Shown here: positions 1 through 64,000 of the stretch, piece after piece
How the letters are laid out: each line of letters opens with the position of its first letter
Position numbering within the stretch: the first letter of the stretch is position 1
From: a virus
Virus record (IMG/VR): IMGVR_UViG_3300025669_000020
Coordinates: 32,001-96,000 of that record
Direction: 5' to 3' (one strand)
Length of the DNA: 64,000 nucleotides
Translations under genes and position numbers: made by a program
The notes under the pieces: model-generated
The model's input: the letters and a program-made list of their open reading frames with translations, nothing else
Told to the model about the DNA's origin: nothing
The model's database searches: none

Positions 1-2
1 AG

Positions 3-1256
3 GGTGCTCTGAATGCCCTGACTGAGCCTGTGTCCATCTTGACGGGGCTTCCCGGTACAGGCAAGAGCACCTCTCTACGGTCTGTGGTTCAGGTTCTCCG
101 TGATGCGGAGGTTCCTTTCCTGCTGGTGGCTCCGACAGGCATTGCAGCCAAGAGGATCACGTCTCTGACAGGAGCGCCCGCCTCTACTATCCATCGGGCC
201 TTCGGTGCTCGGGGATGGGATGTCGGTGGTGAACGAGAATCCACCTATGCAGGCATCGTGGGTGAGTCCGCTACCTTGGAGAGTTCAGACGGCTCGGGGG
301 AACAATGGCGGTGCAGTAAGGACCCCCATCCCGCCGATGTGATTGTCATGGATGAGTCGTCCATGACAGATCAGCACCTGCTCTACAGGATCCTCTCTTG
401 CACGAAGCCCGACGCTCGGATCGTGTTTGTCGGTGACGCTGCCCAGCTCCCCTCTGTGGGTCCCGGCAATGTCCTCCGTGATCTCATCAACTCGGATCTG
501 TTCCCCATGGTGAACCTGATCGATATCTTCCGGCAGGAAGAGACCAGTGACATCGTGTTGGCGGCTCATGCAGTGTTCTCTGGCGGGATCCCCGAGACGG
601 GGCGCGATTCGTCCTCGGACTTCATCCTGGTGGAGACCTCGGATGAGGATCGGGCCTTGGAGATTGTGCTCAAATTGGCACAGAAGCTCTACACCAACCG
701 CAAATTCTTCCAGGTCATGTCGCCTCGTCATGCAGGCACCTTGGGAGTCACCAACCTGAACTCCCGGTTGCGGGAACTGTTGAACCCGAAGCAGCCTGGT
801 GTTCAGGAGATGCGGTTGGGGTCAGAGGTTGTGAGGGAAGACGACCGCGTGATGGTGGTCAAGAACAACTACTCCCTGGGTGTCTACAACGGTGACTTCG
901 GCAAGGTGGCTCGTTTGGATCGTCATGCTCGTGAAGTGGGGATCAAGATTCACGGGGTCCCACCCGTACAAGTCCCCTTCAAGTTGAAGGATGCCTCCGC
1001 TTGTCTTCGGTTGGCATATGCGGTGACCGTACACAAGATGCAGGGGCAGGAGTCGGACACCGTGATCATGCCCCTGGTGAAGGGATTCCAGCACCAGCTT
1101 CAGAGAAACCTGCTCTACACCGCCATCACACGGGCCCGTGTGCGGGTGATTCTGGTAGGGGAGCGGGAGGCTCTCGTGAGAGCTGTGCAGAACAACCGGC
1201 CTGATATTCGGAACACTTTGTTTCTCGAAAGGTTGGAGGCAGCCTTTGCTGTATAG
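3..1256 (+). CDS. recD2: RecD2/TraA-like SF1B DNA helicase, C-terminal part (5'-truncated by the window edge)
   Basis: Walker A GLPGTGKS, APTGIAA, Walker B IVMDESSM, VGDAAQLPSVGPG, LAYAVTVHKMQGQE, LLYTAITRA; frame is open to the window start. Confidence 0.9.
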   Translation, partial: GALNALTEPVSILTGLPGTGKSTSLRSVVQVLRDAEVPFLLVAPTGIAAKRITSLTGAPASTIHRAFGARGWDVGGERESTYAGIVGESATLESSDGSGEQWRCSKDPHPADVIVMDESSMTDQHLLYRILSCTKPDARIVFVGDAAQLPSVGPGNVLRDLINSDLFPMVNLIDIFRQEETSDIVLAAHAVFSGGIPETGRDSSSDFILVETSDEDRALEIVLKLAQKLYTNRKFFQVMSPRHAGTLGVTNLNSRLRELLNPKQPGVQEMRLGSEVVREDDRVMVVKNNYSLGVYNGDFGKVARLDRHAREVGIKIHGVPPVQVPFKLKDASACLRLAYAVTVHKMQGQESDTVIMPLVKGFQHQLQRNLLYTAITRARVRVILVGEREALVRAVQNNRPDIRNTLFLERLEAAFAV

Positions 1257-1258
1257 GG

Positions 1259-1289
1259 GGTTCTCTTCCAGGGTGGATCGCGTATATAC
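1259..1289 (+). promoter_or_regulatory. class A (early/middle) promoter-like motif GGTTCT-N15-GCGTATATAC
   Basis: Same spacing as motifs at 2961, 58938, 57775(-) and 61517(-); lies upstream of an RBS and ATG 1319. Confidence 0.5.
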
Positions 1290-1318
1290 ACAGACACCGC
1301 CACTAGGAGGCTGGACAA

Positions 1319-1705
1319 ATGGACGCCGCTGAAATCGAGGGCACGCTCCGCAAGATCAAGAACGGTATTCGCATCACCAAGGTGGTAGCTACCCGCTCCG
1401 TCAAGGGCTCAAGGGGAGATTCCTTTGCGGGGTTCTCTGCTGCTTGGGACACTCTGCAGGAGGATGGCGGGCATGGTCTCGTGCATGTGGGTGAAGAGGC
1501 TGATGCAGCCTCCCAGGGGATGTCTCTGAAAGAAGCCCGTATCGCACACTACATGGTGGCAATGCAGGCAGACATTGGAGCATATGAAGCGGCCATGGCT
1601 GGTGGGAATCTCCCCATCCGCACCTGCCAGGATGCCATCAAGGCAGTGAAGGCCAACTACAGCAAGTTGATCCAGAGGGCTTTGGGTCAGGACGATAATG
1701 GGTAG
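1319..1705 (+). CDS. hypothetical phage protein
   Basis: AGGAGG RBS, 128-aa ORF in the operon. Confidence 0.7.
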   Translation: MDAAEIEGTLRKIKNGIRITKVVATRSVKGSRGDSFAGFSAAWDTLQEDGGHGLVHVGEEADAASQGMSLKEARIAHYMVAMQADIGAYEAAMAGGNLPIRTCQDAIKAVKANYSKLIQRALGQDDNG

Positions 1706-1734
1706 GGTGTGGAGCCCGACCCCAAGGAGCGCTT

Positions 1735-2946
1735 GTGAGTGATCCTCAGATTGATGAGCAGTATGTTCAGCGCATTTTCCAAGAGCTGACCTCCATGGAG
1801 GTGCACCTGGATAGTGACCCCCTCAAGTATGGGCCCAAACGGCTCAACCGCAAGGTTGCCCAGTGCAGGGGTTTCCTGAGCAGATGTGAGCAGATTTTCC
1901 TGGATGTCAGCCACAAGCTGCATTTCTTCAGGCGTGCTCTGCGGCAGCAACAGACAGATTTTGACCTCCAGATCACAGACATGCTGGCCAACGACCCCAT
2001 CGTGATGGCAGGCCGCAACGTCCGTGACAGGGAAGCCTTCGCCAAGACCCGTCTACAGGATGAGGCTCGTGCTATCCGGGATCAGGAGAGCCTGGTGCAG
2101 GATATGGAATCCGTGATGTCCGTGATCAAAGCCAAGCGGGCTGATCTCAAGGACATGCAGGGACGTATCCGTGACCAGACGAAGCTCTGTCAGGAAGAGG
2201 TGGGCCTGGGTTCCCGGTGGGGGTCCGCACGGGCTCCCGAAGAGCCCGTGGTGGATCTGTCTTTCGCGGGCTACATCCCCGAAGCTGTGCGGCAAGCACG
2301 GGAATTGGGTGTGAAGTCCGAGGGGGAGATCCATGTGGGTGCAGCCCCCGACCTCCCCGAGATTGTGGAAGAGCCCGCCTTGGAGGGTCTCCTAGCCGAA
2401 GCAGTTGTGGAGCCGGAGCCCACCCCGGAGCCCACCCCGGAACCCACTCCGGAACCCACTCCAGAACCCACTCCAGAGCCCACTCCAGAGCCCGAGCCCA
2501 CTCCCGAAGTGGAGGCAGCACCGGAACCCACCCCAGCACCAGAATTGGACATCTTGGATGACATCCTGGTGCCAGATGAGCCCGTGGTGGAAGAGCTGGT
2601 CATGGATGACATCTTGGAGGACACGGAAGCTGCTCCTGCAGAGGAAGCCAAGCCCAAGGTAGCCCCTCTGGTGGTCCCCCCTTCCGTGGAGATCCAGCAA
2701 GAGGATGTAGCTCTCTTGGATGATATTTTGGAGGAGGACACTACGGGTGAGCCCGAAGAGGTGGAGCCCGAAGTAGAACCCGATCCCAAGCCTGTGTATG
2801 AGACCTCAGCCACTGATCAGGAGATCGATGATTTCCTGGTGGAGTTGGATGACAAGGGCCCCCCAGCGACCCCTCCGCAAGCCACATCGACAGAGACTCC
2901 CGTTGTTGAAATGGACTTCGATTCTCTGGTTGATCTTTTTGGCTGA
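1735..2946 (+). CDS. coiled-coil protein with long acidic/PEPT-repeat tail (possible recombination mediator)
   Basis: Helical N-terminal ~165 aa, PEPT repeats, acidic C-terminus ending DSLVDLFG; function inferred only from proximity to SSB/RecA. Confidence 0.55.
   Translation: MSDPQIDEQYVQRIFQELTSMEVHLDSDPLKYGPKRLNRKVAQCRGFLSRCEQIFLDVSHKLHFFRRALRQQQTDFDLQITDMLANDPIVMAGRNVRDREAFAKTRLQDEARAIRDQESLVQDMESVMSVIKAKRADLKDMQGRIRDQTKLCQEEVGLGSRWGSARAPEEPVVDLSFAGYIPEAVRQARELGVKSEGEIHVGAAPDLPEIVEEPALEGLLAEAVVEPEPTPEPTPEPTPEPTPEPTPEPTPEPEPTPEVEAAPEPTPAPELDILDDILVPDEPVVEELVMDDILEDTEAAPAEEAKPKVAPLVVPPSVEIQQEDVALLDDILEEDTTGEPEEVEPEVEPDPKPVYETSATDQEIDDFLVELDDKGPPATPPQATSTETPVVEMDFDSLVDLFG
2413..2508 (+). 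repeat. coding tandem repeat of 12-nt unit CCRGARCCCACY (PEPT) x~7
   Basis: Directly visible in DNA and protein. Confidence 0.95.
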
Positions 2947-2960
2947 TCTTGTACTACGGG

Positions 2961-2990
2961 GGGTCACAGAAAAAGTGAACCGTGTATAGA
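2961..2990 (+). promoter_or_regulatory. class A promoter-like motif GGGTCA-N15-GTGTATAGA
   Basis: Intergenic, same spacing as other class A sites. Confidence 0.45.
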
Positions 2991-3046
2991 CAGATGCGGC
3001 ACCTGTCCTAACCAAACCAATGACCATTGTGCCGCAAGGAGTAGAC

Positions 3047-3823
3047 ATGAGCGACTTCGTAGAATTCTCGTTCGGAATGGACGATGATAAGATCGGTGGG
3101 AAGCGGTTCGACCGCTACAAGGGCAAGGAAGGGGAGACCGAGCGTCTCAGCTTCGTATGGTGGTACCTGGATGAGGGTGGCAAGCCCATCTTCAATTGGG
3201 ATGGCCTCCCCAAGGAAGTTCTGGCCAAGGTGACCCCTGCTATCCGTGCAGCCAGTGAAGAGCCCCCTCCCCGCTTCACCGGAGCCAAGCGCTTCTACAT
3301 CCCTGGTGTTGGCTACGTCTTGGATAAGGGCCCCGAGATGGCAAAGTTGGCTGGCCAGGCATCCAAGCCTACCATCGCTACCATCGTGGTGGTGTGGCCC
3401 ACTGACCGCAACGGTCAGGTGAATGCTACGCGGTTGGAGGCAGGCGAGTTCGATGTCAAGCCCTGGGTGTTCTCCCGTGACAAGTACGACATGCTCTCCG
3501 CTCGTCACAACGAGTTCCCCCTGGGACAGCATGACATCCAGGCCAAGTGCACGGACACGCAGTACCAGAAGATGGACATCGTGCCCTGCAAGGAGAACCT
3601 GTTCCGCAAGGTGCTCGGCAGCGAGAAGCTGGCTCACATCGCCCAGAAGATCATGGATCAGGTGATCGAGTGTGAGGCCAACATCCGTGACCGGATCGCC
3701 ACTGACATGTCCGTAGCGCAGGTGCGTGAGAAGTTGGGCGGCGGTGGCGGCACCAGCGCCACTTTCAACCCCGACACCACCGCGGCCGTGGATGCCATCC
3801 TGGACGACGTGCTGGCCGAGTAG
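3047..3823 (+). CDS. probable single-stranded DNA-binding protein (gp32-like)
   Basis: AAGGAG RBS before ATG 3047; aromatic beta-rich core, Gly linker, acidic tail DAILDDVLAE; sits before RuvC/RecA. Confidence 0.5.
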   Translation: MSDFVEFSFGMDDDKIGGKRFDRYKGKEGETERLSFVWWYLDEGGKPIFNWDGLPKEVLAKVTPAIRAASEEPPPRFTGAKRFYIPGVGYVLDKGPEMAKLAGQASKPTIATIVVVWPTDRNGQVNATRLEAGEFDVKPWVFSRDKYDMLSARHNEFPLGQHDIQAKCTDTQYQKMDIVPCKENLFRKVLGSEKLAHIAQKIMDQVIECEANIRDRIATDMSVAQVREKLGGGGGTSATFNPDTTAAVDAILDDVLAE

Positions 3824-3843
3824 CAGGAAAGGAGGGTCATCCC

Positions 3844-4500
3844 ATGCTAGTGCTAGGGTTGGACCCTTCCCTTACCAACTACGGTTGGGCAGTGCATGAC
3901 ACTTTGGCTGTGGGTCTGGATCGTTGCCCCTCACGGGGGCGGTTCCAGACTCCAGCCAAAATGTTGTTTATAGACCGCTACGTTTACATGCGGGAGCATC
4001 TCCGAGCCAAGGTTCGGGAAGTGAAGCCCGACAAGATAGGGATCGAGTTCCCCATCTTCAACGACATGTGGTCAGAGGGCATGTATGGGCTCTTCCTGTA
4101 CTCCTGTGAAGCCCTCCGCATCGAAAAGCAGGATGTGGTGTTCTGGTCCCCCATGCAGGCGAAAGCCCATGCCCGAGAGTCCCTGGATCGACCTCCCAAG
4201 TGGAAGATGGGCAAGATGGACATGGTGGATGCAGCCAAGGCAGACGCGGGTGGAAAGGGGCGCTGGAACCACAACGAAGCAGACGCCTACTTGGTAGGTC
4301 GCTTGGGAGCACGGTTCTGGTCTCTGCAGACGGGGGAAATCACTGAGGAGGACCTCTCCAAGGTGGAACAGAAATACTTTTTGGAAGTGAAGACGTGGAT
4401 ACGCGGCAAAAAAGCCGGCAAAACTCAACATCGTGGGGTCATGTACCGGGAAGATGAGCGTTTCTTCCTGTGGTCCCAGAAGGACACCAACAATGGCTAA
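3844..4500 (+). CDS. ruvC: RuvC-like Holliday junction resolvase
   Basis: LGLDPSLTNYGWAV, GIE, K..M, NEADA RNase H-fold motifs. Confidence 0.8.
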   Translation: MLVLGLDPSLTNYGWAVHDTLAVGLDRCPSRGRFQTPAKMLFIDRYVYMREHLRAKVREVKPDKIGIEFPIFNDMWSEGMYGLFLYSCEALRIEKQDVVFWSPMQAKAHARESLDRPPKWKMGKMDMVDAAKADAGGKGRWNHNEADAYLVGRLGARFWSLQTGEITEEDLSKVEQKYFLEVKTWIRGKKAGKTQHRGVMYREDERFFLWSQKDTNNG

Positions 4501-5686
4501 GAAGAAGGCTGCGAAAACAGGTGTGTTGGCACTGGCACGGGCTGCCGCAACCAAGATGCTCAAGAACGACAACTGGCGTGTGTCCCTTGACCCCGACCAG
4601 CTCAAGGAGCCCCTCGAACATCTCCCCACGGGTTCCCTGGTCATCGACTACCTCATCGGTGGAGAGCCCAACGCCTTTGGTATCTCCCCATGCCCTGGCC
4701 TCCCCCGCCGGCGTATCACACAGCTTTGGGGTCATGAGTCCAGTGGTAAGACCACCCTGGCTCTGACGGCTGCTGCAACTACCTGTGCTGCTGGTGGTAC
4801 CGTCCTCTATGTGGACTGGGAGAACGACATCGTTCCCGACTACGCCGCCGCTCTCGGTGTCCCCATCGCCAATCCCGAGAAGTTCGAGCTGGTGCAGCCC
4901 GAATCCCTGGAAGAGGGGATCAAGCTCATCCGTGCCTACGTCGTGGCAGGCGTAGACCTGGTGATCATCGACTCTGTGGGCGCAGCCGCTCCCCAGGTCA
5001 TGGTTGACCGCAAGATGGAAGAGACCGGCAACGTCATCCGTGTTGGCCTCGTGGCCAAAACATGGTCGGAGTTCCTCCCCCTCTTGAAGTCCGACATCAA
5101 CAAGACCGGCACCGCTGTCCTGGGCATCTCCCAGACCCGCGCCAACATCAACACCTCAGGGTACGGCGGCGGTCCTACCACATCTCCCCAGGGCGGCAAT
5201 GCCTGGAAGTTCTACTCTTCTCTCCGCATCGAGCTTCGCCGGATCAAGAACGAGAAGGGCAAGCGGCACAATGCCCTGACCCACAAGAGCGAGGACCGCA
5301 TCTACGGTGGTGTGATTCGCGCCAAGATGGTCAAGTGCAAGCTGTCCAAGAGCCAGGGCCGCGAAGAGCTGTTCTACATCCGTTGGGGTGAGGGCATCGA
5401 TGACATCCGCTCCATCATGGAGATTGCCATCGGGCACGGGGTCGTCAAGAAGGGCGGAGCATGGCTGACTTGGGAGCCGCCCGAGGGAGAGACGGTCAAG
5501 GTGCAGGGCACCGAGAGGCTGCGGGCCCACCTCCTCAAGAACCCCGATCAGTTCCAGGGTCTGTATGGACAGGTTCGCCCGTACCTGACAGGTACCCAGT
5601 ACGATGTTGACGGTGACGATTCCGAGGCAGTGGACCCCATGTCCACGGCTATCGATGACATCATCGAGGAAGTGGACTTCACATAG
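4493..5686 (+). CDS. recA: RecA/UvsX recombinase
   Basis: GHESSGKTT, VIIDSVGA, GISQTR, GGNAWKFYSSLRIEL, KKGGAW. Confidence 0.93.
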   Translation: MAKKKAAKTGVLALARAAATKMLKNDNWRVSLDPDQLKEPLEHLPTGSLVIDYLIGGEPNAFGISPCPGLPRRRITQLWGHESSGKTTLALTAAATTCAAGGTVLYVDWENDIVPDYAAALGVPIANPEKFELVQPESLEEGIKLIRAYVVAGVDLVIIDSVGAAAPQVMVDRKMEETGNVIRVGLVAKTWSEFLPLLKSDINKTGTAVLGISQTRANINTSGYGGGPTTSPQGGNAWKFYSSLRIELRRIKNEKGKRHNALTHKSEDRIYGGVIRAKMVKCKLSKSQGREELFYIRWGEGIDDIRSIMEIAIGHGVVKKGGAWLTWEPPEGETVKVQGTERLRAHLLKNPDQFQGLYGQVRPYLTGTQYDVDGDDSEAVDPMSTAIDDIIEEVDFT

Positions 5687-5701
5687 GGGTAGGGTAGCCC
5701 C

Positions 5702-6925
5702 ATGGCTGTTCAAGTACGAGTTCAGAATTTCCAGTCCATCAAAGACTCGACCGTTGATATCGACGGGTTCACGGTAGTTGCTGGGCAGAACAATGCAGGC
5801 AAGACTGCCCTGATCCGCGCTGTCTCGGGGGTGTTCTCCAACACTCCCGGACACTACTATGTGCGGGATGGGGAGGATTTCTGCAGTGTGGAAATCATCT
5901 TGGATGAGAACACCTCCGTCAAGTGGGAGAAGGGGCCCAAGATTCGGCCCCGGTATTCTGTCAACGGTGGTCCCCTCATCTACCCTGGAAAGGAAGTCCC
6001 CCAGGAAGTGCTCGACCTGGGCATCATGCCCATCACAGCCGTCAACCAGACCCTCTGGCCCCAGATTGCTCAGCAGTTTGTGGGCCAGGTGTTCCTGTTG
6101 GATCAGCCTGGCTCTGTCGTGGCTGAGACCGTCGCGGATGTGGAGAGGGTGGGGAAGCTCTCCAAGGCTCTGAAGCTGGCAGAATCGGATCGCCGTTCCT
6201 TGTCCAGTGACCTGAAGGTGCGCCGACGTGATTTCCGCGATCTCCAACTGGAGCTGGAGGGCTATGCAGGGGTGGACGCCATCACGGATGAGGTGGATTC
6301 CATCGAGACACAATGGAGGGAGGCCAAGCAGGTAGGGGGCAGCATCCTGAAGGTGAGGGAACTGAGGGATGGGTTGCAGCAGGCACAGGGGTTGATCGAT
6401 GCCTTGGCAGGGGTGGAGGATGTGACCGTTCCAGGTCCCCAGGCAGCCCAGGAGGCTTCAGAAACCCGTACCAGTGTGAGCACCCTCCGTGATGTGAAGG
6501 GCCGTTACGATGCCGCCCAGGCTCTCTGCGGGAGTCTCGCGGGAGCCTCGGAACTCACCATTCCAGAGAAGCAGGATGCCTCCAAGCTGCAAGAGGACAT
6601 CCGTTCCTACACCCGCCTCAGTGGCAGGCTGCAAGCGGCCCAGCAGGCACAGGACTCCTTGCAGGGTCTCCCTGCTGTCCTGGGGGAAATCTCCGTTGAG
6701 GGGATGGTGGATGAAACCGCAAAGTGTCCCAAGATCCAAGCTGCTCTCACCACCCTCAAGGGGATCCAAGAGCGTTATGCCCGTGCCCTCACTGAGATGC
6801 AGGAGTCCGAGCGGCTGTTGCGGGAGTCCCAGGAATCCCAGGTAGGCGCTGAGGAAGAGGTGCGGGTTATCCTTGGGGACAGGGGCGAGTGCCCTGTGTG
6901 TAGGACAGTGGTGGAGAAGACATGA
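5702..6925 (+). CDS. sbcC: SbcC/Rad50-like ATPase, N-terminal half (Walker A, coiled coil, zinc hook)
   Basis: VQNFQSI, GQNNAGKT, Q-loop, coiled coil ending in CPVC; no Walker B. Confidence 0.85.
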   Translation: MAVQVRVQNFQSIKDSTVDIDGFTVVAGQNNAGKTALIRAVSGVFSNTPGHYYVRDGEDFCSVEIILDENTSVKWEKGPKIRPRYSVNGGPLIYPGKEVPQEVLDLGIMPITAVNQTLWPQIAQQFVGQVFLLDQPGSVVAETVADVERVGKLSKALKLAESDRRSLSSDLKVRRRDFRDLQLELEGYAGVDAITDEVDSIETQWREAKQVGGSILKVRELRDGLQQAQGLIDALAGVEDVTVPGPQAAQEASETRTSVSTLRDVKGRYDAAQALCGSLAGASELTIPEKQDASKLQEDIRSYTRLSGRLQAAQQAQDSLQGLPAVLGEISVEGMVDETAKCPKIQAALTTLKGIQERYARALTEMQESERLLRESQESQVGAEEEVRVILGDRGECPVCRTVVEKT

Positions 6926-7896
6926 TCAAGCTGGTTTGGCGTAGCGATGTGCATCTCTCTGACAGGGCCCCTGCCTCCCGCAAGGATGACTGGACAGAGA
7001 CCGTCTTCAACAAGCTCATGCAGACCCGCATCGTGGCGGAGAAGCTTGGAGCACACGGTGTGCTGGACGGCGGGGACTTCTTCCATGTGAAGAGCCCCAG
7101 CCGAAACTCCCATGCCCTGCTACGGCGTGTGGCTGAGCTGCACAAGACATTCCCCTGCCCCATCTACTGCACACCGGGCAATCACGACAGCGTATATGGG
7201 GACTACAACTACCTGCACCAGCAGCCGTTGGGCGTCCTCTACGCCTCGGGGGTGTTCCGCCCTCTGTATGACCAGCACGAGGCAGTGTTCGTGGATCCCG
7301 AGTCCGGGGTGAAGGTGCGTGTCATTGGTGTGCCCTACCACGGCACCCAGTACGACATGAGCCGCTTCTTCAACATCACCAGGGGGGATGAGGACTACCT
7401 CGTCGTGGTGGCCCATGTCCTGGCCAGCCTCAAGGGTGGCACGATGTTCGAGGGTGAGGACATCGTGTCCTACAACGATCTGATGGGTGTGCCTGCGGAC
7501 GCCTTCCTGTTCGGGCACTGGCACAAGGATCAGGGTGCGGTGGAGATAGGCGGCAAGTGGTTCGTGAATATTGGGAGTCTGACCCGAGGCTCCATCGCCC
7601 AGGATGATCTGATTCGGCAGCCCGCGTGTGCAGTGCTCTCCTTTGTGAAGGAGAAGATGTCTATCCAGGTAGTACGCCTTCGGGTGCAGCCCTCGTCGGA
7701 AGTGTTTGACGTTGAGGGACGTGCCAAAGCCAAGGATCGGGCCACGAAGATGGATTCCTTTGTGGAGAACATCCGTGGGACATTGGCCAAGGTGGCAGGC
7801 AGAGACCTGAAGGATGCCGTAGAGGGCATGGAGGGCATCCCGGAGGCAGTGAGGGAGAGATCCATGTTGTACCTGGAGAGAGCCGATGCCGAATGA
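6922..7896 (+). CDS. sbcD: SbcD/Mre11-like metallophosphoesterase nuclease
   Basis: SDVH, GGDFF, GNHD, AH, GHWH motifs. Confidence 0.9.
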   Translation: MIKLVWRSDVHLSDRAPASRKDDWTETVFNKLMQTRIVAEKLGAHGVLDGGDFFHVKSPSRNSHALLRRVAELHKTFPCPIYCTPGNHDSVYGDYNYLHQQPLGVLYASGVFRPLYDQHEAVFVDPESGVKVRVIGVPYHGTQYDMSRFFNITRGDEDYLVVVAHVLASLKGGTMFEGEDIVSYNDLMGVPADAFLFGHWHKDQGAVEIGGKWFVNIGSLTRGSIAQDDLIRQPACAVLSFVKEKMSIQVVRLRVQPSSEVFDVEGRAKAKDRATKMDSFVENIRGTLAKVAGRDLKDAVEGMEGIPEAVRERSMLYLERADAE

Positions 7897-7991
7897 GCCC
7901 TTTTGTCATTGGGAAGCCCCGGTTCCTCTACGCCACCATGGTGCCCGCCCCCAAGTGTGACCTCGTGAACCCCGATCTGTTCAAGGACTGA
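7893..7991 (+). CDS. small 32-aa ORF (MSPFVIGKPR...LFKD)
   Basis: ATGA overlap with the sbcD stop; ends 2 nt before the next ATG. Confidence 0.4.
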   Translation: MSPFVIGKPRFLYATMVPAPKCDLVNPDLFKD

Positions 7992-7993
7992 GA

Positions 7994-8935
7994 ATGTCTG
8001 TCGCGGAGCTGTACCAGAGAAGCTACCAGGAGACCCTCTCCATCGTGGAGACGGGGGGTGGTGTGGATCTGGTATTCACGTCTCCGCCTTATTGCGATGC
8101 CCGCACCTATGGTGAGGACATCTCCTGGGAATTCAAGGACTACCAGGATCTGGGGGATTGTATCTTCCGGGCTCTGAAACCAGGTGGGCATTGCCTGTTC
8201 AACGTGGATGCTCCTGTGAGAGCATGGCGTTCAGGGATGGGGACTGAACGAGGGTTGATGCCCTGGCGCATCTTGCTGGACTGGGCAGATAGGGTGGGGT
8301 TCCGCGTTGTGGATCGGTTGGCTTTCGCACGCATGGGACTCCCCGGTGCCTACACAGGGAGGTTTCGTAATGACTGGGAGCCTCTATTCTGGTTCCAGCG
8401 CCCTGGTGAGGGGTACTTCGACAAAATCCCATTAGCTGGAGAGGCTGGTGCGAGGAATCCTGGTATTACATCCAGTAGGCGGAGTGATGGCACCCTTGCT
8501 CTGAGGATTGCCTCAGGGTGGGCTGTGGAGGAGAACAAGAAGCATCGGGGGACGTTGTGGGACTACGGGGCTGTAGGGAAGGGGCAAAGTGGTGCTCCTG
8601 ACATCGAGAATCTCAACCACCCCGCACGGTTCCCTCTCCGCTTGGCTATGGATGTAGTAGCGTGCTTCAGTCCTCCTGGTGGTACCGTCTGTGACCCCTT
8701 CCTTGGCGGTGGCACTACAATGGTGGCTGCTCTGTGCCAGGAGAGGAACTTCACAGGTGGGGATCTGTATGGGAACGATGAGGGGAAGTCTTGGGTCGAG
8801 TGTGCGGCCGAGGTGGGGGTGGAGAGATTTGGCAGCGGCAACCTTGCCCTGTTCGGGATGGAGGACCAGCATAGGTTGCGGGTACATTTCCCTGACAGGG
8901 AGGTTTGCTATCTAGGGGATTCCGAAGATGGGTAG
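7994..8935 (+). CDS. beta-class N4-cytosine/N6-adenine DNA methyltransferase
   Basis: FTSPPY catalytic motif precedes HPARFP and DPFLGGGTT SAM-binding motif. Confidence 0.9.
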   Translation: MSVAELYQRSYQETLSIVETGGGVDLVFTSPPYCDARTYGEDISWEFKDYQDLGDCIFRALKPGGHCLFNVDAPVRAWRSGMGTERGLMPWRILLDWADRVGFRVVDRLAFARMGLPGAYTGRFRNDWEPLFWFQRPGEGYFDKIPLAGEAGARNPGITSSRRSDGTLALRIASGWAVEENKKHRGTLWDYGAVGKGQSGAPDIENLNHPARFPLRLAMDVVACFSPPGGTVCDPFLGGGTTMVAALCQERNFTGGDLYGNDEGKSWVECAAEVGVERFGSGNLALFGMEDQHRLRVHFPDREVCYLGDSEDG

Positions 8936-8968
8936 AGTGTGCCACCCATCTCTGTGCTAGAGGACGAC

Positions 8969-9883
8969 ATGGCTAATTTCACCTTGTACTGGACGAATCT
9001 CGGTCGCTATGAAAACTGCCCGCAGCAGTTCTTGTGGTACAAGGGTTGGGGCACGATTGATCTTGGAAGGGGGCCTGGTCGCGGCAAGCCAAAGCCCGTG
9101 AAAAGCTCCTGGCACCATGCTCTCATGGGTGTGGTCATTCAGGCAGCCATCGAGGACATGTACAACGATGAGCTGTGGAGGCATCCCGCATCCTTGCAGC
9201 GTGAGTTGCTGGAGCGGGTGGAGCGTGAGTTCAAGCGTCAGCTGGCAAAGCCCCGCAACTACGTTGATTGGCGGTTGTCTCCCAGCAGGGAAGAGCTGCT
9301 CAAGGTCTGCCGAGAGGGTGTCATCGGGTATCTCCGCACCATGAAGCACAACAAGCTTCTGGGTCCCTATGCCAAGGCTGAAGAGGACTTGGTTGGGTAT
9401 GTGGACAAGTTCACGCCCATTGGCGGCAGGGTCGACATGGTCATCCAGCGTGAGGACACGGGCATCACCCTCCTGGATGGGAAGAACAGCACCCACAAGG
9501 GGAAGTACACGGATCCCGACCAGCTCCGTTGGTATGCCCTGTGTTTCCAGCTCGCTTACAGCCGTGTGCCCGACCGTCTGGGATTCGTCTACTACCGCTA
9601 CCCTCACGGGAAGCCCATCGAGGGTACGGATGAGGTGGAGAGTGGTGTGGAGTGGGTGGACTGCACCCGTGAGGACATCCAGGGTCTTGCCCAGCGTGCG
9701 GTAAAGGTTCGGAAGGGTCTCTACAGGCAAAAATTCGAGCCGACCCCTACCCCGAGCGGATGCCGGTTCTGCGATTACGAGACCGTGTGCGAAGCTCGCA
9801 TTGCCCAGAAGGCTGCCAATTCCAAGGGACGCCGGAAAAAGTCTGTGGAACTTCCCGCAGATGGTCTGTTGGAGATTTTCTAG
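8969..9883 (+). CDS. PD-(D/E)XK exonuclease, RecB/AddB/Cas4-like with Fe-S cysteines
   Basis: YENCP, GRVD, LDGK, QLRWY, CRFCDYETVC. Confidence 0.85.
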   Translation: MANFTLYWTNLGRYENCPQQFLWYKGWGTIDLGRGPGRGKPKPVKSSWHHALMGVVIQAAIEDMYNDELWRHPASLQRELLERVEREFKRQLAKPRNYVDWRLSPSREELLKVCREGVIGYLRTMKHNKLLGPYAKAEEDLVGYVDKFTPIGGRVDMVIQREDTGITLLDGKNSTHKGKYTDPDQLRWYALCFQLAYSRVPDRLGFVYYRYPHGKPIEGTDEVESGVEWVDCTREDIQGLAQRAVKVRKGLYRQKFEPTPTPSGCRFCDYETVCEARIAQKAANSKGRRKKSVELPADGLLEIF

Positions 9884-9936
9884 GGGGGTTCCGAACTACG
9901 GGAACCGGGTAGAAAGGAAAACGGAAAGGAGTCCTC

Positions 9937-10206
9937 ATGTCAGATCTTGATGCACGGTTGACGCAGGCGGTTAGCCGTCGTGACCAGGTAGCCAAAGATG
10001 TCCAGCGGCTTCAGGGCAAGCAGGAAGCTGCCAAGGCCAACTTGACAGCCGTTGAGGATGAGTGCCGTAGCAAGGGTGTAGAGCCCGAAAACATCGCTGT
10101 GACCATCACGACTCTGGAAGACAGATACCGTGAGAAGGTCGAAAACCTGGAGCGGGACGTGGCGGCTGCTGAAGCCGCCCTGGCCCCATTCACCAAGGAG
10201 TCATAA
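9937..10206 (+). CDS. small coiled-coil protein
   Basis: Heptad pattern across 89 aa; AAGGAG RBS. Confidence 0.7.
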   Translation: MSDLDARLTQAVSRRDQVAKDVQRLQGKQEAAKANLTAVEDECRSKGVEPENIAVTITTLEDRYREKVENLERDVAAAEAALAPFTKES

Positions 10207-10210
10207 CCCC

Positions 10211-11338
10211 ATGCAGATCACCGTTGACAGAGAGATCCTGCAGAGTGCCATCGATAGCGTCAATGCCGCCGTCGAGGATTCTGCGGAAGACATCCACTCC
10301 CATTTCCTGTTCAGGGTTCGGGAGGGTAAGGGTGACATCCTTGCCAGTAACGGAACCCGTGTCTTTGCGGGTGTTCTCGTAAATGACGGTTTCGAGTGCG
10401 ACACCGACAGTGGGATGTTCAGCGTCAAGGCATGGCGTATCCGCCAGCTTCTGAAGTCCATGAAGAGCGAGAAGGTCACCTTCAAGGTGGATGGGTTCAA
10501 CATCACGGTGCCTGACAGCAGGGGCGAGGTCACCTACTCTTCCCTGGATCCCTCCAGCTTCCCCTTCTGGGATCAGCAGTTCGAGGATGCCAAGCTGGTC
10601 GCCAAGATCACCGCGTCTCGGCTCCATGCTGCTTTCGGGTACACCAAGAACTTCATCTCTGACCGTGAGAACCAGACCCCTGCTCTGGCTGCCATGGAGG
10701 CCCGTGAGGGTGCTCTGTGGGCTACGGATCAGGTTGCTGTGTCCATGGTCTCTGTCAAGGGCATGGAGGAATCGGGCCTGTCCATCCATCGGAACGATGT
10801 GGGCAAGGTCATGAATTTCCTCCAGGCCAATGCCTCCGATGAGGTAGAGGTGCGTGAGCATGACCGCTGCACCCTTTTCGTGCGGGCTGATGGTGGTGTC
10901 CTGGGTGTGACTCGGTGGCAGTATGCGTTCCCAGCTCTGAAGCTCCAGAAGGACGGCCCCGTGAAGTGCTCCTTCACCGTGGATGCCGAAGAATTGAAGC
11001 GCCAGATCAACTTCCTGACATCTGCTGCCAAGAAGAACGATCCCCGCATCACTTTCAAGTACAAGCAGGGCGAGGACGCCCTCATCCTGGAAGTGGCCTC
11101 AGCCTTTGCGGGCAAGGTTGGTCGTACCACCCTGGACATCACTGCCCAGGACGGGATGGGAGAATTCCCAGAGGCGGGCTTCATCCTGAACCATGGCTAC
11201 ATCTCCAAGATCATGACCCACTTCGGGGAAGAGTCCCTGAACATGGGCATCAACTGGACAAACAAGAATGGTTGGGTGGTCTTCCGCCACAAGCAGGAAG
11301 AGGATGACTACCTCACGGTCGTGGTGTGGCTGAAGTAG
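10211..11338 (+). CDS. dnaN: DNA polymerase III beta-like sliding clamp
   Basis: ~375 aa, MQITVDREIL..AI, LDPSSFP, WATD, LNHGYI..I three-domain pattern; near dnaX. Confidence 0.75.
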   Translation: MQITVDREILQSAIDSVNAAVEDSAEDIHSHFLFRVREGKGDILASNGTRVFAGVLVNDGFECDTDSGMFSVKAWRIRQLLKSMKSEKVTFKVDGFNITVPDSRGEVTYSSLDPSSFPFWDQQFEDAKLVAKITASRLHAAFGYTKNFISDRENQTPALAAMEAREGALWATDQVAVSMVSVKGMEESGLSIHRNDVGKVMNFLQANASDEVEVREHDRCTLFVRADGGVLGVTRWQYAFPALKLQKDGPVKCSFTVDAEELKRQINFLTSAAKKNDPRITFKYKQGEDALILEVASAFAGKVGRTTLDITAQDGMGEFPEAGFILNHGYISKIMTHFGEESLNMGINWTNKNGWVVFRHKQEEDDYLTVVVWLK

Positions 11339-11964
11339 CCGCCAGAATCCCGGCTCTCCGGTCACGGCTGGATCGCGTTCTCGGTGTTCGGGATGGGGTA
11401 GCAACCCGTCTGCAGAGCACCGAGACTGAGATCGCACGTCTGGAAAAGGAAGAGCAGCTGCTGGACATGGTATCCAACCTGTTCCGCACCCTCATTGACA
11501 CTGAAGTCACCGAGGGGGTCAAGGCTGTAGAGCAGCTCCTGACGGAAGGGCTTCAAGCTGTTTTCGATGACCAAGACCTCAGTGTGCGTTCCGAGGTCAG
11601 CATCAAGAAGGGCAAGGTCAGTGTGGATTTCATCACTGTGCAGCGGCATCCTGATGGGTCTGTCACAGAAGGGCTCAGCAGGGAGGCTTTCGGCGGTGCT
11701 GTGACCACGGTGCAATCCGTGCTCCTTCGGATCCTGGTGGTTCTCCGCCGTGGTATGCGTCCTTTGCTGCTACTGGATGAGAGCCTTCCCGCTTTCGACC
11801 CCAACTATGTTCACAACATGGGTAGATTCATACAGCTTCTCTGCAAGCGGCTTCAGGTAGATCTTCTCTTGGTCACCCATAATCCCGCTCTAGTGGAAGC
11901 CTCCAACGTCGGGTATGAGATACAGAAGCGGGGCGGTGCTGCTCAGTTTCGCAAGACCCGATAG
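11326..11964 (+). CDS. SbcC/Rad50-like ATPase, C-terminal half
   Basis: Short coiled coil, degenerate signature FGGA, Walker B LLLDE, D-loop AFD, H-loop VTH. Confidence 0.85.
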   Translation: MAEVAARIPALRSRLDRVLGVRDGVATRLQSTETEIARLEKEEQLLDMVSNLFRTLIDTEVTEGVKAVEQLLTEGLQAVFDDQDLSVRSEVSIKKGKVSVDFITVQRHPDGSVTEGLSREAFGGAVTTVQSVLLRILVVLRRGMRPLLLLDESLPAFDPNYVHNMGRFIQLLCKRLQVDLLLVTHNPALVEASNVGYEIQKRGGAAQFRKTR

Positions 11965-11973
11965 AGGTGCTGT

Positions 11974-12534
11974 ATGAAGAACTCTGGTGAGATCAGGCAG
12001 AAGGTCAAGCAAGTCCGCTACCGCTATCTGAAGAAGGCGTTGGATCGGAAGCTCCGCACATCCCCCGATACATGCCGCTTCAATGGGCAGCATGAGGACT
12101 GCGGGTATCAGTGTTGCCAGCACCGGATGGCAGATGAGGGGTGGAATGGCATCGTCTGTGATGAGAAGTTGGATGGTAGGGAGCGCTCTTTGCTGTGCCT
12201 CCACTTTGAGTTGAAGCACAGCAAAGAAGCCATCAAGGAGGCTTTGGACAGTTTCCTCAAGACAGCTCCTATTCAGGAGATCGCTTTCCATTTCCCCGAC
12301 CTTGCGGCCCTTCTCTGGGTGCTGGATGGGGAGAGTGGTTTGCGGAATACTGAGGTAGAGCTGGACTTCCAGGACTCCGAGCCCAATCCCAAGCCCGACA
12401 TGGAACCTGAAAACGAGCAAACCCCCGCACTTCTCCCCGTAGATGACACCTCTATCCTGCATGTGCAGGATGTGGTGGAGCCCGTGTCAGGGTGGAAGGG
12501 GTGGTTCCGCCAAATCTTTGGAGGTGGCTCATGA
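11974..12534 (+). CDS. hypothetical Cys-rich protein
   Basis: C..C..CC..C..C cluster and acidic tail. Confidence 0.65.
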   Translation: MKNSGEIRQKVKQVRYRYLKKALDRKLRTSPDTCRFNGQHEDCGYQCCQHRMADEGWNGIVCDEKLDGRERSLLCLHFELKHSKEAIKEALDSFLKTAPIQEIAFHFPDLAALLWVLDGESGLRNTEVELDFQDSEPNPKPDMEPENEQTPALLPVDDTSILHVQDVVEPVSGWKGWFRQIFGGGS

Positions 12535-13094
12535 AGGGTCCATCCGGTCTGCTGTCTGTGGCCAATTTCGACCAAGAGAACTTGAAAGAGCACACGCTTC
12601 TCCTGATGGAATTCCAGGTGAACCCGGAGACAGCTCCCTACCTTGTGTCCTCATCCGCATCCGTGATGTGGCTTCGCAGGGCTCATGGGGGTCGTGTGCG
12701 TGCCGCTGTCCGTGAGGTGTCTGTCTCTGATTACTACCGGGAGGTAGTGACAGAGGTGTACACCATGGGCACAGAGGCAGAGTGGGGCAACACTGCACCG
12801 CTGACCTTGGAAGGGGTGGAGACCTGTGTACAGCACTTGCACTCCTATGACCTGGCGAAGGTCACTGTGCTCTCCCACGAGGATGTCCCGTGGGAGTCCT
12901 GGGGAGTGCCTGTGGATGAGCCCTGGAACGGGGCCGAGATCGTGCTGACCTCTTGGATGCCACCTGGGATGGTGGTAGTCGTGCCAGAGGATCGCGGTTT
13001 TGTGGGGACCATCTGGAAGGTTGGGACACACAAGATCCTCTCTGTCATCCACAACGCCAGTCGTGGCATGGCCGTGGCTTGGGATGGGAAATGA
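12531..13094 (+). CDS. truncated paralog of the major capsid protein
   Basis: Colinear similarity to 52087..52962 (see findings). Confidence 0.55.
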   Translation: MKGPSGLLSVANFDQENLKEHTLLLMEFQVNPETAPYLVSSSASVMWLRRAHGGRVRAAVREVSVSDYYREVVTEVYTMGTEAEWGNTAPLTLEGVETCVQHLHSYDLAKVTVLSHEDVPWESWGVPVDEPWNGAEIVLTSWMPPGMVVVVPEDRGFVGTIWKVGTHKILSVIHNASRGMAVAWDGK

Positions 13095-13819
13095 AAAAGT
13101 GGCTCCAGGAGAGAACCCGAGAGGCATTGGAACTCTCGGATGCCCTGGAGGGTCATCTCATGGGTCGGGGGATCAAGTACAAGACCATCAAGGACTTGTT
13201 CTTGGGAGAGTGGGGCAGGGACAGGGATGACGCTGAGACGGCACCTGACCCCGTGTTCCGTGAGCGGTACGGGCGGAAGGGTAAACCTCTTGCGGGCTCT
13301 CTGGTGTGCCCTCTGTTCAGCCCCAGGGGTTACCTGATAGGGGCGGAATTCCGTGCATGGCAGGGGCCAAAGGCTCTTTCCCGCTACCTCCTTCCTGAAG
13401 CGGCTTGGAACCCTATCCTGGTGGGGTTCCCGAAGGCGATGTCCAAGATATGGGATGGTGGGGATGTGTGGGTTGGAGAGGGCATCTTCGACATGTGTGC
13501 CTTGGAGCATGTCGTACCCCCACAGGATGCCCTGGTGGCTACGGTCAGAGCCAAGCTGACCAACAAGCACGTCGAGTTTCTGCGTCGGCATGTACGGGGG
13601 ACGGTGTATATGGTCTATGATCGGGACGAAACAGGCAGGAGGGCGACAAAGGGGTGGGTAGATGACACGGGGAAGCGTCGTTGGGGGGCTCTGGATGTGC
13701 TGAACCGGGTAGGGGTCTCATGTAGGGATGTCCCCTACATCGGTGGAAAGGATCCCGGTGAAATCTGGGAGCGCTCTGGCACAGAGGGTCTCAGAGATGC
13801 TTTCGGCGGGATTTTCTAA
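13091..13819 (+). CDS. DnaG-type primase catalytic (TOPRIM) domain
   Basis: GEGIFD, YDRDETG, KDPGE; no N-terminal zinc-binding domain. Confidence 0.8.
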   Translation: MKKWLQERTREALELSDALEGHLMGRGIKYKTIKDLFLGEWGRDRDDAETAPDPVFRERYGRKGKPLAGSLVCPLFSPRGYLIGAEFRAWQGPKALSRYLLPEAAWNPILVGFPKAMSKIWDGGDVWVGEGIFDMCALEHVVPPQDALVATVRAKLTNKHVEFLRRHVRGTVYMVYDRDETGRRATKGWVDDTGKRRWGALDVLNRVGVSCRDVPYIGGKDPGEIWERSGTEGLRDAFGGIF

Positions 13820-13834
13820 TTACGGGAGTCTGTT

Positions 13835-14338
13835 ATGGAAATGTGGAAGGCCAGCAAGGAAGTCGTGGATCGTGTTCAGGAGATGATCCGGGAATACCAC
13901 CCTGACCTGGTGATCGTCATGGACGAGATCGCCATCGTGTTCAAGGAGAAGGCTGCCAAGCGTGGTGGCAAGGTCATCCTGGGCAAGGCCAGCAAGGCGA
14001 ACCCTTTGTTCTCCAGTGGTGTCCTCTCGGAGCAGCCCTGGAAGTTCATCATCGAGCTGCCCGCCGATGAGTGGGAGACCCTGGGCAACCGGAAGCAGTC
14101 GGCCCTCCTGGACCGTCATCTGTGCGCGTGCCGCACCGAAGAGAACGCCGAAACGGGCGAGCTGAAGTGCAGCATCGCGCCTCCCGACGTGGCCTACTAC
14201 TGGGATGAGCTGGATCGCTGGGGCGACTGGCACCCCCGTGAGGAAGGCGACGAGGACAAGCCCAACATCATCAACGTGCTCTCGGGAGCCACCGATGGTG
14301 CAGCTGCCGTGGTCGTTGCTGAAGAGGCAGAGGAGTAG
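13835..14338 (+). CDS. putative phage metallopeptidase-family protein, catalytic motif degenerate
   Basis: GKVILGKA, FIIEL..W..L...ALLD family pattern, but DRHLCAC in place of DHELxH. Confidence 0.6.
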   Translation: MEMWKASKEVVDRVQEMIREYHPDLVIVMDEIAIVFKEKAAKRGGKVILGKASKANPLFSSGVLSEQPWKFIIELPADEWETLGNRKQSALLDRHLCACRTEENAETGELKCSIAPPDVAYYWDELDRWGDWHPREEGDEDKPNIINVLSGATDGAAAVVVAEEAEE

Positions 14339-14583
14339 ACGATGCCCGCCGCTGTCAAGCCCGGCTGGAAGCTGCCTCCGCCCCCTGTGGCGGGGCACTG
14401 CCCTCCTACTATTTCGATAATGGGGACTGTCAGCTCTGGTGGGTGATCCCTACTGTGGATGCCTACGATCTTGTCCAGCAGGATGGGGAGATCGAGTGGC
14501 CTTTCACGGATGACTATGCACACAAGTGCGATCTTGACCCGCTCGGGTTCTACGATCTGGAAGACCTCCCCGAGGTTGTGTGA

Positions 14584-14829
14584 ATGATGCTCCCCACGAC
14601 TGCCGCGCAACTTCTACGAGAACAAGCCCGGCTGAGTGCGGCGGAGACGAAACAACGTGCTGAGGGAAAGGCCAAGAAGTGTCTTTTCCTCGCACAGTTG
14701 CTCCTTCCTCATGTCGAACTCCCTCTGGTCGAAGACCAGGCAGTGGATTTGATGGATGTCCCCGATGATGTGATGGAGAGGACCCTTCACAGAATAGCCG
14801 CTCAAAGGTGCGTTATAGAGGAAACATAG
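14584..14829 (+). CDS. hypothetical protein
   Basis: 81-aa ORF abutting dnaX. Confidence 0.55.
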   Translation: MMLPTTAAQLLREQARLSAAETKQRAEGKAKKCLFLAQLLLPHVELPLVEDQAVDLMDVPDDVMERTLHRIAAQRCVIEET

Positions 14830-16305
14830 ATGGCATTGGATACTAAATATCGCCCCCTGACGTTCTCCGAGGTTGTGGGGCAAGAGTCCCACGTCCGAGT
14901 GCTGAGGCAGATTGTCCTCCAGGGGACAGGGTTTCATCAGAGCTATGTGTTCTGTGGTGGACATGGGTCAGGCAAGACCACGTTGGGTCGTATCCTAGCC
15001 CGTGCCCTTCTGTGTGAGAGCCCCGTAGAGGGCAACCCCTGTGACGAGTGTGCCTCTTGCCTGGAGATCCTGGAGACGGGTTCCAGTGAGTGCTTCACCG
15101 AGTTCGATGCCGCAACGAACTCCGGTAAGGACGACATCAAGCAGTTGGTGGAGGCCGTCCAGTACGACACCCTCTCGGGCAAACAGCGGCTGTACCTCAT
15201 TGATGAGTCTCACCGGCTCTCCAAGCAGGCATTGGATGCCCTCCTCAAGCCCATGGAGGACACGGTTGCAAAGAGTGGGAACAAGAGGCTGGTCTGCATC
15301 TTCTGCACCACCGAGCCTGAGAGGATGGTCGGCACCATTTTCTCCCGTTGTGCCCCTGCCTTCGTGATCCGTAATGTTGACCCGCAGAGCATTGCGAAGC
15401 GGTTGGAGTACATCTGTGAGCATGAGGGGATCACCTATGATCCTGCTTCTTTGGTGCTCATCGCGGAGATCACGGAGTCCCATATCCGCGATGCCATCAA
15501 GACCATGGCGGGTGTGGCAACGCTGGGGTCGGTGAATGTCGAAAACACCAAGGTGTACCTGAGACTGGATACCCATGGGACATATCTCCAGATCCTGGCT
15601 GCCATCGGCAAAGACCTGCCCCAAGTTCTTAGGTTGGCAGACACCTTGAGTGAGGCAGTGTCTCCCTCCACCTGTTACAAAAAGCTGGCCGAGTTTTCTA
15701 TGCTGGCCTACAAGGTTTCATTGGGTGCGGTGGCACCCCCGACGTACATCAAGGCTGAGCATCTGAAGAAGATTGGGCAGTACCATGGTGAGAAGCTCCT
15801 GTGGTTCTGCAAGGTGTTCTCTTCCAAGATGGGGCACCCTACTCCGTATGTGCTGGCCTGTGATCTGGCCATGCTCCACCACCAGCGGTGCGGCTCTTGG
15901 GCATCGGCTACAGCGGTGCAATTGCCAACGGCGGGAAGTCGTGCCAAAGTGACTACAAGCACGATCCCCTCTACTACTGAAGAGAATTCTGGGACGGAAC
16001 CCGATCCGGTCGAAGAATCCACTGCAGTTTTGGAAAATTCCGGTAAGGTAGAGGAACCAGTTTTCCCTAACCCTACTGGGAGTTCTGCCCGCACCACCAA
16101 GGGTGGTGTTTTTCTGGAGCAGAAAGCCGTTAAGAGGAAGAATGCCCCTGAAACAACCCCGGAAGGTTCTTTGCCTCCTTTGGGCGTTCCCGTTTTTCGG
16201 GATCTCCTGCAACGTCGTGTGAACGAGCTTCGTAAGAATGCCCAGCAATACAGATCAGCGGGACGAACAGACATGGGTGGTCCTGGAACTGACCCGAACG
16301 GGTGA
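14830..16305 (+). CDS. dnaX: DNA polymerase III gamma/tau-like clamp loader
   Basis: KYRPLTFSEVVGQ, GSGKTT, CDECASC, DAATNSG, IDESHRLS, SRC. Confidence 0.93.
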   Translation: MALDTKYRPLTFSEVVGQESHVRVLRQIVLQGTGFHQSYVFCGGHGSGKTTLGRILARALLCESPVEGNPCDECASCLEILETGSSECFTEFDAATNSGKDDIKQLVEAVQYDTLSGKQRLYLIDESHRLSKQALDALLKPMEDTVAKSGNKRLVCIFCTTEPERMVGTIFSRCAPAFVIRNVDPQSIAKRLEYICEHEGITYDPASLVLIAEITESHIRDAIKTMAGVATLGSVNVENTKVYLRLDTHGTYLQILAAIGKDLPQVLRLADTLSEAVSPSTCYKKLAEFSMLAYKVSLGAVAPPTYIKAEHLKKIGQYHGEKLLWFCKVFSSKMGHPTPYVLACDLAMLHHQRCGSWASATAVQLPTAGSRAKVTTSTIPSTTEENSGTEPDPVEESTAVLENSGKVEEPVFPNPTGSSARTTKGGVFLEQKAVKRKNAPETTPEGSLPPLGVPVFRDLLQRRVNELRKNAQQYRSAGRTDMGGPGTDPNG

Positions 16306-16789
16306 GGCTCGTGTAGAAGAGGGGGACCTGGGCGGGGTCTTGCAGGATGCACTCAAGGTGGGGAAGAACCACCCTGTTTTCATTCCTGCAATGGTCTATG
16401 CACGGGGGAACCGTAGAGTGGTCATTCACTTGATGGAGGGGTACGCATTTATAGCCAGTGGCCTCCCAGATGTGGAGTATTTCAAGCTGGAGCATCATTG
16501 CCCCCATGTGCGGCAAGTCCTCACTGTAGAAGACCCTCACAAGATGCGTGTCCTCAGTGTGGTTCCCAACTCCAGCATTCAGGATATGCGACGCAGCCTG
16601 CACGAGCAGATCGCGTCCGACATCAAGAGGGGGATGCACGTGAACATCACAGAGGGGCTCTACTCAGCTCTGGACGGCGAGGTTTTGGAGGTGGGCGAGC
16701 AAAACGCCCATGTCCGTATCACCCTTCGATCCTTGGATTTGATAGTGCGGATCCCAAGGGTGTTCTTGTCTCCGGAGGATCCAGAATGA
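16238..16789 (+). CDS. NusG/RfaH-like transcription factor (NGN + KOW)
   Basis: WVVL, VFIP, LMEGYAFI; KOW GMHVNITEGLYSALDGEV. Confidence 0.85.
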   Translation: MPSNTDQRDEQTWVVLELTRTGEARVEEGDLGGVLQDALKVGKNHPVFIPAMVYARGNRRVVIHLMEGYAFIASGLPDVEYFKLEHHCPHVRQVLTVEDPHKMRVLSVVPNSSIQDMRRSLHEQIASDIKRGMHVNITEGLYSALDGEVLEVGEQNAHVRITLRSLDLIVRIPRVFLSPEDPE

Positions 16790-17400
16790 GTCGTAATTGG
16801 TGGTCAGGCCACAAAGTTATCGATCCCGCCGAAATGGAGGCACGCTTTGCCAACGAAGACGGGATGGCTTTTCTGGATGCCGTGGTCAATGAGGAGTTGT
16901 CCAAAGAAGGCCAGGAGATGCTGGATAGGGTGAAGGGTGTCCTGGACTCCCTCCCCGCACGAGAAGCAGACTTCATTGACCTCTACTACTTCAAGCGTCT
17001 CAAACAGACAGACATCGCTACCATCTTCAAGGTATCCCAACCCACTGTCTGCTACAGGCTCCAACGAGCAGCCCACCGCATCCGCTTCCTGTTGTCGCTC
17101 CCAGAGATTGAAGAGCAAGCCCTGGTCGATGCTGTGCAGGAAAACCTGGAAGACCCCCTGGACTCGAACATCATGGTGCTCATGTACCACACCACCTGCC
17201 AGTCCGAGGTGGCAAAACGACTCGGTGTCAGCCAGGGCCTGGTACGCCACCGCTTCATTCGTTCTATCGGGAGGCTCTCCAAGATCGAGGGCTTGGAGGA
17301 CTATGTGGAGCTGTTCCAAGCCATCTCCACCAACCTGAACATCCTCCGCGAAGTTCAGCGCCCCACCTGGGGTGCCCAGGTCACGCATATCCTGGGGTAG
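16786..17400 (+). CDS. protein with two tandem sigma-70 region 4-like HTH domains
   Basis: LDSLPAREADFIDLYY..LKQTDIA.IF.VSQPTV and second QSEVAKRLGVSQGLV; ATGA overlap with the nusG-like stop. Confidence 0.75.
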   Translation: MSRNWWSGHKVIDPAEMEARFANEDGMAFLDAVVNEELSKEGQEMLDRVKGVLDSLPAREADFIDLYYFKRLKQTDIATIFKVSQPTVCYRLQRAAHRIRFLLSLPEIEEQALVDAVQENLEDPLDSNIMVLMYHTTCQSEVAKRLGVSQGLVRHRFIRSIGRLSKIEGLEDYVELFQAISTNLNILREVQRPTWGAQVTHILG

Positions 17401-17401
17401 T

Positions 17402-17432
17402 CGGTTATCCTTCTATGTCCTCGCAGGGGTAG
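17402..17432 (+). promoter_or_regulatory. class B (late) promoter-like motif CGGTT-N6-CTAT-N11-GGTAG
   Basis: Recurrent intergenic motif upstream of late genes. Confidence 0.6.
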
Positions 17433-17446
17433 TACCTTGTGAGGAA

Positions 17447-17767
17447 ATGATGTCTGAACAGAACCTAGCACCAGAGAGCAGAATCGTGATGGCCAAGGAT
17501 TTGGCCACGCGATGGTTGCAAGCCCGAACACGCCCTGAGTACCGCATGCAGGTGTACTACGGGGCGCGTGAGGTGAAGGGCATCCCCAACCTTCTGAAGA
17601 GCTTCCGCGATGGGAAGATTCGCATGGGGTCTGTGGAACCCCTGGGAGATCTCGGAATCGATGAGCACTTCGACTCGATCACCGTGTGGTCGTCCAACCG
17701 TGTAGCCCTGATGGGCCTCAAGGACTGGTTCGAGACACGGGGGTTCGAGACAACAGGGGTGTGGTAG
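17447..17767 (+). CDS. hypothetical late protein (N-terminal LATRWL motif)
   Basis: GAGG RBS, first gene after a class B motif. Confidence 0.7.
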   Translation: MMSEQNLAPESRIVMAKDLATRWLQARTRPEYRMQVYYGAREVKGIPNLLKSFRDGKIRMGSVEPLGDLGIDEHFDSITVWSSNRVALMGLKDWFETRGFETTGVW

Positions 17768-18199
17768 ATGGCAGCCACCAGGCTCGGACTCGAATCCACC
17801 TACCGTTCCCCCTCCACGGGGTCGGTCTACTACACCTTCATTATCACCTCCGACGTGTCGGGGAACGTGTCGGTACGGGACATCCAAGGCCCCTATGGGC
17901 TCATTGTGGACACCCTGACCGATGTTCCCTCCTCCGTCATTGCGGACATCACAACCGCTATCAACGCAGTGGAGGCCATTTTGGCTGGCATCTCTTCCAC
18001 CAGTGGCAGCGTGACGTTCGCAGCCGAGACTTCCCAGGCAGTGGTGTTCAGCACCGCTCTGGCTGACGCCACCTACCGCGTCTACACCAATACGGCGGAG
18101 TTCGTGCCTGTGAAGATCACGAGCAAGGCTACCACTGGGTTCACCATCGAAATCGGTGTGACCTTCACCGGAACCGTCTACTACGACGTGCTCGTGTAG
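17768..18199 (+). CDS. virion structural protein, beta-rich
   Basis: T/S/V/G-rich; C-terminal VVFSTALADATYRV..SKATTGFTI domain shared with the next ORF. Confidence 0.6.
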   Translation: MAATRLGLESTYRSPSTGSVYYTFIITSDVSGNVSVRDIQGPYGLIVDTLTDVPSSVIADITTAINAVEAILAGISSTSGSVTFAAETSQAVVFSTALADATYRVYTNTAEFVPVKITSKATTGFTIEIGVTFTGTVYYDVLV

Positions 18200-18209
18200 A
18201 GAGGGCCTG

Positions 18210-19412
18210 ATGGCACAAACCCCATTCCAAGTAGATGCACTCCAGATCGAGCCGGGCTCTGGTGATACCCTGACAATCAGTCGGGATGCCACTGCAGGAG
18301 CGATGAAGCTCCTCGATGCGGTCCTCACCTCGGGGATCCTACTCCCCGATCTTTCGGGACTGCGGAACATCACGGGTGTTCATATCGTCGGTTCAGCTGG
18401 GACAGGAGCCAAGTACACCGCAATCCAAGACGGTGTCGACGCCGTGGCTGTTACGGCGGACGTGGATGCCCCTGAGCTGGTCCTGGTCCTCACCGGGGTC
18501 TACACCGAGAACCTGCTCATCCAGAAGGATGGGGTCGTCATCATGGGCCAGGGCCTGGTCCGGGTCACCCCCGACAACACCGCCAGTCCTACTGTGACCA
18601 TCTCGACAGCGGTCGGCACGACACCGAACTACACGATGTTGAAGAACCTCACCGTGGAGCATCCCACCGCCGGCGAGGTTTGTGTCTCTATCGCGGGGGG
18701 AGCCGCCTCCGTTGTGGGCTCCACAGGCATCTACATCGATGGCTGCAACATCGTGGCCTCAGGGGTAGGCACCTATCAGGTGGATGCAGACACCGTGAAC
18801 AACGTCTACATCCGGGGTGGCACCTGGGCAGGTTCCAGTTCCAGTGCTGTCTGTCAGGCTGCCAACTGTGCCCTCTTCTATGTGTCCAACGTGGAAGAGA
18901 CACAGAACTTCCAGGTCAGCTACGACACCGCTGCTGCCCGCCCGCTGACCACCACGTCGGCTTACCGGCTGTGGAACCTGGGGTCTGCAACAGACCTCCT
19001 CTCCAGCCTCTCCGGTGCAGGTAGCCTGACCATCAGTGGCTGCCCCTCCATGGGGAATGTGGCCCAGGCAGGGGACAGAGCCCTGACCCTCAACTACAGC
19101 CGCGTTGGAACCCTCACCCTGGACGACACTACCGCAGGAACCTTGTTGGGTTCGACACGGGGTGTGGCTGCTGGAAACGGCACCCTCCAAGAGGACTCCC
19201 TGACCAGCACCTCGGTGTTTGCGGCAGAGGGGGTGGCAGGCAAGACCATCACCTTCGCAGTGGATCAGCCTGACACGGACTACGCTGTGTTCCTGGACTG
19301 GACGGGCACAGAATCCGTGCGTGTGTCCAGCAAGACAGCTGCCAACTTCGTCATCACCACATCTGGCAACATCACCGGGTCGTTGTTCTACACCGTCAAC
19401 CGGGAGATCTGA
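18210..19412 (+). CDS. virion appendage protein with beta-helix (pectate-lyase-like) domain
   Basis: YTAIQDGVDA..GVYTENL beta-helix cap; C-terminal ITFAVDQPDTDYAV..SKTAANFVI. Confidence 0.65.
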   Translation: MAQTPFQVDALQIEPGSGDTLTISRDATAGAMKLLDAVLTSGILLPDLSGLRNITGVHIVGSAGTGAKYTAIQDGVDAVAVTADVDAPELVLVLTGVYTENLLIQKDGVVIMGQGLVRVTPDNTASPTVTISTAVGTTPNYTMLKNLTVEHPTAGEVCVSIAGGAASVVGSTGIYIDGCNIVASGVGTYQVDADTVNNVYIRGGTWAGSSSSAVCQAANCALFYVSNVEETQNFQVSYDTAAARPLTTTSAYRLWNLGSATDLLSSLSGAGSLTISGCPSMGNVAQAGDRALTLNYSRVGTLTLDDTTAGTLLGSTRGVAAGNGTLQEDSLTSTSVFAAEGVAGKTITFAVDQPDTDYAVFLDWTGTESVRVSSKTAANFVITTSGNITGSLFYTVNREI

Positions 19413-19414
19413 TC

Positions 19415-19705
19415 ATGAGCCTTCGCAAGAACCTCATTCGCCTCGCACACACCAACCCTGAGTTGCGCCCCCAGCTGCTCCCCATTCTGAAGGGCTCCGC
19501 CTATGATGGGAACGCTGACGGCAAGCCTATCTATGACCACGATATCGATCATGGGTACGGGCAGCCTTTGGCTGGTGGCACCGACGTGATGCGTCGTCTG
19601 CAGAACCAGTACCGGAAGGAGCAGGGTCGCCCCGAGCGCCCTGCAAACCCCGAAATCCCCAAGATGGCTTCCCGTGTTGCTCTGCGGCATCTCGACAGGA
19701 AGTAG
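19415..19705 (+). CDS. small putative head protein with LIRLA and RVALRHL motifs
   Basis: N-terminus shared with 60376..60954. Confidence 0.65.
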   Translation: MSLRKNLIRLAHTNPELRPQLLPILKGSAYDGNADGKPIYDHDIDHGYGQPLAGGTDVMRRLQNQYRKEQGRPERPANPEIPKMASRVALRHLDRK

Positions 19706-19714
19706 GAGAACACC

Positions 19715-20296
19715 ATGTCCAACAACGATGAATTCTGGGACGGTCTGATTATGGCTAGTTCCGATGTGGGGATTGGGGATGTGCACCTCCCCAATCTCAG
19801 TGAGACCACCATGAAGGGGAAGGAGATGGGGAAGGGGTTCTTCGAATCCGTCCAGAGCCTAACTCAGGCGGGAGCCGCTAAGAACGCACTCCAGCTGCCC
19901 ATCGCAGCTGGTAGTCGTGTGCGGTTCAAGGCCAACACGGGTTCCCTGTTGACCTACGAGAACCCCCCCGAGCCGAACGCCGAGGGTGATGTGGTGACTG
20001 TGCGTTCTGCCTCTGGCAACATCACTTCCCATGACGGGTTGGTGTTTGTCCAGTGGAAGGACAGGTTCATGCCTATTCACGCGGAGCACCTGGAGAAGGT
20101 GGCCAACCAGATGCGGCAGGGTAGCCCCCACCGTGTCCGCGTCGCCTGTCTCGGGGACCTCCAGGACTTCCTGAAGGTCAGCCAGGACACCCTGGTGCAC
20201 AAGGCCACCAAGGATCTGTGGTCGCTCCGTGCAGACGGAGAAGGCTTCGTTATCGAGCGGCTCTTCGACACGGAAGGGAACGCTCTACAGGTGTGA
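19715..20296 (+). CDS. hypothetical late protein (SH3-like middle domain)
   Basis: AGGAG RBS; GSRVRF..GDVVTV..VFVQW. Confidence 0.6.
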   Translation: MSNNDEFWDGLIMASSDVGIGDVHLPNLSETTMKGKEMGKGFFESVQSLTQAGAAKNALQLPIAAGSRVRFKANTGSLLTYENPPEPNAEGDVVTVRSASGNITSHDGLVFVQWKDRFMPIHAEHLEKVANQMRQGSPHRVRVACLGDLQDFLKVSQDTLVHKATKDLWSLRADGEGFVIERLFDTEGNALQV

Positions 20297-20316
20297 GACA
20301 CACGGACTGTGCGCGT

Positions 20317-20347
20317 CATTTATATGGCTATAGGCTGGCCTGGGTAG
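20317..20347 (+). promoter_or_regulatory. class B promoter-like motif CATTT-N6-CTAT-N11-GGTAG
   Basis: Spacing conserved, first box degenerate. Confidence 0.45.
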
Positions 20348-20362
20348 AACAGGGAGTCGCCC

Positions 20363-20974
20363 ATGGTTGAGAAGCCCCTTGCAGCCCGTGTTGCTTCCAG
20401 GCACCTGGAAGGACACCACAATCCGCAGACGCGGACGGCGGGTGAAGTACGCTTCATCAAGGACCGTGGTTCTGATCACAACGAGTGGGGCTGGGGAACT
20501 CCGGGCCCTTCGGAACGTGAGATCAACCATGAGTTTGTCTTCAACGCCAAGTACCTGAAGCCCCTCGCTCAGTCCCTCCGCGCTGCCCTCATGGCTCTTG
20601 GCCACACCACCAGTGCCCACACCCAGTTCGTGAAGCTCAAGAGCCGCAACGTGTCCCCTGATGGGAACCTGGGTGGCAAGGGCTACATCCAGAAGATTGC
20701 TGACATGCGCCGCCAGTTGATGAACTGCATCGAGGCGTTGTCCTCTTTCACGGATACCGTGTACGATGAGCTGGCTGCCCCTCACTGGGATCCCGCCGAA
20801 GATGTGCTCTCTCCCCGTGATCGTGATGAGGTCAAGGAAATCATCGATGATGCCGAGGAGATCAAGCTGGATCCCAAGGAATGGGCAGAGGATGAAGAGG
20901 CGGAGATGGACAGTGCCAAGGGGAACGGCGTCGGCAAAGTCGCAGCCCTCTACATGGCTCGGAGGAACGCATGA
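20363..20974 (+). CDS. putative internal head protein
   Basis: RVASRHL at N-terminus, KVAALYM at C-terminus. Confidence 0.6.
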   Translation: MVEKPLAARVASRHLEGHHNPQTRTAGEVRFIKDRGSDHNEWGWGTPGPSEREINHEFVFNAKYLKPLAQSLRAALMALGHTTSAHTQFVKLKSRNVSPDGNLGGKGYIQKIADMRRQLMNCIEALSSFTDTVYDELAAPHWDPAEDVLSPRDRDEVKEIIDDAEEIKLDPKEWAEDEEAEMDSAKGNGVGKVAALYMARRNA

Positions 20975-23751
20975 GCAATGACAAGCACCTCGATGTGCTG
21001 GGCGAATCCCATCTCCCGGATGACATCTGGACCCCTACAGAGGGTGAGAACTATGGGCTCGATGGATACCCTGACATGGACTACGGTTCAGGGGTACTCC
21101 ACGGGAATCCCAACGTCTCCGAGACAGTCCCCCGTATGGACGAGGGTGTTCTTGCAGACATCGTAGACGGTGCTCCTGATGGGCAGGTGTTTGGCCCCTT
21201 GGGTGACATCGCGGATATGATGAAGCAATCCTCTCTCCCAGACCTGACTTGGCTGGAAGTAGATGAGCAGGATGCCACCAGGCTCCCCGTCAATCCCGTT
21301 GACCAGAGCATCCCCGAGCTGGAAGAGGCTTGGGGTGTAGACCGCCGTTCTGATGGTGTCCACCTGATCCCCAATGTGGATCTGGAGAAGGCAGCCTATG
21401 AAAAGGCTCTCAAGGATGGCGATGTACGCCCTGTCCGCACCAGAGCCGCACTCCTGAACATTGTGCGGAAGGCCATGCGACGCTCCGCCGCCGGCGTCCC
21501 CTTCGAGGACATCGAGGCAGAGGTTCAGGAGACCCTGGGAGACGATCTCCCCCTGGTGCAGAAGCACCTCCAGCTCATCCGTGATGGGCATGACCTCTCA
21601 GGGCGTGTCTTCATCCATGCAGACGCCTACCCGGGTTGTGCCAATGGGGACTGGACAGAGGCAGTCAAGAAGGTGGCTTCGGGCTCCCGCTATGTGGTAG
21701 CCGGTTCCTCCTGTGCCAACTGCGTTCAGAACCTCAGTGGTTCCTGCTCTGTGTTCAAGAAGAAGCTCGTAGCTTCTGTCCCCTGGGACGATGCCTTGGA
21801 GCATTACAGTCCTGAGCTGGAAGCAGCAGGCCGCAAGGTCGCTTCCGGCAACCCCAAGGCAGCCTTGAGGGCAGCCTTCGCCCAGGCCCCCGAGGGCATG
21901 GGATTCATCCAGAGGCACAAGCCTGTACACGTCACCCCCTCCGAGCGTATCTCCGCAGAGGAGGCTCACCGTGAGGTGCAGGCTGCCAAGACTGAGCGCC
22001 GGGTCTACACCCCCGCTGACAAGCAAGAAGCTCGGAAACTCCATGCTGCCCGTATCCGGGTAGCTCGCTGGGTTCAGCAGGGCCTCTTGGACAAGACGGC
22101 AGCTACCCGGATCGTGGCCCAGGCCAACCCCAAGGTCATGCTGGAGCAGGCAGTTTCCCGCATGGTGGCTTCCAACGGTTCCGCTGCGTACTCGGGCCTG
22201 GTGAATGACACCCGTGCTCCTGACATGGCGGGAGACGAGGCGTGGGAGCGTCTTGGTTCCGTGGCACCTCTCCCAGCGGTCAAGCTGTCCCGTGCTCAGG
22301 TGCACAAGCAGATCGCAAGGTGGGCTCGCACTGGACTCCTGGACAAGGGCTCTGTGCAGAAGCTGGCCCGCTCCCTGGCAGAACCCCGTGATGTCCTGCG
22401 GACAGCGGCGATCCTGGCCTCCGCAACTACCACAGGTGAATACTCGGGTGCGGTCAACAACATGCACGGCACCGAGGTCTCACAGGACCATGCGTGGAAG
22501 CTTCTCCGTGAAGCAGAGGACCATGCAGCCAAGGCAACAGCAGCCATCGTGGCTGAAGTTGAGCGCCGCGAGTTCCAGGCGTCCCGCGCTGGGAAGCACA
22601 TGGCCCGTGTGCAGGTGAAGGTGGCGAAGATCGAGGAAGCCATCAACCGTGGTGTGGTGGGAAGAAATCTCCTGAATCTCATTCAGGAGACCATCCGTCC
22701 CGACGATCACGACATGGCAATCCCTCTCCTGGATCCCATCCTTCAGCGGACTGGTGCTCTGGAGAAGGAGATCCAGACCGTCCATGACTACTCCGGTGTG
22801 GATAACAAGCGGGCATCCGAGGATGTCACCTCCGCGGATGCCTGGAAGCATTTGTTCACGACTGCCGATGTGGCTCAGCAGAAGGCAGCCAGGATTCAGG
22901 AGTCCCGTACCGCGAGGGTTTCTCTCACCATCGAACGCAAGGTCGTCCAGGTCAAGGAGGCTATCGAGCGTGGTGCAAGAGGGCAGGCCCTCCGTAAGAT
23001 CATCGCCCGCACCTTCCTGAAGGATGAGATTCCCCAGGCAGCCACTTTGCTGAACCCTCTCCTTGAGAAGACGGGGGCTCTGTCGGAGTCCTCTACTCAG
23101 GAATACCAGGGTGCCAAGTTCGAGCGGGCTGTGGGTCGTAAGGCCGAAGCTGTCCCACTCCCGAAGGAAGTGCGCGGTGTGCTTCGCTGGGCCCGGCAGA
23201 AGATGTCGGAAGGCAACGTCGGAAACCAGCTGGATGAGCTGTTGTCGATGCGGTTCTCTCCCCGTGTGCTCACAGCCGCGCAGGGAGCCCTCCAGGATGC
23301 CCGTGGGCGTCACGAAGGGCTCGCAGGCATACTCTATGTGGATGCGTCCGCCTATGCCTCAGAGAGGGGCACAAAGGGTTGTGAGCACGGTGCCGTCAAG
23401 CACCGCGCCAATACCCTGAAGGCTGTTCTGCAGATGGACAGGTGTGCTTCCTGCTCCCTGCGGAATGTAGGCTCCGATGGCACACCCCGTTGCCAGACCT
23501 ACAAGAAGGCTCTGATCTCCGAGCTTACACCAGAGGAAGCCTCGGGTCTCCAGGCGGAGAACATCCGCATGGCCAATGCCCCTGACCAGGAAGTCACAGC
23601 CTCTCTGTTCACTCCCATGGGCAACCTGTTCAACCAGGCGGAGTTCAGCTTGAGCAGCGGTGAGTATGACGACATTTCGGTCGAAGATGCTCCTGACATC
23701 AAGAAGCTGGGTGACGTGCTCTTTGGTGGTTTGCACCTGTCAGAGGACTGA
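20971..23751 (+). CDS. large repeat-containing late protein with two Cys-rich domains (putative prohead/core protein)
   Basis: Internal repeats and many KVA/RTA sites. Confidence 0.6.
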   Translation: MSNDKHLDVLGESHLPDDIWTPTEGENYGLDGYPDMDYGSGVLHGNPNVSETVPRMDEGVLADIVDGAPDGQVFGPLGDIADMMKQSSLPDLTWLEVDEQDATRLPVNPVDQSIPELEEAWGVDRRSDGVHLIPNVDLEKAAYEKALKDGDVRPVRTRAALLNIVRKAMRRSAAGVPFEDIEAEVQETLGDDLPLVQKHLQLIRDGHDLSGRVFIHADAYPGCANGDWTEAVKKVASGSRYVVAGSSCANCVQNLSGSCSVFKKKLVASVPWDDALEHYSPELEAAGRKVASGNPKAALRAAFAQAPEGMGFIQRHKPVHVTPSERISAEEAHREVQAAKTERRVYTPADKQEARKLHAARIRVARWVQQGLLDKTAATRIVAQANPKVMLEQAVSRMVASNGSAAYSGLVNDTRAPDMAGDEAWERLGSVAPLPAVKLSRAQVHKQIARWARTGLLDKGSVQKLARSLAEPRDVLRTAAILASATTTGEYSGAVNNMHGTEVSQDHAWKLLREAEDHAAKATAAIVAEVERREFQASRAGKHMARVQVKVAKIEEAINRGVVGRNLLNLIQETIRPDDHDMAIPLLDPILQRTGALEKEIQTVHDYSGVDNKRASEDVTSADAWKHLFTTADVAQQKAARIQESRTARVSLTIERKVVQVKEAIERGARGQALRKIIARTFLKDEIPQAATLLNPLLEKTGALSESSTQEYQGAKFERAVGRKAEAVPLPKEVRGVLRWARQKMSEGNVGNQLDELLSMRFSPRVLTAAQGALQDARGRHEGLAGILYVDASAYASERGTKGCEHGAVKHRANTLKAVLQMDRCASCSLRNVGSDGTPRCQTYKKALISELTPEEASGLQAENIRMANAPDQEVTASLFTPMGNLFNQAEFSLSSGEYDDISVEDAPDIKKLGDVLFGGLHLSED

Positions 23752-23823
23752 GTTCCCCAAGGGCTCCCAGTTTCCTTTCAAACGCCTTGAAATTACGGGT
23801 AATTGCAGGTTTGTAAGGTTTCG

Positions 23824-23854
23824 CGGTAGAATCTCTATCTACAAAGGTAGGTGG
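23824..23854 (+). promoter_or_regulatory. class B promoter-like motif CGGTA-N6-CTAT-N11-GGTGG
   Basis: Recurrent motif. Confidence 0.6.
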
Positions 23855-23865
23855 AGGCTTCCATC

Positions 23866-24750
23866 ATGGCCAAGCAGATTTCAGCACAGCCCGAGTTCAA
23901 CATCCTGGTAGCAAACCTTGAGGGTGGGGGTGATCCCAGCCAGGGTACTACGGGAAACCCCGTAAAGATTCGGACGGGGTTCACACGGCAGCTGTTCCCC
24001 GAGCGGGGAGCAGGCAGCCAGGAGCCTCGTGCTCTGAGTCTCAAGACTCCGGGTTTGGGGACGAAGCAGGGTCTTGTGGAGTACACCACCGCGGGCATCC
24101 CCGTTCCCTGCTCCGCCACGGTCACGGTTTCCAGCTCAGTGTTCACGGACCCCGCGATTCTCTATGTAGGGGACTACACCGTCACCTCCGGTGAGGACTT
24201 CGCTGTTGCGGGGACTGCATATGTAGGTGAGGACATCACCAACACGCCTCCTAATGGTGCCTTGGTGGTCTTCTCAACAGCGGGGCCCAACCTCATCAAC
24301 GTCCCCGCCAACCTTCCCATCACACCAGGTTCCGTAACTATCCGCTGGACTTCAGGTGCGGGCAGGACTCAGCTCGATGATGGTGCAGGTGGGTTCACGG
24401 GTGATGGAGTTCCTGGTAGCTCTACCATTGACTACGTCACAGGAGCAATTACCGTGGACACCACGGGTCTTCCTCCTGCCGGCGGTACATTCATCCTCGT
24501 CAACTACACCGCTCTGACAGCAGGCGACACCGCTCTTTTGTTGGCAGCCGCCATCACCGCTCTTCCCAGTTTCACAGCCACGGCTCTTGCTGCTGTCGTC
24601 ACTGTGGTGGGCCCCGCTGGACCCTCCGGGAACAACCTCCTGTTGGAGGGGTACTACACAGGGGTGGTGACCAACTACACATTCAATCCCACCAACGGCT
24701 TCTTTGGGTCGGCGGAGCCCACGATTGGGCCCCCCACCATTCTGACGTAG
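23866..24750 (+). CDS. virion structural protein
   Basis: PITPGSVTI..DDGAGGF..TIDYVTGAI is a pattern typical of phage structural beta-domains; T/G-rich. Confidence 0.6.
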   Translation: MAKQISAQPEFNILVANLEGGGDPSQGTTGNPVKIRTGFTRQLFPERGAGSQEPRALSLKTPGLGTKQGLVEYTTAGIPVPCSATVTVSSSVFTDPAILYVGDYTVTSGEDFAVAGTAYVGEDITNTPPNGALVVFSTAGPNLINVPANLPITPGSVTIRWTSGAGRTQLDDGAGGFTGDGVPGSSTIDYVTGAITVDTTGLPPAGGTFILVNYTALTAGDTALLLAAAITALPSFTATALAAVVTVVGPAGPSGNNLLLEGYYTGVVTNYTFNPTNGFFGSAEPTIGPPTILT

Positions 24751-24758
24751 GAGGTTTC

Positions 24759-25412
24759 ATGCCTACCACTCAGCAGATTCTTGCTACGCTCCCCTCGGAC
24801 ACTACTCGTGTCCAGGTGCAGAACACTATGGGCAAGACCAAGTACAAGGCCCCTTCCGAGGTGCTGCCTTCTGATACGATCCAGTTCAACAGTGCTGGTG
24901 ACCCCATTGTGATGACTAGCCTCCCTGGTCGCCGCCCGCAGGCTGCCCCGCAGGCTATCAATACTGCCACCGCAGCGGTAGTGCAGCACAAGGAAGACAG
25001 CATGAAGAAGGACCCCCTTCTTCGGTCTGTCACGGACGACCCACACAGTCTAGAAGTGCTGGACGGCATCATCACGGGCATCTCCGAGGAAGCTGCCTCC
25101 TTGCACTTCGAGCGTCAGGAAGCAGACCGTCGCGGGAATGAAACCAGCAAGATTTCCTTGCGGCGTGTCAATGCCCTGAAGGCAGCAGCCGACGTGTACC
25201 TGAAGCGTCGTGAACAGCTGTCCTCCGGGGTGGTGGATCTGGATGGGCCCGCTTTCGAGAAGGTCTTCCTGTTCATCATCGAGACCATCCGTAACAGCAT
25301 GACTGAGTCAGGAGTGCCCTACGAGCAGGTGGATGCTCTGTTCTCCAAGGTTGCCAAGCAGTTCGATGCAGGGTGGCAGGCGGAGGCCCGAGTCCGCATG
25401 GCTCAGAAGTAG
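24759..25412 (+). CDS. probable terminase small subunit
   Basis: Helical 217-aa ORF directly upstream of terL; assignment by synteny only. Confidence 0.45.
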   Translation: MPTTQQILATLPSDTTRVQVQNTMGKTKYKAPSEVLPSDTIQFNSAGDPIVMTSLPGRRPQAAPQAINTATAAVVQHKEDSMKKDPLLRSVTDDPHSLEVLDGIITGISEEAASLHFERQEADRRGNETSKISLRRVNALKAAADVYLKRREQLSSGVVDLDGPAFEKVFLFIIETIRNSMTESGVPYEQVDALFSKVAKQFDAGWQAEARVRMAQK

Positions 25413-25420
25413 GCTACACC

Positions 25421-27772
25421 ATGGCACTTTCTGATCTGGTTCTAGGCGCAGGGCGCATGAAAACCGGGGAGTCCCGTACTCCCACGGACATCATCACGTT
25501 TATCGAGGCCCCTTGGGGCCTCGATATGAAGCTGTACCCTGTGCAGAGGGTCATCCTCAAAGCCCACTACGGCATGGGTTTGGATGACAACCCTTTGGGG
25601 TTCCCTCTTGACGATCCGATCCCCGAGGATCACCCGCACTACGACCCCAAGTGGTTTGACATCAATCCCCGTGCGGCACAGAACACCATCGAGATCACGA
25701 ACCCGTTGACGATCCCTGACGGGGCAGACATCACCCTGGTAGACCACACAGGTGCTGCCATCTTTTTCAGGGAGGGTGTCCACTGGTCCCGCCAGGGGTC
25801 TGTTGCTGATGTGACAGCATCCATCATACAGACGCTGAGGGACAATGTCCCGGACACATTCACGGTAGATGATACGGATTACGGGCGTATCAAGGTGCTA
25901 AGCAAGGGGTATAGCATCGAAGGGAATGCTGCGGATATGCAGCTGACGCCTTGTGCTGGTTGGAGGGTGGGGCTCCCCGCCTTGGAGACGGATCAGGAGG
26001 GGTATGAGCAGCACCACCACCGCTTCTTTGCGGGTGAGGGCGGCTTCTACAAGTACCGCATCCCCATCTCTGACTGGCGTCGTGAGAACGCTCGTGTGTA
26101 CACGGAGGCAGGGTATCTCAAGTACCTGCATAGTGAGAATCGCTGCAACGTAGCAGAGATCATCCCGGGGCAGGAACGTCGTGAGATGGTTCTTTCCATT
26201 GGGCGTCGTTCTGGCAAGACGCTCCTGACTTCCTGCATCCTGGCCTATGAGACATACAAGCTGTTGCTCAAGGGCAACCCGCAGAAGCATTACGGCTCCA
26301 GCCAGTCCAACGTCATCCAGCTCATCAGTGTTGCTACTGACAAGGATCAGGCAGGGCTTCTCTACCAGGAGGCCGCCGGACATTTTGGAAAATGCGATTT
26401 CTTTGCAGCCTATATGGCGAACGCCACCCAGAGCTTCGCTACGTTCCAGACCCCTTTCGACATTGAACGCTACGGCTCCTACGCGGAGAACCAGAAGGCC
26501 CGCTACTCGGTCAAGGTCACCTTCAAGAGCTGTGTGGCCAAGGGGCTTCGCGGTGGTGCCAACATCCTGGTTGCCTTGGATGAGGTTGCTCACTTCACAG
26601 ACAAGGGTCAGTCCTCCGCAGAATCTGTCTACCAGGCAGTAGAGCCCTCTACCCGAACCTTCTCTCCGAAGGACCCCAACAACGCCACCCGTTCCGTGGG
26701 CCAGAACGAGGGTCGGATCATCATGATCTCGTCCCCTCTGGGCAAGCAGGGGCTCTTCTACAAGAGCTACCAGATCGGCTACACCAGTGGTCGTGCTGCC
26801 AAGAACATGCTCTGTATCCAGGCACCAACATGGGAGGTCAACCCCACGGTGCCCGCAGGGACGTTTGAGTCTTCCTACCTCAAGGATGCCCGTGTGTTCG
26901 ACACGGAGTTCGGGGCGAAGTTCACGGACAGGTCTTCAGGCTGGATCGAGGACAAGAGAGATCTCCTTGACTGTGTGACCCCATCGCTGAGACCCAAGCA
27001 GAAGGCCCGTCCTCGTGAGCCTCACTTCCTGGGACTCGATGTGGGTCTTGTAGGGGATGGTTCCGCTGTGGCTATCGGGCATGTGGATGATAATAAGAAT
27101 GTCGTCCTGGATTTCATTGAACAGATCAAGGCTGGGGAAGGGCGGTTCGAGCACTTGGAGCGGTTGGAGTTCACGGATGTTGCGGACTGGGTTTATGACC
27201 TCTCCCGGAGGTTCTACATCTCGGAGGGGATCTTTGACCAGTGGGCAGGTATTCCCATGGAGCAGGCACTGGCTGCCCGCGGTCTCAAGCAGCTGAAGTC
27301 TGTGTTTTTCACGAAGCCCAAGAGCAGTGAGATATTCCAGAACTTCAAGAACATGATGTACGACAAACGGCTTTCACTGTTCAACTACCCTCTCAAAGAG
27401 GGGGAGGAACATTGTGACTACCTCAAGGAACTGCTGACCCTCCAGGCTGAATACCAGTCCAAGTACATCACGGTGGTGGCTGCTCCCAACACTCAAGGCA
27501 TGCACGATGATATGTCCGATGCCCTTGTTCGTATGGTGTGGGTTGGTTCCCAGCACATGGGCAAGATGTTGGCGGTTGGCAATTACATCGGTGGGCAAAT
27601 GGGTGGGAAGGGTCCGAGGCGTAGTTCACTCACGGATCGGATGGCCACCCGGCAGAAAGCTCTTTTGGGTGGGAGCCATCCAGATCGTCAGGTGCGTCGT
27701 AGCAAGAAAAACATCATGGGCATGCCCGTGGGTGCGACACGGGGTGTGAACCCCAGAACACGTCGGGGATAA
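25421..27772 (+). CDS. terL: terminase large subunit with N-terminal insertion
   Basis: LYPVQ, GRRSGKT, VALDEVAH, ISSP, nuclease LGLDVG and HDDMSDA. Confidence 0.93.
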   Translation: MALSDLVLGAGRMKTGESRTPTDIITFIEAPWGLDMKLYPVQRVILKAHYGMGLDDNPLGFPLDDPIPEDHPHYDPKWFDINPRAAQNTIEITNPLTIPDGADITLVDHTGAAIFFREGVHWSRQGSVADVTASIIQTLRDNVPDTFTVDDTDYGRIKVLSKGYSIEGNAADMQLTPCAGWRVGLPALETDQEGYEQHHHRFFAGEGGFYKYRIPISDWRRENARVYTEAGYLKYLHSENRCNVAEIIPGQERREMVLSIGRRSGKTLLTSCILAYETYKLLLKGNPQKHYGSSQSNVIQLISVATDKDQAGLLYQEAAGHFGKCDFFAAYMANATQSFATFQTPFDIERYGSYAENQKARYSVKVTFKSCVAKGLRGGANILVALDEVAHFTDKGQSSAESVYQAVEPSTRTFSPKDPNNATRSVGQNEGRIIMISSPLGKQGLFYKSYQIGYTSGRAAKNMLCIQAPTWEVNPTVPAGTFESSYLKDARVFDTEFGAKFTDRSSGWIEDKRDLLDCVTPSLRPKQKARPREPHFLGLDVGLVGDGSAVAIGHVDDNKNVVLDFIEQIKAGEGRFEHLERLEFTDVADWVYDLSRRFYISEGIFDQWAGIPMEQALAARGLKQLKSVFFTKPKSSEIFQNFKNMMYDKRLSLFNYPLKEGEEHCDYLKELLTLQAEYQSKYITVVAAPNTQGMHDDMSDALVRMVWVGSQHMGKMLAVGNYIGGQMGGKGPRRSSLTDRMATRQKALLGGSHPDRQVRRSKKNIMGMPVGATRGVNPRTRRG

Positions 27773-27778
27773 TAGACA

Positions 27779-28024
27779 ATGCGGCAGTCACCCACCTCTC
27801 CAGTCAACGCACATCATCGGATGATGCTCTCTCTGCTCAAGGGCACAGTTTTCGCGCCTACCCCGGAGGAGTTGGAGAAGGTTTCCAGGGTGTTTGTGCG
27901 TGCTGGGGGCTCCTGGGAGCATTTGTTCAAGGGTGCTGTGAAGGACACGACACTCCTACGTAAGGTTTTGAAGATTGCCCGTAAGAAGGGTCTCCTAAGC
28001 AAAACGTCCAATTGGGCTGAGTGA
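27779..28024 (+). CDS. hypothetical protein
   Basis: 81-aa ORF in operon. Confidence 0.55.
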   Translation: MRQSPTSPVNAHHRMMLSLLKGTVFAPTPEELEKVSRVFVRAGGSWEHLFKGAVKDTTLLRKVLKIARKKGLLSKTSNWAE

Positions 28025-28061
28025 TGGGTATGGTCTTGGATACGTCTGAGAGGTTTCATAC

Positions 28062-28445
28062 ATGGCACGACTTCGCAAAGGCTCCTTGGCATCTCCCGCT
28101 GATAGGGAGATTCTGGGCCATGTGGCAGCAGCGGAGAGGGCCCTTCGCAAGGCTTTGGATGCTTGTGTCCTAGCTAAGAGGCAATCTCGGTCCCCAGGCA
28201 GCAATCTCCGTATGGCCCGCGTGATCAGAACACAGCGGGATCTACATCGGGTGATGGCGGCTCTGTCAAATGTGCATCGCATCGTACCCCTTCATGACAT
28301 GGGCGAGCAGGATCCGGGTGAGCTGGATCGTGATCTCATGTCCCCAGAAGAGCGTGCAGCCTTTGATGCTGTGGAAGACCAGCGAGAGGACTTGTTGGCA
28401 GCAGTAGCAGAGAAGTTGACGGCAGCCTGGGAGAGTGCTGAATGA
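28062..28445 (+). CDS. hypothetical protein
   Basis: GAGG RBS, ATGA overlap with portal. Confidence 0.6.
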   Translation: MARLRKGSLASPADREILGHVAAAERALRKALDACVLAKRQSRSPGSNLRMARVIRTQRDLHRVMAALSNVHRIVPLHDMGEQDPGELDRDLMSPEERAAFDAVEDQREDLLAAVAEKLTAAWESAE

Positions 28446-30214
28446 CCAAGAACACACTTGAGAAACCTCCGTTCCCGGAGAAGGCCCCCACTTCACAGAA
28501 GCGATTGGCCTCTACCTCCATGTCAGAACCCCAGGAAGGTCGTGTAGTGGCCAAGGTGCGCCCGCGCCCCAAGGTCAAGACAGGAAAGCCCAAGCGGCTG
28601 GACAAGGTCGCTGCAATGCGGGTGGCCTCCTGTGGTGGCGGCGGTCTTTCAACCTCTGGCTCGGAAAGTGCCTCCTTCGGCAACTTCTACAGCCCAGAGC
28701 TGTCCACGGACTTCTTGGAGCTGGCACAGTCCAAGACTGAGCAGTGGGCCTACTACCGCTTCTTCTACAACGCCGATCCCTTTGTGGGACAAGCCATCGA
28801 TCTCCATACGGAGCTGCCCCTCTCCCGTGTACGCTTGGACATCCCCGAGGCCAAGAGCCGTGAATTGGCGATGAAGTCCACCCGGTTCTGTAAGCACTGG
28901 GCGAAGGACATTCAGCTCTTGCGGAAGCTGTGGGGTGTGCTCCATGAGTATCACCTCATTGGGGTCGTCAACATCTACATCGAGGACAACAACCCGGAGA
29001 TGCCGGAAGAGGTCCGAATCGAAAGGGTGCGGGAACTCCAGGAGGACGGCACCCTGGTAGAAGAGGAGCAGGAGCTGGAGGACGCTGACGAAAGGTCCGT
29101 GGCATGGCTCAAGAAGAACTACAAGGGTTGGACAGGGTTCCGTGTCATCCCCCCAGAGCAGGTGCATGTTGAGGGGTTCCCCTCCACAGATCTGAAGCTG
29201 GTGGAGATGATCCCCGATGCCAAGACCCGCAAGCTCGTCATGGCAGCAGACAGCGGGGACGCTCGTTCCGCATCCATCGTCAACACGATGGCTCCTGAGA
29301 TCGTAGAAGCCGCACGCACAGGTCAGAATGTTCCCCTGAACACCGACCCAGATGCAGGCAGCTTCGTCCATGTCCTCGAAAACAAGAAGTGCCCCTACCA
29401 GGATGGTGGGCAGTCCATCTTGGAGCGGTGTATCCGCACCCTGGTGTTCTGGGACAAGCTCCGCCAGGCCAACACCTCCATCGCTTCCCGGCACATGACC
29501 CCTATTCGGGTTGTGTACGCAGAGGACATGGACATGGCCGACGTGGAGAACCTGCGTGACCAGGTGGACATGGCCCTGCAGGATCCCGATTTCTCCATCA
29601 TCGCCAACTTCCAGATCACCTGGGACGAGATGGGGTCGGATCAGCGTCTGCTAGACCTGTCCAGTGAATACGAGTTCGTGCGGCAACAGCTGTTCGCGGG
29701 TTTGGGAGTCACGGAAGGTCTGCTCACAGGTGAGTCCAGCTACTCCGGTGACCGCATCCATCTGGATGTGATCAACACTCGGTACATGCTGCTCCGTGAG
29801 GTCATTCAGGAGTTCGTGGAAGAGCAGCTCCTGAAGCCGATGTGCAGGCGCATGGGCTTTATCGAGGAGGATGAGGACGGCCGTGATGTCGTCATCTACC
29901 CGAAGTTCAGCTTCACACGGTTGGCTCTGCGGGACAACGCGGACACTTTCGATGCCATGCTCAACCTCTACCAGAAGGGGAGCCTGGACATTGATGCCAT
30001 CCTGGAACTGCTGAATATCGATCCGGTGGCCACGAAGGAGAAGCTGGACAGGGACAAGTTCACCCTGAACGATGCTGCCTTCAGCGAGGTGCTTCGAGGC
30101 ATCTACGGTGAGGCAGGACGTGCATTGGCGGCAGATTCCGACGTGTTGGAGATCATTGCCAAGAACCTGGGGCTGAAATATGAGAAGCCCAAGGAAGAAG
30201 GCGGAAGGTACTAG
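28442..30214 (+). CDS. portal protein
   Basis: RFFYNADPFVGQAIDLHTELP, GQSILERC..L, LFAGLGV..LLTG, FVEEQLLKP; follows terL. Confidence 0.85.
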   Translation: MTKNTLEKPPFPEKAPTSQKRLASTSMSEPQEGRVVAKVRPRPKVKTGKPKRLDKVAAMRVASCGGGGLSTSGSESASFGNFYSPELSTDFLELAQSKTEQWAYYRFFYNADPFVGQAIDLHTELPLSRVRLDIPEAKSRELAMKSTRFCKHWAKDIQLLRKLWGVLHEYHLIGVVNIYIEDNNPEMPEEVRIERVRELQEDGTLVEEEQELEDADERSVAWLKKNYKGWTGFRVIPPEQVHVEGFPSTDLKLVEMIPDAKTRKLVMAADSGDARSASIVNTMAPEIVEAARTGQNVPLNTDPDAGSFVHVLENKKCPYQDGGQSILERCIRTLVFWDKLRQANTSIASRHMTPIRVVYAEDMDMADVENLRDQVDMALQDPDFSIIANFQITWDEMGSDQRLLDLSSEYEFVRQQLFAGLGVTEGLLTGESSYSGDRIHLDVINTRYMLLREVIQEFVEEQLLKPMCRRMGFIEEDEDGRDVVIYPKFSFTRLALRDNADTFDAMLNLYQKGSLDIDAILELLNIDPVATKEKLDRDKFTLNDAAFSEVLRGIYGEAGRALAADSDVLEIIAKNLGLKYEKPKEEGGRY

Positions 30215-30223
30215 GAGTAGACC

Positions 30224-30409
30224 ATGACCGACAACCGTGAGACATTTGATGCCCTGTACGACCTGTACCAGAAAGGAGCACTGGACAGCGATCAAGTCCT
30301 GCAGGCGCTCGACATCGACCCCGAAGCCGTCAGGGGAAAGATGGTTCGGGGTGGGGATATTGATGCTCTGGCAGCGATAGACAAGTACATCGCGTCGTTG
30401 GAGAGCTAA
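30224..30409 (+). CDS. stand-alone copy of the portal C-terminal segment
   Basis: DNRETFDALYDLYQKGALD..L.IDP matches portal DNADTFDAMLNLYQKGSLD..L.IDP; own AGGAG RBS. Confidence 0.8.
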   Translation: MTDNRETFDALYDLYQKGALDSDQVLQALDIDPEAVRGKMVRGGDIDALAAIDKYIASLES

Positions 30410-30774
30410 GCCGCTCCCCCGTAGCTGCCGCTCATCAACCGTGCATGGTACTCCTGTGTGTACAGGTGGTAGGCTGCTTCATAGCCTGCGTTTTTGATCA
30501 TCCGGAGCCCTTCCTCATCGGCTTCCCGTTCGTTGTTGGTACGGGCAATGATGTGGCCTGTCTCGTGGGCCAAGATCACCAACAGGTGTTCCTCTGTGAA
30601 CCAGTCCTCTGACAGAATACGGCCGTCCACAACGATGATCGGGGTTTTGATATCCTCACCAAACAAGGCGCAGGCATAGGTGTGGTCAAAGCGGCTGGGC
30701 TCATCCCCTGGATCAATGACCAGGACAGGGATGCTCTTATCGAAGGGGCTCCACGGGGGGCATGTAATTGACAC
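30406..30774 (-). CDS. small zincin metallopeptidase
   Basis: ILAHETGH..EREAD; AAGGAGG RBS before GTG; opposite strand to neighbours. Confidence 0.75.
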   Translation of the reverse strand: MSITCPPWSPFDKSIPVLVIDPGDEPSRFDHTYACALFGEDIKTPIIVVDGRILSEDWFTEEHLLVILAHETGHIIARTNNEREADEEGLRMIKNAGYEAAYHLYTQEYHARLMSGSYGGAA

Positions 30775-30871
30775 AGGGCCTCCTTTTTTACTAAGCGTGC
30801 CTCTACCTAATTGACTCAGGTATCAACCCATTCCCTGAGTTTCCGCCCAAAGAGCAGGGGCCACCGTGGGT

Positions 30872-30902
30872 CGGTATTTCCTCTATGGCTATGGGGGGTC
30901 AG
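30872..30902 (+). promoter_or_regulatory. class B promoter-like motif CGGTA-N6-CTAT
   Basis: Recurrent motif. Confidence 0.6.
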
Positions 30903-30913
30903 AGGTTTAGAAG

Positions 30914-33900
30914 ATGCCAAAGCCACTGCCAGCACAGACGGGTTCTCTAAAAACCGCTGCCGATGTAGGGACAGACACGGCGGAGATTTATGCAATCTCC
31001 CCGGAAATGCTCTACAGGGTTCTCCAACGCAAGACGTGGGAAGAGACTGCCCGTGGGGTGTGGGGTGACAGCGATCACGGGAACATGCCCGGCCAGTGGG
31101 AGAAGATGCAGAGGATCATCCGGGAACATGGCGGGGCAGTGTTCCAGACAGGCAGGGATGGCTATTTCGATGTGAAGGTGCATGGGGGGGTTTCCGAGGG
31201 AGGGGCTATGGCTCCCTATGGGACTCTCAGTACGGAACGTGTGGCCTCGATGCACAGGGAGGCACTACGGGCCCAGGAGATGCTCAAGTGGGTGGTGCAG
31301 CCCCTCTCCTTCCTCTCCAAGCACCACAAGGACTTCATCAACGGTCCTGTAGACGACGTGATGGATCAGGCGTTCCGCGAGATCGCCCCCCATGTGGTCA
31401 AGGCTGTGGGGGAGGCAGAGATCGATGCCGACGTGGATGAATTCCACGATGGGGCCATTCGGGGGAAGTGGGACTATGATCGTGAGCTTCTGTCAGACCC
31501 CCCTCGCAGAGAGACCGAGGACTTCATCGAGGGGTACACTTGGGGGTTCCAGCACCCTGACATGGTGGGCACCAGGGAGCTGCCTGCTCGGGTCAAGAAG
31601 CAGGTGGTCGAGGATGCCATCCAAGAATTCCGCCACAAGGTGACGGAGAAGGTTGTCCTGAAGGCACTCCGCTCTGTCTGGGGCAGAGTCAATCCCCTGG
31701 AGACATTCAGGACCATCATCCGCATGACCAAGAAGCACGGGTGGAAGCTCGGCCTGTTCATCGCCAGTGTGGAGATCCTGGAAACCTTCGTGATGCCCGC
31801 CGTGCTCATTCACATCACGGGTAATGCAGCTCTGGCGGTTACGGGTCAACTCCCCTTGAGCGAGATCCTGTACGCCATCATTTTCCCCATCATGTTCCGA
31901 GGGAAGGCCGTGGACACGTTCACACCTGACGGCCACCTGGACTGGTATGAAGCCTTGTATGGAATGGTGCGGGTGGCAGAGCGGACACCGCAGTCAAACA
32001 AACTTCAGGCGACGATGGCGGTTTTTGAGGATGTTGTGGGGAACGCTGCCCGGGCTACAGGTCACCTTGGGTGGACGCGAAAAGTCCTGTCGCCAGAGCA
32101 GCAGCAGAAAATGGTGGTGGACTTGAATGGCAGTGCTAGGAACCTGCTTCCTTTGCTCACTTTCAAGTTTGAGAATCCTGCTCAAGAGGCTGGGTACAAG
32201 AAGTATCTGAACAGGATGCGGAACTACCGCAAGATGGTGAAGTCCTTCACGGTTGTGAAGGACTGGGATGACGTTGTAGCTGTGTGCGACAAAATATCTA
32301 CCAAGTCCAAGGGGGTCTGGGAGAAGGTGCGGGAGTATGGCAGGGAAGTTCAGGGCGTGCTTGACACCGTGGACACGGAGGTCCAGGGCTCCTTTGCTGT
32401 GGGGAAATTCCGGGTGATCCTGATGTCCTCCGCAAATGGTGTGTGGGATAACGAGATGCTGGAGCGCACCCGGCACGTGTTGCACAAGACCTCCCAGCTT
32501 ATGGGCAAACACGGCATGGGGAAGCTCGCAGCAGGCAATGTCTGGGCGTACTCGTCACCCTCCATTCCAGGCAGGAGCAGTGTCGTTGCGTGGTATCGGA
32601 TGGCAGACGATGCCTTGTGCCTTGCTTGTGGGTCCGGATGGTGGATGAGGCGCAGTATGGATGACATCCTCAAGACCCTGGTGCATGAGCTGGGGCATCG
32701 GGCCTATTTCAAGATCCTGGGTGGCAGCGGCCGTAAGGCGTGGGCTGACTTTTTCGAGCTGTCCCAGGAAGTCCCTGATGTGCAGGGTATGATCTCCCGC
32801 TGGGAGCGTTATGTGGAGGGCGCAGGCTCTGACCTGGAGGAATTCCGGCGTGGGCATCTGCAGCGGTATCTTCCCATTGTGAAGAAACGAGATGCCAAAG
32901 AGAAATACGACTCCTACCGCGGGTACCCCACCAAGACATCGATTTCGGGTCTGCAAGCCCTGAAGGACAAGGCCAACAGCATCAAGGTGTTCATGCACCC
33001 CGTGACGGTCTACTCTGCCTCCAACGAGGCAGAGCTGTTTGCTGAGGTGTTCTCCCATTACATCGTATATGGGCCACAGGCCATTGCACCCGTGGTGCAA
33101 GATCAATTCAAGAGGGCACTCCCCATGGCACGACTAGGCAAAGAAAAAATCCCCGGTGGCCTCTCGGAAGGCAAGGACACCAGCGACCTCGATCCCAAAG
33201 AGATGGCGATGGGGGTCAAGGTTGAAATGGAGCATACTGGAGATCCCGCCCTGGCAAAAGAGATCGCTTCTGATCACCTTGTGGAAATCTCCGACTACTA
33301 CACTCGTCTGAAGAAGATGGAGGCTGAAGCCGAGAAGCCTGGCAAGAAGGCCGCTGCCCAGAATGGCAAGAGCACCGGCAACCGCAAGTCCGTGGGCTTC
33401 TTCATCCCTCTCCCCAAGGAGCTGGCGGCGCAGTATCCGAGCAGGGCTCCTGTGGACAAATCCGCACCCCATGTGACCTTGCTCTATGTGGGTGAAGTGA
33501 CTGCAGCACGGGAGAAGGAATTCCTGGCTGTGGTGACCAAGGTGATGGCTTCGGAGCCTGGCCCCATCAAGGCTGCCATCGGAGGGGTGGACTACTTCCG
33601 GCAGCCTGACAAGGACCAGTCGGTAGCCATCCAGACGATCAAGTTCTCTCGGGACGTGGGCGAGATGAAGAAGCGTCTGAGGGGTGCCTTGGAGGATGCG
33701 GACTTCGTGGTGGAGGACTCGTTCCCCGGTGCCTACAGGAGCCACACGACCCTGGCCTACCTGGACGGTACGGACTCCGTGTATGAGGGGCCTGTGCCTG
33801 TGGGTTCCTGGGAGTTCGACAGTGTCCCTGTGTGGGGGTTGCCCTCCAACCATGACATTCCCCTGGGGGAGTGGACGCAAGAGGCCCCTGTCAACCGCAC

Positions 33901-33949
33901 GGCTGCTCTGGTTGAGGCCTGGGGTTCAATTCTGTGCCGTGAGGTGTAG
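30914..33949 (+). CDS. polyvalent protein: hydrophobic domain + zincin peptidase + DUF5661-like domain + 2H phosphoesterase
   Basis: HELGH (aa 591) with ELFAE; MGVKVEMEH..DHL.E..YYTRL; two HxT motifs PHVTL (aa 853) and SHTTL (aa 944). Confidence 0.75.
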   Translation: MPKPLPAQTGSLKTAADVGTDTAEIYAISPEMLYRVLQRKTWEETARGVWGDSDHGNMPGQWEKMQRIIREHGGAVFQTGRDGYFDVKVHGGVSEGGAMAPYGTLSTERVASMHREALRAQEMLKWVVQPLSFLSKHHKDFINGPVDDVMDQAFREIAPHVVKAVGEAEIDADVDEFHDGAIRGKWDYDRELLSDPPRRETEDFIEGYTWGFQHPDMVGTRELPARVKKQVVEDAIQEFRHKVTEKVVLKALRSVWGRVNPLETFRTIIRMTKKHGWKLGLFIASVEILETFVMPAVLIHITGNAALAVTGQLPLSEILYAIIFPIMFRGKAVDTFTPDGHLDWYEALYGMVRVAERTPQSNKLQATMAVFEDVVGNAARATGHLGWTRKVLSPEQQQKMVVDLNGSARNLLPLLTFKFENPAQEAGYKKYLNRMRNYRKMVKSFTVVKDWDDVVAVCDKISTKSKGVWEKVREYGREVQGVLDTVDTEVQGSFAVGKFRVILMSSANGVWDNEMLERTRHVLHKTSQLMGKHGMGKLAAGNVWAYSSPSIPGRSSVVAWYRMADDALCLACGSGWWMRRSMDDILKTLVHELGHRAYFKILGGSGRKAWADFFELSQEVPDVQGMISRWERYVEGAGSDLEEFRRGHLQRYLPIVKKRDAKEKYDSYRGYPTKTSISGLQALKDKANSIKVFMHPVTVYSASNEAELFAEVFSHYIVYGPQAIAPVVQDQFKRALPMARLGKEKIPGGLSEGKDTSDLDPKEMAMGVKVEMEHTGDPALAKEIASDHLVEISDYYTRLKKMEAEAEKPGKKAAAQNGKSTGNRKSVGFFIPLPKELAAQYPSRAPVDKSAPHVTLLYVGEVTAAREKEFLAVVTKVMASEPGPIKAAIGGVDYFRQPDKDQSVAIQTIKFSRDVGEMKKRLRGALEDADFVVEDSFPGAYRSHTTLAYLDGTDSVYEGPVPVGSWEFDSVPVWGLPSNHDIPLGEWTQEAPVNRTAALVEAWGSILCREV

Positions 33950-33952
33950 TAG

Positions 33953-36596
33953 ATGCATCCCAACCACTACAGAGTCGCCCAGATGCACCTGGAAGCTACC
34001 AGCCACAAGAAGTCCATCGTCCTCATGACGTTCCTGGCAGACCTTGCCCGGAGCCTCGGGGTCGGTCGGCATGTCTACGTCGTGGGTGGGGCAGTGCGGA
34101 ATTTCGTGATCGATGAGCCCATCAAGGACATCGATGTGGTCATCGACTCCCTGGCTCTCGGGGGAGGCAGGGACTCCGAGTGGTTCGCCAAGAAGGTCGT
34201 CAAGGCCATCCCCGTTCCCGTCAACATGGAGACCAACCAGTACGGTGTGGCCCTCCTCCATGTGAAGGGGGACTGGATTCTGGATGGGGACAACCTCAAG
34301 GGTGAGGACATCGAGATCGCCAACGCCCGCAAAGAGTCCTACGGCGGGGCCGAAGGGAAGGGCTACCGAGCCCCACATGGTAGAGCCCGCGACCATCGAG
34401 GAAGATGTGGTTCGAAGGGAATTCACCTTCAATTGTGTTGCGGGGGACACCCTTATCCCCACTGCGCAGGGCATTCTCCGAATCGATCAAATTGCTTCCC
34501 GTGAGGTTGGGGATCAACAGGACATTCAAATCATGGTGGCAGGGCAGGAGGGTCCTGCTGAAGCTGTGGGGTGGCAGTACAGTGGGTTTGCTCCTACCTT
34601 GAGGGTAACAACGGGGTGGGGTCACACCCTCTCCTGTACGCATCACCATCCATTTCTGGTCCTTCGGGGGCATGGCCATGAGTGGATACAGGCGGATCAG
34701 CTTGATGAGGGGGATCTGCTTTGTGTGCCTGTGCAGCAAATGATCCGTAGTACCTCATTGATCCTGGGGTTACCTGATCCTCCGAAACCCCGGACAGGTA
34801 AACTCAAGGAGGGGGTGGTAAAACCTGATGTGATGACACCTGAGCTGGCATTCGTGATCGGGTGTGTGGTGGCCGAAGGATCAAACACCCCTACTCGGGT
34901 CTCTTTCAGCAATTCAGACCCCGCTTTCATTTCCCGGTATATCGAGTGCTTCAACGCTGTGTTCGGGTTCGTGCCCTCACGGAACAAGGTGGTTGAGAAG
35001 GGTTCTGTCCGTACCCTGCGAGGTGTGGATTTTGTCGCCACTGCTGATGGTTACGACATCCTCGCTAACAGCAAGGCTGTGGTAGGATGGCTGCAAGACC
35101 TCGGCCTTTATTGCGGGGGATCCAAGGGGGGGAAATCTGCATCCCACCACAAGGTTGTGCCGTGGTCTATCCTCCAAGCCGACGAACAGAGCCAACGAGC
35201 GTTCCTTGCAGCTTATCTGGAGGGGGATGGGTGTCTCCACCACACGGGTCGCATCACATACTGTTCGGCATCTCATCAGGTGCGACAGCAGTTGCAGGTG
35301 CTTCTGGGCTCCCACGGCATCTTGTCCAAGGTTAAGGACAGGTTCGTGTACATCAATGCTGTGGATTCCTCGCGGCTATGGGAGAAGATTCATCCGTGGA
35401 TGGTCACCAAGAAATTCGACTACACAGGCCGCGTGTTCAAGAGCCGCAACCGTTATGGCATTCCAGTGGACTACATTGCAGGGTTCCTCTCGGGCCGTAG
35501 ACAGGCATCAGCGGGTAAGGCAGGGGTCGCCTACACAACAGATTCCGGGGATGCACAACCCCTTCGTGGGATGCACGACCCTGTCCGGTTAGTTCGCCGT
35601 CTTCTCCATGACGCATATGCTCGCGGGGATTTCAACGATTTCCTGGATGGTCTTAGGGTCATTAGTCCCAAGGAACACCTCAATCTCCAACGGTTGTTTG
35701 ATCTCAGCTACCAATATGTAGAGGTCACCTCTGTAGAAGATGCGGGCAAACAGGATGTATTCGACATCTCGATGGAAGAGGGGATGGAACCTGCATTTGT
35801 GGCGAATGGGGTGGTAGTACACAACACCCTCATGTGGCGGCTGCACGACCTGGCCCGAGGGCCGGACAAGGCAGAGATCATTGACCTCACCGGGTGCGGT
35901 CTGCGGGATTTGAAGAACCGCGAGCTGCGGTGCCCCTCGGACCCCGACAAGACCTTCTCGGATGACCCGACACGGCTGCTCCGTGTGGTCAAGTTCACCA
36001 CGAAGTACGGGATCAAGATTCCTGCTGACGTGAAGGCTTCCATCAAGCGGAATGCCCCCAAGCTGCGGAAGGCACCTCACAGTGCCCTGTCCAACCTGCT
36101 GATCAACACCGTGCTGGTGGAGCCATACGCCAAAAAGGCTCTCCATCAGATGAAGGACTTGGGTCTGCTGGACGTGCTGGCAGACATGGTGCGAGAGGTG
36201 AAGCCTTTCAGGGAGGCACTGCAGAGCTGGGTGTCCAACCAGCGGGTGCTCCTGATGTTCGACATCATGGACGTGGGGCTTCCCATGAACACCCCCATCG
36301 GGTGGCTGGACAAGGACCAGCAGAAGCGTCTGCGGGAGATCGCCCTTGGGATGGAGCCTGGTGAGGCCACGAAGTTCCTGGCTGTTTTGAAGCAGACTGG
36401 AAAGCTCTGGGGGGACAAGACCTTCTTCCACACCCTGGCTCAAGAGATGGGTGTAGAGCGGACTGGGATGGCAGTGTTCGGCAAGGCTCTTCAGGAAGTC
36501 GCCCGTGACATCATTCTGTTTGACCCGACTCTGGCGTGGAAGCCCAAGGATATGCGGCAGTGGGCCCGTGAGCGGATGCGGGAAAAGCGGTTCTAG
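33953..36596 (+). CDS. class II tRNA nucleotidyltransferase (CCA-adding/poly(A) polymerase family), split by a +1 frameshift at ~34367 and containing an intein
   Basis: VVGGAVRN..DID and ARKESY in ORF 33953; IEEDVVRREFTFN, IIDLTG.G, DDPTRLLR in ORF 34284. Confidence 0.85.
34434..35825 (+). mobile_element. intein (464 aa) with LAGLIDADG homing endonuclease
   Basis: Starts CVAGDTLI, block B CTHHHPF, LAGLIDADG blocks IGCVVAEGS and LAAYLEGDG, ends VFDI..FVANGVVVHN followed by extein Thr. Confidence 0.93.
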
Positions 36597-36689
36597 GTCC
36601 CCCGCCGAACAAATTGTGTTTTCGTGGGTGGGCTTCTGGCTGTCCGAGCGTAGTAGGTTTGTGCGTCTACCTACCACGGAGTGACCTTC

Positions 36690-37595
36690 ATGCAGCCTTC
36701 CCCCCACAGCGTAGCCCAGCAGCATCGCAAGCTCCTGTCCAAGCTGGACGTGTCTGCCGACACCCTGGAAGCACAGCTCCAGGATCTGATCGACGGCGTC
36801 GAAGACCTGGATGAGGCTTCCAAGTCCCTGGGGTTCGATCTCCGTGAACTCCCCAAGCTGCTGAAGGAGCACAAGCACTCCGACGACGCGTACCACCGTG
36901 GTGAGACCATCATGGAGCACATGCGGTGGGTGCTGGAGGATGTGGAGGCAGTCACCGTTGGGATGGATGAGCCCCGGCGTCGGATTCTGCGTGTGGTGGC
37001 TCTCCTGCACGACGTGGGCAAGGCATGCACCTACGCCTGGGACGGCGAGAGGTGCAAGGCGACCTTCCACAACCACGACAAGAAGTCTGTGGAGATCGCC
37101 AAGGTGCTCCTGGCTCGGTTCGATGAAGATGTGGAGGACTACAAGCAGCATATCCTCGACATCGTGGCCAACCACGACAAGTTCTTCCAGCTGGGTGATG
37201 TGCGCCCCCTCAACGGCGGCACCAAGTACCTGCGGAAGTTCACGGAGAAGGCAGTCAGCGTGGGTGAGCAGCTGGAGAACCTTGCGATGTTCGCCCGTGC
37301 GGACAGCTCCCGTGCCCGCACCATCCAGCAGACCCTGGACGAGATCCGTCTCGTCATGGCTGATGTGGTGGAGTACCGGGCCAAGGCCGAGCAGCAGAAG
37401 CTGGAGAAAGAAGAGGCAGCCATCAAGCTCCAGGAGAACATCGTCAAGTACCACGATGAGATCGCCGCTCTGGTGGATGCTGTCGTGCCTGGGCTGTCCA
37501 GCGAGCTTCCCGACATCAAGGCAGTGAACAAGGGGCTCGGTACTGCTCGGGAGTACAGGGTGCTCAAGCAGCTGCAGGCTATCCTCACTCGCTAG
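36690..37595 (+). CDS. HD-domain phosphohydrolase (similar to HD domains of CCA/RNA-repair enzymes)
   Basis: HRGET..H, LLHDVGK, FHNH, NHD, ARAD. Confidence 0.8.
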   Translation: MQPSPHSVAQQHRKLLSKLDVSADTLEAQLQDLIDGVEDLDEASKSLGFDLRELPKLLKEHKHSDDAYHRGETIMEHMRWVLEDVEAVTVGMDEPRRRILRVVALLHDVGKACTYAWDGERCKATFHNHDKKSVEIAKVLLARFDEDVEDYKQHILDIVANHDKFFQLGDVRPLNGGTKYLRKFTEKAVSVGEQLENLAMFARADSSRARTIQQTLDEIRLVMADVVEYRAKAEQQKLEKEEAAIKLQENIVKYHDEIAALVDAVVPGLSSELPDIKAVNKGLGTAREYRVLKQLQAILTR

Positions 37596-37620
37596 CCTGT
37601 CTATACCTCCGGGTGTGTGA
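37590..37620 (+). promoter_or_regulatory. class B promoter-like motif CGCTA-N6-CTAT-N11-TGTGA
   Basis: Recurrent motif. Confidence 0.5.
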
Positions 37621-37635
37621 CACCTGGAGTAGTTG

Positions 37636-39447
37636 ATGCCCCGCGTAGCTGGAATCTTCGAGGCACCCCCCGCCATGCTCAAGTCATTCTTGGGCTGGGC
37701 GGTGCCTTTGTATGCGGGGCACGTGCTGGCCCAGACAGAAGCCCGCCTTCAGCTCCTGCGGAACCAAGAACAAATCTACTTGGATGCCGTGAAGGAGATG
37801 GAGCGCACCCAGCGGAATCTGGAACATATTGTGGATGCTTTGGAGGTGGGTGGGGAATTCACTTTCCACACCTACAGAGTGCTGCCGAGTGGGAAGCTCT
37901 ACTCGTTTATCCACGGGGCTCAGCGTCGTCTTGATGGGATTCCTGATTCAACGGGGAAGCCTGTACGGTTCTATGCGGTAGGGAAGGGCAGGAAGCGGCT
38001 GAAGTACCCCCGCTGGAGTAACAACACTCGCAAGAATGCCCTGTACTACTTGAGGGGTGATTTGCAGAGCGGCCTCGCTTTCATGGAGGCGGGGATCACG
38101 CAGTTCCGTGAGAGGGGGGACGACCCCGGCTCGGCTTTGGTAGACAATATTCTTCTTCGGCGTGAGTGCCTCAAGCACACATCCAAGGCCAAGGAATACG
38201 CCACTAAGACCAAGCGCAAGCTCCCCGTAAATCTCTCTGGGTGGAGGTATGCTCAGGCCACAGCCAAGGAACTGGCTGCAATCGAGTACAAGAACATCAC
38301 GGTGATTCTGGACTTCAAGGGGCACAGCACTCGTGGTGGTATTTGGAGGCCCGGCCAGAAAGAGTTGCAGGTGGACGTGCTCCACCCCATCCCCTTGACG
38401 GTAGCCGAGTTCCGGGTGGGTCTGGAAAGCATCCAGGAAGTAGCCCGTCATGAGCTACAGCATGTAGGTCAATTCCTGCTGAAAGAGCTGCGGGGTTTGG
38501 GGGAGATTGGTGGTATCCCAGGTGCTTCCGTGCGGGACACCTCTCGGGATGTGTATGGGTTCCCGGCAGATCCCAAGTATGTGCGCCGCCAAGACGAACA
38601 TGAGCTTCGAGATGTGGAGTTCTACACGGACCTCGCGGACGAGGTTCCCAATTTCATGCGGGCTATCCGCAAGGTCTCTCCTGAGGATCAGCAGGTGGCT
38701 TTCCGCACTTGGACAGGGTTGCAAAAATGGGAACGTACCATGAGCCCCAAGGTGGGGGAGAGCACCTTCTTCCGCAGGTTGCACACATGGAACAAGGCAA
38801 AATGGGTGAGAGCTGTGGGTGAATTCCTGAAGGCCGTTGAGAAGAAAGGCTACCGAGCCCCCTCAGCCTTCCGTGTGGCCTCCCGTCACGTGGCATCGTA
38901 TTTCAGCATCGGGGACCATGTCCTCTTTGGGAAGTACAAGAACAAGAAGGGCAAAGTCATTGCTGCCTACCTGGATGAGAAGGGTCACCCCGTGGTGGAG
39001 ATTGAGCCTGTCCCCAAGGGCAGGAAGCAGAACAAGATCGTCCAGCTCTACCGCATTTGGCATGCACCCGCGTCCCCCAAGATGGCCAACCAAGACTGGT
39101 CCCGACCCTCTGCTGTGCGCGTAGCCCAGGCTCGCGATGAGGGCTCCAAGGATTTCTTCGACAACCCCATGCGGTCATCGGTGAGGGACTTTGCCCTGTC
39201 CAATGCCATCACCAACGAGCCGGCTGTGGCTCAGCAGTCCCTGGATGATGGGCTCATCACAGAGACTGAAGAAGAGCGGGTGGATGACGCCCCTCTCACC
39301 CCATCGGAATCGGTACAGGAGCCTGGTGGGAAAGAGTTCTCTACCCTGGCGCAGTACCTGATCGAGACCGACACCCCCACCGTAGAGCCCGTGTCCCAGG
39401 GGTTTGCCGATATTCCTAAGTCCAAGAACTTGGCGGAGGAGGGGTAG
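37636..39447 (+). CDS. polyvalent protein: zincin peptidase + SH3/KOW-like domain + acidic tail
   Basis: RHELQH with downstream E; IGDHVLFGKYKNKKGKV; RVA boundaries. Confidence 0.65.
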   Translation: MPRVAGIFEAPPAMLKSFLGWAVPLYAGHVLAQTEARLQLLRNQEQIYLDAVKEMERTQRNLEHIVDALEVGGEFTFHTYRVLPSGKLYSFIHGAQRRLDGIPDSTGKPVRFYAVGKGRKRLKYPRWSNNTRKNALYYLRGDLQSGLAFMEAGITQFRERGDDPGSALVDNILLRRECLKHTSKAKEYATKTKRKLPVNLSGWRYAQATAKELAAIEYKNITVILDFKGHSTRGGIWRPGQKELQVDVLHPIPLTVAEFRVGLESIQEVARHELQHVGQFLLKELRGLGEIGGIPGASVRDTSRDVYGFPADPKYVRRQDEHELRDVEFYTDLADEVPNFMRAIRKVSPEDQQVAFRTWTGLQKWERTMSPKVGESTFFRRLHTWNKAKWVRAVGEFLKAVEKKGYRAPSAFRVASRHVASYFSIGDHVLFGKYKNKKGKVIAAYLDEKGHPVVEIEPVPKGRKQNKIVQLYRIWHAPASPKMANQDWSRPSAVRVAQARDEGSKDFFDNPMRSSVRDFALSNAITNEPAVAQQSLDDGLITETEEERVDDAPLTPSESVQEPGGKEFSTLAQYLIETDTPTVEPVSQGFADIPKSKNLAEEG

Positions 39448-39999
39448 ATGGCTTCCATTACAGGCTCCTTGAGCAATGACGTAGAGCTGATGTTCCCAGG
39501 GGACAGGTTCCCCGTTTCGGCAGGCCCCACCATGATCGCCAATGGTTGGCGTGGAGGCATCTGGGTCATGTATGTCACCTCCGCCCTGGGTGATTTCGTG
39601 GTGGAGACCAGCGATGGCACAATGACCTGTGGGTTCCTCCTGTTCCAGAGTGAGCAGTACCCCGCGACCCACATCCTGGAAGGCTCCCCCGGCAACTGGC
39701 TGGCTGGCCAGCCACGGAGCTGTCAGGCAACCAGTGTGGTCACCCTGATCAGTGGTGGCACCCGTGCCTATTTCCGCAGATACGAGACCATCGCTCTCGC
39801 TGCTGGCACCAGGTCAGGTGGGCCAATCACCTATGCGCTGCAGGACACGTTGAAGGTGTCCGAGAACGGGTTGCTCTGCAATGACTCTGATGCCGCCTTG
39901 GCAGCGGCGGGTATTGCCACTCCTGTCGTGGTCGGCATTGTGAGTGCAACACCCTCCACAGCCAATGAGGTCCGCCTAGGGGCGGACGTTAAGTACTGA
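39448..39999 (+). CDS. head decoration-like protein (paralog of 51412..52077)
   Basis: YET..GPITY..L.VSENGLLC..VVGI matches FET..DPITY..L.ASRNGFLC..IIGI. Confidence 0.6.
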   Translation: MASITGSLSNDVELMFPGDRFPVSAGPTMIANGWRGGIWVMYVTSALGDFVVETSDGTMTCGFLLFQSEQYPATHILEGSPGNWLAGQPRSCQATSVVTLISGGTRAYFRRYETIALAAGTRSGGPITYALQDTLKVSENGLLCNDSDAALAAAGIATPVVVGIVSATPSTANEVRLGADVKY

Positions 40000-42008
40000 T
40001 GCCCTCTGCTCCCACCCGCGTTGCAGGACGGTTCCTGGAGGCCACCAGGCCCGTGTGCAGGACCAAGGAGGGGTGGGACATCACGTTCAAGGTACTTGTT
40101 GATGACCCCCATGATCAGATGGGGGTGAAGAAGGGGCACAAGAACCAGCGGGTGGTGGCTTTCATAGAGGGGCAGGAAGTGGGCTACCTCAAGTGGTCCT
40201 ACATCCCCGAGCAGGTGTGGGAGCGCCGCTACCCTACGGTGTGGCACTACAGGCGTGATTTTGTAGGGTCCTGGTACGACGCAGAAGGCCAGGACTTGAA
40301 TGATCTGGAGACCCTCTGGACACTACTGTTCCAGCATCCCCGCTACTACGGCGAGCCCCGTGAGAAGCCTGACGTGCGGGGCATGAAGAGGGACATCAAG
40401 CGGTATCTCAAACAGCACCCACAGCTCTCTCCAGCATATGTCAAGTCACGGGAGTTCTGGGTAGATCGGCCCCTGGTCACATATGTGCATGTGGAACCAG
40501 CTTGGAGACGACACAAGGTAGGGCTTGCCCTTTACACATACGCAGCACGGTGGTTGGCGAAGAAGGGTTTTCCTCTCTATGGGGACACTCTCCAGACAGC
40601 AGATGCCAAGGGGGTTTGGAAGAAGATGCGGAAGCTCAAGCGTATTCCCGTGAAGAACACGGAGTTCGAGCATGGCGGCAAACCTCGTGATCGGATTGAT
40701 TATCGTCGCGTTGCCTCCCGGTTCATCTCCAAGCACGCGTGCATCATCGCAGTTGGTGACTGGGAGGGGAGCCGTTGTCTACTGAAGGTGCGGGATCGGA
40801 ACTACCGTCCTGACCTGGACGTGATCCACAAGGTCAAGGCCGGGGTGGAGCTGCTCTATGTCCACGACAAGAAGACGGGCTGGGTAGAGGGGCTGAATGA
40901 ACACGGGATCGGGATCGTGAACACCTCCCTCCTGGTGATCCGGGATGAGAACGAGGTTGACCTGACCACCTCGGAGGGGAAGAAGCTCAAGGACGGCACT
41001 CGTATCCGTGAGGCTCTGACCAAGAAGACCCTGGATGATGCGGTGGACTCCATCTGCAACTACGAGGGTGGGCTCATGGGCCACACCTTCCTCAGTGATG
41101 GGGAGACCACCATCGTTGTGGAGCACACCATCAAGCACGATTGCAAGACCACGGTGCTCACGGGGGCAGATGTTGTTGTCCGAACGAACCATGGTGTCTC
41201 CCATGAGGACGCCGGGTACACAGACGGGAAGGACGCGGAGTCCTCTCACAAGCGGTCTGATGATGCAGAAGCTGCGCTCTCTGGGGTCAAGAAGATCGAG
41301 GATTTGGCTCCTACCTTGATGGAGGCTCGGGGTCGGAAGAAGGACCCCAACAACATGGTGCGGAACACCGCCAACATGCGTACCACGTCCCAGATGCTGC
41401 TCGACCTGGACAACCTGACATTGTACCTCTACCTGATCCCAGGGAAGGTGCAGTGGAAGGGGTACGTGAACAAGATGCCCAAGGGTCGGAAGCCGAAGCT
41501 CAAGCTTCAGGTGCTCCGGTACAAGGACGGGGACAGCCTTGATCTCGAACCAGTCCTGAAACAGGCCCACGTGGAGCCCATGGTGCAGATGGAAGACCAT
41601 GGCTCTGATGAGGTGATATTCTACCTGAGGGACAGGAACACCGATAAGGTGTTGGCCGACCTCATCCTCACCGCTATGGATCCCCCCGGCTACTGGTTCG
41701 TGGGTCATTCCGGAGCCCTTGTGCGGGGACAGGGGTATGGCACCGAGCTGTACATGGCTGCCATCAAGTACGCCACGGAACAGGGACACGGGGTGGTGTC
41801 CGATGAGGAAGCCATTGCCTCAGCCAAGGCAGCACGCAGGTATGTGCGGCGACGCGGGGTGCATTTTCAGGACGGCTCCGTGTACAAGACACGCAGATCC
41901 TTCCTGACCTTCTGCCTGGGGTATCCAGAGGAGGAGGATGCTCACGACATCAGGGACGCGGTGGTGATGACCTCTCGCAAGGGTGCTGCCTACCCCTCGG
42001 AGAGATGA
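39999..42008 (+). CDS. polyvalent protein: GNAT + Ntn hydrolase + GNAT
   Basis: VHVEPAWRRHKVGLALY; C248-IIA..RDRNY..EGLNEHG..RTNHG; VRGQGYGTELY. Confidence 0.75.
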   Translation: MPSAPTRVAGRFLEATRPVCRTKEGWDITFKVLVDDPHDQMGVKKGHKNQRVVAFIEGQEVGYLKWSYIPEQVWERRYPTVWHYRRDFVGSWYDAEGQDLNDLETLWTLLFQHPRYYGEPREKPDVRGMKRDIKRYLKQHPQLSPAYVKSREFWVDRPLVTYVHVEPAWRRHKVGLALYTYAARWLAKKGFPLYGDTLQTADAKGVWKKMRKLKRIPVKNTEFEHGGKPRDRIDYRRVASRFISKHACIIAVGDWEGSRCLLKVRDRNYRPDLDVIHKVKAGVELLYVHDKKTGWVEGLNEHGIGIVNTSLLVIRDENEVDLTTSEGKKLKDGTRIREALTKKTLDDAVDSICNYEGGLMGHTFLSDGETTIVVEHTIKHDCKTTVLTGADVVVRTNHGVSHEDAGYTDGKDAESSHKRSDDAEAALSGVKKIEDLAPTLMEARGRKKDPNNMVRNTANMRTTSQMLLDLDNLTLYLYLIPGKVQWKGYVNKMPKGRKPKLKLQVLRYKDGDSLDLEPVLKQAHVEPMVQMEDHGSDEVIFYLRDRNTDKVLADLILTAMDPPGYWFVGHSGALVRGQGYGTELYMAAIKYATEQGHGVVSDEEAIASAKAARRYVRRRGVHFQDGSVYKTRRSFLTFCLGYPEEEDAHDIRDAVVMTSRKGAAYPSER

Positions 42009-42505
42009 TGCCCACTCTGACCCCTACCGGGCAGTCCGCCATGATGGATGGTGTTGTGTGGCTGGGTGATGTGCGGAAAGACCTCTTCATCCACTTCACC
42101 ACACAGGAGAGGGCGGATCAGATCCTGGCAGCAGGCAAGCTCCTGATGAACCCTCCCTACAAGAAGTTCGGGACGGATGCCGTCAACGCAGTCTCCCTCA
42201 AGTGGGGGTGGTGGTCACCTGGGGTGCAGATGAAGCACCTGGGTTCCAAGGCTGACCTTGTGGGGATCGTGTTCCAGACATCCGTGGTCCCCGAGCGGGG
42301 GTATGTGGAAGAGATCATCTGGAAGCGGGACGTACCCCTCAGGGGTGCCAAGGTGGTGCCTTTGTCCCAGGGTGCCTCGATGCTCCGGCGCACCCCAGAG
42401 CGCATCGCGGAAGACGACATGGTGGTCTACAAGGAATCCCAGCTCCGTACAGCCGGGCTGGAGGTTGCCTGGGGGATGTGCTGTCGCGGTAATCCCTCTA
42501 TTTAG
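42005..42505 (+). CDS. possible ADP-ribosyltransferase-fold protein
   Basis: FIHFT..I..G.L, AVS, GYVEEI spacing resembles H-S/Y-E ART strands; weak. Confidence 0.35.
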   Translation: MMPTLTPTGQSAMMDGVVWLGDVRKDLFIHFTTQERADQILAAGKLLMNPPYKKFGTDAVNAVSLKWGWWSPGVQMKHLGSKADLVGIVFQTSVVPERGYVEEIIWKRDVPLRGAKVVPLSQGASMLRRTPERIAEDDMVVYKESQLRTAGLEVAWGMCCRGNPSI

Positions 42506-42518
42506 TCACCGCTGGTAG
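42487..42518 (+). promoter_or_regulatory. class B promoter-like motif CGGTA-N6-CTAT-N12-GGTAG
   Basis: Recurrent motif. Confidence 0.6.
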
Positions 42519-42527
42519 AGGAACCCT

Positions 42528-45500
42528 ATGCCCACTGTCGATAAAGTAGCTGCCCGTTGGCTGGAAGCGCGCCAGGATCCCCTGGACGAGAAGTACATCC
42601 AGAAGCTCCGCAAGGAGTTCCTGATGCTCCTTCGGAACGCGGACAGGGCCAAGACTTTCGACACCCCCACAGCGGAGAAGTACCGCAAGGCTGTGGTTCG
42701 GTGGCGGGAGATGTTCGAGCTTTATGGGGGGCAGATTCGGGAGGACCTGAAGGGTAGAGAGCGTGCAGCCAAGAGCGGTTATGGGAAGAACACCAAGGCC
42801 AATGAACAGTGGGCACATTGGTATCTGGAACACATGAAGCCTTTCTGGGAAATGCACTATGAGCTGGGTAATGTTCCCGCGGTGCCAGACCTGCGCGCTG
42901 GTACTTCAGGAGGGCCTTTCGAAGACCCCGAGGTGGTGGAGGCCCGGCTTGTAGATTTTTATGAGACGCGCTATCCAGAGAGGGATGCCAAGAGGGAGGT
43001 TGAGCGGTATCTCTGGAGTTCCCCGCTCTGGACACGGAAGCAGGCAGAGGCGGATTCTCTGGAGCGTTGGGCGGAAATCACTCGCAAGTGGGCTGCACGG
43101 GCTCGGAGCAAGGCTCGTGCAACGTGGAAGTATCTCACTGATCTGGGCAACTGGGCTGCAGAGTCCGGTGGGGGTGGGGAGGCCATTGCATTGACCACGA
43201 CCCAGGATGAGAGGGTGAGCCTGGAAGGTTTCTCCCTGCTTTTCCGGGGGTTCGATGATGCTGGCTCGAACCAGGAGTATTTGGAGGCACTGAAGGCAGC
43301 CCTGGCCAAGTACAAGCAGAAGGCACGTAAGCACCTGCCTCTTCTTCTGAAGAAACAACTCCCATTCGTGGTGAACTGGTCCTGGGCCAAAGACCATGGA
43401 AGCGCCGCCGCCACCTACAACGGCGACCACATCGAGATCACTCCTTGGGGGTTGACTTCCAACACTGACAACATGGTGCGGACATTGGCTCATGAGATGG
43501 GCCACCACCTCTACGACATCCTGGGTCGGGAGAAGCAGCACTTCTGGGAAAGTGCCCTCCGTGGGGACTACAAGAAGCTGGATTTGCGGCATGCAGTCAA
43601 GGTCATGAAGTCTGTGGGGGCTAGCACCACCATCAGTGACAAGCTGGCTCAGAAGGACCCCATCCTCTATCTGCAGTTGGGCACCCTCCTGAACCATCAT
43701 GGCTACAAGGGTTTGGACTTGTTCGGGCTGAAATCCATTGAGGAGTATTTGGCAGATCCGGAGAACAGTCCCATTGTTATAGTGCCTGCCTCTCCAATCT
43801 CAGCGTATGCGGGAACGAGTGCCTCAGAGGCTTTCTGTGAGGCTGTCGGGCACCTGGTGGCCTACGGCAAGAACCGGCTGCCTGACAAGGTGTTGGGTTG
43901 GATGAAGATCATGCTTCCCCATGTGAAGTTCGGGGCAGAGCGGCTTGGCCCCAACACCCCGCTGATGGAACACGGCAAGGTCAAGGTCAAGTACCGGGTG
44001 AAGAGCAGTGGCAAGGGCGTCGCTGTGACGGTCTATTATGGCCGTGGGAAAATTGGTGGGATGAATGCTTTTGTCACCAAATACCCCGAACGGGATTACT
44101 GCGGAGATGACGTTTGGAAGCTCCTGAAGAAGTACCCACAGGTTGAGGACACCAGCCGTGGTAGGTGGACACCAAATGGCGGGGAAGAGCGCACCAACAC
44201 GAGGGGTCTCCAAGTCTACAAGGCATTCCTCACCGATGAAAGCAAGCAGGGGTTGGGCATTGGCAGGGCGATGTACCTGGCGATGATGGCGGAGTGGTTC
44301 GATAAGGTTGGGCCCTTCCTGTTCATGCCTATGGTCTGTGGGTTGGGTACATCGGGGACATCTGCCGCAGCTTTCCGTGTGTGGAAGTCTCTGGCACGGG
44401 ATTTCCCCTCCAGCGGCAATGTGATTGCAGTGCTTCGGCGTCCTCGGTTGCCTTCCCCCTCCAAGGTAGCACACAGGTTCATGGGAGATTCTTCTCTTCA
44501 CCCTGTGAGGGGTATCTCCACGCATGACGGGGACGGGCGTCCTCTGCGGCAGCCCTCTGGTTTGTTGCGTATGATGCCTGACTATGGAGAGGGCGGAGCC
44601 AATCTCCCTCGTGGGAATCCTGGTGAGGTCGAAGAGGTGTGCGAGGAACTGCAGGCTATGGGGATGCGGGTGGCAGCATATGATCTGATTACAGACCTCA
44701 TGCCTAAAGAGATGGACACATTCAGAATCGGACCTTTGCACATCAGTATTTCTCCTGGGTATGACAAGTTCCAACGCCTGTTCACCCGGCAGATGGCTGC
44801 TGCCCTCCAGCAGCACAAGAAGCTCCTCCCAGAAATGCAAATCCGAGCAGCAAATGTGGTGCTTGTACACTCCCGAGGTTGGGGTGAGGATCTGGCGGGC
44901 GACTATGACGACGGGACGATCCGGATCCTATTCAAGAACAGCCCTGCCGCTGTGGAGACCGCCTTGCACGAGATCGGGCATCAGCTGTGGGATCACAACA
45001 GTGGTTTGCGGAGCCAGTGGCGTATTTTTGACTCGGTTGCATGGGATACCAAGGGGTATCGGATCAATGCTGTAGCTTCGGAGAGCATGGAGGAGCACTT
45101 CTGCGAGGCATACGCCCTTGTGGTGGGTGGTTCTCTCCGGGGTTGGCGGAAGGAGGCTATTCTGATGGCTATCGAAGGAAAGACCCACCCCAGGATGCAG
45201 GCATCCAGAGTGGCCACACGGTTGGCGGATCGGTTCCTCAGTGCAGCAGCCAAGTACCAGAAGAAGAAGGAAGTCCCCAAGGCTGATGGCAAGGGGACCA
45301 TGACCGTCTACGAGTACAGCGACGGGCAGGTTCAGCACCGGAACCGGGAGAAGGCCGAGCGCGTAGAGAAACTACGGGGGAACCTCGACAAGCTCCGTGG
45401 CCAGGTGAAGAAAGACCTCAAGTCCAAGGACCCAAGCACAAGGCTCAGTGCTTTGGCTGTGGGGCTCATGAACGACACCTACGAGCGTGTAGGCAATGCA

Positions 45501-46931
45501 GGCTCCGCCAAGGAAGGACACTTCGGTGTCACCGTGTGGCAGGCCCAGCATGTAACCCTGGGCAAGGGGAAGGCCACCTTCAGCTATGTAGGCAAGAGCG
45601 GGGTCAAGCAGAAGAAGGTCACCTCCGACAAGGCTTTGATCTCTGTGCTGCGTGAAGCCATGAAGGGGAAGTCCGGTACGGATAATGTGTTCTCACTGGA
45701 CGATGTTTCCGTGGGTGCTAGCGGGGTGAACGAGTACCTCAAGCAGTTCAACATCACCGCGAAGGACATCCGAGGGCTGCATGCCAACAGGGAGATGCAG
45801 ACCCGGCTCAAGAGCGTTCGTTCCAAGGGCGGCAAGCTCCCAGCTGACAAGAAAAAGCGGGATGAGAAGCTCAAGGCGGAGTTCAAGAAGGCTCTGGAGG
45901 GAGCTGCAGAGGCTGTGGGCCATGAGCCCACTACCCTGAAGGGTCAGTACCTCGTGCCTGGGTTGGAGGACAGCTACATCAAGGACGGCACTGTGATGGA
46001 CAAGCTGCACAAGAAGGCTCGTGTGGCACTTCCCCCAAGCAAGTGGGTGGATGCGGTGTCTACGGAGCTGGACAGGGCTCAGAAGGAACAGGTCTGGACC
46101 GTTTACCACATGACCTATGCGACTATCGGAGAACACATTGGGAGCTTGGGGCAGCTCCTGTCCAAGTACAAGCTCCTGTGGTTGATGGATGTCGATGGTG
46201 ACCAGGAGATCGATGCCTTCATCGCCTACAAGAAGACTCCTTTTGGCTACAAGATCGCCCTGGGAGGAACAGACGGCACCAGGGCTGCTGTGAGGGCATT
46301 TGTGCGGAAGCACCAAGAGTTGATGGTGCGTCCAGGGTGGTATGCAGAGGCATCCGGCAAGCCCGATAAGCTGATGTCCAAGATGGGCCTGCGCCCTCTG
46401 GAAGATGAGAGTGCTGTGCGTGGGGTACTGGTAGGCAAGGACATCGAGTGGGGGCAGGATGGTTGGTACACCCGAACCCTGGGTGGTCTTGGGAAGGTTA
46501 AGAAGCGGATGTACGGACACCCCATAGTGAGGGGTCGTGCGCTCATGGCCTCCGATGTGGAGTGGGAAGACCTCACAGGGAGGACGCTTACGGGTGAGGT
46601 GGTAGACACGGACTCCAACGTGTGGATCGTGGCAGATGCCACTGGCAGAGAGCATCACCTGGAAGATGGGTGGGACTTTGTGCGGAGGGTGGCAACCAAG
46701 ACCCCCGCAGAGCGTGAGGATGCAGAGGTGGAGCGGCTCAGTCGCAAGGAGCCCAAAGTCAAACCTCCCCGCAAGGATCTCCGCAGGCAGCGTATGGAAG
46801 TGGATCAGGAAGACGATCCCGACATGAAACAGGACAAAAAGAATCAGTCCCACAATTACAAGGACATAGGGGCAAGCGTGCTTTCTGTGCTGGAACGACA
46901 GTACAAATTCAGCGCCTGGACGGTATGGTAG
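42528..46931 (+). CDS. 1467-aa polyvalent protein: helical domain + zincin + GNAT + zincin + topoisomerase IB catalytic domain + unknown domains
   Basis: HEMGH (aa 322), KQGLGIGRAMY, HEIGH (aa 814), ERVGN / YVGKSG / TAKDIR / GH / QY (Tyr1141). Confidence 0.8.
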   Translation: MPTVDKVAARWLEARQDPLDEKYIQKLRKEFLMLLRNADRAKTFDTPTAEKYRKAVVRWREMFELYGGQIREDLKGRERAAKSGYGKNTKANEQWAHWYLEHMKPFWEMHYELGNVPAVPDLRAGTSGGPFEDPEVVEARLVDFYETRYPERDAKREVERYLWSSPLWTRKQAEADSLERWAEITRKWAARARSKARATWKYLTDLGNWAAESGGGGEAIALTTTQDERVSLEGFSLLFRGFDDAGSNQEYLEALKAALAKYKQKARKHLPLLLKKQLPFVVNWSWAKDHGSAAATYNGDHIEITPWGLTSNTDNMVRTLAHEMGHHLYDILGREKQHFWESALRGDYKKLDLRHAVKVMKSVGASTTISDKLAQKDPILYLQLGTLLNHHGYKGLDLFGLKSIEEYLADPENSPIVIVPASPISAYAGTSASEAFCEAVGHLVAYGKNRLPDKVLGWMKIMLPHVKFGAERLGPNTPLMEHGKVKVKYRVKSSGKGVAVTVYYGRGKIGGMNAFVTKYPERDYCGDDVWKLLKKYPQVEDTSRGRWTPNGGEERTNTRGLQVYKAFLTDESKQGLGIGRAMYLAMMAEWFDKVGPFLFMPMVCGLGTSGTSAAAFRVWKSLARDFPSSGNVIAVLRRPRLPSPSKVAHRFMGDSSLHPVRGISTHDGDGRPLRQPSGLLRMMPDYGEGGANLPRGNPGEVEEVCEELQAMGMRVAAYDLITDLMPKEMDTFRIGPLHISISPGYDKFQRLFTRQMAAALQQHKKLLPEMQIRAANVVLVHSRGWGEDLAGDYDDGTIRILFKNSPAAVETALHEIGHQLWDHNSGLRSQWRIFDSVAWDTKGYRINAVASESMEEHFCEAYALVVGGSLRGWRKEAILMAIEGKTHPRMQASRVATRLADRFLSAAAKYQKKKEVPKADGKGTMTVYEYSDGQVQHRNREKAERVEKLRGNLDKLRGQVKKDLKSKDPSTRLSALAVGLMNDTYERVGNAGSAKEGHFGVTVWQAQHVTLGKGKATFSYVGKSGVKQKKVTSDKALISVLREAMKGKSGTDNVFSLDDVSVGASGVNEYLKQFNITAKDIRGLHANREMQTRLKSVRSKGGKLPADKKKRDEKLKAEFKKALEGAAEAVGHEPTTLKGQYLVPGLEDSYIKDGTVMDKLHKKARVALPPSKWVDAVSTELDRAQKEQVWTVYHMTYATIGEHIGSLGQLLSKYKLLWLMDVDGDQEIDAFIAYKKTPFGYKIALGGTDGTRAAVRAFVRKHQELMVRPGWYAEASGKPDKLMSKMGLRPLEDESAVRGVLVGKDIEWGQDGWYTRTLGGLGKVKKRMYGHPIVRGRALMASDVEWEDLTGRTLTGEVVDTDSNVWIVADATGREHHLEDGWDFVRRVATKTPAEREDAEVERLSRKEPKVKPPRKDLRRQRMEVDQEDDPDMKQDKKNQSHNYKDIGASVLSVLERQYKFSAWTVW

Positions 46932-47010
46932 GGAGTTTCCCACAACCCCCACTGAGTTTCCCCTGGGCTGTCCAAGTTTCGACATACGGGAATTTCAGGG
47001 GTTTTTAGGC

Positions 47011-47041
47011 AAATAGTCTGTCTATACCCTCCCCTTATGAG
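47011..47041 (+). promoter_or_regulatory. class B promoter-like motif AAATA-N6-CTAT
   Basis: Upstream of the head-assembly operon; degenerate. Confidence 0.4.
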
Positions 47042-47120
47042 CGACAGGCAGACTCCCAAGTGATCTGTCTTGCGCCGCTACAGACAGTCTCACTACAACC
47101 CCAGCAACAGGAGTCGCCCC

Positions 47121-47810
47121 ATGGCCAGGATTACACGCCGAGGTGCCCGCAACGTCACGCTGGATCTCGACAAGATCGCTTCTCTGTTCCAGGATCACCA
47201 CGAGCTGATGGGCATCCCCCAGAAGATCGCTGCTGATTTCGCATATCGCTGTGACCTCATCTCCGACCATGTGGAGAGGCATGTCCTCGCCATGGAGAAG
47301 TCCGCAAGCGAAGAGGAAGAGGGAAAGGAAGCAACTGAGGCCGAGAAGCCTCAGACCCAGATCGATGATGATCCCGCATCCGACGACCAGAACAAGCCCG
47401 AGCACTACTACCACGGGAAGAACGCCGAGGACGAGACCGGACTTTCGGTCGAGCCTACTGGCGGCTTTGACCCCAATGAGATCGCTGACAAGAAAAGCGG
47501 TCCCCTTGAGGCACCTCCCGCAGAGGAAGGCGTCGAAGGCCACTTCACCCAGGTTAACTTCCAGCAGCTTTGCGACAAGGAAGAAGGCCCCGGTGTCGGA
47601 ACCCAGGTCGACAAGTTCGCCGCCGAAGAAGCTGTACTTGCCGCCATGCTGGAAGAAGAAGGCATGACTGGCAAGGCCGCTGGCGACGACGATGACGAAG
47701 ATGAGGAAGAGGACTCCGATGAGGATGTCGAGAAGGAAGCCTCCGAGACGGAAGCCTCCGAGACGGAAGCCTCTACCGAGACCTTCCACGGCTACAACCT
47801 TTTCGCATAG
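47121..47810 (+). CDS. acidic prohead core/scaffold-like protein
   Basis: AGGAG RBS; very acidic with KSA/KEA/KAA sites. Confidence 0.55.
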   Translation: MARITRRGARNVTLDLDKIASLFQDHHELMGIPQKIAADFAYRCDLISDHVERHVLAMEKSASEEEEGKEATEAEKPQTQIDDDPASDDQNKPEHYYHGKNAEDETGLSVEPTGGFDPNEIADKKSGPLEAPPAEEGVEGHFTQVNFQQLCDKEEGPGVGTQVDKFAAEEAVLAAMLEEEGMTGKAAGDDDDEDEEEDSDEDVEKEASETEASETEASTETFHGYNLFA

Positions 47811-47819
47811 GGGATCACC

Positions 47820-48401
47820 TTGACCCATTCCCGTACCGCCGTGAACTACCAGGAGCGTGCAGCTGAATTTGCTGTGGGTGAAGAGGTGGAGACCGTCAAC
47901 GGTACGCATGGGCGCATTGTGGCCCTCTGGCCTGCCATTGGCATGGCTGATGTGGAGTTCCCCAACGGGAGCCGTCGTATCCCTGTAGAAGAGATGTACC
48001 GGGCTCCTGGTAGCTGGGTAGCCTCTCCCCAGGGCGAGACTGTTCCAGGGGGACTCCCCACCGTTTCTGTTCCTGGTGGCTCTGTCGCTCCTATCCCCCC
48101 TCCCGTCAAGAAGACCGCTTCCCCACAGTCCCAAGAGCGCGTTGCTCGGGCTTTTGTGAAGAGGGCTCTCTACTGGGCAGGGAAGGACAGGCAGTACAGG
48201 GCTTCTGGTGATGAGGTCGATTCAGGACTCTACTGCTGCCCCAAGTGCAAGGCACGGGGGGAAGAAATCCCAATGAGACGTGCGATCTACAAGCGGCGCA
48301 ATGGTTGTAGTGATCGGCTCTTGGGATGTCCCTCCTGCATGTTCTTGATCAAGCGGTCGGATGTCCTGAATGACCCCACATACCAGGTAGAGGTTGTCTG
48401 A
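47820..48401 (+). CDS. head-operon protein with SH3-like and Zn-ribbon (CPKC..CPSC) domains
   Basis: VGEEV..GRIV..ADVEF; two CxxC; RVARAFV boundary. Confidence 0.6.
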   Translation: MTHSRTAVNYQERAAEFAVGEEVETVNGTHGRIVALWPAIGMADVEFPNGSRRIPVEEMYRAPGSWVASPQGETVPGGLPTVSVPGGSVAPIPPPVKKTASPQSQERVARAFVKRALYWAGKDRQYRASGDEVDSGLYCCPKCKARGEEIPMRRAIYKRRNGCSDRLLGCPSCMFLIKRSDVLNDPTYQVEVV

Positions 48402-50008
48402 TGGCGTTCCTTCGCACAGCCTCCGCCTTGGTAGTACAGCCATCCATCAGCCCCAAGGGCTGGGGGAGGGTTCGTACAGCTTCCAAGGTAGAGGGAGCAC
48501 CCTCCAAGAATCTGTCGGCACAAGCCAGCGAGATTCTCGGCACAGATTTTGACCCGTCCAAGTACCTGCTGACCCATTGCACCATCGTCGCCTCCGTGAA
48601 TGTCGAGTCTGTCCCCAACGTGAAGTTGGGTTCTCTCACAGAGGATGGTCACAAGGTCAACCGCAAGTACGTTGACTACCGTGTCAGCTCCGACACGGAC
48701 AAGTACATCAACAACAACCTGGACTGCTTCGGGCGGGACGTGCTGCTGGACAGCTACTCCACGTTCATCGGGGCACAGAACTATCAGGAACATGTTCAGG
48801 TCGAAGCCATGTCCAAGGGCCGCATCATCGATGCCGTAGCCCGTGACATTGGCGACTCCATCTATGTCGATATCCTGGTGGCCACGGATCGGAAGCATAC
48901 CGAGCTGGTCAAGGATATCGAAGCAGGCAAACTCGGCACACTCTCCATGGGTTGCAGTGTAGATGAGACCATCTGCACCAAGTGCGGCAACGTCGCCGTG
49001 GACGAGACCGAGCTTTGCCATCATGTCCGCTACGAGAAGGGCAACATCTTCTATGACGACAAGGGGCATCAGCACCGTGTCGCGGAGCTGTGCGGACACC
49101 CCTCTATCGAGCCCCATGGTGGAGTGACCTTCATCGAGGCTTCCTGGGTTGCAGCACCCGCTTTCACTGGCGCGGTCTTGCGGAACATCATCCACCCCGG
49201 CGATCTGACAGACAAGCAGGCTTCCCGAATCCAGGAAATCCTGAACACCCCTCCCTGTGACTGGACTGACAGCTGTGGTATCGCCAAGGCTGCCTCCGAG
49301 ACCACGAGTGAGCGGGTTGTCGGCAAGGTCGCAAATCCTGCTGTTCAACACACCCTGGTCCTTGACCCCCATCGTCAGGCAGGCACCCCCGTGGATGCTT
49401 TCAACTTCGATGAGCCGGGCGGTGACGAAGGCGGCGGTGACGAAGGCGGCGGTGAAGAGGCTGAGAAGCCCAAGGAAGAGAGCCCTCTGCACCAACTAGA
49501 GGATGATGTCCTCCATGAGGTAGTGGACAGGGTCAAGACCCGTGTCCGTGAGGACTTGGAGCGGGACAAGGATAAGGATGCCCCTGTAGTGGCTCCCACC
49601 TTTGCTCCTAACGATACTCTCATCAAGGAAGCTCGTAAGAAAGCAGCACGCTCTTTGCAGCGTGTCCGTGTTGCGGCAGCCAAGCAAGCCTACAGGCAGG
49701 CATATTGGGCAGCCACAGCTACGTTGACGAAGACTGCTACTTCCGATGCAGACCTTGTGAACAGTGTGGCAGTACTGGACGGCAACTTTGGGATTAACGT
49801 CCCTGTGGATGTCTACCAGGCAGCCCTTTCGGTCGGTTCTGCCGATAACTACCCTACTGTGGGGAAATTCCTGACCGCGTGTAAGAGCACGGTGAGGCGT
49901 CCTATCAGTCTCCAGGATGCCAAGGCGTTCATCCGCCTCGGTAAAATCCTATCCCACGCGGAGGCAGTTTCCTCCGTTTGCCTACCCCCAAAAAGCAGGA
50001 GTGTGTGA
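48401..50008 (+). CDS. prohead (capsid maturation) serine protease with Zn-binding insert
   Basis: NNNLDCF, YQEH, KGRIIDAV, TLSMGC, CTKCG..CHH, FIEASWV.PA; precedes scaffold, decoration and MCP. Confidence 0.8.
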   Translation: MAFLRTASALVVQPSISPKGWGRVRTASKVEGAPSKNLSAQASEILGTDFDPSKYLLTHCTIVASVNVESVPNVKLGSLTEDGHKVNRKYVDYRVSSDTDKYINNNLDCFGRDVLLDSYSTFIGAQNYQEHVQVEAMSKGRIIDAVARDIGDSIYVDILVATDRKHTELVKDIEAGKLGTLSMGCSVDETICTKCGNVAVDETELCHHVRYEKGNIFYDDKGHQHRVAELCGHPSIEPHGGVTFIEASWVAAPAFTGAVLRNIIHPGDLTDKQASRIQEILNTPPCDWTDSCGIAKAASETTSERVVGKVANPAVQHTLVLDPHRQAGTPVDAFNFDEPGGDEGGGDEGGGEEAEKPKEESPLHQLEDDVLHEVVDRVKTRVREDLERDKDKDAPVVAPTFAPNDTLIKEARKKAARSLQRVRVAAAKQAYRQAYWAATATLTKTATSDADLVNSVAVLDGNFGINVPVDVYQAALSVGSADNYPTVGKFLTACKSTVRRPISLQDAKAFIRLGKILSHAEAVSSVCLPPKSRSV

Positions 50009-51186
50009 TGAGCACGCGTAACCGCATGACGTGGGACGGTGAGGAAAAGCGCGCCTCCCTCCCGGTCGAAGAAGCCGACAAGAGGGCATCCGCCCCCCCC
50101 GCCGTCCCCATGGACCCTGACCACCCCGCCGCCAAGCCCGACCCCGATGAGCATCACTACGAGAATGGTGACACCTCCTCATGGGCCGAAGACCCGACGA
50201 CTGGTCCCTACCCCAACAGCGAGGCCCCCGCGGTTCCCACCGATACGGGCCACCCCGCTGCCAAGCAGGCTGCTGACATTCGTGTCGCCGCTGAGAAGAA
50301 GGCTGCCAAGTGCATCCGCATCGCGCAGACCCTTCTCGTTGGCTTGGATGTCCCCACCATCGAAGACCAGGCCCTTGAGCTGATGGATCTCCCCGATGTC
50401 TCCCTGGACGCTACCCTCCGCCGGATGGAAGCTGCCCATGAGGACGAGGAAGTCCTGCTCCGCAAGATGCTGGCTGGTGATGAGGATGAGGAAGAGGAAG
50501 AGGGCAAGGAAGCCACCGATGTGGAAGCAGCCGATGAGTCCGACAAGGACGCCTCGACTGACCGCATGGCCGAAGTCCTGACCGCTCTCCGCGACCTCCA
50601 GGGTCAGCTCGACACCCTCCGCAACCCCGTGGTCGCTGGCGAAGACGCCGATGACGATGAGGATGAGGATGGGGACAAGGCTGCCGAAGTCGTGGAAGAG
50701 GACGAAGAGGAAGTCCTCTTGGCCCAGATGTTGGCGGAGCTGGACTCCGGCTGCGAAGGCTGCAACGAGAACGCCATGGAAGAGGAAATGGTCGAAGAGG
50801 TGGCAGAGGTCGCCCCCGAAGCCATGATGGACATCGTGGATGATGAGATGATCATCGAAGACGATCCCATGATGGACGCCGAGACTGACATCAGCCTGGA
50901 AATGATGGATGACCCCATGGGTCTGGGCGGCACCAACGACATCCTCCCCGAGGACGAGATGGCACTGGCCAATCTGTTCCACCAGGCAGACGACAAGGTC
51001 GCTGGCGAAGAGGCCAAGGACGACAAGGACGACAAGGAAGCTGCCGAGCGTCCCCAGCCCAAGAAGGCAGGCACTGGCCCCAAGACTCTGGGCAACCAGA
51101 CCATGACCAAGAGCGCCTCCAACGAGATGAACGAACTCGGCAAGCTCTGGGAGACCGCTCCCGACGTGACCAAGTTCTTCGAGTAG
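50008..51186 (+). CDS. capsid scaffolding protein
   Basis: Highly acidic with coiled segments, many KxA sites, C-terminal LWETAPDVTKFFE; between protease and MCP. Confidence 0.65.
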   Translation: MSTRNRMTWDGEEKRASLPVEEADKRASAPPAVPMDPDHPAAKPDPDEHHYENGDTSSWAEDPTTGPYPNSEAPAVPTDTGHPAAKQAADIRVAAEKKAAKCIRIAQTLLVGLDVPTIEDQALELMDLPDVSLDATLRRMEAAHEDEEVLLRKMLAGDEDEEEEEGKEATDVEAADESDKDASTDRMAEVLTALRDLQGQLDTLRNPVVAGEDADDDEDEDGDKAAEVVEEDEEEVLLAQMLAELDSGCEGCNENAMEEEMVEEVAEVAPEAMMDIVDDEMIIEDDPMMDAETDISLEMMDDPMGLGGTNDILPEDEMALANLFHQADDKVAGEEAKDDKDDKEAAERPQPKKAGTGPKTLGNQTMTKSASNEMNELGKLWETAPDVTKFFE

Positions 51187-51239
51187 CACAGTGACTTTCC
51201 AGTAGTGGGGGTTTGTTCCCCCCTCTACAGGAACAAATA

Positions 51240-51274
51240 TCGGCCCGGTAGGACTTTTCTTCCTACCGGGCCGA
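51240..51274 (+). terminator. perfect 14-bp hairpin (terminator or processing signal)
   Basis: TCGGCCCGGTAGGA-N7-TCCTACCGGGCCGA. Confidence 0.7.
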
Positions 51275-51411
51275 AGTTCTTCTCAATATCCCTTCAATAA
51301 CGCGGGGACTTAGTGACGGAACAAGTTTGGATGAGGTTGTCTCACCCAACAGTTTCCGCGCCCCCCCCCACCGTCCCTGTAAACAGGGAGCGGTCGCATG
51401 AAGGAGACAAC

Positions 51412-52077
51412 ATGCCTCTGCTTGGACAGGCGAGTGGTGCATGGACTGAATCTTCCTCCGCGCTGCGGATTCTCCACCTTGGTGTTCGTAACACCGTGGG
51501 AATCCTGACGGACGACAGTTTCACCCAGACCAATCCGCCCACCGTCGTGGTGACCACCACTATCTCTACCCAGGTTGACACTAGTGTCCTGGGCGTGATG
51601 AGTGGTTCCATCGCGTTCACGCGCCCAGACCAGGGTGCCAACTACGTCGGCGGTAACGCCGAGACCCTCGCTGTCGCCGCACAGGAGCGCCTCGTGCGTC
51701 CCCTGGGCTGCTTCATCAACTCGGCTGCTGGCAACGCATACGAGAACCTCCCCGCCTCCGCTTCTGGCAAGGGCCCCTACGTTTCGGCGCAGGGCACCTA
51801 CGGAAATGCTCTCTTCGAGACGCAGTTCCTGGCCAACCCGGTCGCAGGTGCTGGCGCTGCAGGTGACCCCATCACCTACACCACGGGCCTCGCGCTCGCG
51901 GCTTCCAGGAATGGCTTCCTCTGTCCCACTTGGGACGTGGTGAACGGTCAGACCCTGGATGACGCTGGCATCATGGCTGAAATCGAACACGGTTGGGCTG
52001 CGTCCACCATCATCGGCATCCTCAAGATGCCTGCTGATGCAACGCAGGGCGAAATCGTCTACGACCAGCGGATCTAG
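51412..52077 (+). CDS. head decoration/cement protein
   Basis: AAGGAG RBS; directly upstream of MCP; beta-rich. Confidence 0.65.
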   Translation: MPLLGQASGAWTESSSALRILHLGVRNTVGILTDDSFTQTNPPTVVVTTTISTQVDTSVLGVMSGSIAFTRPDQGANYVGGNAETLAVAAQERLVRPLGCFINSAAGNAYENLPASASGKGPYVSAQGTYGNALFETQFLANPVAGAGAAGDPITYTTGLALAASRNGFLCPTWDVVNGQTLDDAGIMAEIEHGWAASTIIGILKMPADATQGEIVYDQRI

Positions 52078-52086
52078 GAGAAGATC

Positions 52087-52962
52087 ATGAGCAACGTATC
52101 CAACGCTGCAAAGCAGCAGATCATCTCCGAGTTCATCAAGACCCCCCAGGGTCGCGCTAAGCTCGCAGCCTCGATGACCCAGCCTCTGCGCCTCCGCCGG
52201 GACTACACCGCAGTCGGTCGTAAGACCTTCCTCGTGGAACAGCTCCCTGACGGCGCACTGCCCATCTACGACAAGGACCCCGATGTGACGGCATACGTCG
52301 TTGGTGAAGAAGGCGAGAACATCCTCGCAGTCACCAAGCCTCGCCGTGTCATCTTCCCCCTCTTCGAGATCGCATCCAACCCCGAGATCCCGCTCACGCA
52401 GATCAAGGAACGTCGGTTCGACCTCATCGAGCGCGCCCAGGACTTGGCCCGTGCCCAGATCCAGGCAGCAGAAGACGAGCGTGTCTTCGCAGTGCTCGAC
52501 AGCATCGCCACCAACGGCTTCGACTCCGTGGCTGGCGGCACCAACCCTGACATCCCCGTGGTCGCTCCGATCTCTGGTGCTGTCCTGGCTGATGCCTTCG
52601 CACTGATCGAGCGTCATGACCTTCATGTCGCTCGCGTGTTCATGAACGCTCGGGACTACGCGGACCTCCGCAAGTTCGGTCGCGACATCCTGGACATCGA
52701 ATCCCAGCGCGATTTGTTGAAGACCGGCCTGATGGCAACCCTCTGGGGAGCACAGATCATCGTCAGCCGCCTCGTGCCTGTCGGAACGGTCTATGTGTGT
52801 TGCGAACCGGAAATGTTCGGCCGCATCCCCGTTCGCATTGAGCTGACAGTTCTCAGCGCAGACGACCCGAAGGCTCGCACCATCGGCTTCTCCTGCTTCG
52901 AGAACCTCGGTATCGGCGCGTTCAACCCCCGTGGTCTGACCCGTCTGACGATCACCCGTTAG
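52087..52962 (+). CDS. major capsid protein (HK97 fold)
   Basis: GRAKLAASMTQPLR.RDY.VGRK, FEIASNP, IQAAED, LWGAQIIVS..VP.G, ENLGI..NPRG; C-ending codon bias; followed by terminator. Confidence 0.88.
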   Translation: MSNVSNAAKQQIISEFIKTPQGRAKLAASMTQPLRLRRDYTAVGRKTFLVEQLPDGALPIYDKDPDVTAYVVGEEGENILAVTKPRRVIFPLFEIASNPEIPLTQIKERRFDLIERAQDLARAQIQAAEDERVFAVLDSIATNGFDSVAGGTNPDIPVVAPISGAVLADAFALIERHDLHVARVFMNARDYADLRKFGRDILDIESQRDLLKTGLMATLWGAQIIVSRLVPVGTVYVCCEPEMFGRIPVRIELTVLSADDPKARTIGFSCFENLGIGAFNPRGLTRLTITR

Positions 52963-52987
52963 TCATAGTAGAACCTCGGTTCTCAAC

Positions 52988-53015
52988 GAGCCCTCGGCCT
53001 TCGGGTCGGGGGTTC
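52988..53015 (+). terminator. hairpin with UUCG loop after MCP
   Basis: GAGCCCTCGGCC-TTCG-GGTCGGGGGTTC. Confidence 0.75.
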
Positions 53016-53094
53016 TGTGCATTCGGGGGTTGCTGTCGTGCCCTCTCTTCCTTTGCTCTTGCTTTATTTTCTTTGCCTTGTGTCCTGAACCCTG

Positions 53095-53123
53095 TTGAAA
53101 ACCTGTTGGCTTGTAGGTATAGT
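53095..53123 (+). promoter_or_regulatory. sigma70-like promoter TTGAAA-N17-TATAGT
   Basis: Near-consensus, 35 nt upstream of ATG 53158. Confidence 0.6.
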
Positions 53124-53157
53124 AGGTTACCCCTAAACACCGACAAGGCTAAAGGTT

Positions 53158-54309
53158 ATGGCATCTGACAAAACAAACACACCTAAAGTATATGGGGCTT
53201 TCCGCAGGGTGGTCACACCAGAGGTCTTGCGAAAGCTGTATTTGGAGCAGAATGATGCCGAGATCGCTGCCCTCTATGGTGTCTCAGATGCCCTGGTCTC
53301 CCGGTACAGAAAGCAGTGGGGGATCCAAACACTGAATCCCAGACAACGAAGGGACCAAGTACGGGAAGCACAGGGTTTGCCCACAATTGAGGATCTGACA
53401 CCTGTGGTCCTTGCAGACATCTATTCCAGAATGGGGGATGCCCAGATCGGGAAGATGTATGGGGTGAGCAAGCCTGTGATCGTGAGGTTGCGGCAGAGGT
53501 GGGGTATCCACACCTTGACCAAAACACAGAGGGCTACACAGGAGGGGCCTTTGTCAGAGGGGCAGCAGGAGACATTGATAGGTGTTCTGCTCGGGGATGG
53601 ACATGTCACAGCACGGGGCTCTTTTCAGGTGGGGCACTCCCATTCCCAGGTGGGGTACGTCCACCATCTGTATGACCTGTGGGCTCCTTTGAGCAGGCCT
53701 GTTCAGTTTGGGGAGAAGATCATGGACAGCGGCACTGTGGCGTACACGTTCCTTCTGCGGACAGCACCACACAAATGGCTCCAGTACCTTCGCAAGCTGT
53801 TTTATCCACAGGGAGTCAAGGTCTTCCCAGAGAGCATCCTGACACACCTGAGTGCCCGGTCCTTGGCCTACTGGTACTTTGATGATGGCCACTTGGATTC
53901 AGGGTTGCCTTCAATTGCACTGGGGGACATCACGGTAGCCGCTGCCGATGATGTGGCACGGCGGGTAGGGAAGCGGTTTGGGTTGGATGCCTACATCCGC
54001 CCACAGTCCACAGAGACCTGTAAAATCCTCGGGGTGCGAGCTGGGAGTACGGATCTGTTCTTTTCCCTTGTCCGCTCTTACCTGATCCCCGAGATGGCCC
54101 ACAAGTACCCTGCCAAACAGCGTCCCGTGGGCACTGTTCCTGTACGCCCCCGCTTGACATTGGAACCTGTGAAGATGCCCCTAGACCTGACAACACGCTC
54201 CAAAGAATGGGGGCATCTGGGAGAAGAGGGGCAGGAGCATCTGTTGGATGATCTGGTGGCTTTCTGGCACCAGCAAGGGTTTCCGTACCGTTTAACAAAA
54301 CTTAGGTGA
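53158..54309 (+). CDS. tandem HTH + LAGLIDADG endonuclease, probably 3'-truncated by IS607
   Basis: Two D..I..YGVS..V..R..WGI repeats; LIGVLLGDG and LAYWYFDDG; ends just after GFPY at the IS boundary. Confidence 0.8.
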   Translation: MASDKTNTPKVYGAFRRVVTPEVLRKLYLEQNDAEIAALYGVSDALVSRYRKQWGIQTLNPRQRRDQVREAQGLPTIEDLTPVVLADIYSRMGDAQIGKMYGVSKPVIVRLRQRWGIHTLTKTQRATQEGPLSEGQQETLIGVLLGDGHVTARGSFQVGHSHSQVGYVHHLYDLWAPLSRPVQFGEKIMDSGTVAYTFLLRTAPHKWLQYLRKLFYPQGVKVFPESILTHLSARSLAYWYFDDGHLDSGLPSIALGDITVAAADDVARRVGKRFGLDAYIRPQSTETCKILGVRAGSTDLFFSLVRSYLIPEMAHKYPAKQRPVGTVPVRPRLTLEPVKMPLDLTTRSKEWGHLGEEGQEHLLDDLVAFWHQQGFPYRLTKLR

Positions 54310-55603
54310 TCCTATGCTCTGTTACCGTCTCTTGCGAGATCGGCCCCCGGTCTGACTCTCCCCGAAGGGAAATGCCGGGTTCCTGCTTCACCGAGGTCTG
54401 CCTCCGTATCGCAAGCGATACGGAAGGTCTCACGTCCTCTCCACAGGCGTTTTTAGTGAGGTCCGACGAACTGGCGGCCCTCAAGATGTTGATCGCAGCA
54501 TTGAGGTCAGCATTGGCCTCGTGCCCGCAAGACAAGCAGCAGAACTCGCTCTGCGAAGTCCGATTGTCCTTCTCGACGTGCCCACACGCTGAACACCGCT
54601 GGCTGGTGTAGTGGGGTGGAACAGCCACGACTTCACAGCCGTAGAGTTTCCCTTTGTACTCCAACAACCTACGGAACTCCCCGAAGGCGGCATCCAGCAC
54701 GACCCGGTTGAGGCCACGTTTTCGCGAGCCTCCCCCAGCCGTCATGTTCCGCACCTTCAAGTCCTCGATCACAACCTTGCCGTGGCTTTTGGCAAGCATA
54801 GTCGTGGCCTTGTGGAGTACATCACGTCGAACATTCCGAACCCGAGCATGGGCACGGGCGAGCTTCGCCCTAGCCTTGCCCCGGTTCTTCGACCCCCTCT
54901 TCTTTCTGCTCACCTCCTGTTGAAGCCTCTTGATCTTCTTTTGCCCTTTCTGGAGGGCTCTCGGATTCTCGATGACCGTCCCGTCCGACAAGGCAGCCAA
55001 CCGAGCCACGCCGAGATCCAGTCCCACAGGGGGGTTCCCGTTCGGCACTGCCGCTCCCACAACTTCGGGCCCGACGACGGAAACGAACCATCGTCCTGCC
55101 TTCTCGGTCACAGAGACCTGAGCATGCTTCCCCCATGGGAGGTAGCCACGCTCTCCCGGCTGGAACTTCACCTTCCCGATGACTGGGAGCTGGACGGTCC
55201 TGTGATCAACCTTGATGGTGCCGGTCAGGCGGAACCCGCCGACGCCCCTGCTCCTCGACTTGAACCTTGGGTACTTGGCTCGTCCTGACAGGAAGTTCTT
55301 GAAGGCCCGGTCGAGATCACGAAGGGCTTCCTGCGGTGCCGCTTTGCTAGCCTCGTACATCCAAGGGATGCCGCCCTCTTCGGGGCTGGCTTTCTTCAAG
55401 ACGTTGAGGTCGCGGTGGAGAGAGATGGCGTTCAGCCATCCTTTCCACTTCTTCGGCTTGCCCTCAGTCACCCATTGCTCGTAGGCGTCCCGATGCTGAC
55501 GGAGCCCCCAGTTATACGCCCACCGAGCGTTGCCCGCATGTTGGAGAAGGGCCTGCCTCTGGCGAGGAGTCGGCCTGATCTCCGCTCGGTAGGCGAGCCT
55601 CAC
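54302..55603 (-). CDS. tnpB: TnpB RNA-guided nuclease (433 aa)
   Basis: RWAYNWGL, YPRFKSR, RuvC GLDLG / VIEDL / NADLNAA, CSAC..CLSC zinc finger. Confidence 0.93.
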   Translation of the reverse strand: MRLAYRAEIRPTPRQRQALLQHAGNARWAYNWGLRQHRDAYEQWVTEGKPKKWKGWLNAISLHRDLNVLKKASPEEGGIPWMYEASKAAPQEALRDLDRAFKNFLSGRAKYPRFKSRSRGVGGFRLTGTIKVDHRTVQLPVIGKVKFQPGERGYLPWGKHAQVSVTEKAGRWFVSVVGPEVVGAAVPNGNPPVGLDLGVARLAALSDGTVIENPRALQKGQKKIKRLQQEVSRKKRGSKNRGKARAKLARAHARVRNVRRDVLHKATTMLAKSHGKVVIEDLKVRNMTAGGGSRKRGLNRVVLDAAFGEFRRLLEYKGKLYGCEVVAVPPHYTSQRCSACGHVEKDNRTSQSEFCCLSCGHEANADLNAAINILRAASSSDLTKNACGEDVRPSVSLAIRRQTSVKQEPGISLRGESDRGPISQETVTEHRIT

Positions 55604-56241
55604 TGGTCGGCCTCGACTTCTGCCTTCGCTCGTTTCCGGTTTTCGGCTGAGCGTCGCCCGTAGATACGAGCGGAGAACGATGCCATCAGCGAGAGGATGT
55701 CTTCGACAAGCTCCTCCTGATAGGACTTCCCGAGAGTCTCCTGTACCCACTCGATCTCGACGCCGTGGCTGTCGAAGTAGGCCGCGAGGAGGCCACCTCC
55801 GAACCGGGAAAGCCGATCTTTGTGTTCGACCACCACCCGGTCGATCTTGTGTTCGTTGACGAGCTTGAACAGCTTGCGGAGTCGAGGGCGGTTCTCCGAC
55901 ATGCCCGAGCCCACGTCTTCCAGGACGGCGACCAGCTTGTAGCCTTGTTTGACACAGTGGGTCGTGACCCGCCCGACCTGACGTTCTAAATCGCCTTTCT
56001 TCTTTTGGTCGTGGCTGCTCACCCGACAGTAGATGGCGGCACGAACCTCGGTGGCTCCTTCCCCTGACACGTCTTGCCCTTGTAGAGCCTCGATGACCGA
56101 GAGCTTGTAGCGACGGTGGTTCCCAAGAGTTCGTTCGGCCACTAGGCGGCCTTCCTCGTCCCAACGACGTAAGGTGTCGGGATGGACACCGAGCATCTCT
56201 GCTGCGGCACGGACACGGAGGAGTCGGTCAGCCTTCGGCAT
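55600..56241 (-). CDS. tnpA: IS607 serine-recombinase transposase
   Basis: MerR-type HTH LGVHPDTLRRW..GNHRRY; YCRVSS, DVGSG, DRLSRFG. Confidence 0.93.
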   Translation of the reverse strand: MPKADRLLRVRAAAEMLGVHPDTLRRWDEEGRLVAERTLGNHRRYKLSVIEALQGQDVSGEGATEVRAAIYCRVSSHDQKKKGDLERQVGRVTTHCVKQGYKLVAVLEDVGSGMSENRPRLRKLFKLVNEHKIDRVVVEHKDRLSRFGGGLLAAYFDSHGVEIEWVQETLGKSYQEELVEDILSLMASFSARIYGRRSAENRKRAKAEVEADQ

Positions 56242-56428
56242 CGGACTCCCCGTCGGGACCGAGAAGACCTTCTGCCTGGAAGACGGAGTGCCATCGGTCG
56301 TACCACTCTTGGAACTCCTCGACGGTCGGCACTTCATCTTTGTCAAAGGGGATCGCGTGCGGGACGGTTCTTCCATCCTCGGTCTTGAATTCGGTTTCGG
56401 TGACTTGGGTGATCACGGTCGGGGCCAT
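56228..56428 (-). CDS. small acidic protein upstream of tnpA
   Basis: AGGAGTAGAGG RBS; overlaps the tnpA start. Confidence 0.65.
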   Translation of the reverse strand: MAPTVITQVTETEFKTEDGRTVPHAIPFDKDEVPTVEEFQEWYDRWHSVFQAEGLLGPDGESDAEG

Positions 56429-56450
56429 CCTCTACTCCTATGGCGGTCGT

Positions 56451-56465
56451 ATAAACGAACTACCG
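56451..56465 (-). promoter_or_regulatory. class B promoter-like motif CGGTA-N6-TTAT
   Basis: Matches the late motif; upstream of the small ORF-tnpA-tnpB operon. Confidence 0.45.
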
Positions 56466-56544
56466 TAGAATACCCGCGTTCACCTAAGTTCCTCGCTACT
56501 GTTCAAGAACCCCTACGAGAAGCCGCATGTCTTCGGTCATGGTC

Positions 56545-57720
56545 TTACCCTCGCACAAGGTAGCGGCGTGCCCAGCCGGGCTTGCAGGACTCGTCCTGTT
56601 CCAGCATGGTGGCCTTGACCCACAGGGTGTTGGCGTAGCGGTTGCGGTTCTTGGTGTTGTCCACGGCGATGCCCACGAGCCCATCGCTCAGGCGGAAGAA
56701 GAAGGCCAGGCCCTCGGCTCCAGCGTTGGCACCCTCAGTGATTCGCACCCAGGCATTCTTGGGGATGTCCGTGGCGGCTTCCACCGCTGCCTCGCGGGCA
56801 ACCTCGCGGGCGTCGGCACGGCGCTGGCACTCAGCCAGGATATCCAAGGCCCACTGCGGGCGGGCATCCCAGCCTTCCTCATCTTCGAGGACGGCCCACA
56901 GATTGTCCACTCCGCTGCTGGTTTCCGTGTCCACGAACACGAGGTTCATGCGATCCTGGGCGGTCTTGGAACCGTCCACGGAGATGCCCACGCGGCCCCC
57001 TTCCTGACTGACCCACAGCACCAGCCCTGACATACCCTTGGGGAACTTGCGGGAGCGGGGGTTGATGCCCTTGACCCAGGAGCCCTTCACGGGGGCGTGT
57101 TGTGCCTTGTAGGTGTCCTTGAGCTGCCGGATGTAGCGGCTACGGCGGTGGGCGAGGTCACGGGCCTTCTGCCACGCTGCATATGCTTCCCGCACTTCGG
57201 GGGTAGCGTCGGGGGTGGCGCTGTTGGGGTACGTCCATCCACGGGTGGAGGCGTAGATGAAGGTGTCGATGCCGTCACCGTCCCACACACCCACGGTGAA
57301 GTCGGAGTCATGGTAGCCGTTCCGCTCGCCCGTGTGGAGCACGAGGCCCACATGGGAGGTTTCCATGTAGAGGGGGCCCATGGTGCGGCAGGCTTCCGTG
57401 TAGCGGTCAACCTTGGTGGGCTGGCCCTCAGCGTCCAGCACCCATTCGCCGTCAGCGTTGACCTGGGCGTCGTACCGGCTTTCCTTGTGGTAGCGGGTCA
57501 GTACACACTCAGGGGTGAGGGTCAGGTCGGCACCGGCACGCCGGGTCTTGGAGTGGGCGCAAAGGCGACCGTGATGGACACCTTCTTCATGTCCATGGTA
57601 GTTGGAGACTCTCTCCACCTTCTTGCCGTTGACGAGCCCACGCTCGTCGGCCTCACCCGCCGCGACGGCGGCATTGTAGGCTTCGTAGGTAGCTTCATTG
57701 GTCATTTGACGGACGGCCAT
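56545..57720 (-). CDS. hypothetical early protein with two KOW/SH3-like repeats
   Basis: KGSWV..G.V.W..RVGI and KNAWV..G..F..LVGI; GGAG RBS; class A promoter upstream. Confidence 0.7.
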   Translation of the reverse strand: MAVRQMTNEATYEAYNAAVAAGEADERGLVNGKKVERVSNYHGHEEGVHHGRLCAHSKTRRAGADLTLTPECVLTRYHKESRYDAQVNADGEWVLDAEGQPTKVDRYTEACRTMGPLYMETSHVGLVLHTGERNGYHDSDFTVGVWDGDGIDTFIYASTRGWTYPNSATPDATPEVREAYAAWQKARDLAHRRSRYIRQLKDTYKAQHAPVKGSWVKGINPRSRKFPKGMSGLVLWVSQEGGRVGISVDGSKTAQDRMNLVFVDTETSSGVDNLWAVLEDEEGWDARPQWALDILAECQRRADAREVAREAAVEAATDIPKNAWVRITEGANAGAEGLAFFFRLSDGLVGIAVDNTKNRNRYANTLWVKATMLEQDESCKPGWARRYLVRG

Positions 57721-57744
57721 TTTGTTTTCTCCGGTGAGGACACC

Positions 57745-57775
57745 TATACTACGCAGGCTCCTTCAGAAATGAACC
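57745..57775 (-). promoter_or_regulatory. class A promoter-like motif GGTTCA-N15-GCGTAGTATA
   Basis: Identical 10-mer and spacing to 61487-61517. Confidence 0.6.
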
Positions 57776-57827
57776 AAAAAGAATCTGATCTTTTTTGTTG
57801 CGCGATCTAGCCGGCCGGTTATTTAGC

Positions 57828-58466
57828 GGGGGCCTGGAAACAGGTTCTCTTTGAAGGCGCAAAAAAGCAACCTCATCCCAACCGGGAGACAGGACGTACC
57901 GTGAACCCGCAAGGGGGAGTGGAAGCGGCCCAGACCCAGGGGGAGATGAGGAGGCAGTGTCCTCCACGGCACATTTCGGGCTGACCCGCCAGGGTTTCAG
58001 TAATTAAGAAGTGTGTTGACAGAGGGCCTTTGGCGGAGTCCTCCAATCCGCCCATTTCGGAATCCATAGGCCATGGGTTGTGAAAGGGCAAGAGCGGGAG
58101 ACAGAAGTCAAGGCACGTTGCAAGGGTAAGGAAAAGGGTTCGTGTGCTCTCACCAGTACGGAACCCTTGGTGAACCCCGCGTAGCAAGCTGTCCCAGGAT
58201 AAGAGTCTACAGCTCTTGTCGGCGGTCATGTCTGTAGGACATGGTAGGTGTACCTGGACGCACCATTGGTCTGGTAGTGAGGTGTTAGGAGTCCGCTGCT
58301 CCCTTGAACGACACCAAAATGGAGTCCCGACAGGTTGATAAACCGAGAAGGGCCCCGACCCCCCAAACCTTCGGGTAGAAGGGGAGGCAAAAACGCAGTT
58401 CCGACCAAATTGGGTGCCCCGTGGCTAACGCTTCGGGGTGCTTCAATTTGGGGGGCTGCGGTTTTT
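57828..58466 (+). ncRNA. candidate large structured non-coding RNA (~640 nt)
   Basis: At least 12 helices with G-U pairs and GAAA/GCAA/UUCG loops; upstream TTGCGC-N16-TATTTA; terminal hairpin plus U-run; no credible ORF. Confidence 0.65.
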
Positions 58467-58578
58467 CAATTGTGTTTGTCTAAGGGGGGTGCTCAGTGAT
58501 GTTATGGGGGTAGCTCTCTGTTATGATGACATTCCTTGGCCCTTCTGAAGGCGTCCCCTGCGTGATTGTGGAGCTTGC

Positions 58579-58944
58579 ATGTCCGATTTCCATAGCCGTT
58601 ACCGAAACACCCCCACATTGGAGTGCTCCTCTGGAACGGCAGGTGGGGATATTTGGAAGCGGTACTATGAGGATCTGTCTGTTGGTGAGCGGGCCACAAT
58701 GTTGTTGTGGGCTCGGATGTACTTGCGTCCGATCAAGACCACAAACTGGCATTGTGACTGTGCTGTCATCAAGGAGCTGTTCGAGGGTAGCTCTGACGGC
58801 TTCAAGGTGACCGTCGACATGGTGCGGGGTGCACTGCTGGAATCTGGCTACACTCCCCATGATCACCGCCGTAAGCTCTGGTACTACAATGTGGGCCAGC
58901 GTGGTCTGAATGCCATGAAAAAGGAGTTGTCCAAGGGGGTCTAG
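58579..58944 (+). CDS. hypothetical protein
   Basis: GGAG RBS, 121 aa. Confidence 0.55.
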   Translation: MSDFHSRYRNTPTLECSSGTAGGDIWKRYYEDLSVGERATMLLWARMYLRPIKTTNWHCDCAVIKELFEGSSDGFKVTVDMVRGALLESGYTPHDHRRKLWYYNVGQRGLNAMKKELSKGV

Positions 58945-58968
58945 ATCCGATCTCGGTTGCGTAGTTAG
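58938..58968 (+). promoter_or_regulatory. class A promoter-like motif GGTCTA-N15-GCGTAGTTAG
   Basis: Spacing conserved. Confidence 0.45.
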
Positions 58969-58993
58969 TAGTGTGCGAACAAGGAGTTTCCAC

Positions 58994-60163
58994 ATGTCTA
59001 AAGCGCAATTCACTGAGAAGGAACAACAGGTTTGGGATAGCCTCCAGGGCACTCTGGGTAATGGTCTCACTACCTGGCAGCAGGAGAACATCGTCCGTGA
59101 CTTGGATGTGTTGTTCGGGCTGCGACCCACCTACATCAACCTGGGTGGCAAGCTCGTGGGGTACGACTGGGATGTGTACAGTCGGAACGTGCACATCAGG
59201 GACGGGTTCTGCACCGCGTACTACCATCCGCGGGACTGTGGTGTCATCACAGGAAGCAGCCCTGACAACTGGGGACAGTGGGCCCGCCTCCTGTTCGGGA
59301 AGAAGTCCCATGCCCATTCCCCCCGTCTGAGTCTCCCCCAGGATCTCTACCAGATGCTGCGGGACAGGGGCTACGCCAAGGTAGATGGTCCCCGTCGCCC
59401 CCATCGGTTCCTGTCTGTGGCCATGGTGTCCTTCTACATCGCGGCACAGACCGACGCATGGGACACCCCCCAGCAGATCGCCATGATGAGCGACATGAAG
59501 AAGATGCTGAAGCTGCACCGTGTCCAGGTCATCGACCTCGTGGTCAATGATGAGGGCGTTCAGCGGGTGCTGTCGGGTCCTCCCAAGGCAGACATCCTGG
59601 GTGCCTCCCCTGCCCCCATCGCCCCCTCTGGTCCCATCGCCCCCTCTGGTCTCATCGTGGTTGACTTGTTGGCTGATGAGATCAAGCTGCGCCGGGATCG
59701 GGAGCAGGCTGCCCATGTCGCCCTGGCATCCTTTGTGGATGATGTCACGGGGCCAGTGGCAGCCCAGGCACCGGAGTCCAGCCTTCTGGATCTCCTGGGT
59801 AGCAACGAGCCCCTTCTCCTGGATGAGCGGGACGATGCCGTGCCTGTCCCCAACCAGGACATCCAGGACTTGTTGGGGGGTTCCCCCGCTGTGGAACAGG
59901 ACGACATCCCCAGTGAGTCCCTCCAGATGGATCTCAGCCAGATGAACCCCCAGCAGCTCCAGGAGATGGTGACAGCCATGGAGCAGGAGCTGGAGAAGCG
60001 CAAGATGGCAGACATGGAGAGCTACTGCTCCAAGGCTATGATCACCGAGGGTGCCATCAACCCCATCCTGCGGACATATGAGACCCTGACGGTGCGCTAC
60101 CCTGATGGGACATGTCAGGAGTACGAGAGGGTACGGGAGAACCTCCTGCGGGATATCGGGTAA
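58994..60163 (+). CDS. hypothetical protein
   Basis: AAGGAG RBS before ATG 58994. Confidence 0.7.
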   Translation: MSKAQFTEKEQQVWDSLQGTLGNGLTTWQQENIVRDLDVLFGLRPTYINLGGKLVGYDWDVYSRNVHIRDGFCTAYYHPRDCGVITGSSPDNWGQWARLLFGKKSHAHSPRLSLPQDLYQMLRDRGYAKVDGPRRPHRFLSVAMVSFYIAAQTDAWDTPQQIAMMSDMKKMLKLHRVQVIDLVVNDEGVQRVLSGPPKADILGASPAPIAPSGPIAPSGLIVVDLLADEIKLRRDREQAAHVALASFVDDVTGPVAAQAPESSLLDLLGSNEPLLLDERDDAVPVPNQDIQDLLGGSPAVEQDDIPSESLQMDLSQMNPQQLQEMVTAMEQELEKRKMADMESYCSKAMITEGAINPILRTYETLTVRYPDGTCQEYERVRENLLRDIG

Positions 60164-60188
60164 TTCTCCTATAGGGATTGGGTGGTGA
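60158..60188 (+). promoter_or_regulatory. class B promoter-like motif GGGTA-N6-CTAT-N11-GGTGA
   Basis: Recurrent motif. Confidence 0.55.
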
Positions 60189-60196
60189 GGTGAAAG

Positions 60197-60340
60197 ATGT
60201 TCAAGAAAGAAAGCATCGCCATCACTACCCAGTCCCATAAGGTGGAGAGGGTGCCCCGGTCACAGACTCCTCAGGAGCGGCCACAGGCACCCAAGACCAC
60301 GAGCCGTGTTCCTACGGAGAAGATGGAATCGGGTAAGTAG
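60197..60340 (+). CDS. 47-aa late ORF (MFKKESIAIT...MESGK), below the ORF-track cutoff
   Basis: GAGGTG RBS and its own class B motif. Confidence 0.5.
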   Translation: MFKKESIAITTQSHKVERVPRSQTPQERPQAPKTTSRVPTEKMESGK

Positions 60341-60361
60341 TCTATAAGGCAACCTGTGTAG
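60331..60361 (+). promoter_or_regulatory. class B promoter-like motif GGGTA-N6-CTAT-N11-TGTAG
   Basis: Recurrent motif. Confidence 0.55.
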
Positions 60362-60375
60362 TTACCGAGGTTGTC

Positions 60376-60954
60376 ATGCACGAAGCGAAAATGCGTTCCC
60401 GGCTCATCCGCCTGGCTTATGCACGCCCCGAGCACCGGGAGCGTTTGCTCCCTCTGCTGCGGAGTGGGGCTTCCACCCCTCGCTCCCAGGTGTCTCAGGC
60501 AGTGATGAAAGTCCGGAGCATCTTGGGGGAGATGGTCAAGGACATGTCGGTACACATCGAGGAGGCGGAGGCCAACAGCAAGGAGACGGGGGGGACGGTC
60601 TTCTACACCACCCGTGGTGAGGTCTGTAATGCGGGGAGGCAGTTGGCAGACGAGATCAGGGCAGCTGGTGTGCCGAAATTCAAGGGTGTGCGGCAATCTG
60701 TCGGGACGTACAGCAGCCCCAGCGATTGGGGTCTTCCCCGCACGGGGAGAGCCTCAGCCAAGAATCTCTGGAGACGCCTGCAGCGGCATCTGTTGAATGT
60801 GCAGGTGGTGTTGCAGAAAACCGCTGTGGAAATGCTCCCTCTCGTAGAGGATATGCCTTTGGAGGAGCGTGTGAGGTGGGCTCGTTTTGTGGAGGACACG
60901 TTCTGCGACATGGGAATGGCTGCAGGCCGACAGTTCGATCAGCTCGTGTCCTAA
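60376..60954 (+). CDS. late protein with N-terminal LIRLA motif
   Basis: MRSRLIRLAYARPEHRERLLPLL shared with 19415. Confidence 0.65.
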   Translation: MHEAKMRSRLIRLAYARPEHRERLLPLLRSGASTPRSQVSQAVMKVRSILGEMVKDMSVHIEEAEANSKETGGTVFYTTRGEVCNAGRQLADEIRAAGVPKFKGVRQSVGTYSSPSDWGLPRTGRASAKNLWRRLQRHLLNVQVVLQKTAVEMLPLVEDMPLEERVRWARFVEDTFCDMGMAAGRQFDQLVS

Positions 60955-60995
60955 CAGGGGTAGAGTGGGCTATTACCAGCCCTGTGAGTTTAGAG

Positions 60996-61277
60996 ATGTC
61001 AGCCTATGACCGTGTAGATTGCGATGTCCGGGTGGGGGATCTGGGGCTTGGATCATTCTCCAATTCCCTACGGATTCTCCCCGAGTCGGGTTCCGAGTGC
61101 CTGCTGGACTTCTGCCTCTACTCCTCTGTGGAGGGGACTGCACAGGTTGTAGCCCGTGTGCGGGTGCACCGCAGTTTCCTCCCGCTGCTCAAACAGCGGA
61201 TAGAGGATGCCATGGGTGAAATGCTGTCCCAGGATGAAGACAGCTGGGTTCTGCTATGCACGCCTGCTGAGGGTTAG
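60996..61277 (+). CDS. hypothetical protein (DUF3467-like pattern)
   Basis: FSN..E.LLDF..VVARVRV..L; start uncertain. Confidence 0.45.
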   Translation: MSAYDRVDCDVRVGDLGLGSFSNSLRILPESGSECLLDFCLYSSVEGTAQVVARVRVHRSFLPLLKQRIEDAMGEMLSQDEDSWVLLCTPAEG

Positions 61278-61471
61278 AACAGGGTGTCCACCACACTGCC
61301 GATCTCACTGCTGATTTCGGTATAGCCCCTCTTGGCAGGTTCTTCCCGCTCGGGGCTTTCTGTGGAGTTGGGGGGGGTACAAGGGAAGGCGCAGGTAGGG
61401 GCGTTGGCGCTCGGCCTGCTCCTTTCCTGTTCCTGTTCCTGGATTTTCTCGATGACCCACGCGTCGAGCAT
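61274..61471 (-). CDS. small hypothetical protein MLDAWVIEKI...
   Basis: GAGGTG RBS and class A promoter. Confidence 0.6.
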   Translation of the reverse strand: MLDAWVIEKIQEQEQERSRPSANAPTCAFPCTPPNSTESPEREEPAKRGYTEISSEIGSVVDTLF

Positions 61472-61486
61472 ACTGCACCTCTCAAT

Positions 61487-61517
61487 TATACTACGCAGAA
61501 TAGGAGGATTCTGAATC
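61487..61517 (-). promoter_or_regulatory. class A promoter-like motif GATTCA-N15-GCGTAGTATA(AT)
   Basis: Matches 57745-57775. Confidence 0.6.
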
Positions 61518-61554
61518 TCTTGGGTAGAGTAAGGCGATCTCCTAGGAGGAATAT

Positions 61555-62505
61555 ATGCCCCAGCCCATCGTTTTCAAGCCTGGCACCTTCCAAACATTCC
61601 GAGCAACTACCCAGATCGCGATGCCCGAGGGCCTCGACATCCCGAGTGGGTACATCAGCATGGATGCCATCATCCAGTACGATGGACAGACCCTCAAGTA
61701 CGGCGGGGGCACCTACAATGTGTCACAGCTGCGGTCAGCCATCAAGGCTGGGTGGTTCGTGCCCGAGGCGGACACCACCACGAGCTATGTCCCCCAGCCC
61801 GCCAACGTGGCCATCCACAAGGCCACGTCTGCCAATGAGCTGCGTGGGGAGCCCATGACGGTCTCCACCGTGGATGAGGAAGAGCGTGACCTGGGCAGCA
61901 TCAAGTCCATCATGGGGCGCGAGGCCCCGAAGGCTGTGAGTGCTACCGAGGATGGGCAGGTGGTCTCCACGATCAAGACGGCAGCCAAGCAGCACACTGT
62001 CCTCAAGGACAGCCATGCCGCCACCGCAGCCATCCGCAAGCTGGACAACACGCCTCCCCCCAGGGCGGAGGCTGTGAAGAGGGCTGTGGCCACTGGTGAC
62101 GTTCAGGAAGCCAGGATGGGTGAGGGGCTGGAAGACATCCTGCCCGACGCCGAGTCCGCTGGAACTCCCGAGCCCGGTATGGCTGGTGAAGGCGACATGC
62201 CCCACCTGACAGCGGAAGAGAGGGCTGAAGCCCTGCGCCAGGCCCGCCTCTCCAAGATGGCAACCGCCAAGGCAGCTCCTGTGCCGGAGCCGGAGCCCGA
62301 GGCACCCGGTGACAAGGCCCTTCGGGATGCCAAGATCGCCGCACTCCAGGCTGTCATTCCTGGGTTCAAGTGGGACATGAGCGTGCACTGGCGCACCCGC
62401 GTCAAGGTGGCCCTGACCCACAAGGACGATCCGGTCTACATGAACGGCATCATGGCTGTCGAGATAGACGCCGTGAAGAAGCACGTGCAGAAAGAACTGG
62501 CATAG
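61555..62505 (+). CDS. hypothetical protein
   Basis: AGGAGG RBS, strong codon bias. Confidence 0.7.
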   Translation: MPQPIVFKPGTFQTFRATTQIAMPEGLDIPSGYISMDAIIQYDGQTLKYGGGTYNVSQLRSAIKAGWFVPEADTTTSYVPQPANVAIHKATSANELRGEPMTVSTVDEEERDLGSIKSIMGREAPKAVSATEDGQVVSTIKTAAKQHTVLKDSHAATAAIRKLDNTPPPRAEAVKRAVATGDVQEARMGEGLEDILPDAESAGTPEPGMAGEGDMPHLTAEERAEALRQARLSKMATAKAAPVPEPEPEAPGDKALRDAKIAALQAVIPGFKWDMSVHWRTRVKVALTHKDDPVYMNGIMAVEIDAVKKHVQKELA

Positions 62506-62512
62506 CCGTCCT

Positions 62513-62543
62513 CGGTCGCTGTCCTATAGTTATGCTCCGGTAG
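62513..62543 (+). promoter_or_regulatory. class B promoter-like motif CGGTC-N6-CTAT-N11-GGTAG
   Basis: Recurrent motif. Confidence 0.6.
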
Positions 62544-62567
62544 AGCTTTAGCTACCGGAGCATTGCC

Positions 62568-62942
62568 GTGAGTGCAGAAAAAAACGCCAACAGCCAGGCA
62601 ACTTGGGCTCTCCTCACGGAGAGCGTCTCGTCAGCACGGCTGAATGCTTACCGTCTAAGTCACCTTGTACAAAGGGCTCTCGCCTTGGTGGAGAAGTCCA
62701 CCCACAAGGACCATCTGTACCAGGTCGCGGGGGATGTCATCCAAGGGCTTCCAGAGCGCCTGGAGCGCCTGGAAGGGGACTTGGATAGGACTTCCTATAC
62801 ATTGTCCCGCCTTGCAGAGGATTCCTTGAGGGACCGCCTGCCTCTCGCAGACCGTGCCTTGGTGGATGAAGCCCTGCACAAGCCCAAGACGGCTTCTGCA
62901 TCTCGGGTGGGTGCTCGCTTCTTGCAGAAGTTGGAGAGCTGA
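62568..62942 (+). CDS. putative internal head protein (KNA, KTA and C-terminal RVGARFL)
   Basis: Motif content and late promoter. Confidence 0.6.
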   Translation: MSAEKNANSQATWALLTESVSSARLNAYRLSHLVQRALALVEKSTHKDHLYQVAGDVIQGLPERLERLEGDLDRTSYTLSRLAEDSLRDRLPLADRALVDEALHKPKTASASRVGARFLQKLES

Positions 62943-64000
62943 TGGGGTACAGCCCACCCGTAGGAGACATGGCTGGGGTTCAGACTTTCGTGAGCCCTGA
63001 GTCCCATGCTAACCTACCCTCCGGATGGGAGGGGGAGAAAAAGCAGGTTCTGCCTCCAGGGTCGGCTACCCCCAACACCCCCAACAAAGAATTCACCGAC
63101 AAGGACCATGGTAGGAGTCTCCCCCACCCTGAGTACCAAGGCCCCGCATCTGGTAGTGGCACCGTAGAGAAGAAGCCCATCAAGCCGGAACAGGGTGAGG
63201 AGTACGGAGTCCCGGAGAAGAACGACTATTATGTGCCCAAGCGTCGTTCCATGACAGCTGATGGGTATCAGGCCCGTCGTCCCTGGGAGCGCCAACGCAG
63301 GCAGCATGTGGATGAGCGCTTCGAGAGCAAACGGTACTACAAGCGGAACAAGAAGCGCATCCTGACCAAGGCCCGCGTGTACTACAAGAAACTGAAGCGG
63401 AATCCCATATACAAGAAACTGAAGGGGAAGCGACGGGACAACCCCGCCAAGTACAAGCGGCGGAAGCTCTCGATGGAGATCCCCTTCGTAACGGGACCCT
63501 CTCTCCATGAGGGCGTGTTCCTGGGTGTCTCTCCGCTGGGTGCCCACTACAGGGTGGGAGACACCACTGAGCAGTATGCCTCTGTGGATGTCTTTCTGGA
63601 CAGCGTTGTGTTCCATTCCGATGAGGACATCCTGCGTGTGGCCCACATCCTTGCCCCGATGCCCTGTGAGGGTCAGGTTCGGGTGGCGGGGTTGACCCTC
63701 AATGATGAGTGGCTCCTCGATGAGAGGGAGGAAGCGGACAAGGAAGGCATCGGCAAGTACACGCCGCTGTCCCCTGGTAAGAGGCGTCGTAAGCAGAAGG
63801 GCAAGAAGCGCGTCACGCGGAAACGGCAGTACAAGAAGAACCGGCAGAAGGAACGTGTCCGGGCCAAGCTCTACTACAAGAAACGCAAGCACAGCCAACG
63901 CTTCAAGCGGCAGCAGACACGGCGTAGGTCACAACCCAGCCGGTACAAGCTCCGTCGTGGAACCCAGATGACAACTCCCGACATCGCATTTGTATGGGGA
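62942..64000 (+). CDS. late protein with repeated K/R/Y-rich blocks (3'-truncated; absent from the ORF track)
   Basis: ATG overlaps the previous TGA; frame open to the window end (MGYSPPVGDMAG...PDIAFVWG). Confidence 0.75.
   Translation, partial: MGYSPPVGDMAGVQTFVSPESHANLPSGWEGEKKQVLPPGSATPNTPNKEFTDKDHGRSLPHPEYQGPASGSGTVEKKPIKPEQGEEYGVPEKNDYYVPKRRSMTADGYQARRPWERQRRQHVDERFESKRYYKRNKKRILTKARVYYKKLKRNPIYKKLKGKRRDNPAKYKRRKLSMEIPFVTGPSLHEGVFLGVSPLGAHYRVGDTTEQYASVDVFLDSVVFHSDEDILRVAHILAPMPCEGQVRVAGLTLNDEWLLDEREEADKEGIGKYTPLSPGKRRRKQKGKKRVTRKRQYKKNRQKERVRAKLYYKKRKHSQRFKRQQTRRRSQPSRYKLRRGTQMTTPDIAFVWG

Follow-up and report, generated by a model that had tools for sequence, protein, structure and literature searches.

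The DNA analyzed here, hereafter the window, is a stretch of 64,000 nucleotides from a 105.6-kb IMG/VR contig that is estimated to be 23% complete; the genome should therefore measure about 450 kb. The + strand of the window carries a run of genes for replication and recombination. A sliding clamp, the DNA polymerase processivity factor, is encoded at 10211–11338 (phrog_947, E 1e-19) in a conserved position, and is followed by an ATPase at 11326–11964 that is a candidate C-terminal half of an SbcC/Rad50-like protein (phrog_15167, E 1e-18). Next comes an open reading frame (ORF) for 186 residues at 11974–12534, aligned with its homologs and modeled with AlphaFold2 (AF2), whose product we refer to as the partner. 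The gene under study lies immediately downstream, at 12531–13094 on the + strand, and encodes P0001, a miniature HK97-fold protein of 187 residues recognized from its AF2 fold and its homologs. It is followed, on the same strand, by the catalytic domain of a DnaG/T7-type primase (Toprim) that has no zinc-binding domain (13091–13819; PF13155, E 1e-7; phrog_47, E 4e-14), a PhageMetallopep-family protein (13835–14338; PF18894, E 6e-18), and a tau/gamma-like AAA+ subunit of the clamp loader (14830–16305; PF13177, E 3e-25; phrog_5846, E 2e-51). The gene for the major capsid protein (MCP) is found 39 kb away, at 52087–52962 (+).

The ORF at 12531–13094 is a real, conserved gene. Direct reading of the sequence reveals a GGAGG ribosome-binding site at 12520–12524 (+), 6 nucleotides before the ATG at 12531. 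We take this ATG, and not the GTG at 12492, as the start because the homologs begin at the same methionine; ORFs on the opposite strand of 12531–13094 are without support. The start codon overlaps the stop of the partner ORF (12532–12534) in the tetranucleotide ATGA, and the stop codon, TGA at 13092–13094, overlaps the ATG of the primase gene in a second ATGA (13091–13094). The translational coupling that the sequence-only reading had proposed for the gene, between the upstream ORF and the primase, is thus visible at both junctions, and it is kept in relatives. Across 33 distinct loci, the junction between the partner and the HK97-like gene overlaps in 28, with exactly ATGA in 13, and the junction between the HK97-like gene and the primase is ATGA in 11.

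The neighborhood is conserved, too. The order of a coiled-coil gene, the sliding clamp, the ATPase, the partner, and the HK97-like gene is kept in 45 of 45 IMG/VR loci, and every related locus has the ATPase gene directly 5′ of the partner. The primase, the PhageMetallopep protein, the clamp loader, and a NusG-like protein then follow in approximately 40 of the 45. The succession of partner ORF, HK97-like gene, and primase recurs in further metagenome loci and in LR745208, an uncultured 485-kb phage. The downstream side is more flexible: four loci have 0.2–2 kb inserted before the primase, and in three IMG/VR loci (L027, L031, and L042) the primase is not adjacent, its place being taken in L027 by genes of nucleotide metabolism. 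The HK97-like gene is therefore bound less closely to the primase than to the genes upstream. From the survey of junctions and loci, the invariant unit consists of clamp, ATPase, partner, and HK97-like gene, and within it the partner and the HK97-like gene form the tightest pair.

In every locus, the HK97-like gene sits outside the head-morphogenesis module, between clamp and ATPase on one side and primase and clamp loader on the other. Synteny in related phages had been suggested as a check on the sequence-only reading, and the position of the gene is kept in every related locus examined. The motif CGGT-N7-CTAT, which is enriched in the window and putatively of late type, occurs in five copies where 0.75 are expected; all are on the + strand and all lie at or beyond 17402, the first at 17402–17416. 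No copy is present upstream of or inside the operon that contains the HK97-like gene. The gene is presumably expressed before the late genes. Position alone is compatible with a role in the virion as well; huge phages scatter their structural genes.

P0001 belongs to a sizeable family. A word-indexed search returned 27 relatives with 37–99% identity and lengths of 156–239 residues. An exhaustive profile search, covering 1.84 billion cluster representatives, recovered at least 289 family clusters (50% identity) at E ≤ 1e-3; 163 of them reach E ≤ 1e-30, and almost every one has a length of 155–250 residues. Its members tend to be acidic (median pI 5.6) and are marked by invariant or nearly invariant residues: P36, L38, W47, R57, A59, W85, G86, G95, W142, P152, D154/R155, G159, H174, N175, and R178. 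P0001 matches no Pfam or PHROG family, and our literature searches found no published description of a miniature HK97-fold family.

The known copies are nearly all on viral or metagenome contigs, and the genomic contexts are all those of huge-phage contigs. Among 185,579 species genomes, the family turned up once, on a 123-kb contig of a metagenome-assembled genome (MAG). By tblastn, P0001 has no match in 50,697 phage records; the family profile found a copy only in LR745208, and in these searches no cultured phage has a member. A profile search, which speaks at the level of sequence only, detected no member in phage G, Tunturi_5, or I3. Scans of viral contigs with the single proteins P0280 and P0169 gave no match, and a metagenome scan for a subfamily with N-terminal extensions returned mainstream members only. 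The family is found exclusively in phages that have an MCP of the phage G type.

The predicted structure gives the protein its identity. The AF2 model of P0001 is a compact HK97 capsid fold (pLDDT 94.9, pTM 0.91). In an exhaustive VIA-align search against 48,161 PDB representatives, the top 50 entries are all HK97-fold chains from capsids, gene transfer agents (GTAs), satellites, or encapsulins, with Z of 7.2–10.7 and 144–159 of the 187 residues aligned. Foldseek against the PDB likewise places only HK97-fold proteins at the top, led by 2e0z, a particle from Pyrococcus furiosus. Against BFVD, the best match is gp27 of phage G (E 6e-8, TM 0.59), which leads the next match by approximately 40-fold in E-value. 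TM-scores are moderate throughout, 0.4–0.6 in the PDB and BFVD. The ESM Atlas model, independent though poor, gives the same HK97 structural neighbors. On these models, the fold of P0001 is that of HK97. The sequence-only reading had envisaged a reduced HK97-fold protein inside the replication operon, apart from the head genes, and had named a structural comparison among its tests; AF2, Foldseek, and VIA-align all match the fold clearly and bear that description out.

What the model retains is the P-domain, with a 19-residue spine helix (65–83) and beta-strands, and a reduced A-domain with one helix (93–104). To judge by aligned ranges and secondary structure, it lacks the N-arm, almost the entire E-loop, and a portion of the A-domain. 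Where it is aligned to HK97 gp5, the match opens at residue 130 of gp5, past the N-arm. The conserved core begins at the LMEF strand (residue 25), which aligns to residue ~91 of the MCP; the strand made by the 24 residues before it is optional, and several family members start at LMEF itself. With at most 24 residues before LMEF, as compared to ~90 in the MCP, there is therefore no room for an N-arm and an E-loop. After the first helix of the A-domain, P0001 has a variable loop of 17 residues where the MCP has ~35. The earlier estimate that the N-terminal ~90 residues are missing is accordingly about right, and has to be extended by a further ~20 residues gone from inside the A-domain. It is through the N-arm, the E-loop, and the A-domain helix segment that the subunits of a capsid are locked to one another.

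The MCP of the window (52087–52962, 291 residues; phrog_2522, E 1e-50) is of the phage G gp27 type. It is 87% identical to the protein of LR745208, 49% to that of Tunturiibacter phage Tunturi_5, 39% to phage G gp27, the solved capsid protein of phage G (PDB 6WKK), and 29% to the proteins of Bixzunavirus-type mycobacteriophages. The sequence-only reading regarded the HK97-like protein as a paralog of this MCP with colinear similarity to it. The colinear blocks do exist: they are located in the A-domain and at a C-terminal N-x-x-R-G turn, they are recovered by aligners, and they are colinear with the structural equivalences. They do not rise above chance. BLASTP of P0001 against the MCP returns a single block of 24 residues with E 0.032, as one comparison, and the recommended profile alignment yielded no significant match: hhalign of the family profile (56 sequences) against the MCP profile (11 sequences) gives E 0.13 and a probability of 0.5%. 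The MCP profile could not be deepened because every retrievable relative is 84–95% identical. When hmmsearch was run over the 922 ORFs of the 105.6-kb contig, neither family HMM ranked the other protein near the top; none of the 56 family members matches a capsid Pfam model at E ≤ 1, and the family profile found no capsid among PDB sequences. A second mini MCP paralog is present in a related genome (L058); it was tried as a sequence bridge between the MCP and the HK97-like family and provides none. Paralogy is plausible on structural grounds, with phage G gp27 at the head of the Foldseek matches in BFVD, and no sequence statistic supports the link. P0001 probably descends from the MCP lineage of its own phage.

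The two proteins differ sharply in their pace of evolution. In all nine genomes that have both genes, the MCP is 84–91% identical to that of the window, as opposed to 25–48% for the HK97-like protein. In the same comparison, the primase is 36–55% and the clamp loader 39–55% identical; in its rate of change, the HK97-like protein resembles the replication genes. A subunit that co-assembles with so constrained an MCP would be expected to be under constraint as well, and the divergence of the HK97-like protein next to the MCP is therefore an argument against a role in the shell. So is the situation in phage G and Tunturi_5, which have the same type of MCP and in which no HK97-like member is detected by sequence, and so is the absence of the late-type motif near the operon.

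The partner offers a second line of evidence. Its family is marked by a conserved basic N-terminal helix, a cysteine-bearing insert that 7 of 33 homologs lack entirely, the motif YPDxAALxWVL, and a disordered linker that is acidic, as in the partner itself, or proline-rich. In about 28 of 40 pairs, and in the partner encoded in the window, the protein ends in a tryptophan-rich amphipathic tail of the SWWQRLFG type; the tail is absent in about a third, and two loci have a transmembrane-like stretch instead. This tail could be a membrane-targeting helix or a docking peptide, and we prefer the former. Residues 1–122 are modeled with pLDDT >90, and this domain has no fold match (Z <5; Foldseek E >6) and no lead in the ESM Atlas. 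The homologs of the partner ORF have no zf-CHC2 or other consistent Pfam match. Without a recognizable fold or family, the partner therefore provides no functional anchor. We also considered the partner as the zinc-binding domain of the primase, in a split enzyme of DnaG/T7 type; 7 of 33 homologs have no cysteine, and there is no match to a zinc-ribbon family or fold, so this candidate was rejected. In three divergent cluster representatives (P0162, P0169, and P0224), the partner and the HK97-like domain are a single protein, as seen at the protein level, with the partner first and the HK97-like domain after it.

Taken together, these features lead us to propose that P0001 is a nonshell HK97-fold subunit paired with the upstream protein in a replication/recombination module, probably as an oligomerizing platform tethered by its partner. 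We put the probability of this reading at roughly one half. Most likely, it would have branched off long ago from the phage G-type capsid lineage and become a stripped-down protein that no longer builds a shell: the P-domain core and a reduced A-domain would have been kept, and the N-arm, the E-loop, and one helix segment of the A-domain lost. The protein would be made from the replication/recombination operon through translational coupling, its synthesis in step with that of the helical partner upstream and, in most lineages, with that of the Toprim primase without a zinc finger. The HK97-like protein and its partner would act as a two-part unit, presumably outside the virion. In this unit, the HK97 domain may serve as a capsomer-like platform, and the partner, with its long linker and its tryptophan-rich tail, may attach it either to the membrane or to the machinery of replication and recombination. 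Among the roles suggested earlier, the context speaks most for a factor in replication or recombination, with an assembly regulator a less likely candidate; a link to the chemistry of replication is suggested by the company the gene keeps. A more specific version, in which the HK97 capsid fold was recruited in one huge-phage clade as a ring- or platform-forming replication/recombination subunit paired with a membrane-tethering partner, is tentative, and we would bet against it at better than even odds.

The same observations have to be read against other accounts of the gene. P0001 could have a minor part in the capsid or in its assembly, for instance as a special vertex subunit, a nucleator, or a regulator of size or timing that caps the MCP or assembles along with it; its position in the replication block would then be incidental. 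The fold is that of a capsid protein and its best match is the phage's own type of MCP; huge capsids plausibly need extra control of assembly, a related genome has another mini MCP paralog, and T4 gp24, a vertex paralog, sets a precedent. However, a protein without N-arm and E-loop is deprived of the parts needed for lattice contacts, and its replication-like rate is difficult to reconcile with contact to an MCP that is 84–91% conserved. Fusion to a noncapsid partner in three lineages, the want of a late-type motif near the operon, and phage G and Tunturi_5, which share the MCP type and have no member detected by sequence, weigh in the same direction, and we consider a capsid role unlikely. 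Quite unlikely, in our judgment, is also an encapsulin- or scaffold-like pair, in which the partner would be a cargo or scaffold docked, by a C-terminal peptide or by fusion, inside a small HK97-fold cage or capsomer-like particle. The gene order is suggestive, with the client upstream and the HK97-fold gene downstream as in Family 1 encapsulin operons, and so is the architecture of the partner, whose disordered linker leads into a brief conserved motif at the C terminus, together with N-terminal fusions as in 2e0z. Family 4 A-domain encapsulins, moreover, are truncated HK97 proteins downstream of a client enzyme (PMC8346489). Yet closed shells use an N-terminal helix, an N-arm, and an E-loop that P0001 does not have, no match to PF04454 or DUF1884 is found, and the genes are phage-borne and not part of cellular operons, the one copy among 185,579 species genomes being on a MAG contig. 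In addition, a tail that is absent in about a third and transmembrane-like in two looks more like membrane targeting than cargo docking.

Two further accounts are improbable. One is an early-expressed decoy, as entertained in the sequence-only reading, or an inhibitor, directed against host defenses that sense capsid proteins. Such defenses exist, CapRel-SJ46 and Lit among them, and a capsid-like fold made from a presumably pre-late operon would suit the purpose. Of the roles proposed earlier, however, this one fits least: counter-defense genes are usually accessory and mobile, whereas the HK97-like gene is a core gene in a fixed position; the MCP that it would have to mimic is nearly invariant, and its own surface has drifted so far from it that sequence comparison does not recognize the likeness; and the coupling and fusion to a noncapsid partner would be left unexplained. 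We regard it as very unlikely. Finally, the resemblance to capsid proteins could be a product of convergence or of modeling, with no evolutionary link to HK97-fold proteins, an account that would accommodate both the moderate TM-scores (0.4–0.6) and the failure of sequence and profile comparisons to reach significance with any family of capsid proteins. Against it, the model is very confident, two different predictors arrive at the same fold, all 50 top PDB entries share one fold and align to about 80% of the protein, and the weak sequence blocks run in the same order as the structurally equivalent segments; its probability is the lowest that we assign, at most a few chances in a hundred.

The nonshell subunit that we favor can be placed beside known HK97-fold systems, beginning with the capsid proteins of the same phages. 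With phage G-type MCPs (PF25209/PF05065, phrog_2522), P0001 shares the fold of P-domain and A-domain and weak colinear motifs. In contrast to them, it is 187 and not 291 residues long, has a shortened A-domain and neither N-arm nor E-loop, evolves several times faster, and is coupled or fused to a noncapsid partner. Measured by the features of the HK97-fold MCP clan CL0373, it has the fold; a match to a sequence model, the N-arm, the E-loop, and a location in the head module are absent. T4 gp24, the vertex paralog of gp23, is a phage analogy: here, too, one phage genome has an HK97-fold gene besides that of its MCP, likely from the capsid lineage. The T4 protein is full length, clearly gp23-like in sequence, encoded beside gp23, and part of the shell. 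P0001, unlike gp24, has 187 residues next to an MCP of 291, lies 39 kb from the MCP gene, and has no significant sequence similarity to the MCP.

Encapsulins provide the other comparison, as HK97-fold proteins outside the virion, a status that P0001 probably shares. Family 4 encapsulins (DUF1884, PDB 2PK8) are truncated HK97 proteins encoded directly downstream of a client gene (PMC8346489), and an N-terminal fusion of client to HK97 domain is seen in the Family 1 shell of Pyrococcus furiosus (2E0Z) just as partner and HK97-like domain are fused in P0162, P0169, and P0224. The differences are nonetheless substantial. Family 4 proteins keep only an A-domain of ~100 residues, whereas P0001 also keeps the P-domain and the spine helix; encapsulins are cellular, whereas the present family is phage-borne; none of 56 HK97-like members matches the encapsulin Pfam families PF04454 and PF08967 (DUF1884); and the partner, viewed as a client, is no enzyme of a known cargo class. 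The parallel is real in form, and the defining features of the encapsulin families are absent.

A conserved family without sequence relatives that has kept the fold without the shell-locking elements, and that resides in a replication/recombination operon where it is coupled or fused to a noncapsid partner, would widen the functional range of the HK97 fold, which ranks among the most abundant in nature. At ~160–190 residues and confidently modeled, its members are a tractable target for asking what a capsid subunit does when it does not make a capsid. For annotation, they illustrate that the “hypothetical proteins” of huge phages can hide capsid-fold paralogs that only structure prediction reveals. 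To our knowledge, wherever the HK97 fold has been encountered so far, it builds shells: in tailed phages, herpesviruses, gene transfer agents, satellites, and encapsulins. Beside these systems, a noncapsid, replication-linked setting would be an unusual home for the fold and, if the more specific version with a ring- or platform-forming subunit is true, the first case of a capsid fold that serves the replication of a genome and not its enclosure.

The miniature capsid-like protein of the replication operon, P0001, is not the only small capsid-like protein in these genomes. A 381-kb IMG/VR contig that also holds locus L017 carries a mini capsid paralogue of approximately 134 aa (L058:1809-2210, + strand), located between an actin/ParM-like ORF (L058:695-1738) and a terminase-like ORF. 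In BLASTP, it matches residues 167-240 of the window's major capsid protein (MCP) at 34% identity (E 4e-12), and the A-domain is the sole part of the MCP that it covers. It has no sequence relationship to the P0001 family, and no counterpart was found in the window's contig.

The MCP itself (window 52087-52962; loci L059-L138) is extraordinarily conserved in its clade: over 560 IMG/VR stretches and over 2,000 clusters encode it at 84-95% identity. Replication proteins from the same genomes reach only 25-60%. Contigs bearing this near-invariant MCP extend to 619 kb. Close to the capsid gene, a large TnpB-like ORF of 620 aa (54302-56164, − strand) directly follows a LAGLIDADG-like gene; it looks like an insertion element within the structural region.

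Among the HK97-like proteins of the P0001 family, P0236, P0257, and P0280 form a small subfamily with a different N-terminal extension of 60-110 aa, in which they share the motif F-[RC]-K-x-[VL]-M-x-x-[LV]-Y-x-x-x-F-P. The upstream partner ORF family (window 11974-12534; alignment A4) ends in an acidic disordered linker followed by a Trp-rich amphipathic tail of the SWWQRLFG type; this tail gives way to a hydrophobic, transmembrane-like stretch in loci L043 and L044. The Cys-bearing insert is entirely missing from 7 of 33 homologues.

CGGT-N7-CTAT is an enriched motif in the window, which holds 5 copies where 0.75 would be expected. All copies are on the + strand and downstream of the replication block, at 17402, 23824, 30872, 42487, and 62513.

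In one sub-lineage, the primase block after the HK97-like gene is replaced by other genes (L027:6668-10253), encoding adenylosuccinate-synthetase-like (PurA-like), dUTPase/dCTP-deaminase-like, and IMPDH/GMP-reductase-like proteins. The PurA-like gene might encode a PurZ-type enzyme for base modification.

Follow-up and report, generated by a model that had tools for sequence, protein, structure and literature searches.

A seven-residue peptide recurs at the ends and module joints of unrelated enzymes encoded in the 64,000-nucleotide stretch of viral DNA analyzed here (the window), and the evidence below supports the conclusion that this tag is a genuine, peptide-selected feature common to a clade of phages. 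Judged from its sequence and setting, the tag most likely addresses its bearers to the capsid for loading, and the Lys/Arg-x-Ala sites that lie near it are likely cut marks. We infer that the tagged enzymes are packaged, cleaved and injected.

Results

The tag is enriched in proteins and selected as a peptide

The consensus of the tag is [RK]-[VI]-A-x-[RK]-[YWFH]-[LMI], with hydrophobic residues at i, i+1, i+4 and i+5 as in an amphipathic helix. A Ser/Ala/Pro-rich stretch is often found upstream and Lys/Ala-rich residues downstream. A position-specific scoring matrix (PSSM) indicates constraint on six of the seven positions with this helical spacing, and the variable one is the residue after Ala (S, A, T, G, L, Q, H or D). 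All 14 peptides listed in the initial annotation translate from the + strand, in real ORFs, exactly where it places them (Table 1), and most of them mark, as had been claimed, either end of a protein or a joint between modules.

The enrichment that the annotation anticipated was found in three protein sets, at 20- to 58-fold, when matches to the regular expression [RK]V[AG].[RMK][FWHY][LIMV] were counted against per-protein shuffles. The 105.6-kb source contig contains 10 matches where 0.17 are expected (~58-fold), and its reversed sequences contain none. An independent set of 692 non-redundant proteins from 58 related portal loci gave 28 matches versus 0.95 in shuffles (~30-fold), and the complete 436-kb relative G002 gave 14 versus 0.67 (~20-fold). 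With an iterated 18-column PSSM, 149 sites were recovered from 1245 proteins, compared with ~6 in shuffles. A six-frame scan of the contig with a narrower expression ([RM] at position 5) returned 11 sites on the + strand and 0 on the - strand. Codon choice for Arg, Val, Ala and Leu differs freely among tag sites, and this synonymous variation indicates that selection acts on the peptide.

Additional tag sites lie past the end of the window (window positions 64259 and 64922) and upstream of it (contig positions 17475, 23180 and 24071). The replication/recombination block at 1-17 kb of the window, which encodes a RecD-like helicase, RecA, SbcCD-like proteins, a methylase, a PD-(D/E)XK nuclease and a clamp loader, has no tag site even at a lax threshold, in agreement with the absence first noted by eye.

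Table 1. Tag sites and head genes in the window
Coordinates	Strand	Feature	Details
17498..17518	+	DLATRWL	Near N-terminus of 131-aa protein
19673..19693	+	RVALRHL	C-terminal, 96-aa protein; K-M-A-S before, stop 3 residues after
20387..20407	+	RVASRHL	N-terminal (residue 9), 203-aa protein; then RTA-GEVRF opening conserved core
20936..20956	+	KVAALYM	Degenerate C-terminal tag, 203-aa protein; full tags in orthologues
20971..23751	+	926-aa protein	Rich in [KR]xA[ST]; candidate core or scaffold protein that undergoes processing
25373..27772	+	Terminase large subunit	No tag, no [KR]xA enrichment
28442..30214	+	Portal protein	N-terminal extension with RLAS (residue 21) and RVAS (residue 60)
31238..31258	+	RVASMHR	Internal, residue 109 of 1011-aa protein (DUF5661 + 2H/LigT); homology-block boundary
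33971..33991	+	RVAQMHL	N-terminal, CCA/poly(A)-type nucleotidyltransferase; internal in fused relative L043
38872..38892	+	RVASRHV	Internal, residue 414 of 604-aa protein; HSPs end at 411 and start at 414
40017..40037	+	RVAGRFL	N-terminal (residue 7), 669-aa GNAT-Ntn hydrolase-GNAT protein
40707..40727	+	RVASRFI	Internal (residues 237-243), 669-aa protein; predicted helix just upstream of Cys248
42543..42563	+	KVAARWL	N-terminal (residue 6), 1467-aa protein
44463..44483	+	KVAHRFM	Internal, residue 646 of 1467-aa protein; preceding homology block ends at 642
45207..45239	+	RVATRLADRFL	Internal (residues 894-904), 1467-aa protein; just before topoisomerase IB domain (936-1138)
47070..47810	+	Acidic 246-aa scaffold-like protein	KIAS, KSAS, KEAT, KAAG, KEAS
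48138..48158	+	RVARAFV	Tag-like, 193-aa protein; KKTAS before, Cys-rich module after
48401..50008	+	Putative head-maturation protease	535 aa; helical C-terminal domain; from PHROG matches and gene position
49978..51186	+	Acidic 402-aa protein	pI 4.05; probable scaffold
52087..52962	+	Major head protein	291 aa; [KR]xA[STG] sites = 0
62904..62924	+	RVGARFL	C-terminal, 124-aa protein; K-T-A-S-A-S before

Tags mark protein termini and module joints

Fifty-six of the 126 non-redundant tags lie 30 or fewer residues from a protein end, compared with 22 expected (binomial p = 3e-12); 31 are N-terminal, 25 are C-terminal and further tags are internal. Their offsets are tightly clustered, with N-terminal tags mostly beginning at residue 4-12 and C-terminal tags finishing 2-8 residues ahead of the stop. 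Terminal tags are kept in orthologues that have diverged to 29% identity. The bearers include 2H/LigT proteins, CCA-type nucleotidyltransferases, topoisomerase IB (TopoIB), GNAT, Ntn hydrolase and HAD proteins, a C39-like peptidase and a UvrD-like helicase. Individual modules are tagged at the N-end (P0002), the C-end (P0003) or both (a 197-aa LigT ORF in L051), tandem triple tags are present in P0016 and P0018, and after fusion into polyvalent proteins the tag stays at the joints. Orthologues of the 131-aa protein have RVARRWV, RLARRWV, AIAQRWL or KLASRWL in place of DLATRWL, L003 keeps the tag-like site of the 193-aa protein as KVAQRFV, and the G002 orthologue of the 124-aa protein has RIADRYL at its end.

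At least two unrelated enzymatic domains are joined in single polypeptides of the window, as in the GNAT + AAT/Ntn + GNAT protein and the 1467-aa protein that contains TopoIB, and the 1011-aa protein joins DUF5661 to 2H/LigT by Pfam. All internal tags in the window fall at homology-block or domain boundaries, and those at residues 109, 414, 237, 646 and 894 match the ends of BLAST blocks. Relatives encode the same modules as separate ORFs that start or end with a tag: the TopoIB tag aligns to the N-terminus of ORFs L051_16448 and L043_16688, and the Ntn tag to that of L030_21299. A 2493-aa protein of G002 (LigT + PolyA_pol + TopoIB + GNAT) has tags at 270, 1437 and 1910, between its Pfam domains. 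The initial annotation had also invoked zincin and ART domains of polyvalent proteins, and these did not materialize: among the scanned window proteins Pfam detected no MuF, zincin-type metallopeptidase or ART domain at E <= 0.01, a search that remote versions could escape.

The 669-aa protein has a Pfam AAT match (Ntn hydrolase, C45/AAT type). The AlphaFold2 (AF2) model places its Ntn domain at 248-510 with pLDDT above 90 and Cys248 as the first residue, and the tag at 237-243 as a low-confidence helix immediately outside this fold, which supports the proposal that tags lie at domain boundaries. In most Ntn homologues the Cys motif comes early in the protein, at residues 6-26, and several have the tag within a short propeptide. 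With Cys first in the modeled fold and propeptide removal predicted, this domain has the features of an N-terminal nucleophile hydrolase. The K-H-A|Cys junction is explained by predicted Ntn-hydrolase self-processing, for which the prohead protease is unneeded.

Tagged enzymes are clustered among head genes

The gene order in the window is TerL, portal, a run of tagged enzymes covering ~18 kb, the protease with a scaffold-like gene on either side, and the major capsid protein (MCP). Around the protease it runs: acidic 246-aa protein, 193-aa protein, protease, acidic 402-aa protein, a 254-aa ORF and MCP. Phages usually have their genes for head-internal proteins in the interval from portal to head-maturation protease. 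Many tagged enzymes, the multi-domain proteins among them, are encoded in this interval (28442 to 48401), which holds the densest tag cluster, and the giant proteins of relatives begin immediately downstream of the portal.

The putative protease matches phrog_18299, annotated as 'head maturation protease' (E = 8.7e-10), and phrog_2774 (2.5e-21); it has no Pfam match and no PDB match by single sequence or profile, and AF2 models its catalytic region with pLDDT below 50. Fifteen orthologues all keep Ser182 (LSMGC) and His59, 131, 166 and 233. Its gene position and conserved Ser and His residues are those expected of a prohead protease. Near residue 25, R-[VT]-A-S is kept in nearly all orthologues, and the orthologues also have a [KR]xA[S] site downstream of the catalytic region.

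Lys/Arg-x-Ala sites accompany the tag

The motif [KR].A[ST] exceeds expectation in orthologues of the scaffold (7.4-fold), the protease (4.8-fold) and the 926-aa protein (5.3-fold), and is not enriched in those of the portal (0.8-fold) or TerL (0.6-fold). In the window, [KR]xA occurs 15 times in the protease versus 6.3 expected (z 3.8), 15 times in the acidic 402-aa protein versus 4.6 (z 5.2), and in excess in the 926-aa protein (z 2.9). No enrichment is seen in the four tagged multi-domain proteins taken whole (z -0.7 to 1.2). The earlier claim of dense short [KR]xA sites therefore holds only in part; the portal taken whole is not enriched either, although RLAS and RVAS occur in its N-terminal extension.

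A [KR]xA[ST] site frequently lies between tag and conserved core, and [KR].A[STG] is ~7-fold enriched across the 10 residues upstream of C-terminal and internal tags. Sites just downstream of tags may reflect only the Lys/Ala-rich composition of the helix. The pattern is seen in the 203-aa family, whose core begins with [KR][TVQ]AGE[VI]RF in all local full-length orthologues but one, an exception of which only a C-terminal fragment is present in the locus; 72 of 150 database representatives have the same core opening. Leaders in this family range from a few residues to ~320, with tagged leaders of ~20-27 residues, and C-tails run through an acidic stretch, [KR]TAS, 3-15 residues and the tag to the stop. 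Judged from these distributions, the protease encoded at 48401 probably cuts at [KR]-x-A where S, T or G comes next.

The tag is shared among relatives and extends beyond the head module

Of 60 sequence sources, 37 contain the tag, and it also occurs in database proteins that stem from independent assemblies. It was not found in cultured relatives, phage G and Tunturi_5 being negative over the first 50 kb of each. Over half of the tagged genes in G002 are located away from the head module (at 61-84, 117, 154, 179, 252-255 and 311 kb), including those for a UvrD-like helicase and a C39-like peptidase, so the tag is not confined to that module. The overall picture drawn in the initial annotation is partly supported: the tag is real, marks module boundaries and has a head-gene setting, and the distribution in G002 counts against that picture. 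Our literature search found no paper describing this tag.

Discussion

Our best reading, which the sequence evidence leaves at about an even chance of being right, is an address tag resembling the T4 capsid targeting sequence (CTS) combined with a separate cut site. The tag would dock its bearer onto a component of the assembling prohead, for which the acidic scaffold-like proteins, the helical C-terminal domain of the protease, the N-terminal extension of the portal and the capsid protein's inner face are candidates. Docked enzymes would become enclosed in the capsid and later reach the host alongside the DNA. The protease would cut at [KR]-x-A before S, T or G, and as such sites often lie between tag and core, maturation would separate each enzyme both from its tag and from its neighbors. 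The first four residues of the tag, R-V-A-S, fit this site as well, so the tag itself may be cut. Such a scheme would widen the T4 capsid-targeting logic to either protein end and to internal joints. Several observations speak against this reading: the distribution of tagged genes in G002, the lack of [KR]xA enrichment over whole polyproteins, the possibly compositional origin of sites just downstream of tags, the absence of Pfam and PDB matches for the protease, and the variable residue after Ala, which fits a solvent-facing helix position better than P1'.

Alternatively, the tag could be no more than an extended, high-affinity cleavage site of the head-maturation protease (R-V-A then S-R-aromatic-L) for cutting polyproteins into modules, with no addressing role. 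R-V-A-S matches the [KR]xA[ST] motif, which is in excess in orthologues of the scaffold and the protease, and is conserved near the protease's own N-terminus, and tags are carried at polyprotein joints. However, separate modules retain the tag so close to their start or stop that a cut there would remove few residues, terminal tags persist across deep divergence, and P0016 and P0018 carry it in tandem triplicate. The constrained positions also follow a helical pattern in which the would-be P1' is the variable one. We regard this explanation as unlikely. A similarly low probability attaches to a docking peptide for a hub other than the capsid, either a cytoplasmic enzyme complex or a host factor, comparable to clamp-binding or PIP-like motifs. 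Placement at either terminus is typical of short hub-binding motifs, nucleic-acid or RNA-repair enzymes make up most of the tagged enzymes, and many tagged G002 genes, the UvrD-like helicase among them, lie outside the head module. Against it, tags are densest between portal and protease and are linked to the same [KR]xA[ST] sites as the scaffold-like proteins and the protease, and the replication/recombination block, clamp loader included, has no tags; many Ntn-hydrolase homologues, moreover, carry the tag in a short propeptide that would be lost on self-processing, which suits a transient role in assembly.

That the recurrence is no functional peptide at all is strongly disfavored and very improbable, whether it is put down to chance, to composition or to an element acting at the DNA level in recombination or regulation at gene ends that happens to translate this way. 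The motif does sit at gene ends and fusion joints, as DNA-level signals and recombination breakpoints do, but its excess over shuffles, its absence from reversed sequences and the opposite strand, its free codon variation and its recurrence in independent assemblies all speak against this.

Encapsulin cargo-loading peptides and the encapsulation peptides of bacterial microcompartments are short, sit at either end of unrelated enzymes on flexible linkers and bring these enzymes into a shell made of protein; encapsulin shells have the HK97 fold. The likeness to our address-tag reading is an analogy: the sequences are unrelated, and the phage system would add a probable proteolytic release step. 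The herpesvirus capsid-maturation serine protease, assemblin, cuts sites with Ala at P1 and Ser at P1', which would match [KR]xA-S if the phage cut falls there.

In T4, the internal proteins IPI-III and Alt carry a CTS that is removed by the prohead protease gp21, and head proteins of phiKZ and SPN3US have longer propeptides (PMC5694885). Like the CTS, the tag forms a short N-terminal leader common to unrelated proteins (the 31 N-terminal cases), its genes are associated with head genes and a prohead protease, and the tagged leader of the 203-aa family ends at a conserved site matching the motif of the scaffold-like proteins. The sequences are unrelated, however, the tag here is also C-terminal (25 cases) and internal, sometimes doubled or tripled, and the putative cut motif is Lys/Arg-x-Ala then Ser/Thr/Gly rather than the hydrophobic-x-Glu of T4. 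For polyvalent proteins of phages and conjugative elements, packaging and delivery along with the DNA are predicted, and release is proposed to come from embedded zincin-type peptidases (Iyer, Burroughs, Anand, de Souza, Aravind 2017, PMC5512222). As described there, unrelated effector-type domains are strung together here beside portal and head genes and are heavily shuffled between relatives (PMC5512222). That paper does not use the word 'linker', and its retrieved passages name no shared joint or terminal peptide. In the window, by contrast, Pfam found no MuF, zincin or ART domain, the joints share a tag, and the head-maturation protease is the candidate enzyme for release.

Taken further, the sequence patterns suggest a two-part, position-independent cargo code in which R-V-A-x-R-aromatic-L loads and Lys/Arg-x-Ala then Ser/Gly releases, a proposal that we hold tentatively, at somewhat short of an even chance. 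If true, this code would be used throughout a clade of huge phages, uncultured and only distant relatives of Bacillus phage G, and would allow them to reshuffle modules for RNA repair, topoisomerase, acetyltransferase and hydrolase functions and to inject a set that changes over time. The tag would then be a natural, portable capsid-loading signal that functions from either terminus.

A peptide tag is enriched in proteins of an uncultured huge phage

The initial annotation described about 14 occurrences of a short peptide, R-V-A-x-R-aromatic-L (hereafter the tag), at protein termini and domain joints, and we found all 14 of the listed peptides at their positions. Using the regular expression [RK]V[AG].[RMK][FWHY][LIMV], we obtained 10 matches in the contig's own proteins (0.17 expected from shuffles), 14 matches in G002, a complete 436-kb relative (0.67 shuffled), and 28 matches in 692 non-redundant proteins from related loci, a set that took no part in deriving the motif (0.95 shuffled). 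An iterated PSSM recovered 149 sites, compared with ~6 in shuffles, and gave the consensus [S/A-rich]-x-[RK]-[VI]-A-x-[RK]-[WYFH]-[LM]-[K/A-rich]. Terminal tags made up 56 of 126 non-redundant sites where 22 were expected (p = 3e-12); N-terminal tags mostly begin between residues 4 and 12, C-terminal tags finish 2-8 residues ahead of the stop codon, and one 309-aa protein carries a tag at both ends. The replication block (1-17 kb) is free of tags, as had been judged by eye, and additional sites are present at 64259 and 64922 in window coordinates and at three places upstream of the window. The codons of the conserved tag residues differ synonymously from site to site, indicating that the peptide, not the DNA, is under selection. 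Given this variation, and because the contig's other strand had zero matches to a narrower form of the expression ([RM] at position 5), we rejected the tag as a DNA-level signal.

The window covers bases 32001-96000 of an IMG/VR contig that is 105.6 kb long and 23% complete as estimated by CheckV. Relatives of its portal in IMG/VR number 58, and the longest of their contigs is 436 kb; an identical copy of the 669-aa protein lies on a separate 356-kb contig. In tblastn searches, the nearest named phages to the portal were an uncultured 485-kb phage (63% identity), Tunturiibacter phage Tunturi_5 (38%) and Bacillus phage G (26%), and we therefore conclude that the source is an uncultured huge phage that is a distant relative of phage G. 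The region containing the protease and scaffold had zero megablast matches in 50,697 phage records, and the initial 50 kb of phage G and of Tunturi_5 lacked the tag.

Enzyme genes account for ~18 kb between the portal and the head-maturation protease. The small ORF directly after the portal gene resembles the C-terminal segment of relatives' portals and has matches in 56 loci; in related locus L006, for example, it is 60% identical to portal residues 472-513. Mobile elements lie within the head module directly past the major head protein (MCP) gene (53158-56164), and an Rfam scan of 51-62 kb detected no known RNA family. An antisense ORF of 438 aa that overlaps the MCP gene has an open counterpart in G002 (46% identity). 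This ORF, which misleads longest-ORF callers at a place where PHROGs point to MCP, most likely stays open because the MCP on the sense strand is conserved and the genome is GC-rich.

Features of the window
Feature	Position	Annotation
RecD-like helicase, RecA, SbcCD-like proteins, DNA methylase, PD-(D/E)XK nuclease, clamp loader	1-17 kb	
TerL	25373-27772	
Portal	28442-30214	
61-aa ORF	30224-30409	
1011-aa protein	portal-protease interval	DUF5661 + 2H/LigT domain
CCA/poly(A)-type nucleotidyltransferase	portal-protease interval (33953-36596)	with intein
HD protein	portal-protease interval	
604-aa protein	portal-protease interval (gene at 37633)	
669-aa protein	portal-protease interval	GNAT-Ntn hydrolase-GNAT
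1467-aa protein	portal-protease interval	topoisomerase IB domain, residues 936-1138
Acidic 246-aa protein	47070, one side of protease	
Head-maturation protease	48401-50008	phrog_18299 + phrog_2774
Acidic 402-aa protein	49978, other side of protease	pI 4.05
Antisense ORF	51310-52626 (-)	
Major head protein (MCP)	52087-52962	phrog_2522, E = 1e-50
LAGLIDADG homing endonuclease	53158-54309	phrog_11023
Large transposase	54302-56164, opposite strand	phrog_506, E = 1e-103

Tags mark the boundaries of rearranged modules

The proposed location of tags at domain joints was borne out by homology and, for the 669-aa protein, by structure prediction. The window's internal tags fall where BLAST homology blocks end (104/109, 411/414, 237, 642/646 and 890-907), and no Pfam domain envelope in the window proteins contains a tag. 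For this protein, AF2 gave residues 248-510 a pLDDT above 90 and placed the tag at 237-243 just outside this domain as a low-confidence helix (235-242); the N-terminal tag is disordered in the model.

Module order differs among the relatives, and modules that are joined by a tag in one protein occur as separate ORFs elsewhere. In related loci L051 and L043, the topoisomerase IB module found downstream of the residue-894 tag has its own ORF with an N-terminal tag. L030 encodes the Ntn module on its own, starting with a tag, and L051 encodes LigT as a 197-aa ORF whose two ends each carry a degenerate tag. In the window, the tag of the CCA gene begins six residues past two stop codons, and the equivalent junction in L043 is an internal tag inside a fused 1293-aa protein. 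These two stop codons (33944-33955) are all that parts the 1011-aa and CCA ORFs, which share a frame. The tagged CCA gene itself is split by an apparent frameshift near 34340-34378, where homology to the L043 protein changes frame directly past ...EGKGY, and its intein contains a LAGLIDADG domain (Pfam Intein_splicing over residues 97-514 of the second ORF).

A 2493-aa protein of G002 has tags at 270, 1437 and 1910, all of them between Pfam domains (LigT, 128-234; PolyA_pol, 304-454; TopoIB, 1468-1671; GNAT, 1753-1837). Of 27 homologues of the Ntn module in databases, 17 (query included) have tags; one protein ends with a tag, another starts with one, and in several the tag lies inside a short propeptide ahead of the nucleophilic Cys. 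Two homologues (P0016 and P0018) contain three tandem tags in ~30 residues (RVATRFQ, RVATRFL, RVAARFL) between the Ntn and the next module, an arrangement that suggests multivalent binding.

A short [KR]xA motif is concentrated in the protease and two further proteins

It had also been suggested that the head-maturation protease may cut after [KR]xA, and such sites had been described as dense in the scaffold, the protease, the portal N-terminus and polyprotein linkers. The density was evident in the protease (15 observed, 6.3 expected, z 3.8), the acidic 402-aa protein (15 observed, 4.6 expected, z 5.2) and a 926-aa protein (25 observed, 15.1 expected, z 2.9), but the polyproteins showed no general enrichment. 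In orthologues, [KR]xA[ST] exceeded expectation 4.8-fold, 7.4-fold and 5.3-fold for these three proteins, respectively, and was not enriched in portal (0.8-fold) or TerL (0.6-fold) orthologues. Sites of this type number five in the acidic 246-aa protein and zero in MCP, and the N-terminal extension of the portal contains RLAS and RVAS.

An alignment of 15 proteases shows an invariant Ser182 (in LSMGC), R-V-A-S near residue 25 in nearly all sequences, and a [KR]xA[S] site past the catalytic region. The protease had no Pfam match and no PDB match by sequence or by profile, and AF2 modelled with confidence only its C-terminal helical domain (residues 420-527, pLDDT about 90). At 535 aa the protein is unusually long, and an invariant cluster of Cys residues (C185, C192, C195, C206 and C231), which suggests a zinc-binding insert, is followed by an acidic linker and then by the conserved helical domain, a candidate capsid- or cargo-binding part.

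The tag and the short motif are linked

R-V-A-S of the tag matches the short-motif pattern, and [KR].A[STG] is ~7-fold enriched within ten residues ahead of C-terminal and internal tags. A 203-aa protein family illustrates this proximity. [KR][TV]AGEVRF stands at the start of its conserved core in every local full-length orthologue except one (which is present only as a C-terminal fragment in its locus), and the core starts in this way in 72 of the 150 representatives taken from a library of 1.84 billion proteins. The leader ahead of this core can be as short as a few residues or as long as about 320, with tag-bearing leaders of about 20-27 residues, and the C-tails of the family run from an acidic stretch through [KR]TAS and 3-15 further residues to a tag and the stop codon.

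Tagged genes also occur away from the head module

In G002 the head module holds fewer than half of the tagged genes; those elsewhere encode, among other products, a UvrD-like helicase, a C39-like peptidase, a second TopoIB and a HAD protein. The last two belong to a second cluster of tagged enzymes well away from the head genes (L065:1025-4575, 81-84.6 kb). There, the topoisomerase IB protein is tagged at residues 24 and 501, and the HAD protein, a member of the 'Swiss Army Knife RNA repair' family, has its tag at the C-terminus. CTS-bearing genes of T4, which encode internal proteins with a capsid targeting sequence, are also scattered, so the tags outside the G002 head module weaken but do not refute a role for the tag as an address.

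The exact 11-mer CTGTCTATACC has only two copies (37597-37607 and 47018-47028), both intergenic and located upstream of the tagged 604-aa gene and the acidic, scaffold-like 246-aa gene. While this sequence may be a shared promoter element, its mismatch-tolerant count was at chance level, and it therefore gives no support to a claim on expression timing; we rejected it as a shared late promoter.

A putative address label for head cargo

From these analyses, the best-supported model is that the tag is an address label accompanied by a separate cut site, with both loading and cleavage putative; we give this model about an even chance of being correct. If the tag were instead a pure cleavage site, conserved copies would not be expected at extreme termini, and the constraint pattern of the tag is helical, so we disfavor this explanation. 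We also disfavor a hub-binding motif for a non-capsid partner, given the linkage of tags to scaffold-type sites and the lack of tags in replication proteins. Chance or a DNA-level origin is rejected by the enrichment and codon data.

To our knowledge, the choice of non-structural cargo for tailed-phage capsids is understood mechanistically only for the N-terminal CTS of T4. The pairing of an address label with a [KR]xA site resembles that of the T4 CTS with the prohead protease gp21 (PMC5694885), and the address-label model here extends this logic to polyvalent head proteins (PMC5512222). Full-text searches on motif strings gave no paper describing the tag, and the excerpts of this polyvalent-protein paper and of jumbo-phage papers contain no shared joint peptide.

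Prohead proteases of T4 and phiKZ follow a rule of Glu at P1, and the linked [KR]xA[ST] motif would define a specificity unlike it. Should the tag prove to be a loading signal, one could read the head cargo of hundreds of uncultured huge phages straight from sequence, and the module-by-module building and reshuffling of polyvalent head proteins would be explained. Such a signal would also provide engineers with a small tag, functional at either end, to load foreign proteins into large capsids. For the phages themselves, a loading signal would suggest that a toolkit for tRNA/RNA repair and DNA topology is injected as an early counter-defence.

Follow-up and report, generated by a model that had tools for sequence, protein, structure and literature searches.

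Between the divergent start codons of two phage genes, p391 and p121, lie 858 bases that carry no evident gene, and the question raised by this locus is whether they encode a large structured RNA. A preliminary description had placed there a highly structured non-coding RNA (ncRNA) of about 640 nt, possibly the first of a new class. The location between divergent genes was confirmed, and coordinates and sequence matched those described. The observation itself held in part, in that the stretch is non-coding, carries structure on the + strand and has no match among known families. That it represents a new class of large phage ncRNA was not established; syntenic relatives argue against this, and the stretch is at best a leader or ncRNA of one lineage. 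All positions below are those of the window, that is, the whole analysed DNA of 64 kb, which corresponds to bases 32001-96000 of a 105.6-kb IMG/VR virus record.

A non-coding spacer within a variable island

The completeness of the record was estimated by CheckV at 23%, which at a length of 105.6 kb identifies its source as a huge phage. This phage is uncultured and has Bacillus phage G among its relatives: its major capsid protein is 87% identical to that of the uncultured 485-kb phage LR745208.1, 49% to that of Tunturiibacter phage Tunturi_5 and 39% to that of Bacillus phage G, and proteins 88-95% identical to it are encoded in >500 IMG/VR contigs. At least one of the capsid-sharing contigs is, by eye, apparently far more AT-rich near the capsid gene (L082/L045) than the window, whose GC content is 58%. 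The gene order 3′ of the capsid gene is LAGLIDADG endonuclease, IS607, p391 (−), spacer, p121 (+), p396 (+) and p192, with the following features:

52087-52962, major capsid protein gene
53158-54309, LAGLIDADG endonuclease gene
54302-56376, − strand, IS607 genes (TnpB with PF01385 and PF07282; serine recombinase)
54302-55609, − strand, tnpB
about 54325-56442, IS607 element, which interrupts a LAGLIDADG-methylase gene
56545-57720, − strand, p391, left flank of the spacer, encoding a conserved phage protein (codon-position GC 0.66/0.48/0.80)
58579-58944, + strand, p121, right flank of the spacer and first gene of the p121-p396 pair, with GGAG 7 nt before the ATG
58973-60163, + strand, p396

One capsid-linked contig (L002) is 100% identical to this phage up to 54289 and then diverges completely; it lacks IS607, and its reading frame runs on into a DNA-methyltransferase-like domain (DPCGGWGGR, SPPY) that is absent in this phage. 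Since the DNA to the right of IS607 is likewise unmatched in L002, the event at 54289-56513 was more than a simple insertion. The p391-p121-p396 cassette is missing from the 80 capsid-linked relatives, and the first gene again in common with them is p316 at 61555. Judged from these comparisons, the spacer sits within a hypervariable island, which appears recombination-prone because L002 diverges from 54290 onward and because post-capsid gene content differs between phages. The DNA immediately 3′ of the capsid gene varies among contigs, with a LAGLIDADG gene found there in 22 of 80 loci (L002-L081).

The TnpB of the IS607 element carries OrfB_IS605 and Cas12f1-like TNB domains. A copy of the element with 77% nucleotide identity (TnpB, 84% at the amino-acid level) is present in the Actinomycetota metagenome-assembled genome (MAG) contig RFZO01000033.1 (L207 2120-4270), and the next-best copy, at 69%, is in a Proteobacteria MAG. 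The former may serve as a weak hint at the host or at exchange partners, although the 17.6-kb contig could itself be viral.

Neither neighbouring protein, p391 or p121, was linked to RNA by family or structure comparisons. Based on its 101 homologues and a match to PHROG 30881 (E 2e-14), p391 is a member of a widespread phage protein family; no Pfam domain was found in it. Full-length relatives are 64%, 49% and 40% identical, while many others share only the core, in which TGERNGYHDSDF...Y.STRGWTYPN is invariant; the relative with 64% identity (P0002) is encoded on a 530-kb (530,589-base) Logan/ENA contig. The C-terminus of p391 harbours two repeats of a small beta-rich motif, KG..G.V.W....G.RVGI. 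For p121, homologues are 61-67% identical, the one at 67% (P0102) being encoded on short ENA contigs (≤1.7 kb) that may share the lineage of P0002. PHROG 9576 was matched at E 1e-8, while a tblastn search against phages returned no match. Its AlphaFold model (pLDDT 80.4) was most similar to winged-helix regulators, all weakly (E ≥0.05). p121 was considered as a possible RNA-binding partner, but these matches, to DNA-binding regulators, lend that idea no support. Single-protein locus searches of IMG/VR with p391 and p396 found nothing close.

The spacer is the largest gene-free stretch seen in a gene-dense window, and the earlier statement that it holds no convincing open reading frame (ORF) was borne out. 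Its codon-position GC is 0.59/0.53/0.59, as compared with about 0.62/0.44/0.75 in real genes, and that of the largest internal ORF (118 aa, − strand) is 0.55/0.56/0.63. Ten internal ORFs had no Pfam or PHROGs match at E up to 1, and none of the seven that were looked up was present in a collection of 15 billion proteins. The spacer is thus non-coding, being neither a protein gene nor a pseudogene.

Folding and predicted anatomy of the stretch

The sequence 57826-58470 folds on the + strand with a z-score of −4.05 against 20 dinucleotide shuffles and of −4.46 against 100 (0 of the 100 fold as well), whereas its reverse complement is at 0.01. Such shuffles set a lenient standard, and 73 further windows of 645 nt from this phage were therefore folded on both strands. 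These controls averaged −0.70 (sd 1.29), and the candidate ranked first among the 74 same-size windows (pooled sd). After refinement of the controls with 70 shuffles, however, window 29671+ reached −4.30 and three others −2.7 to −2.9. This control, 29671-30315 (+), spans the 3′ end of a 590-aa gene (28442-30214) and the start of 30215-30913, where there are small ORFs only. As a control folds about as well as the candidate, fold statistics alone are no proof of function.

Two further measures set the stretch apart. The difference in z between strands (−4.5) is the largest of 37 window pairs (control sd 1.39; extreme control −4.09), and the ensemble diversity is 99 versus 160 ± 39 in shuffles, with 2 of 74 shuffles equally low. 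The earlier suggestion that G-U pairs favour the + strand also held, with 28 such pairs in the native fold versus 21 in shuffles. An excess that is confined to the + strand and depends on G-U pairs points to RNA rather than to DNA.

The excess is unevenly distributed. Without the 78-nt terminal hairpin, the body is at z −2.4 to −2.9 on the + strand (+0.6 to +1.0 on the −), which is within about 1.5 sd of the coding background and not clearly outside it. Among 150-nt windows, those in 57801-58050 and 58151-58400 are near zero, those in 57951-58250 are at −1.9 to −2.8 on the + strand, and 58351-58500 reaches −4.6 on the + and −2.2 on the − strand. The folding excess is therefore real, strand-specific and moderate, with much of it coming from one hairpin. 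Of the "nearly continuous" pairing and "highly structured" RNA first described, what stands is folding that is above chance and specific to the + strand; the wording was overstated, as structure is concentrated in the terminal hairpin and in 57951-58250.

Fourteen helical elements had been listed from the letters alone. Eight were recovered by RNAfold, mostly with high pair probability (p), and the other six are paired otherwise or unpaired in the minimum free energy (MFE) fold: 57950-54/57961-65, 58016-20/58107-11, 58032-37/58047-52, 58247-51/58260-64, 58281-86/58310-15 and ACC-TTCG-GGT. The resulting anatomy, together with the flanking blocks, is as follows:

57738-57781, − strand, conserved block 5′ of p391, containing CTGCGTAGTATA at 57744-57757; about 75% identity with the L155-type spacer
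57798-57825, + strand, weak promoter-like TTGCGC-N16-TATTTA ahead of the structured stretch, of putative function
57828-57849, + strand, predicted 5′ hairpin, GAAA tetraloop (57828-36/57841-49, p 0.91 in RNAfold)
57867-57955, + strand, domain 1, predicted long irregular hairpin with a CCC-GCAA-GGG cap (p 0.6-0.98; local 150-nt z −0.3)
57961-58025, + strand, domain 2, predicted hairpin with an 11-bp stem (p 0.95-0.99)
58032-58297, + strand, domain 3, predicted multi-branched domain with GGCGGA/UCCGCU as its closing helix (p 0.91; inner hairpins 0.95-0.99)
58298-58384, + strand, three predicted short hairpins, with GGUU-GAUA-AACC and a possible C-UUCG-G tetraloop (p 0.4-0.98; local z about 0)
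58389-58470, + strand, predicted 78-nt terminal hairpin (58389-58466, about 34 bp), 3′ arm ending UUUUU (inner stems p 0.94-1.0)
58474-58512, + strand, conserved block GTTTGTCTAAG..YAGTGAT..GGGGTA just 3′ of the hairpin, which aligns with the L155-type spacer

In domain 1, the helix 57871-77/57945-51 (p 0.98) encloses the CCC-GCAA-GGG cap. The stem of domain 2 is 57967-77/58008-18 (p 0.99), and the window 57951-58100 is at z −2.8 on the + and +0.2 on the − strand. Domain 3 includes a 14-bp hairpin at 58134-58168 (58134-41/58161-68, p 0.99) and the helices 58061-67/58073-79 (p 0.98), 58198-206/58212-20 (p 0.59) and 58227-33/58237-43 (p 0.95); windows from 58001 to 58250 are at z −1.9 to −2.7 on the + strand and about 0 on the −. 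Further 3′, the helix 58333-36/58341-44 has p 0.98.

The strongest element is the terminal hairpin with its U-run, directly 5′ of the conserved GTTTGTCTAAG block and p121, and it is predicted to be a terminator-like or processing-site hairpin. A terminator-like site was called by the scan at 58440-58456 with the tail TGCGGTTTTT, where the shuffle expectation is 1.7 sites in the scanned region. A pairing of the terminal U-run with an A-run further 5′ has p 0.28. Most pairs of the hairpin are Watson-Crick, and it forms on the − strand as well.

At the 5′ side, the sigma70-like element noted earlier is indeed there as a sequence, but only 6 of its 12 positions fit the sigma-70 consensus, and the promoter scan called no site anywhere in 57300-59000. 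MAFFT placed TTGCGC-N16-TATTTA opposite TTGTCC-N16-TAGTAG of the relatives described below, outside the significantly aligning blocks. The two conserved blocks lie back to back around the stretch. With two mismatches allowed, the 14-nt CTGCGTAGTATA pattern has four matches in the window, a number reached by 0 of 100 shuffles; two are on the − strand (57744-57757 and 61486-61499), where the start codons of two genes follow the pattern at about 30-40 nt, and it is kept in the L155-type relatives. It is a candidate −10 region of a phage promoter, and the block 57738-57781 is, by its position and conservation, probably the promoter of p391. GTTTGTCTAAG, which occurs once in the window, is identical in the L155-type spacer, and the block 58474-58512 is a candidate promoter or operator of p121.

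Known families, homologues and syntenic relatives

No known RNA family was found. In the whole window, cmscan against Rfam 15 (4227 families, gathering thresholds) gave 0 matches, and the sole hit of a permissive search of 57600-58700 (E up to 10) was a 13-bit fragment of Xist on the − strand; ARAGORN found neither tRNA nor tmRNA in the 64 kb. The earlier failure to recognize RNase P, tmRNA or group I/II introns thus agrees with the searches. The covariance models of ROOL, GOLLD, OLE, raiA and HEARO had no match even at E 10, and a riboswitch, as currently modelled, was rejected for lack of an Rfam match. The same holds for a group I/II intron, the stretch lying, moreover, between two divergent start codons and outside any reading frame.

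The nearby IS607 calls for comparison with the TnpB-associated omega/reRNA (RAGATH-18-derived guides), which is likewise a structured non-coding RNA near an IS607 tnpB. According to PMC11061315, such guides are located 3′ of tnpB, at its end, and share its strand. The stretch is on the + strand, opposite to tnpB, and 1.3 kb beyond the other end of IS607 with p391 in between; it is also four to five times longer, and no RAGATH-18 match to Rfam was present in the window. A TnpB guide was therefore rejected.

Homologues of the body were equally absent from every collection searched. Using blastn, none was found in 50,697 phage records or 72,556 plasmids, and blastn plus nhmmer found none in the 80 capsid-linked IMG/VR loci, in the 64 IMG/VR and 52 metagenome loci holding p391 relatives, or in 80 genome loci that encode the IS607 TnpB. 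Twenty related virus records, searched whole by BLAST, and three MAGs carrying the IS607 were negative as well, and 401 Actinomycetota genomes yielded only matches of 28-44 nt, at chance level. One match, in L082 (E 0.008), spans 26 nt within a gene of a phage with low GC content and was dismissed as chance. A covariance model of 57961-58185 (R1, 68 pairs) had no match over 21 virus records, LR745208.1 and 100 loci. Motif scans of IMG/VR returned 48 hits for GTTTGTCTAAG..YAGTGAT and 15 for CGGGAGACAG..GTGAACCC, none of which resembled the RNA or its neighbours. No second copy of the stretch was found in this record. Internal duplication was rejected, as repeats were short and non-significant, and so were mimicry of the anti-Shine-Dalgarno sequence and of the p391 start region, for which matches were short and non-significant too. 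Literature searches turned up no account of an RNA of this kind from huge phages.

The most informative comparison was with three metagenome contigs (L154-L156) that carry the p391 of 49% identity and keep the order p391, p121, p396, their p121 and p396 proteins being 62% and 53% identical to those of this phage, respectively. Their p391-p121 spacer is 325 nt versus 858 nt in this phage. The alignment is limited to its two ends, 57738-57781 and 58474-58512; between them lie 692 nt in this phage versus 137 nt in the relatives, with no significant similarity. About 550 nt of spacer are thus missing from these contigs, which shows that most of the stretch is dispensable.

Folding of the shorter spacer is likewise stronger on the p121-sense strand (z −3.26 versus −1.61), and its dominant element is a hairpin of about 70 nt that immediately precedes the GTTTGTCTAAG block and is unrelated in sequence to that of this phage. 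As this hairpin lacks a U-run, termination does not count among the conserved features. A G-rich 5′ hairpin, GGGGUG..CACCCC, was seen by eye at a matching offset after the promoter-like TAGTAG and is a possible counterpart, though the RNAfold MFE fold of the relatives' spacer pairs these bases otherwise. Since the spacers of both lineages fold with a long hairpin, a structured spacer is shared, while the 550-nt multi-domain body is not. With no second member in any collection searched and with syntenic relatives that lack the body, the proposal of a new class did not stand.

Alternative explanations for the stretch

We regard 57782-58473 as non-coding DNA by which the spacer between the divergent p391 and p121-p396 units has expanded in this lineage, and tentatively, at somewhat less than even confidence, as a leader with structure or a terminated transcript that precedes the p121 operon. 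Transcription of the + strand would initiate at the weak promoter near 57798-57825, with a start at about 57826; the transcript would open with the small 5′ hairpin (57828-57849), which may be stabilizing, continue into the moderately structured body and end or pause at the long hairpin and U-run (58389-58470). The conserved block and the ribosome-binding site of p121 would follow. Such a leader may affect p121-p396 in cis, whether by termination, attenuation or antitermination or as a processing or stability element, and membership in a conserved trans-acting RNA family is no part of this reading.

The leader is supported by the non-coding status of the stretch, its folding on the + strand only, its defined ensemble and the hairpin with U-run ahead of p121, as well as by the long hairpin at the same place in the relatives' spacer, where p121-sense folding is the stronger. 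Against it are the weak promoter hexamers that the scan passed over, the missing U-run in the relatives, the partial pairing of the U-run with the A-run here, a stem of 34 bp, longer than is typical of an intrinsic terminator, a 550-nt body that far exceeds a leader's needs, and the control window of similar z.

In phage lambda, a short terminated transcript (pR′-tR′) precedes the late genes. From its anatomy, the stretch would resemble this '6S' leader in having a promoter just 5′, an end at a hairpin with U-run and an operon ahead. It differs in being about three times longer with a multi-domain body, and neither an antiterminator protein nor a qut/put-like site was identified here; the lack of a U-run in the relatives is a further difference.

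It is rather unlikely, yet still to be weighed seriously, that the stretch is functionless or nearly so, a recent insertion or decayed remnant in the recombination-prone island whose folding would reflect the flanking hairpins plus chance. The island is in flux, as seen from the IS607 within the LAGLIDADG-methylase gene and from the break in L002, the cassette has no counterpart in the capsid-linked relatives and the syntenic ones lack the extra 550 nt. Imperfect 11-nt direct repeats, GCAAAAA(A/C)GCA, at 57859 and 58387 (528 nt apart) are near the inferred edges of the extra DNA, although within the region they are non-significant (blastn E 10). In its G-rich composition the stretch is like the sense strand of genes on the + strand, and one control window reaches z −4.3. 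What inert DNA accounts for poorly is the strand asymmetry, the most extreme of the 37 window pairs, and the well-defined ensemble. Nor does any frame-specific ORF hold a protein-family trace, or does a second copy, as is usual for a mobile element, occur here or elsewhere; moreover, 0.5 kb of inert DNA is rarely retained by phages.

We consider it improbable that the stretch is an independent ornate ncRNA (about 640 nt) that acts in trans, has a promoter and an intrinsic terminator of its own and is the first of a new family. Size, a multi-domain fold, high-probability helices, GAAA, GCAA and possible UUCG loops, folding on the + strand only, a terminator-like 3′ end and the length of the gene-free stretch would all fit, and the lack of an Rfam match would make such an RNA, if real, undescribed. 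However, homologues are absent from phages, plasmids, IMG/VR, the 116 loci of p391 relatives and 401 Actinomycetota genomes, the syntenic contigs are without the body, the z of the body lies near the coding background, and two long sub-regions (57801-58050 and 58151-58400) show no excess folding. Likeness to ROOL, GOLLD and OLE is one of size and setting only (about 600 nt, a phage, a multi-branched predicted fold, GNRA loops); unlike them, the stretch has no covariance-model match at E 10, no tRNA neighbours, no homologue family and only a modest excess in the body. We likewise doubt that it is a stand-alone ncRNA beside the head-gene cluster with family members in further phage genomes, for example on the 530-kb P0002 contig.

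A DNA-level element, such as a replication origin, packaging site or recombination site made of cruciform-forming inverted repeats, is very improbable: inverted repeats are numerous in this intergenic stretch between divergent promoters, and the mostly Watson-Crick terminal hairpin forms on the − strand too (58351-58500, z −2.2), but the z on that strand is 0.0 for the whole region and +0.6 to +1.0 for the body, so that the excess depends on G-U pairs, and neither an AT-rich stretch nor an iteron family is present.

The testable part of the finding is small and consists of the back-to-back promoter-like blocks, their conserved arrangement and the long hairpin ahead of the p121 operon. To our knowledge, few large structured RNAs are known in huge phages, and the roles of ROOL and GOLLD are still open; should the body turn out to be a conserved RNA, these phages would gain one more large structured RNA. 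The result matters mainly as a caution, as a fold z near −4 is reached in this phage by an ordinary control window.

Two other sites of the window fold well. The strongest fold overall is at 51120-51400 on the − strand (z −7.07; 200 shuffles), upstream of the capsid gene, where a perfect 14-bp hairpin, GGCCCGGUAGGA..UCCUACCGGGCC, is present in the gap between a gene ending at 51186 and one starting at 51313; it is probably a bidirectional terminator. An imperfect hairpin of about 200 nt at 48135-48400 lies ahead of the + strand gene at 48401 and is overlapped by a 193-aa + strand ORF (47820-48401); as it folds well on both strands (z −3.5 and −3.2), it is a DNA-level inverted repeat.
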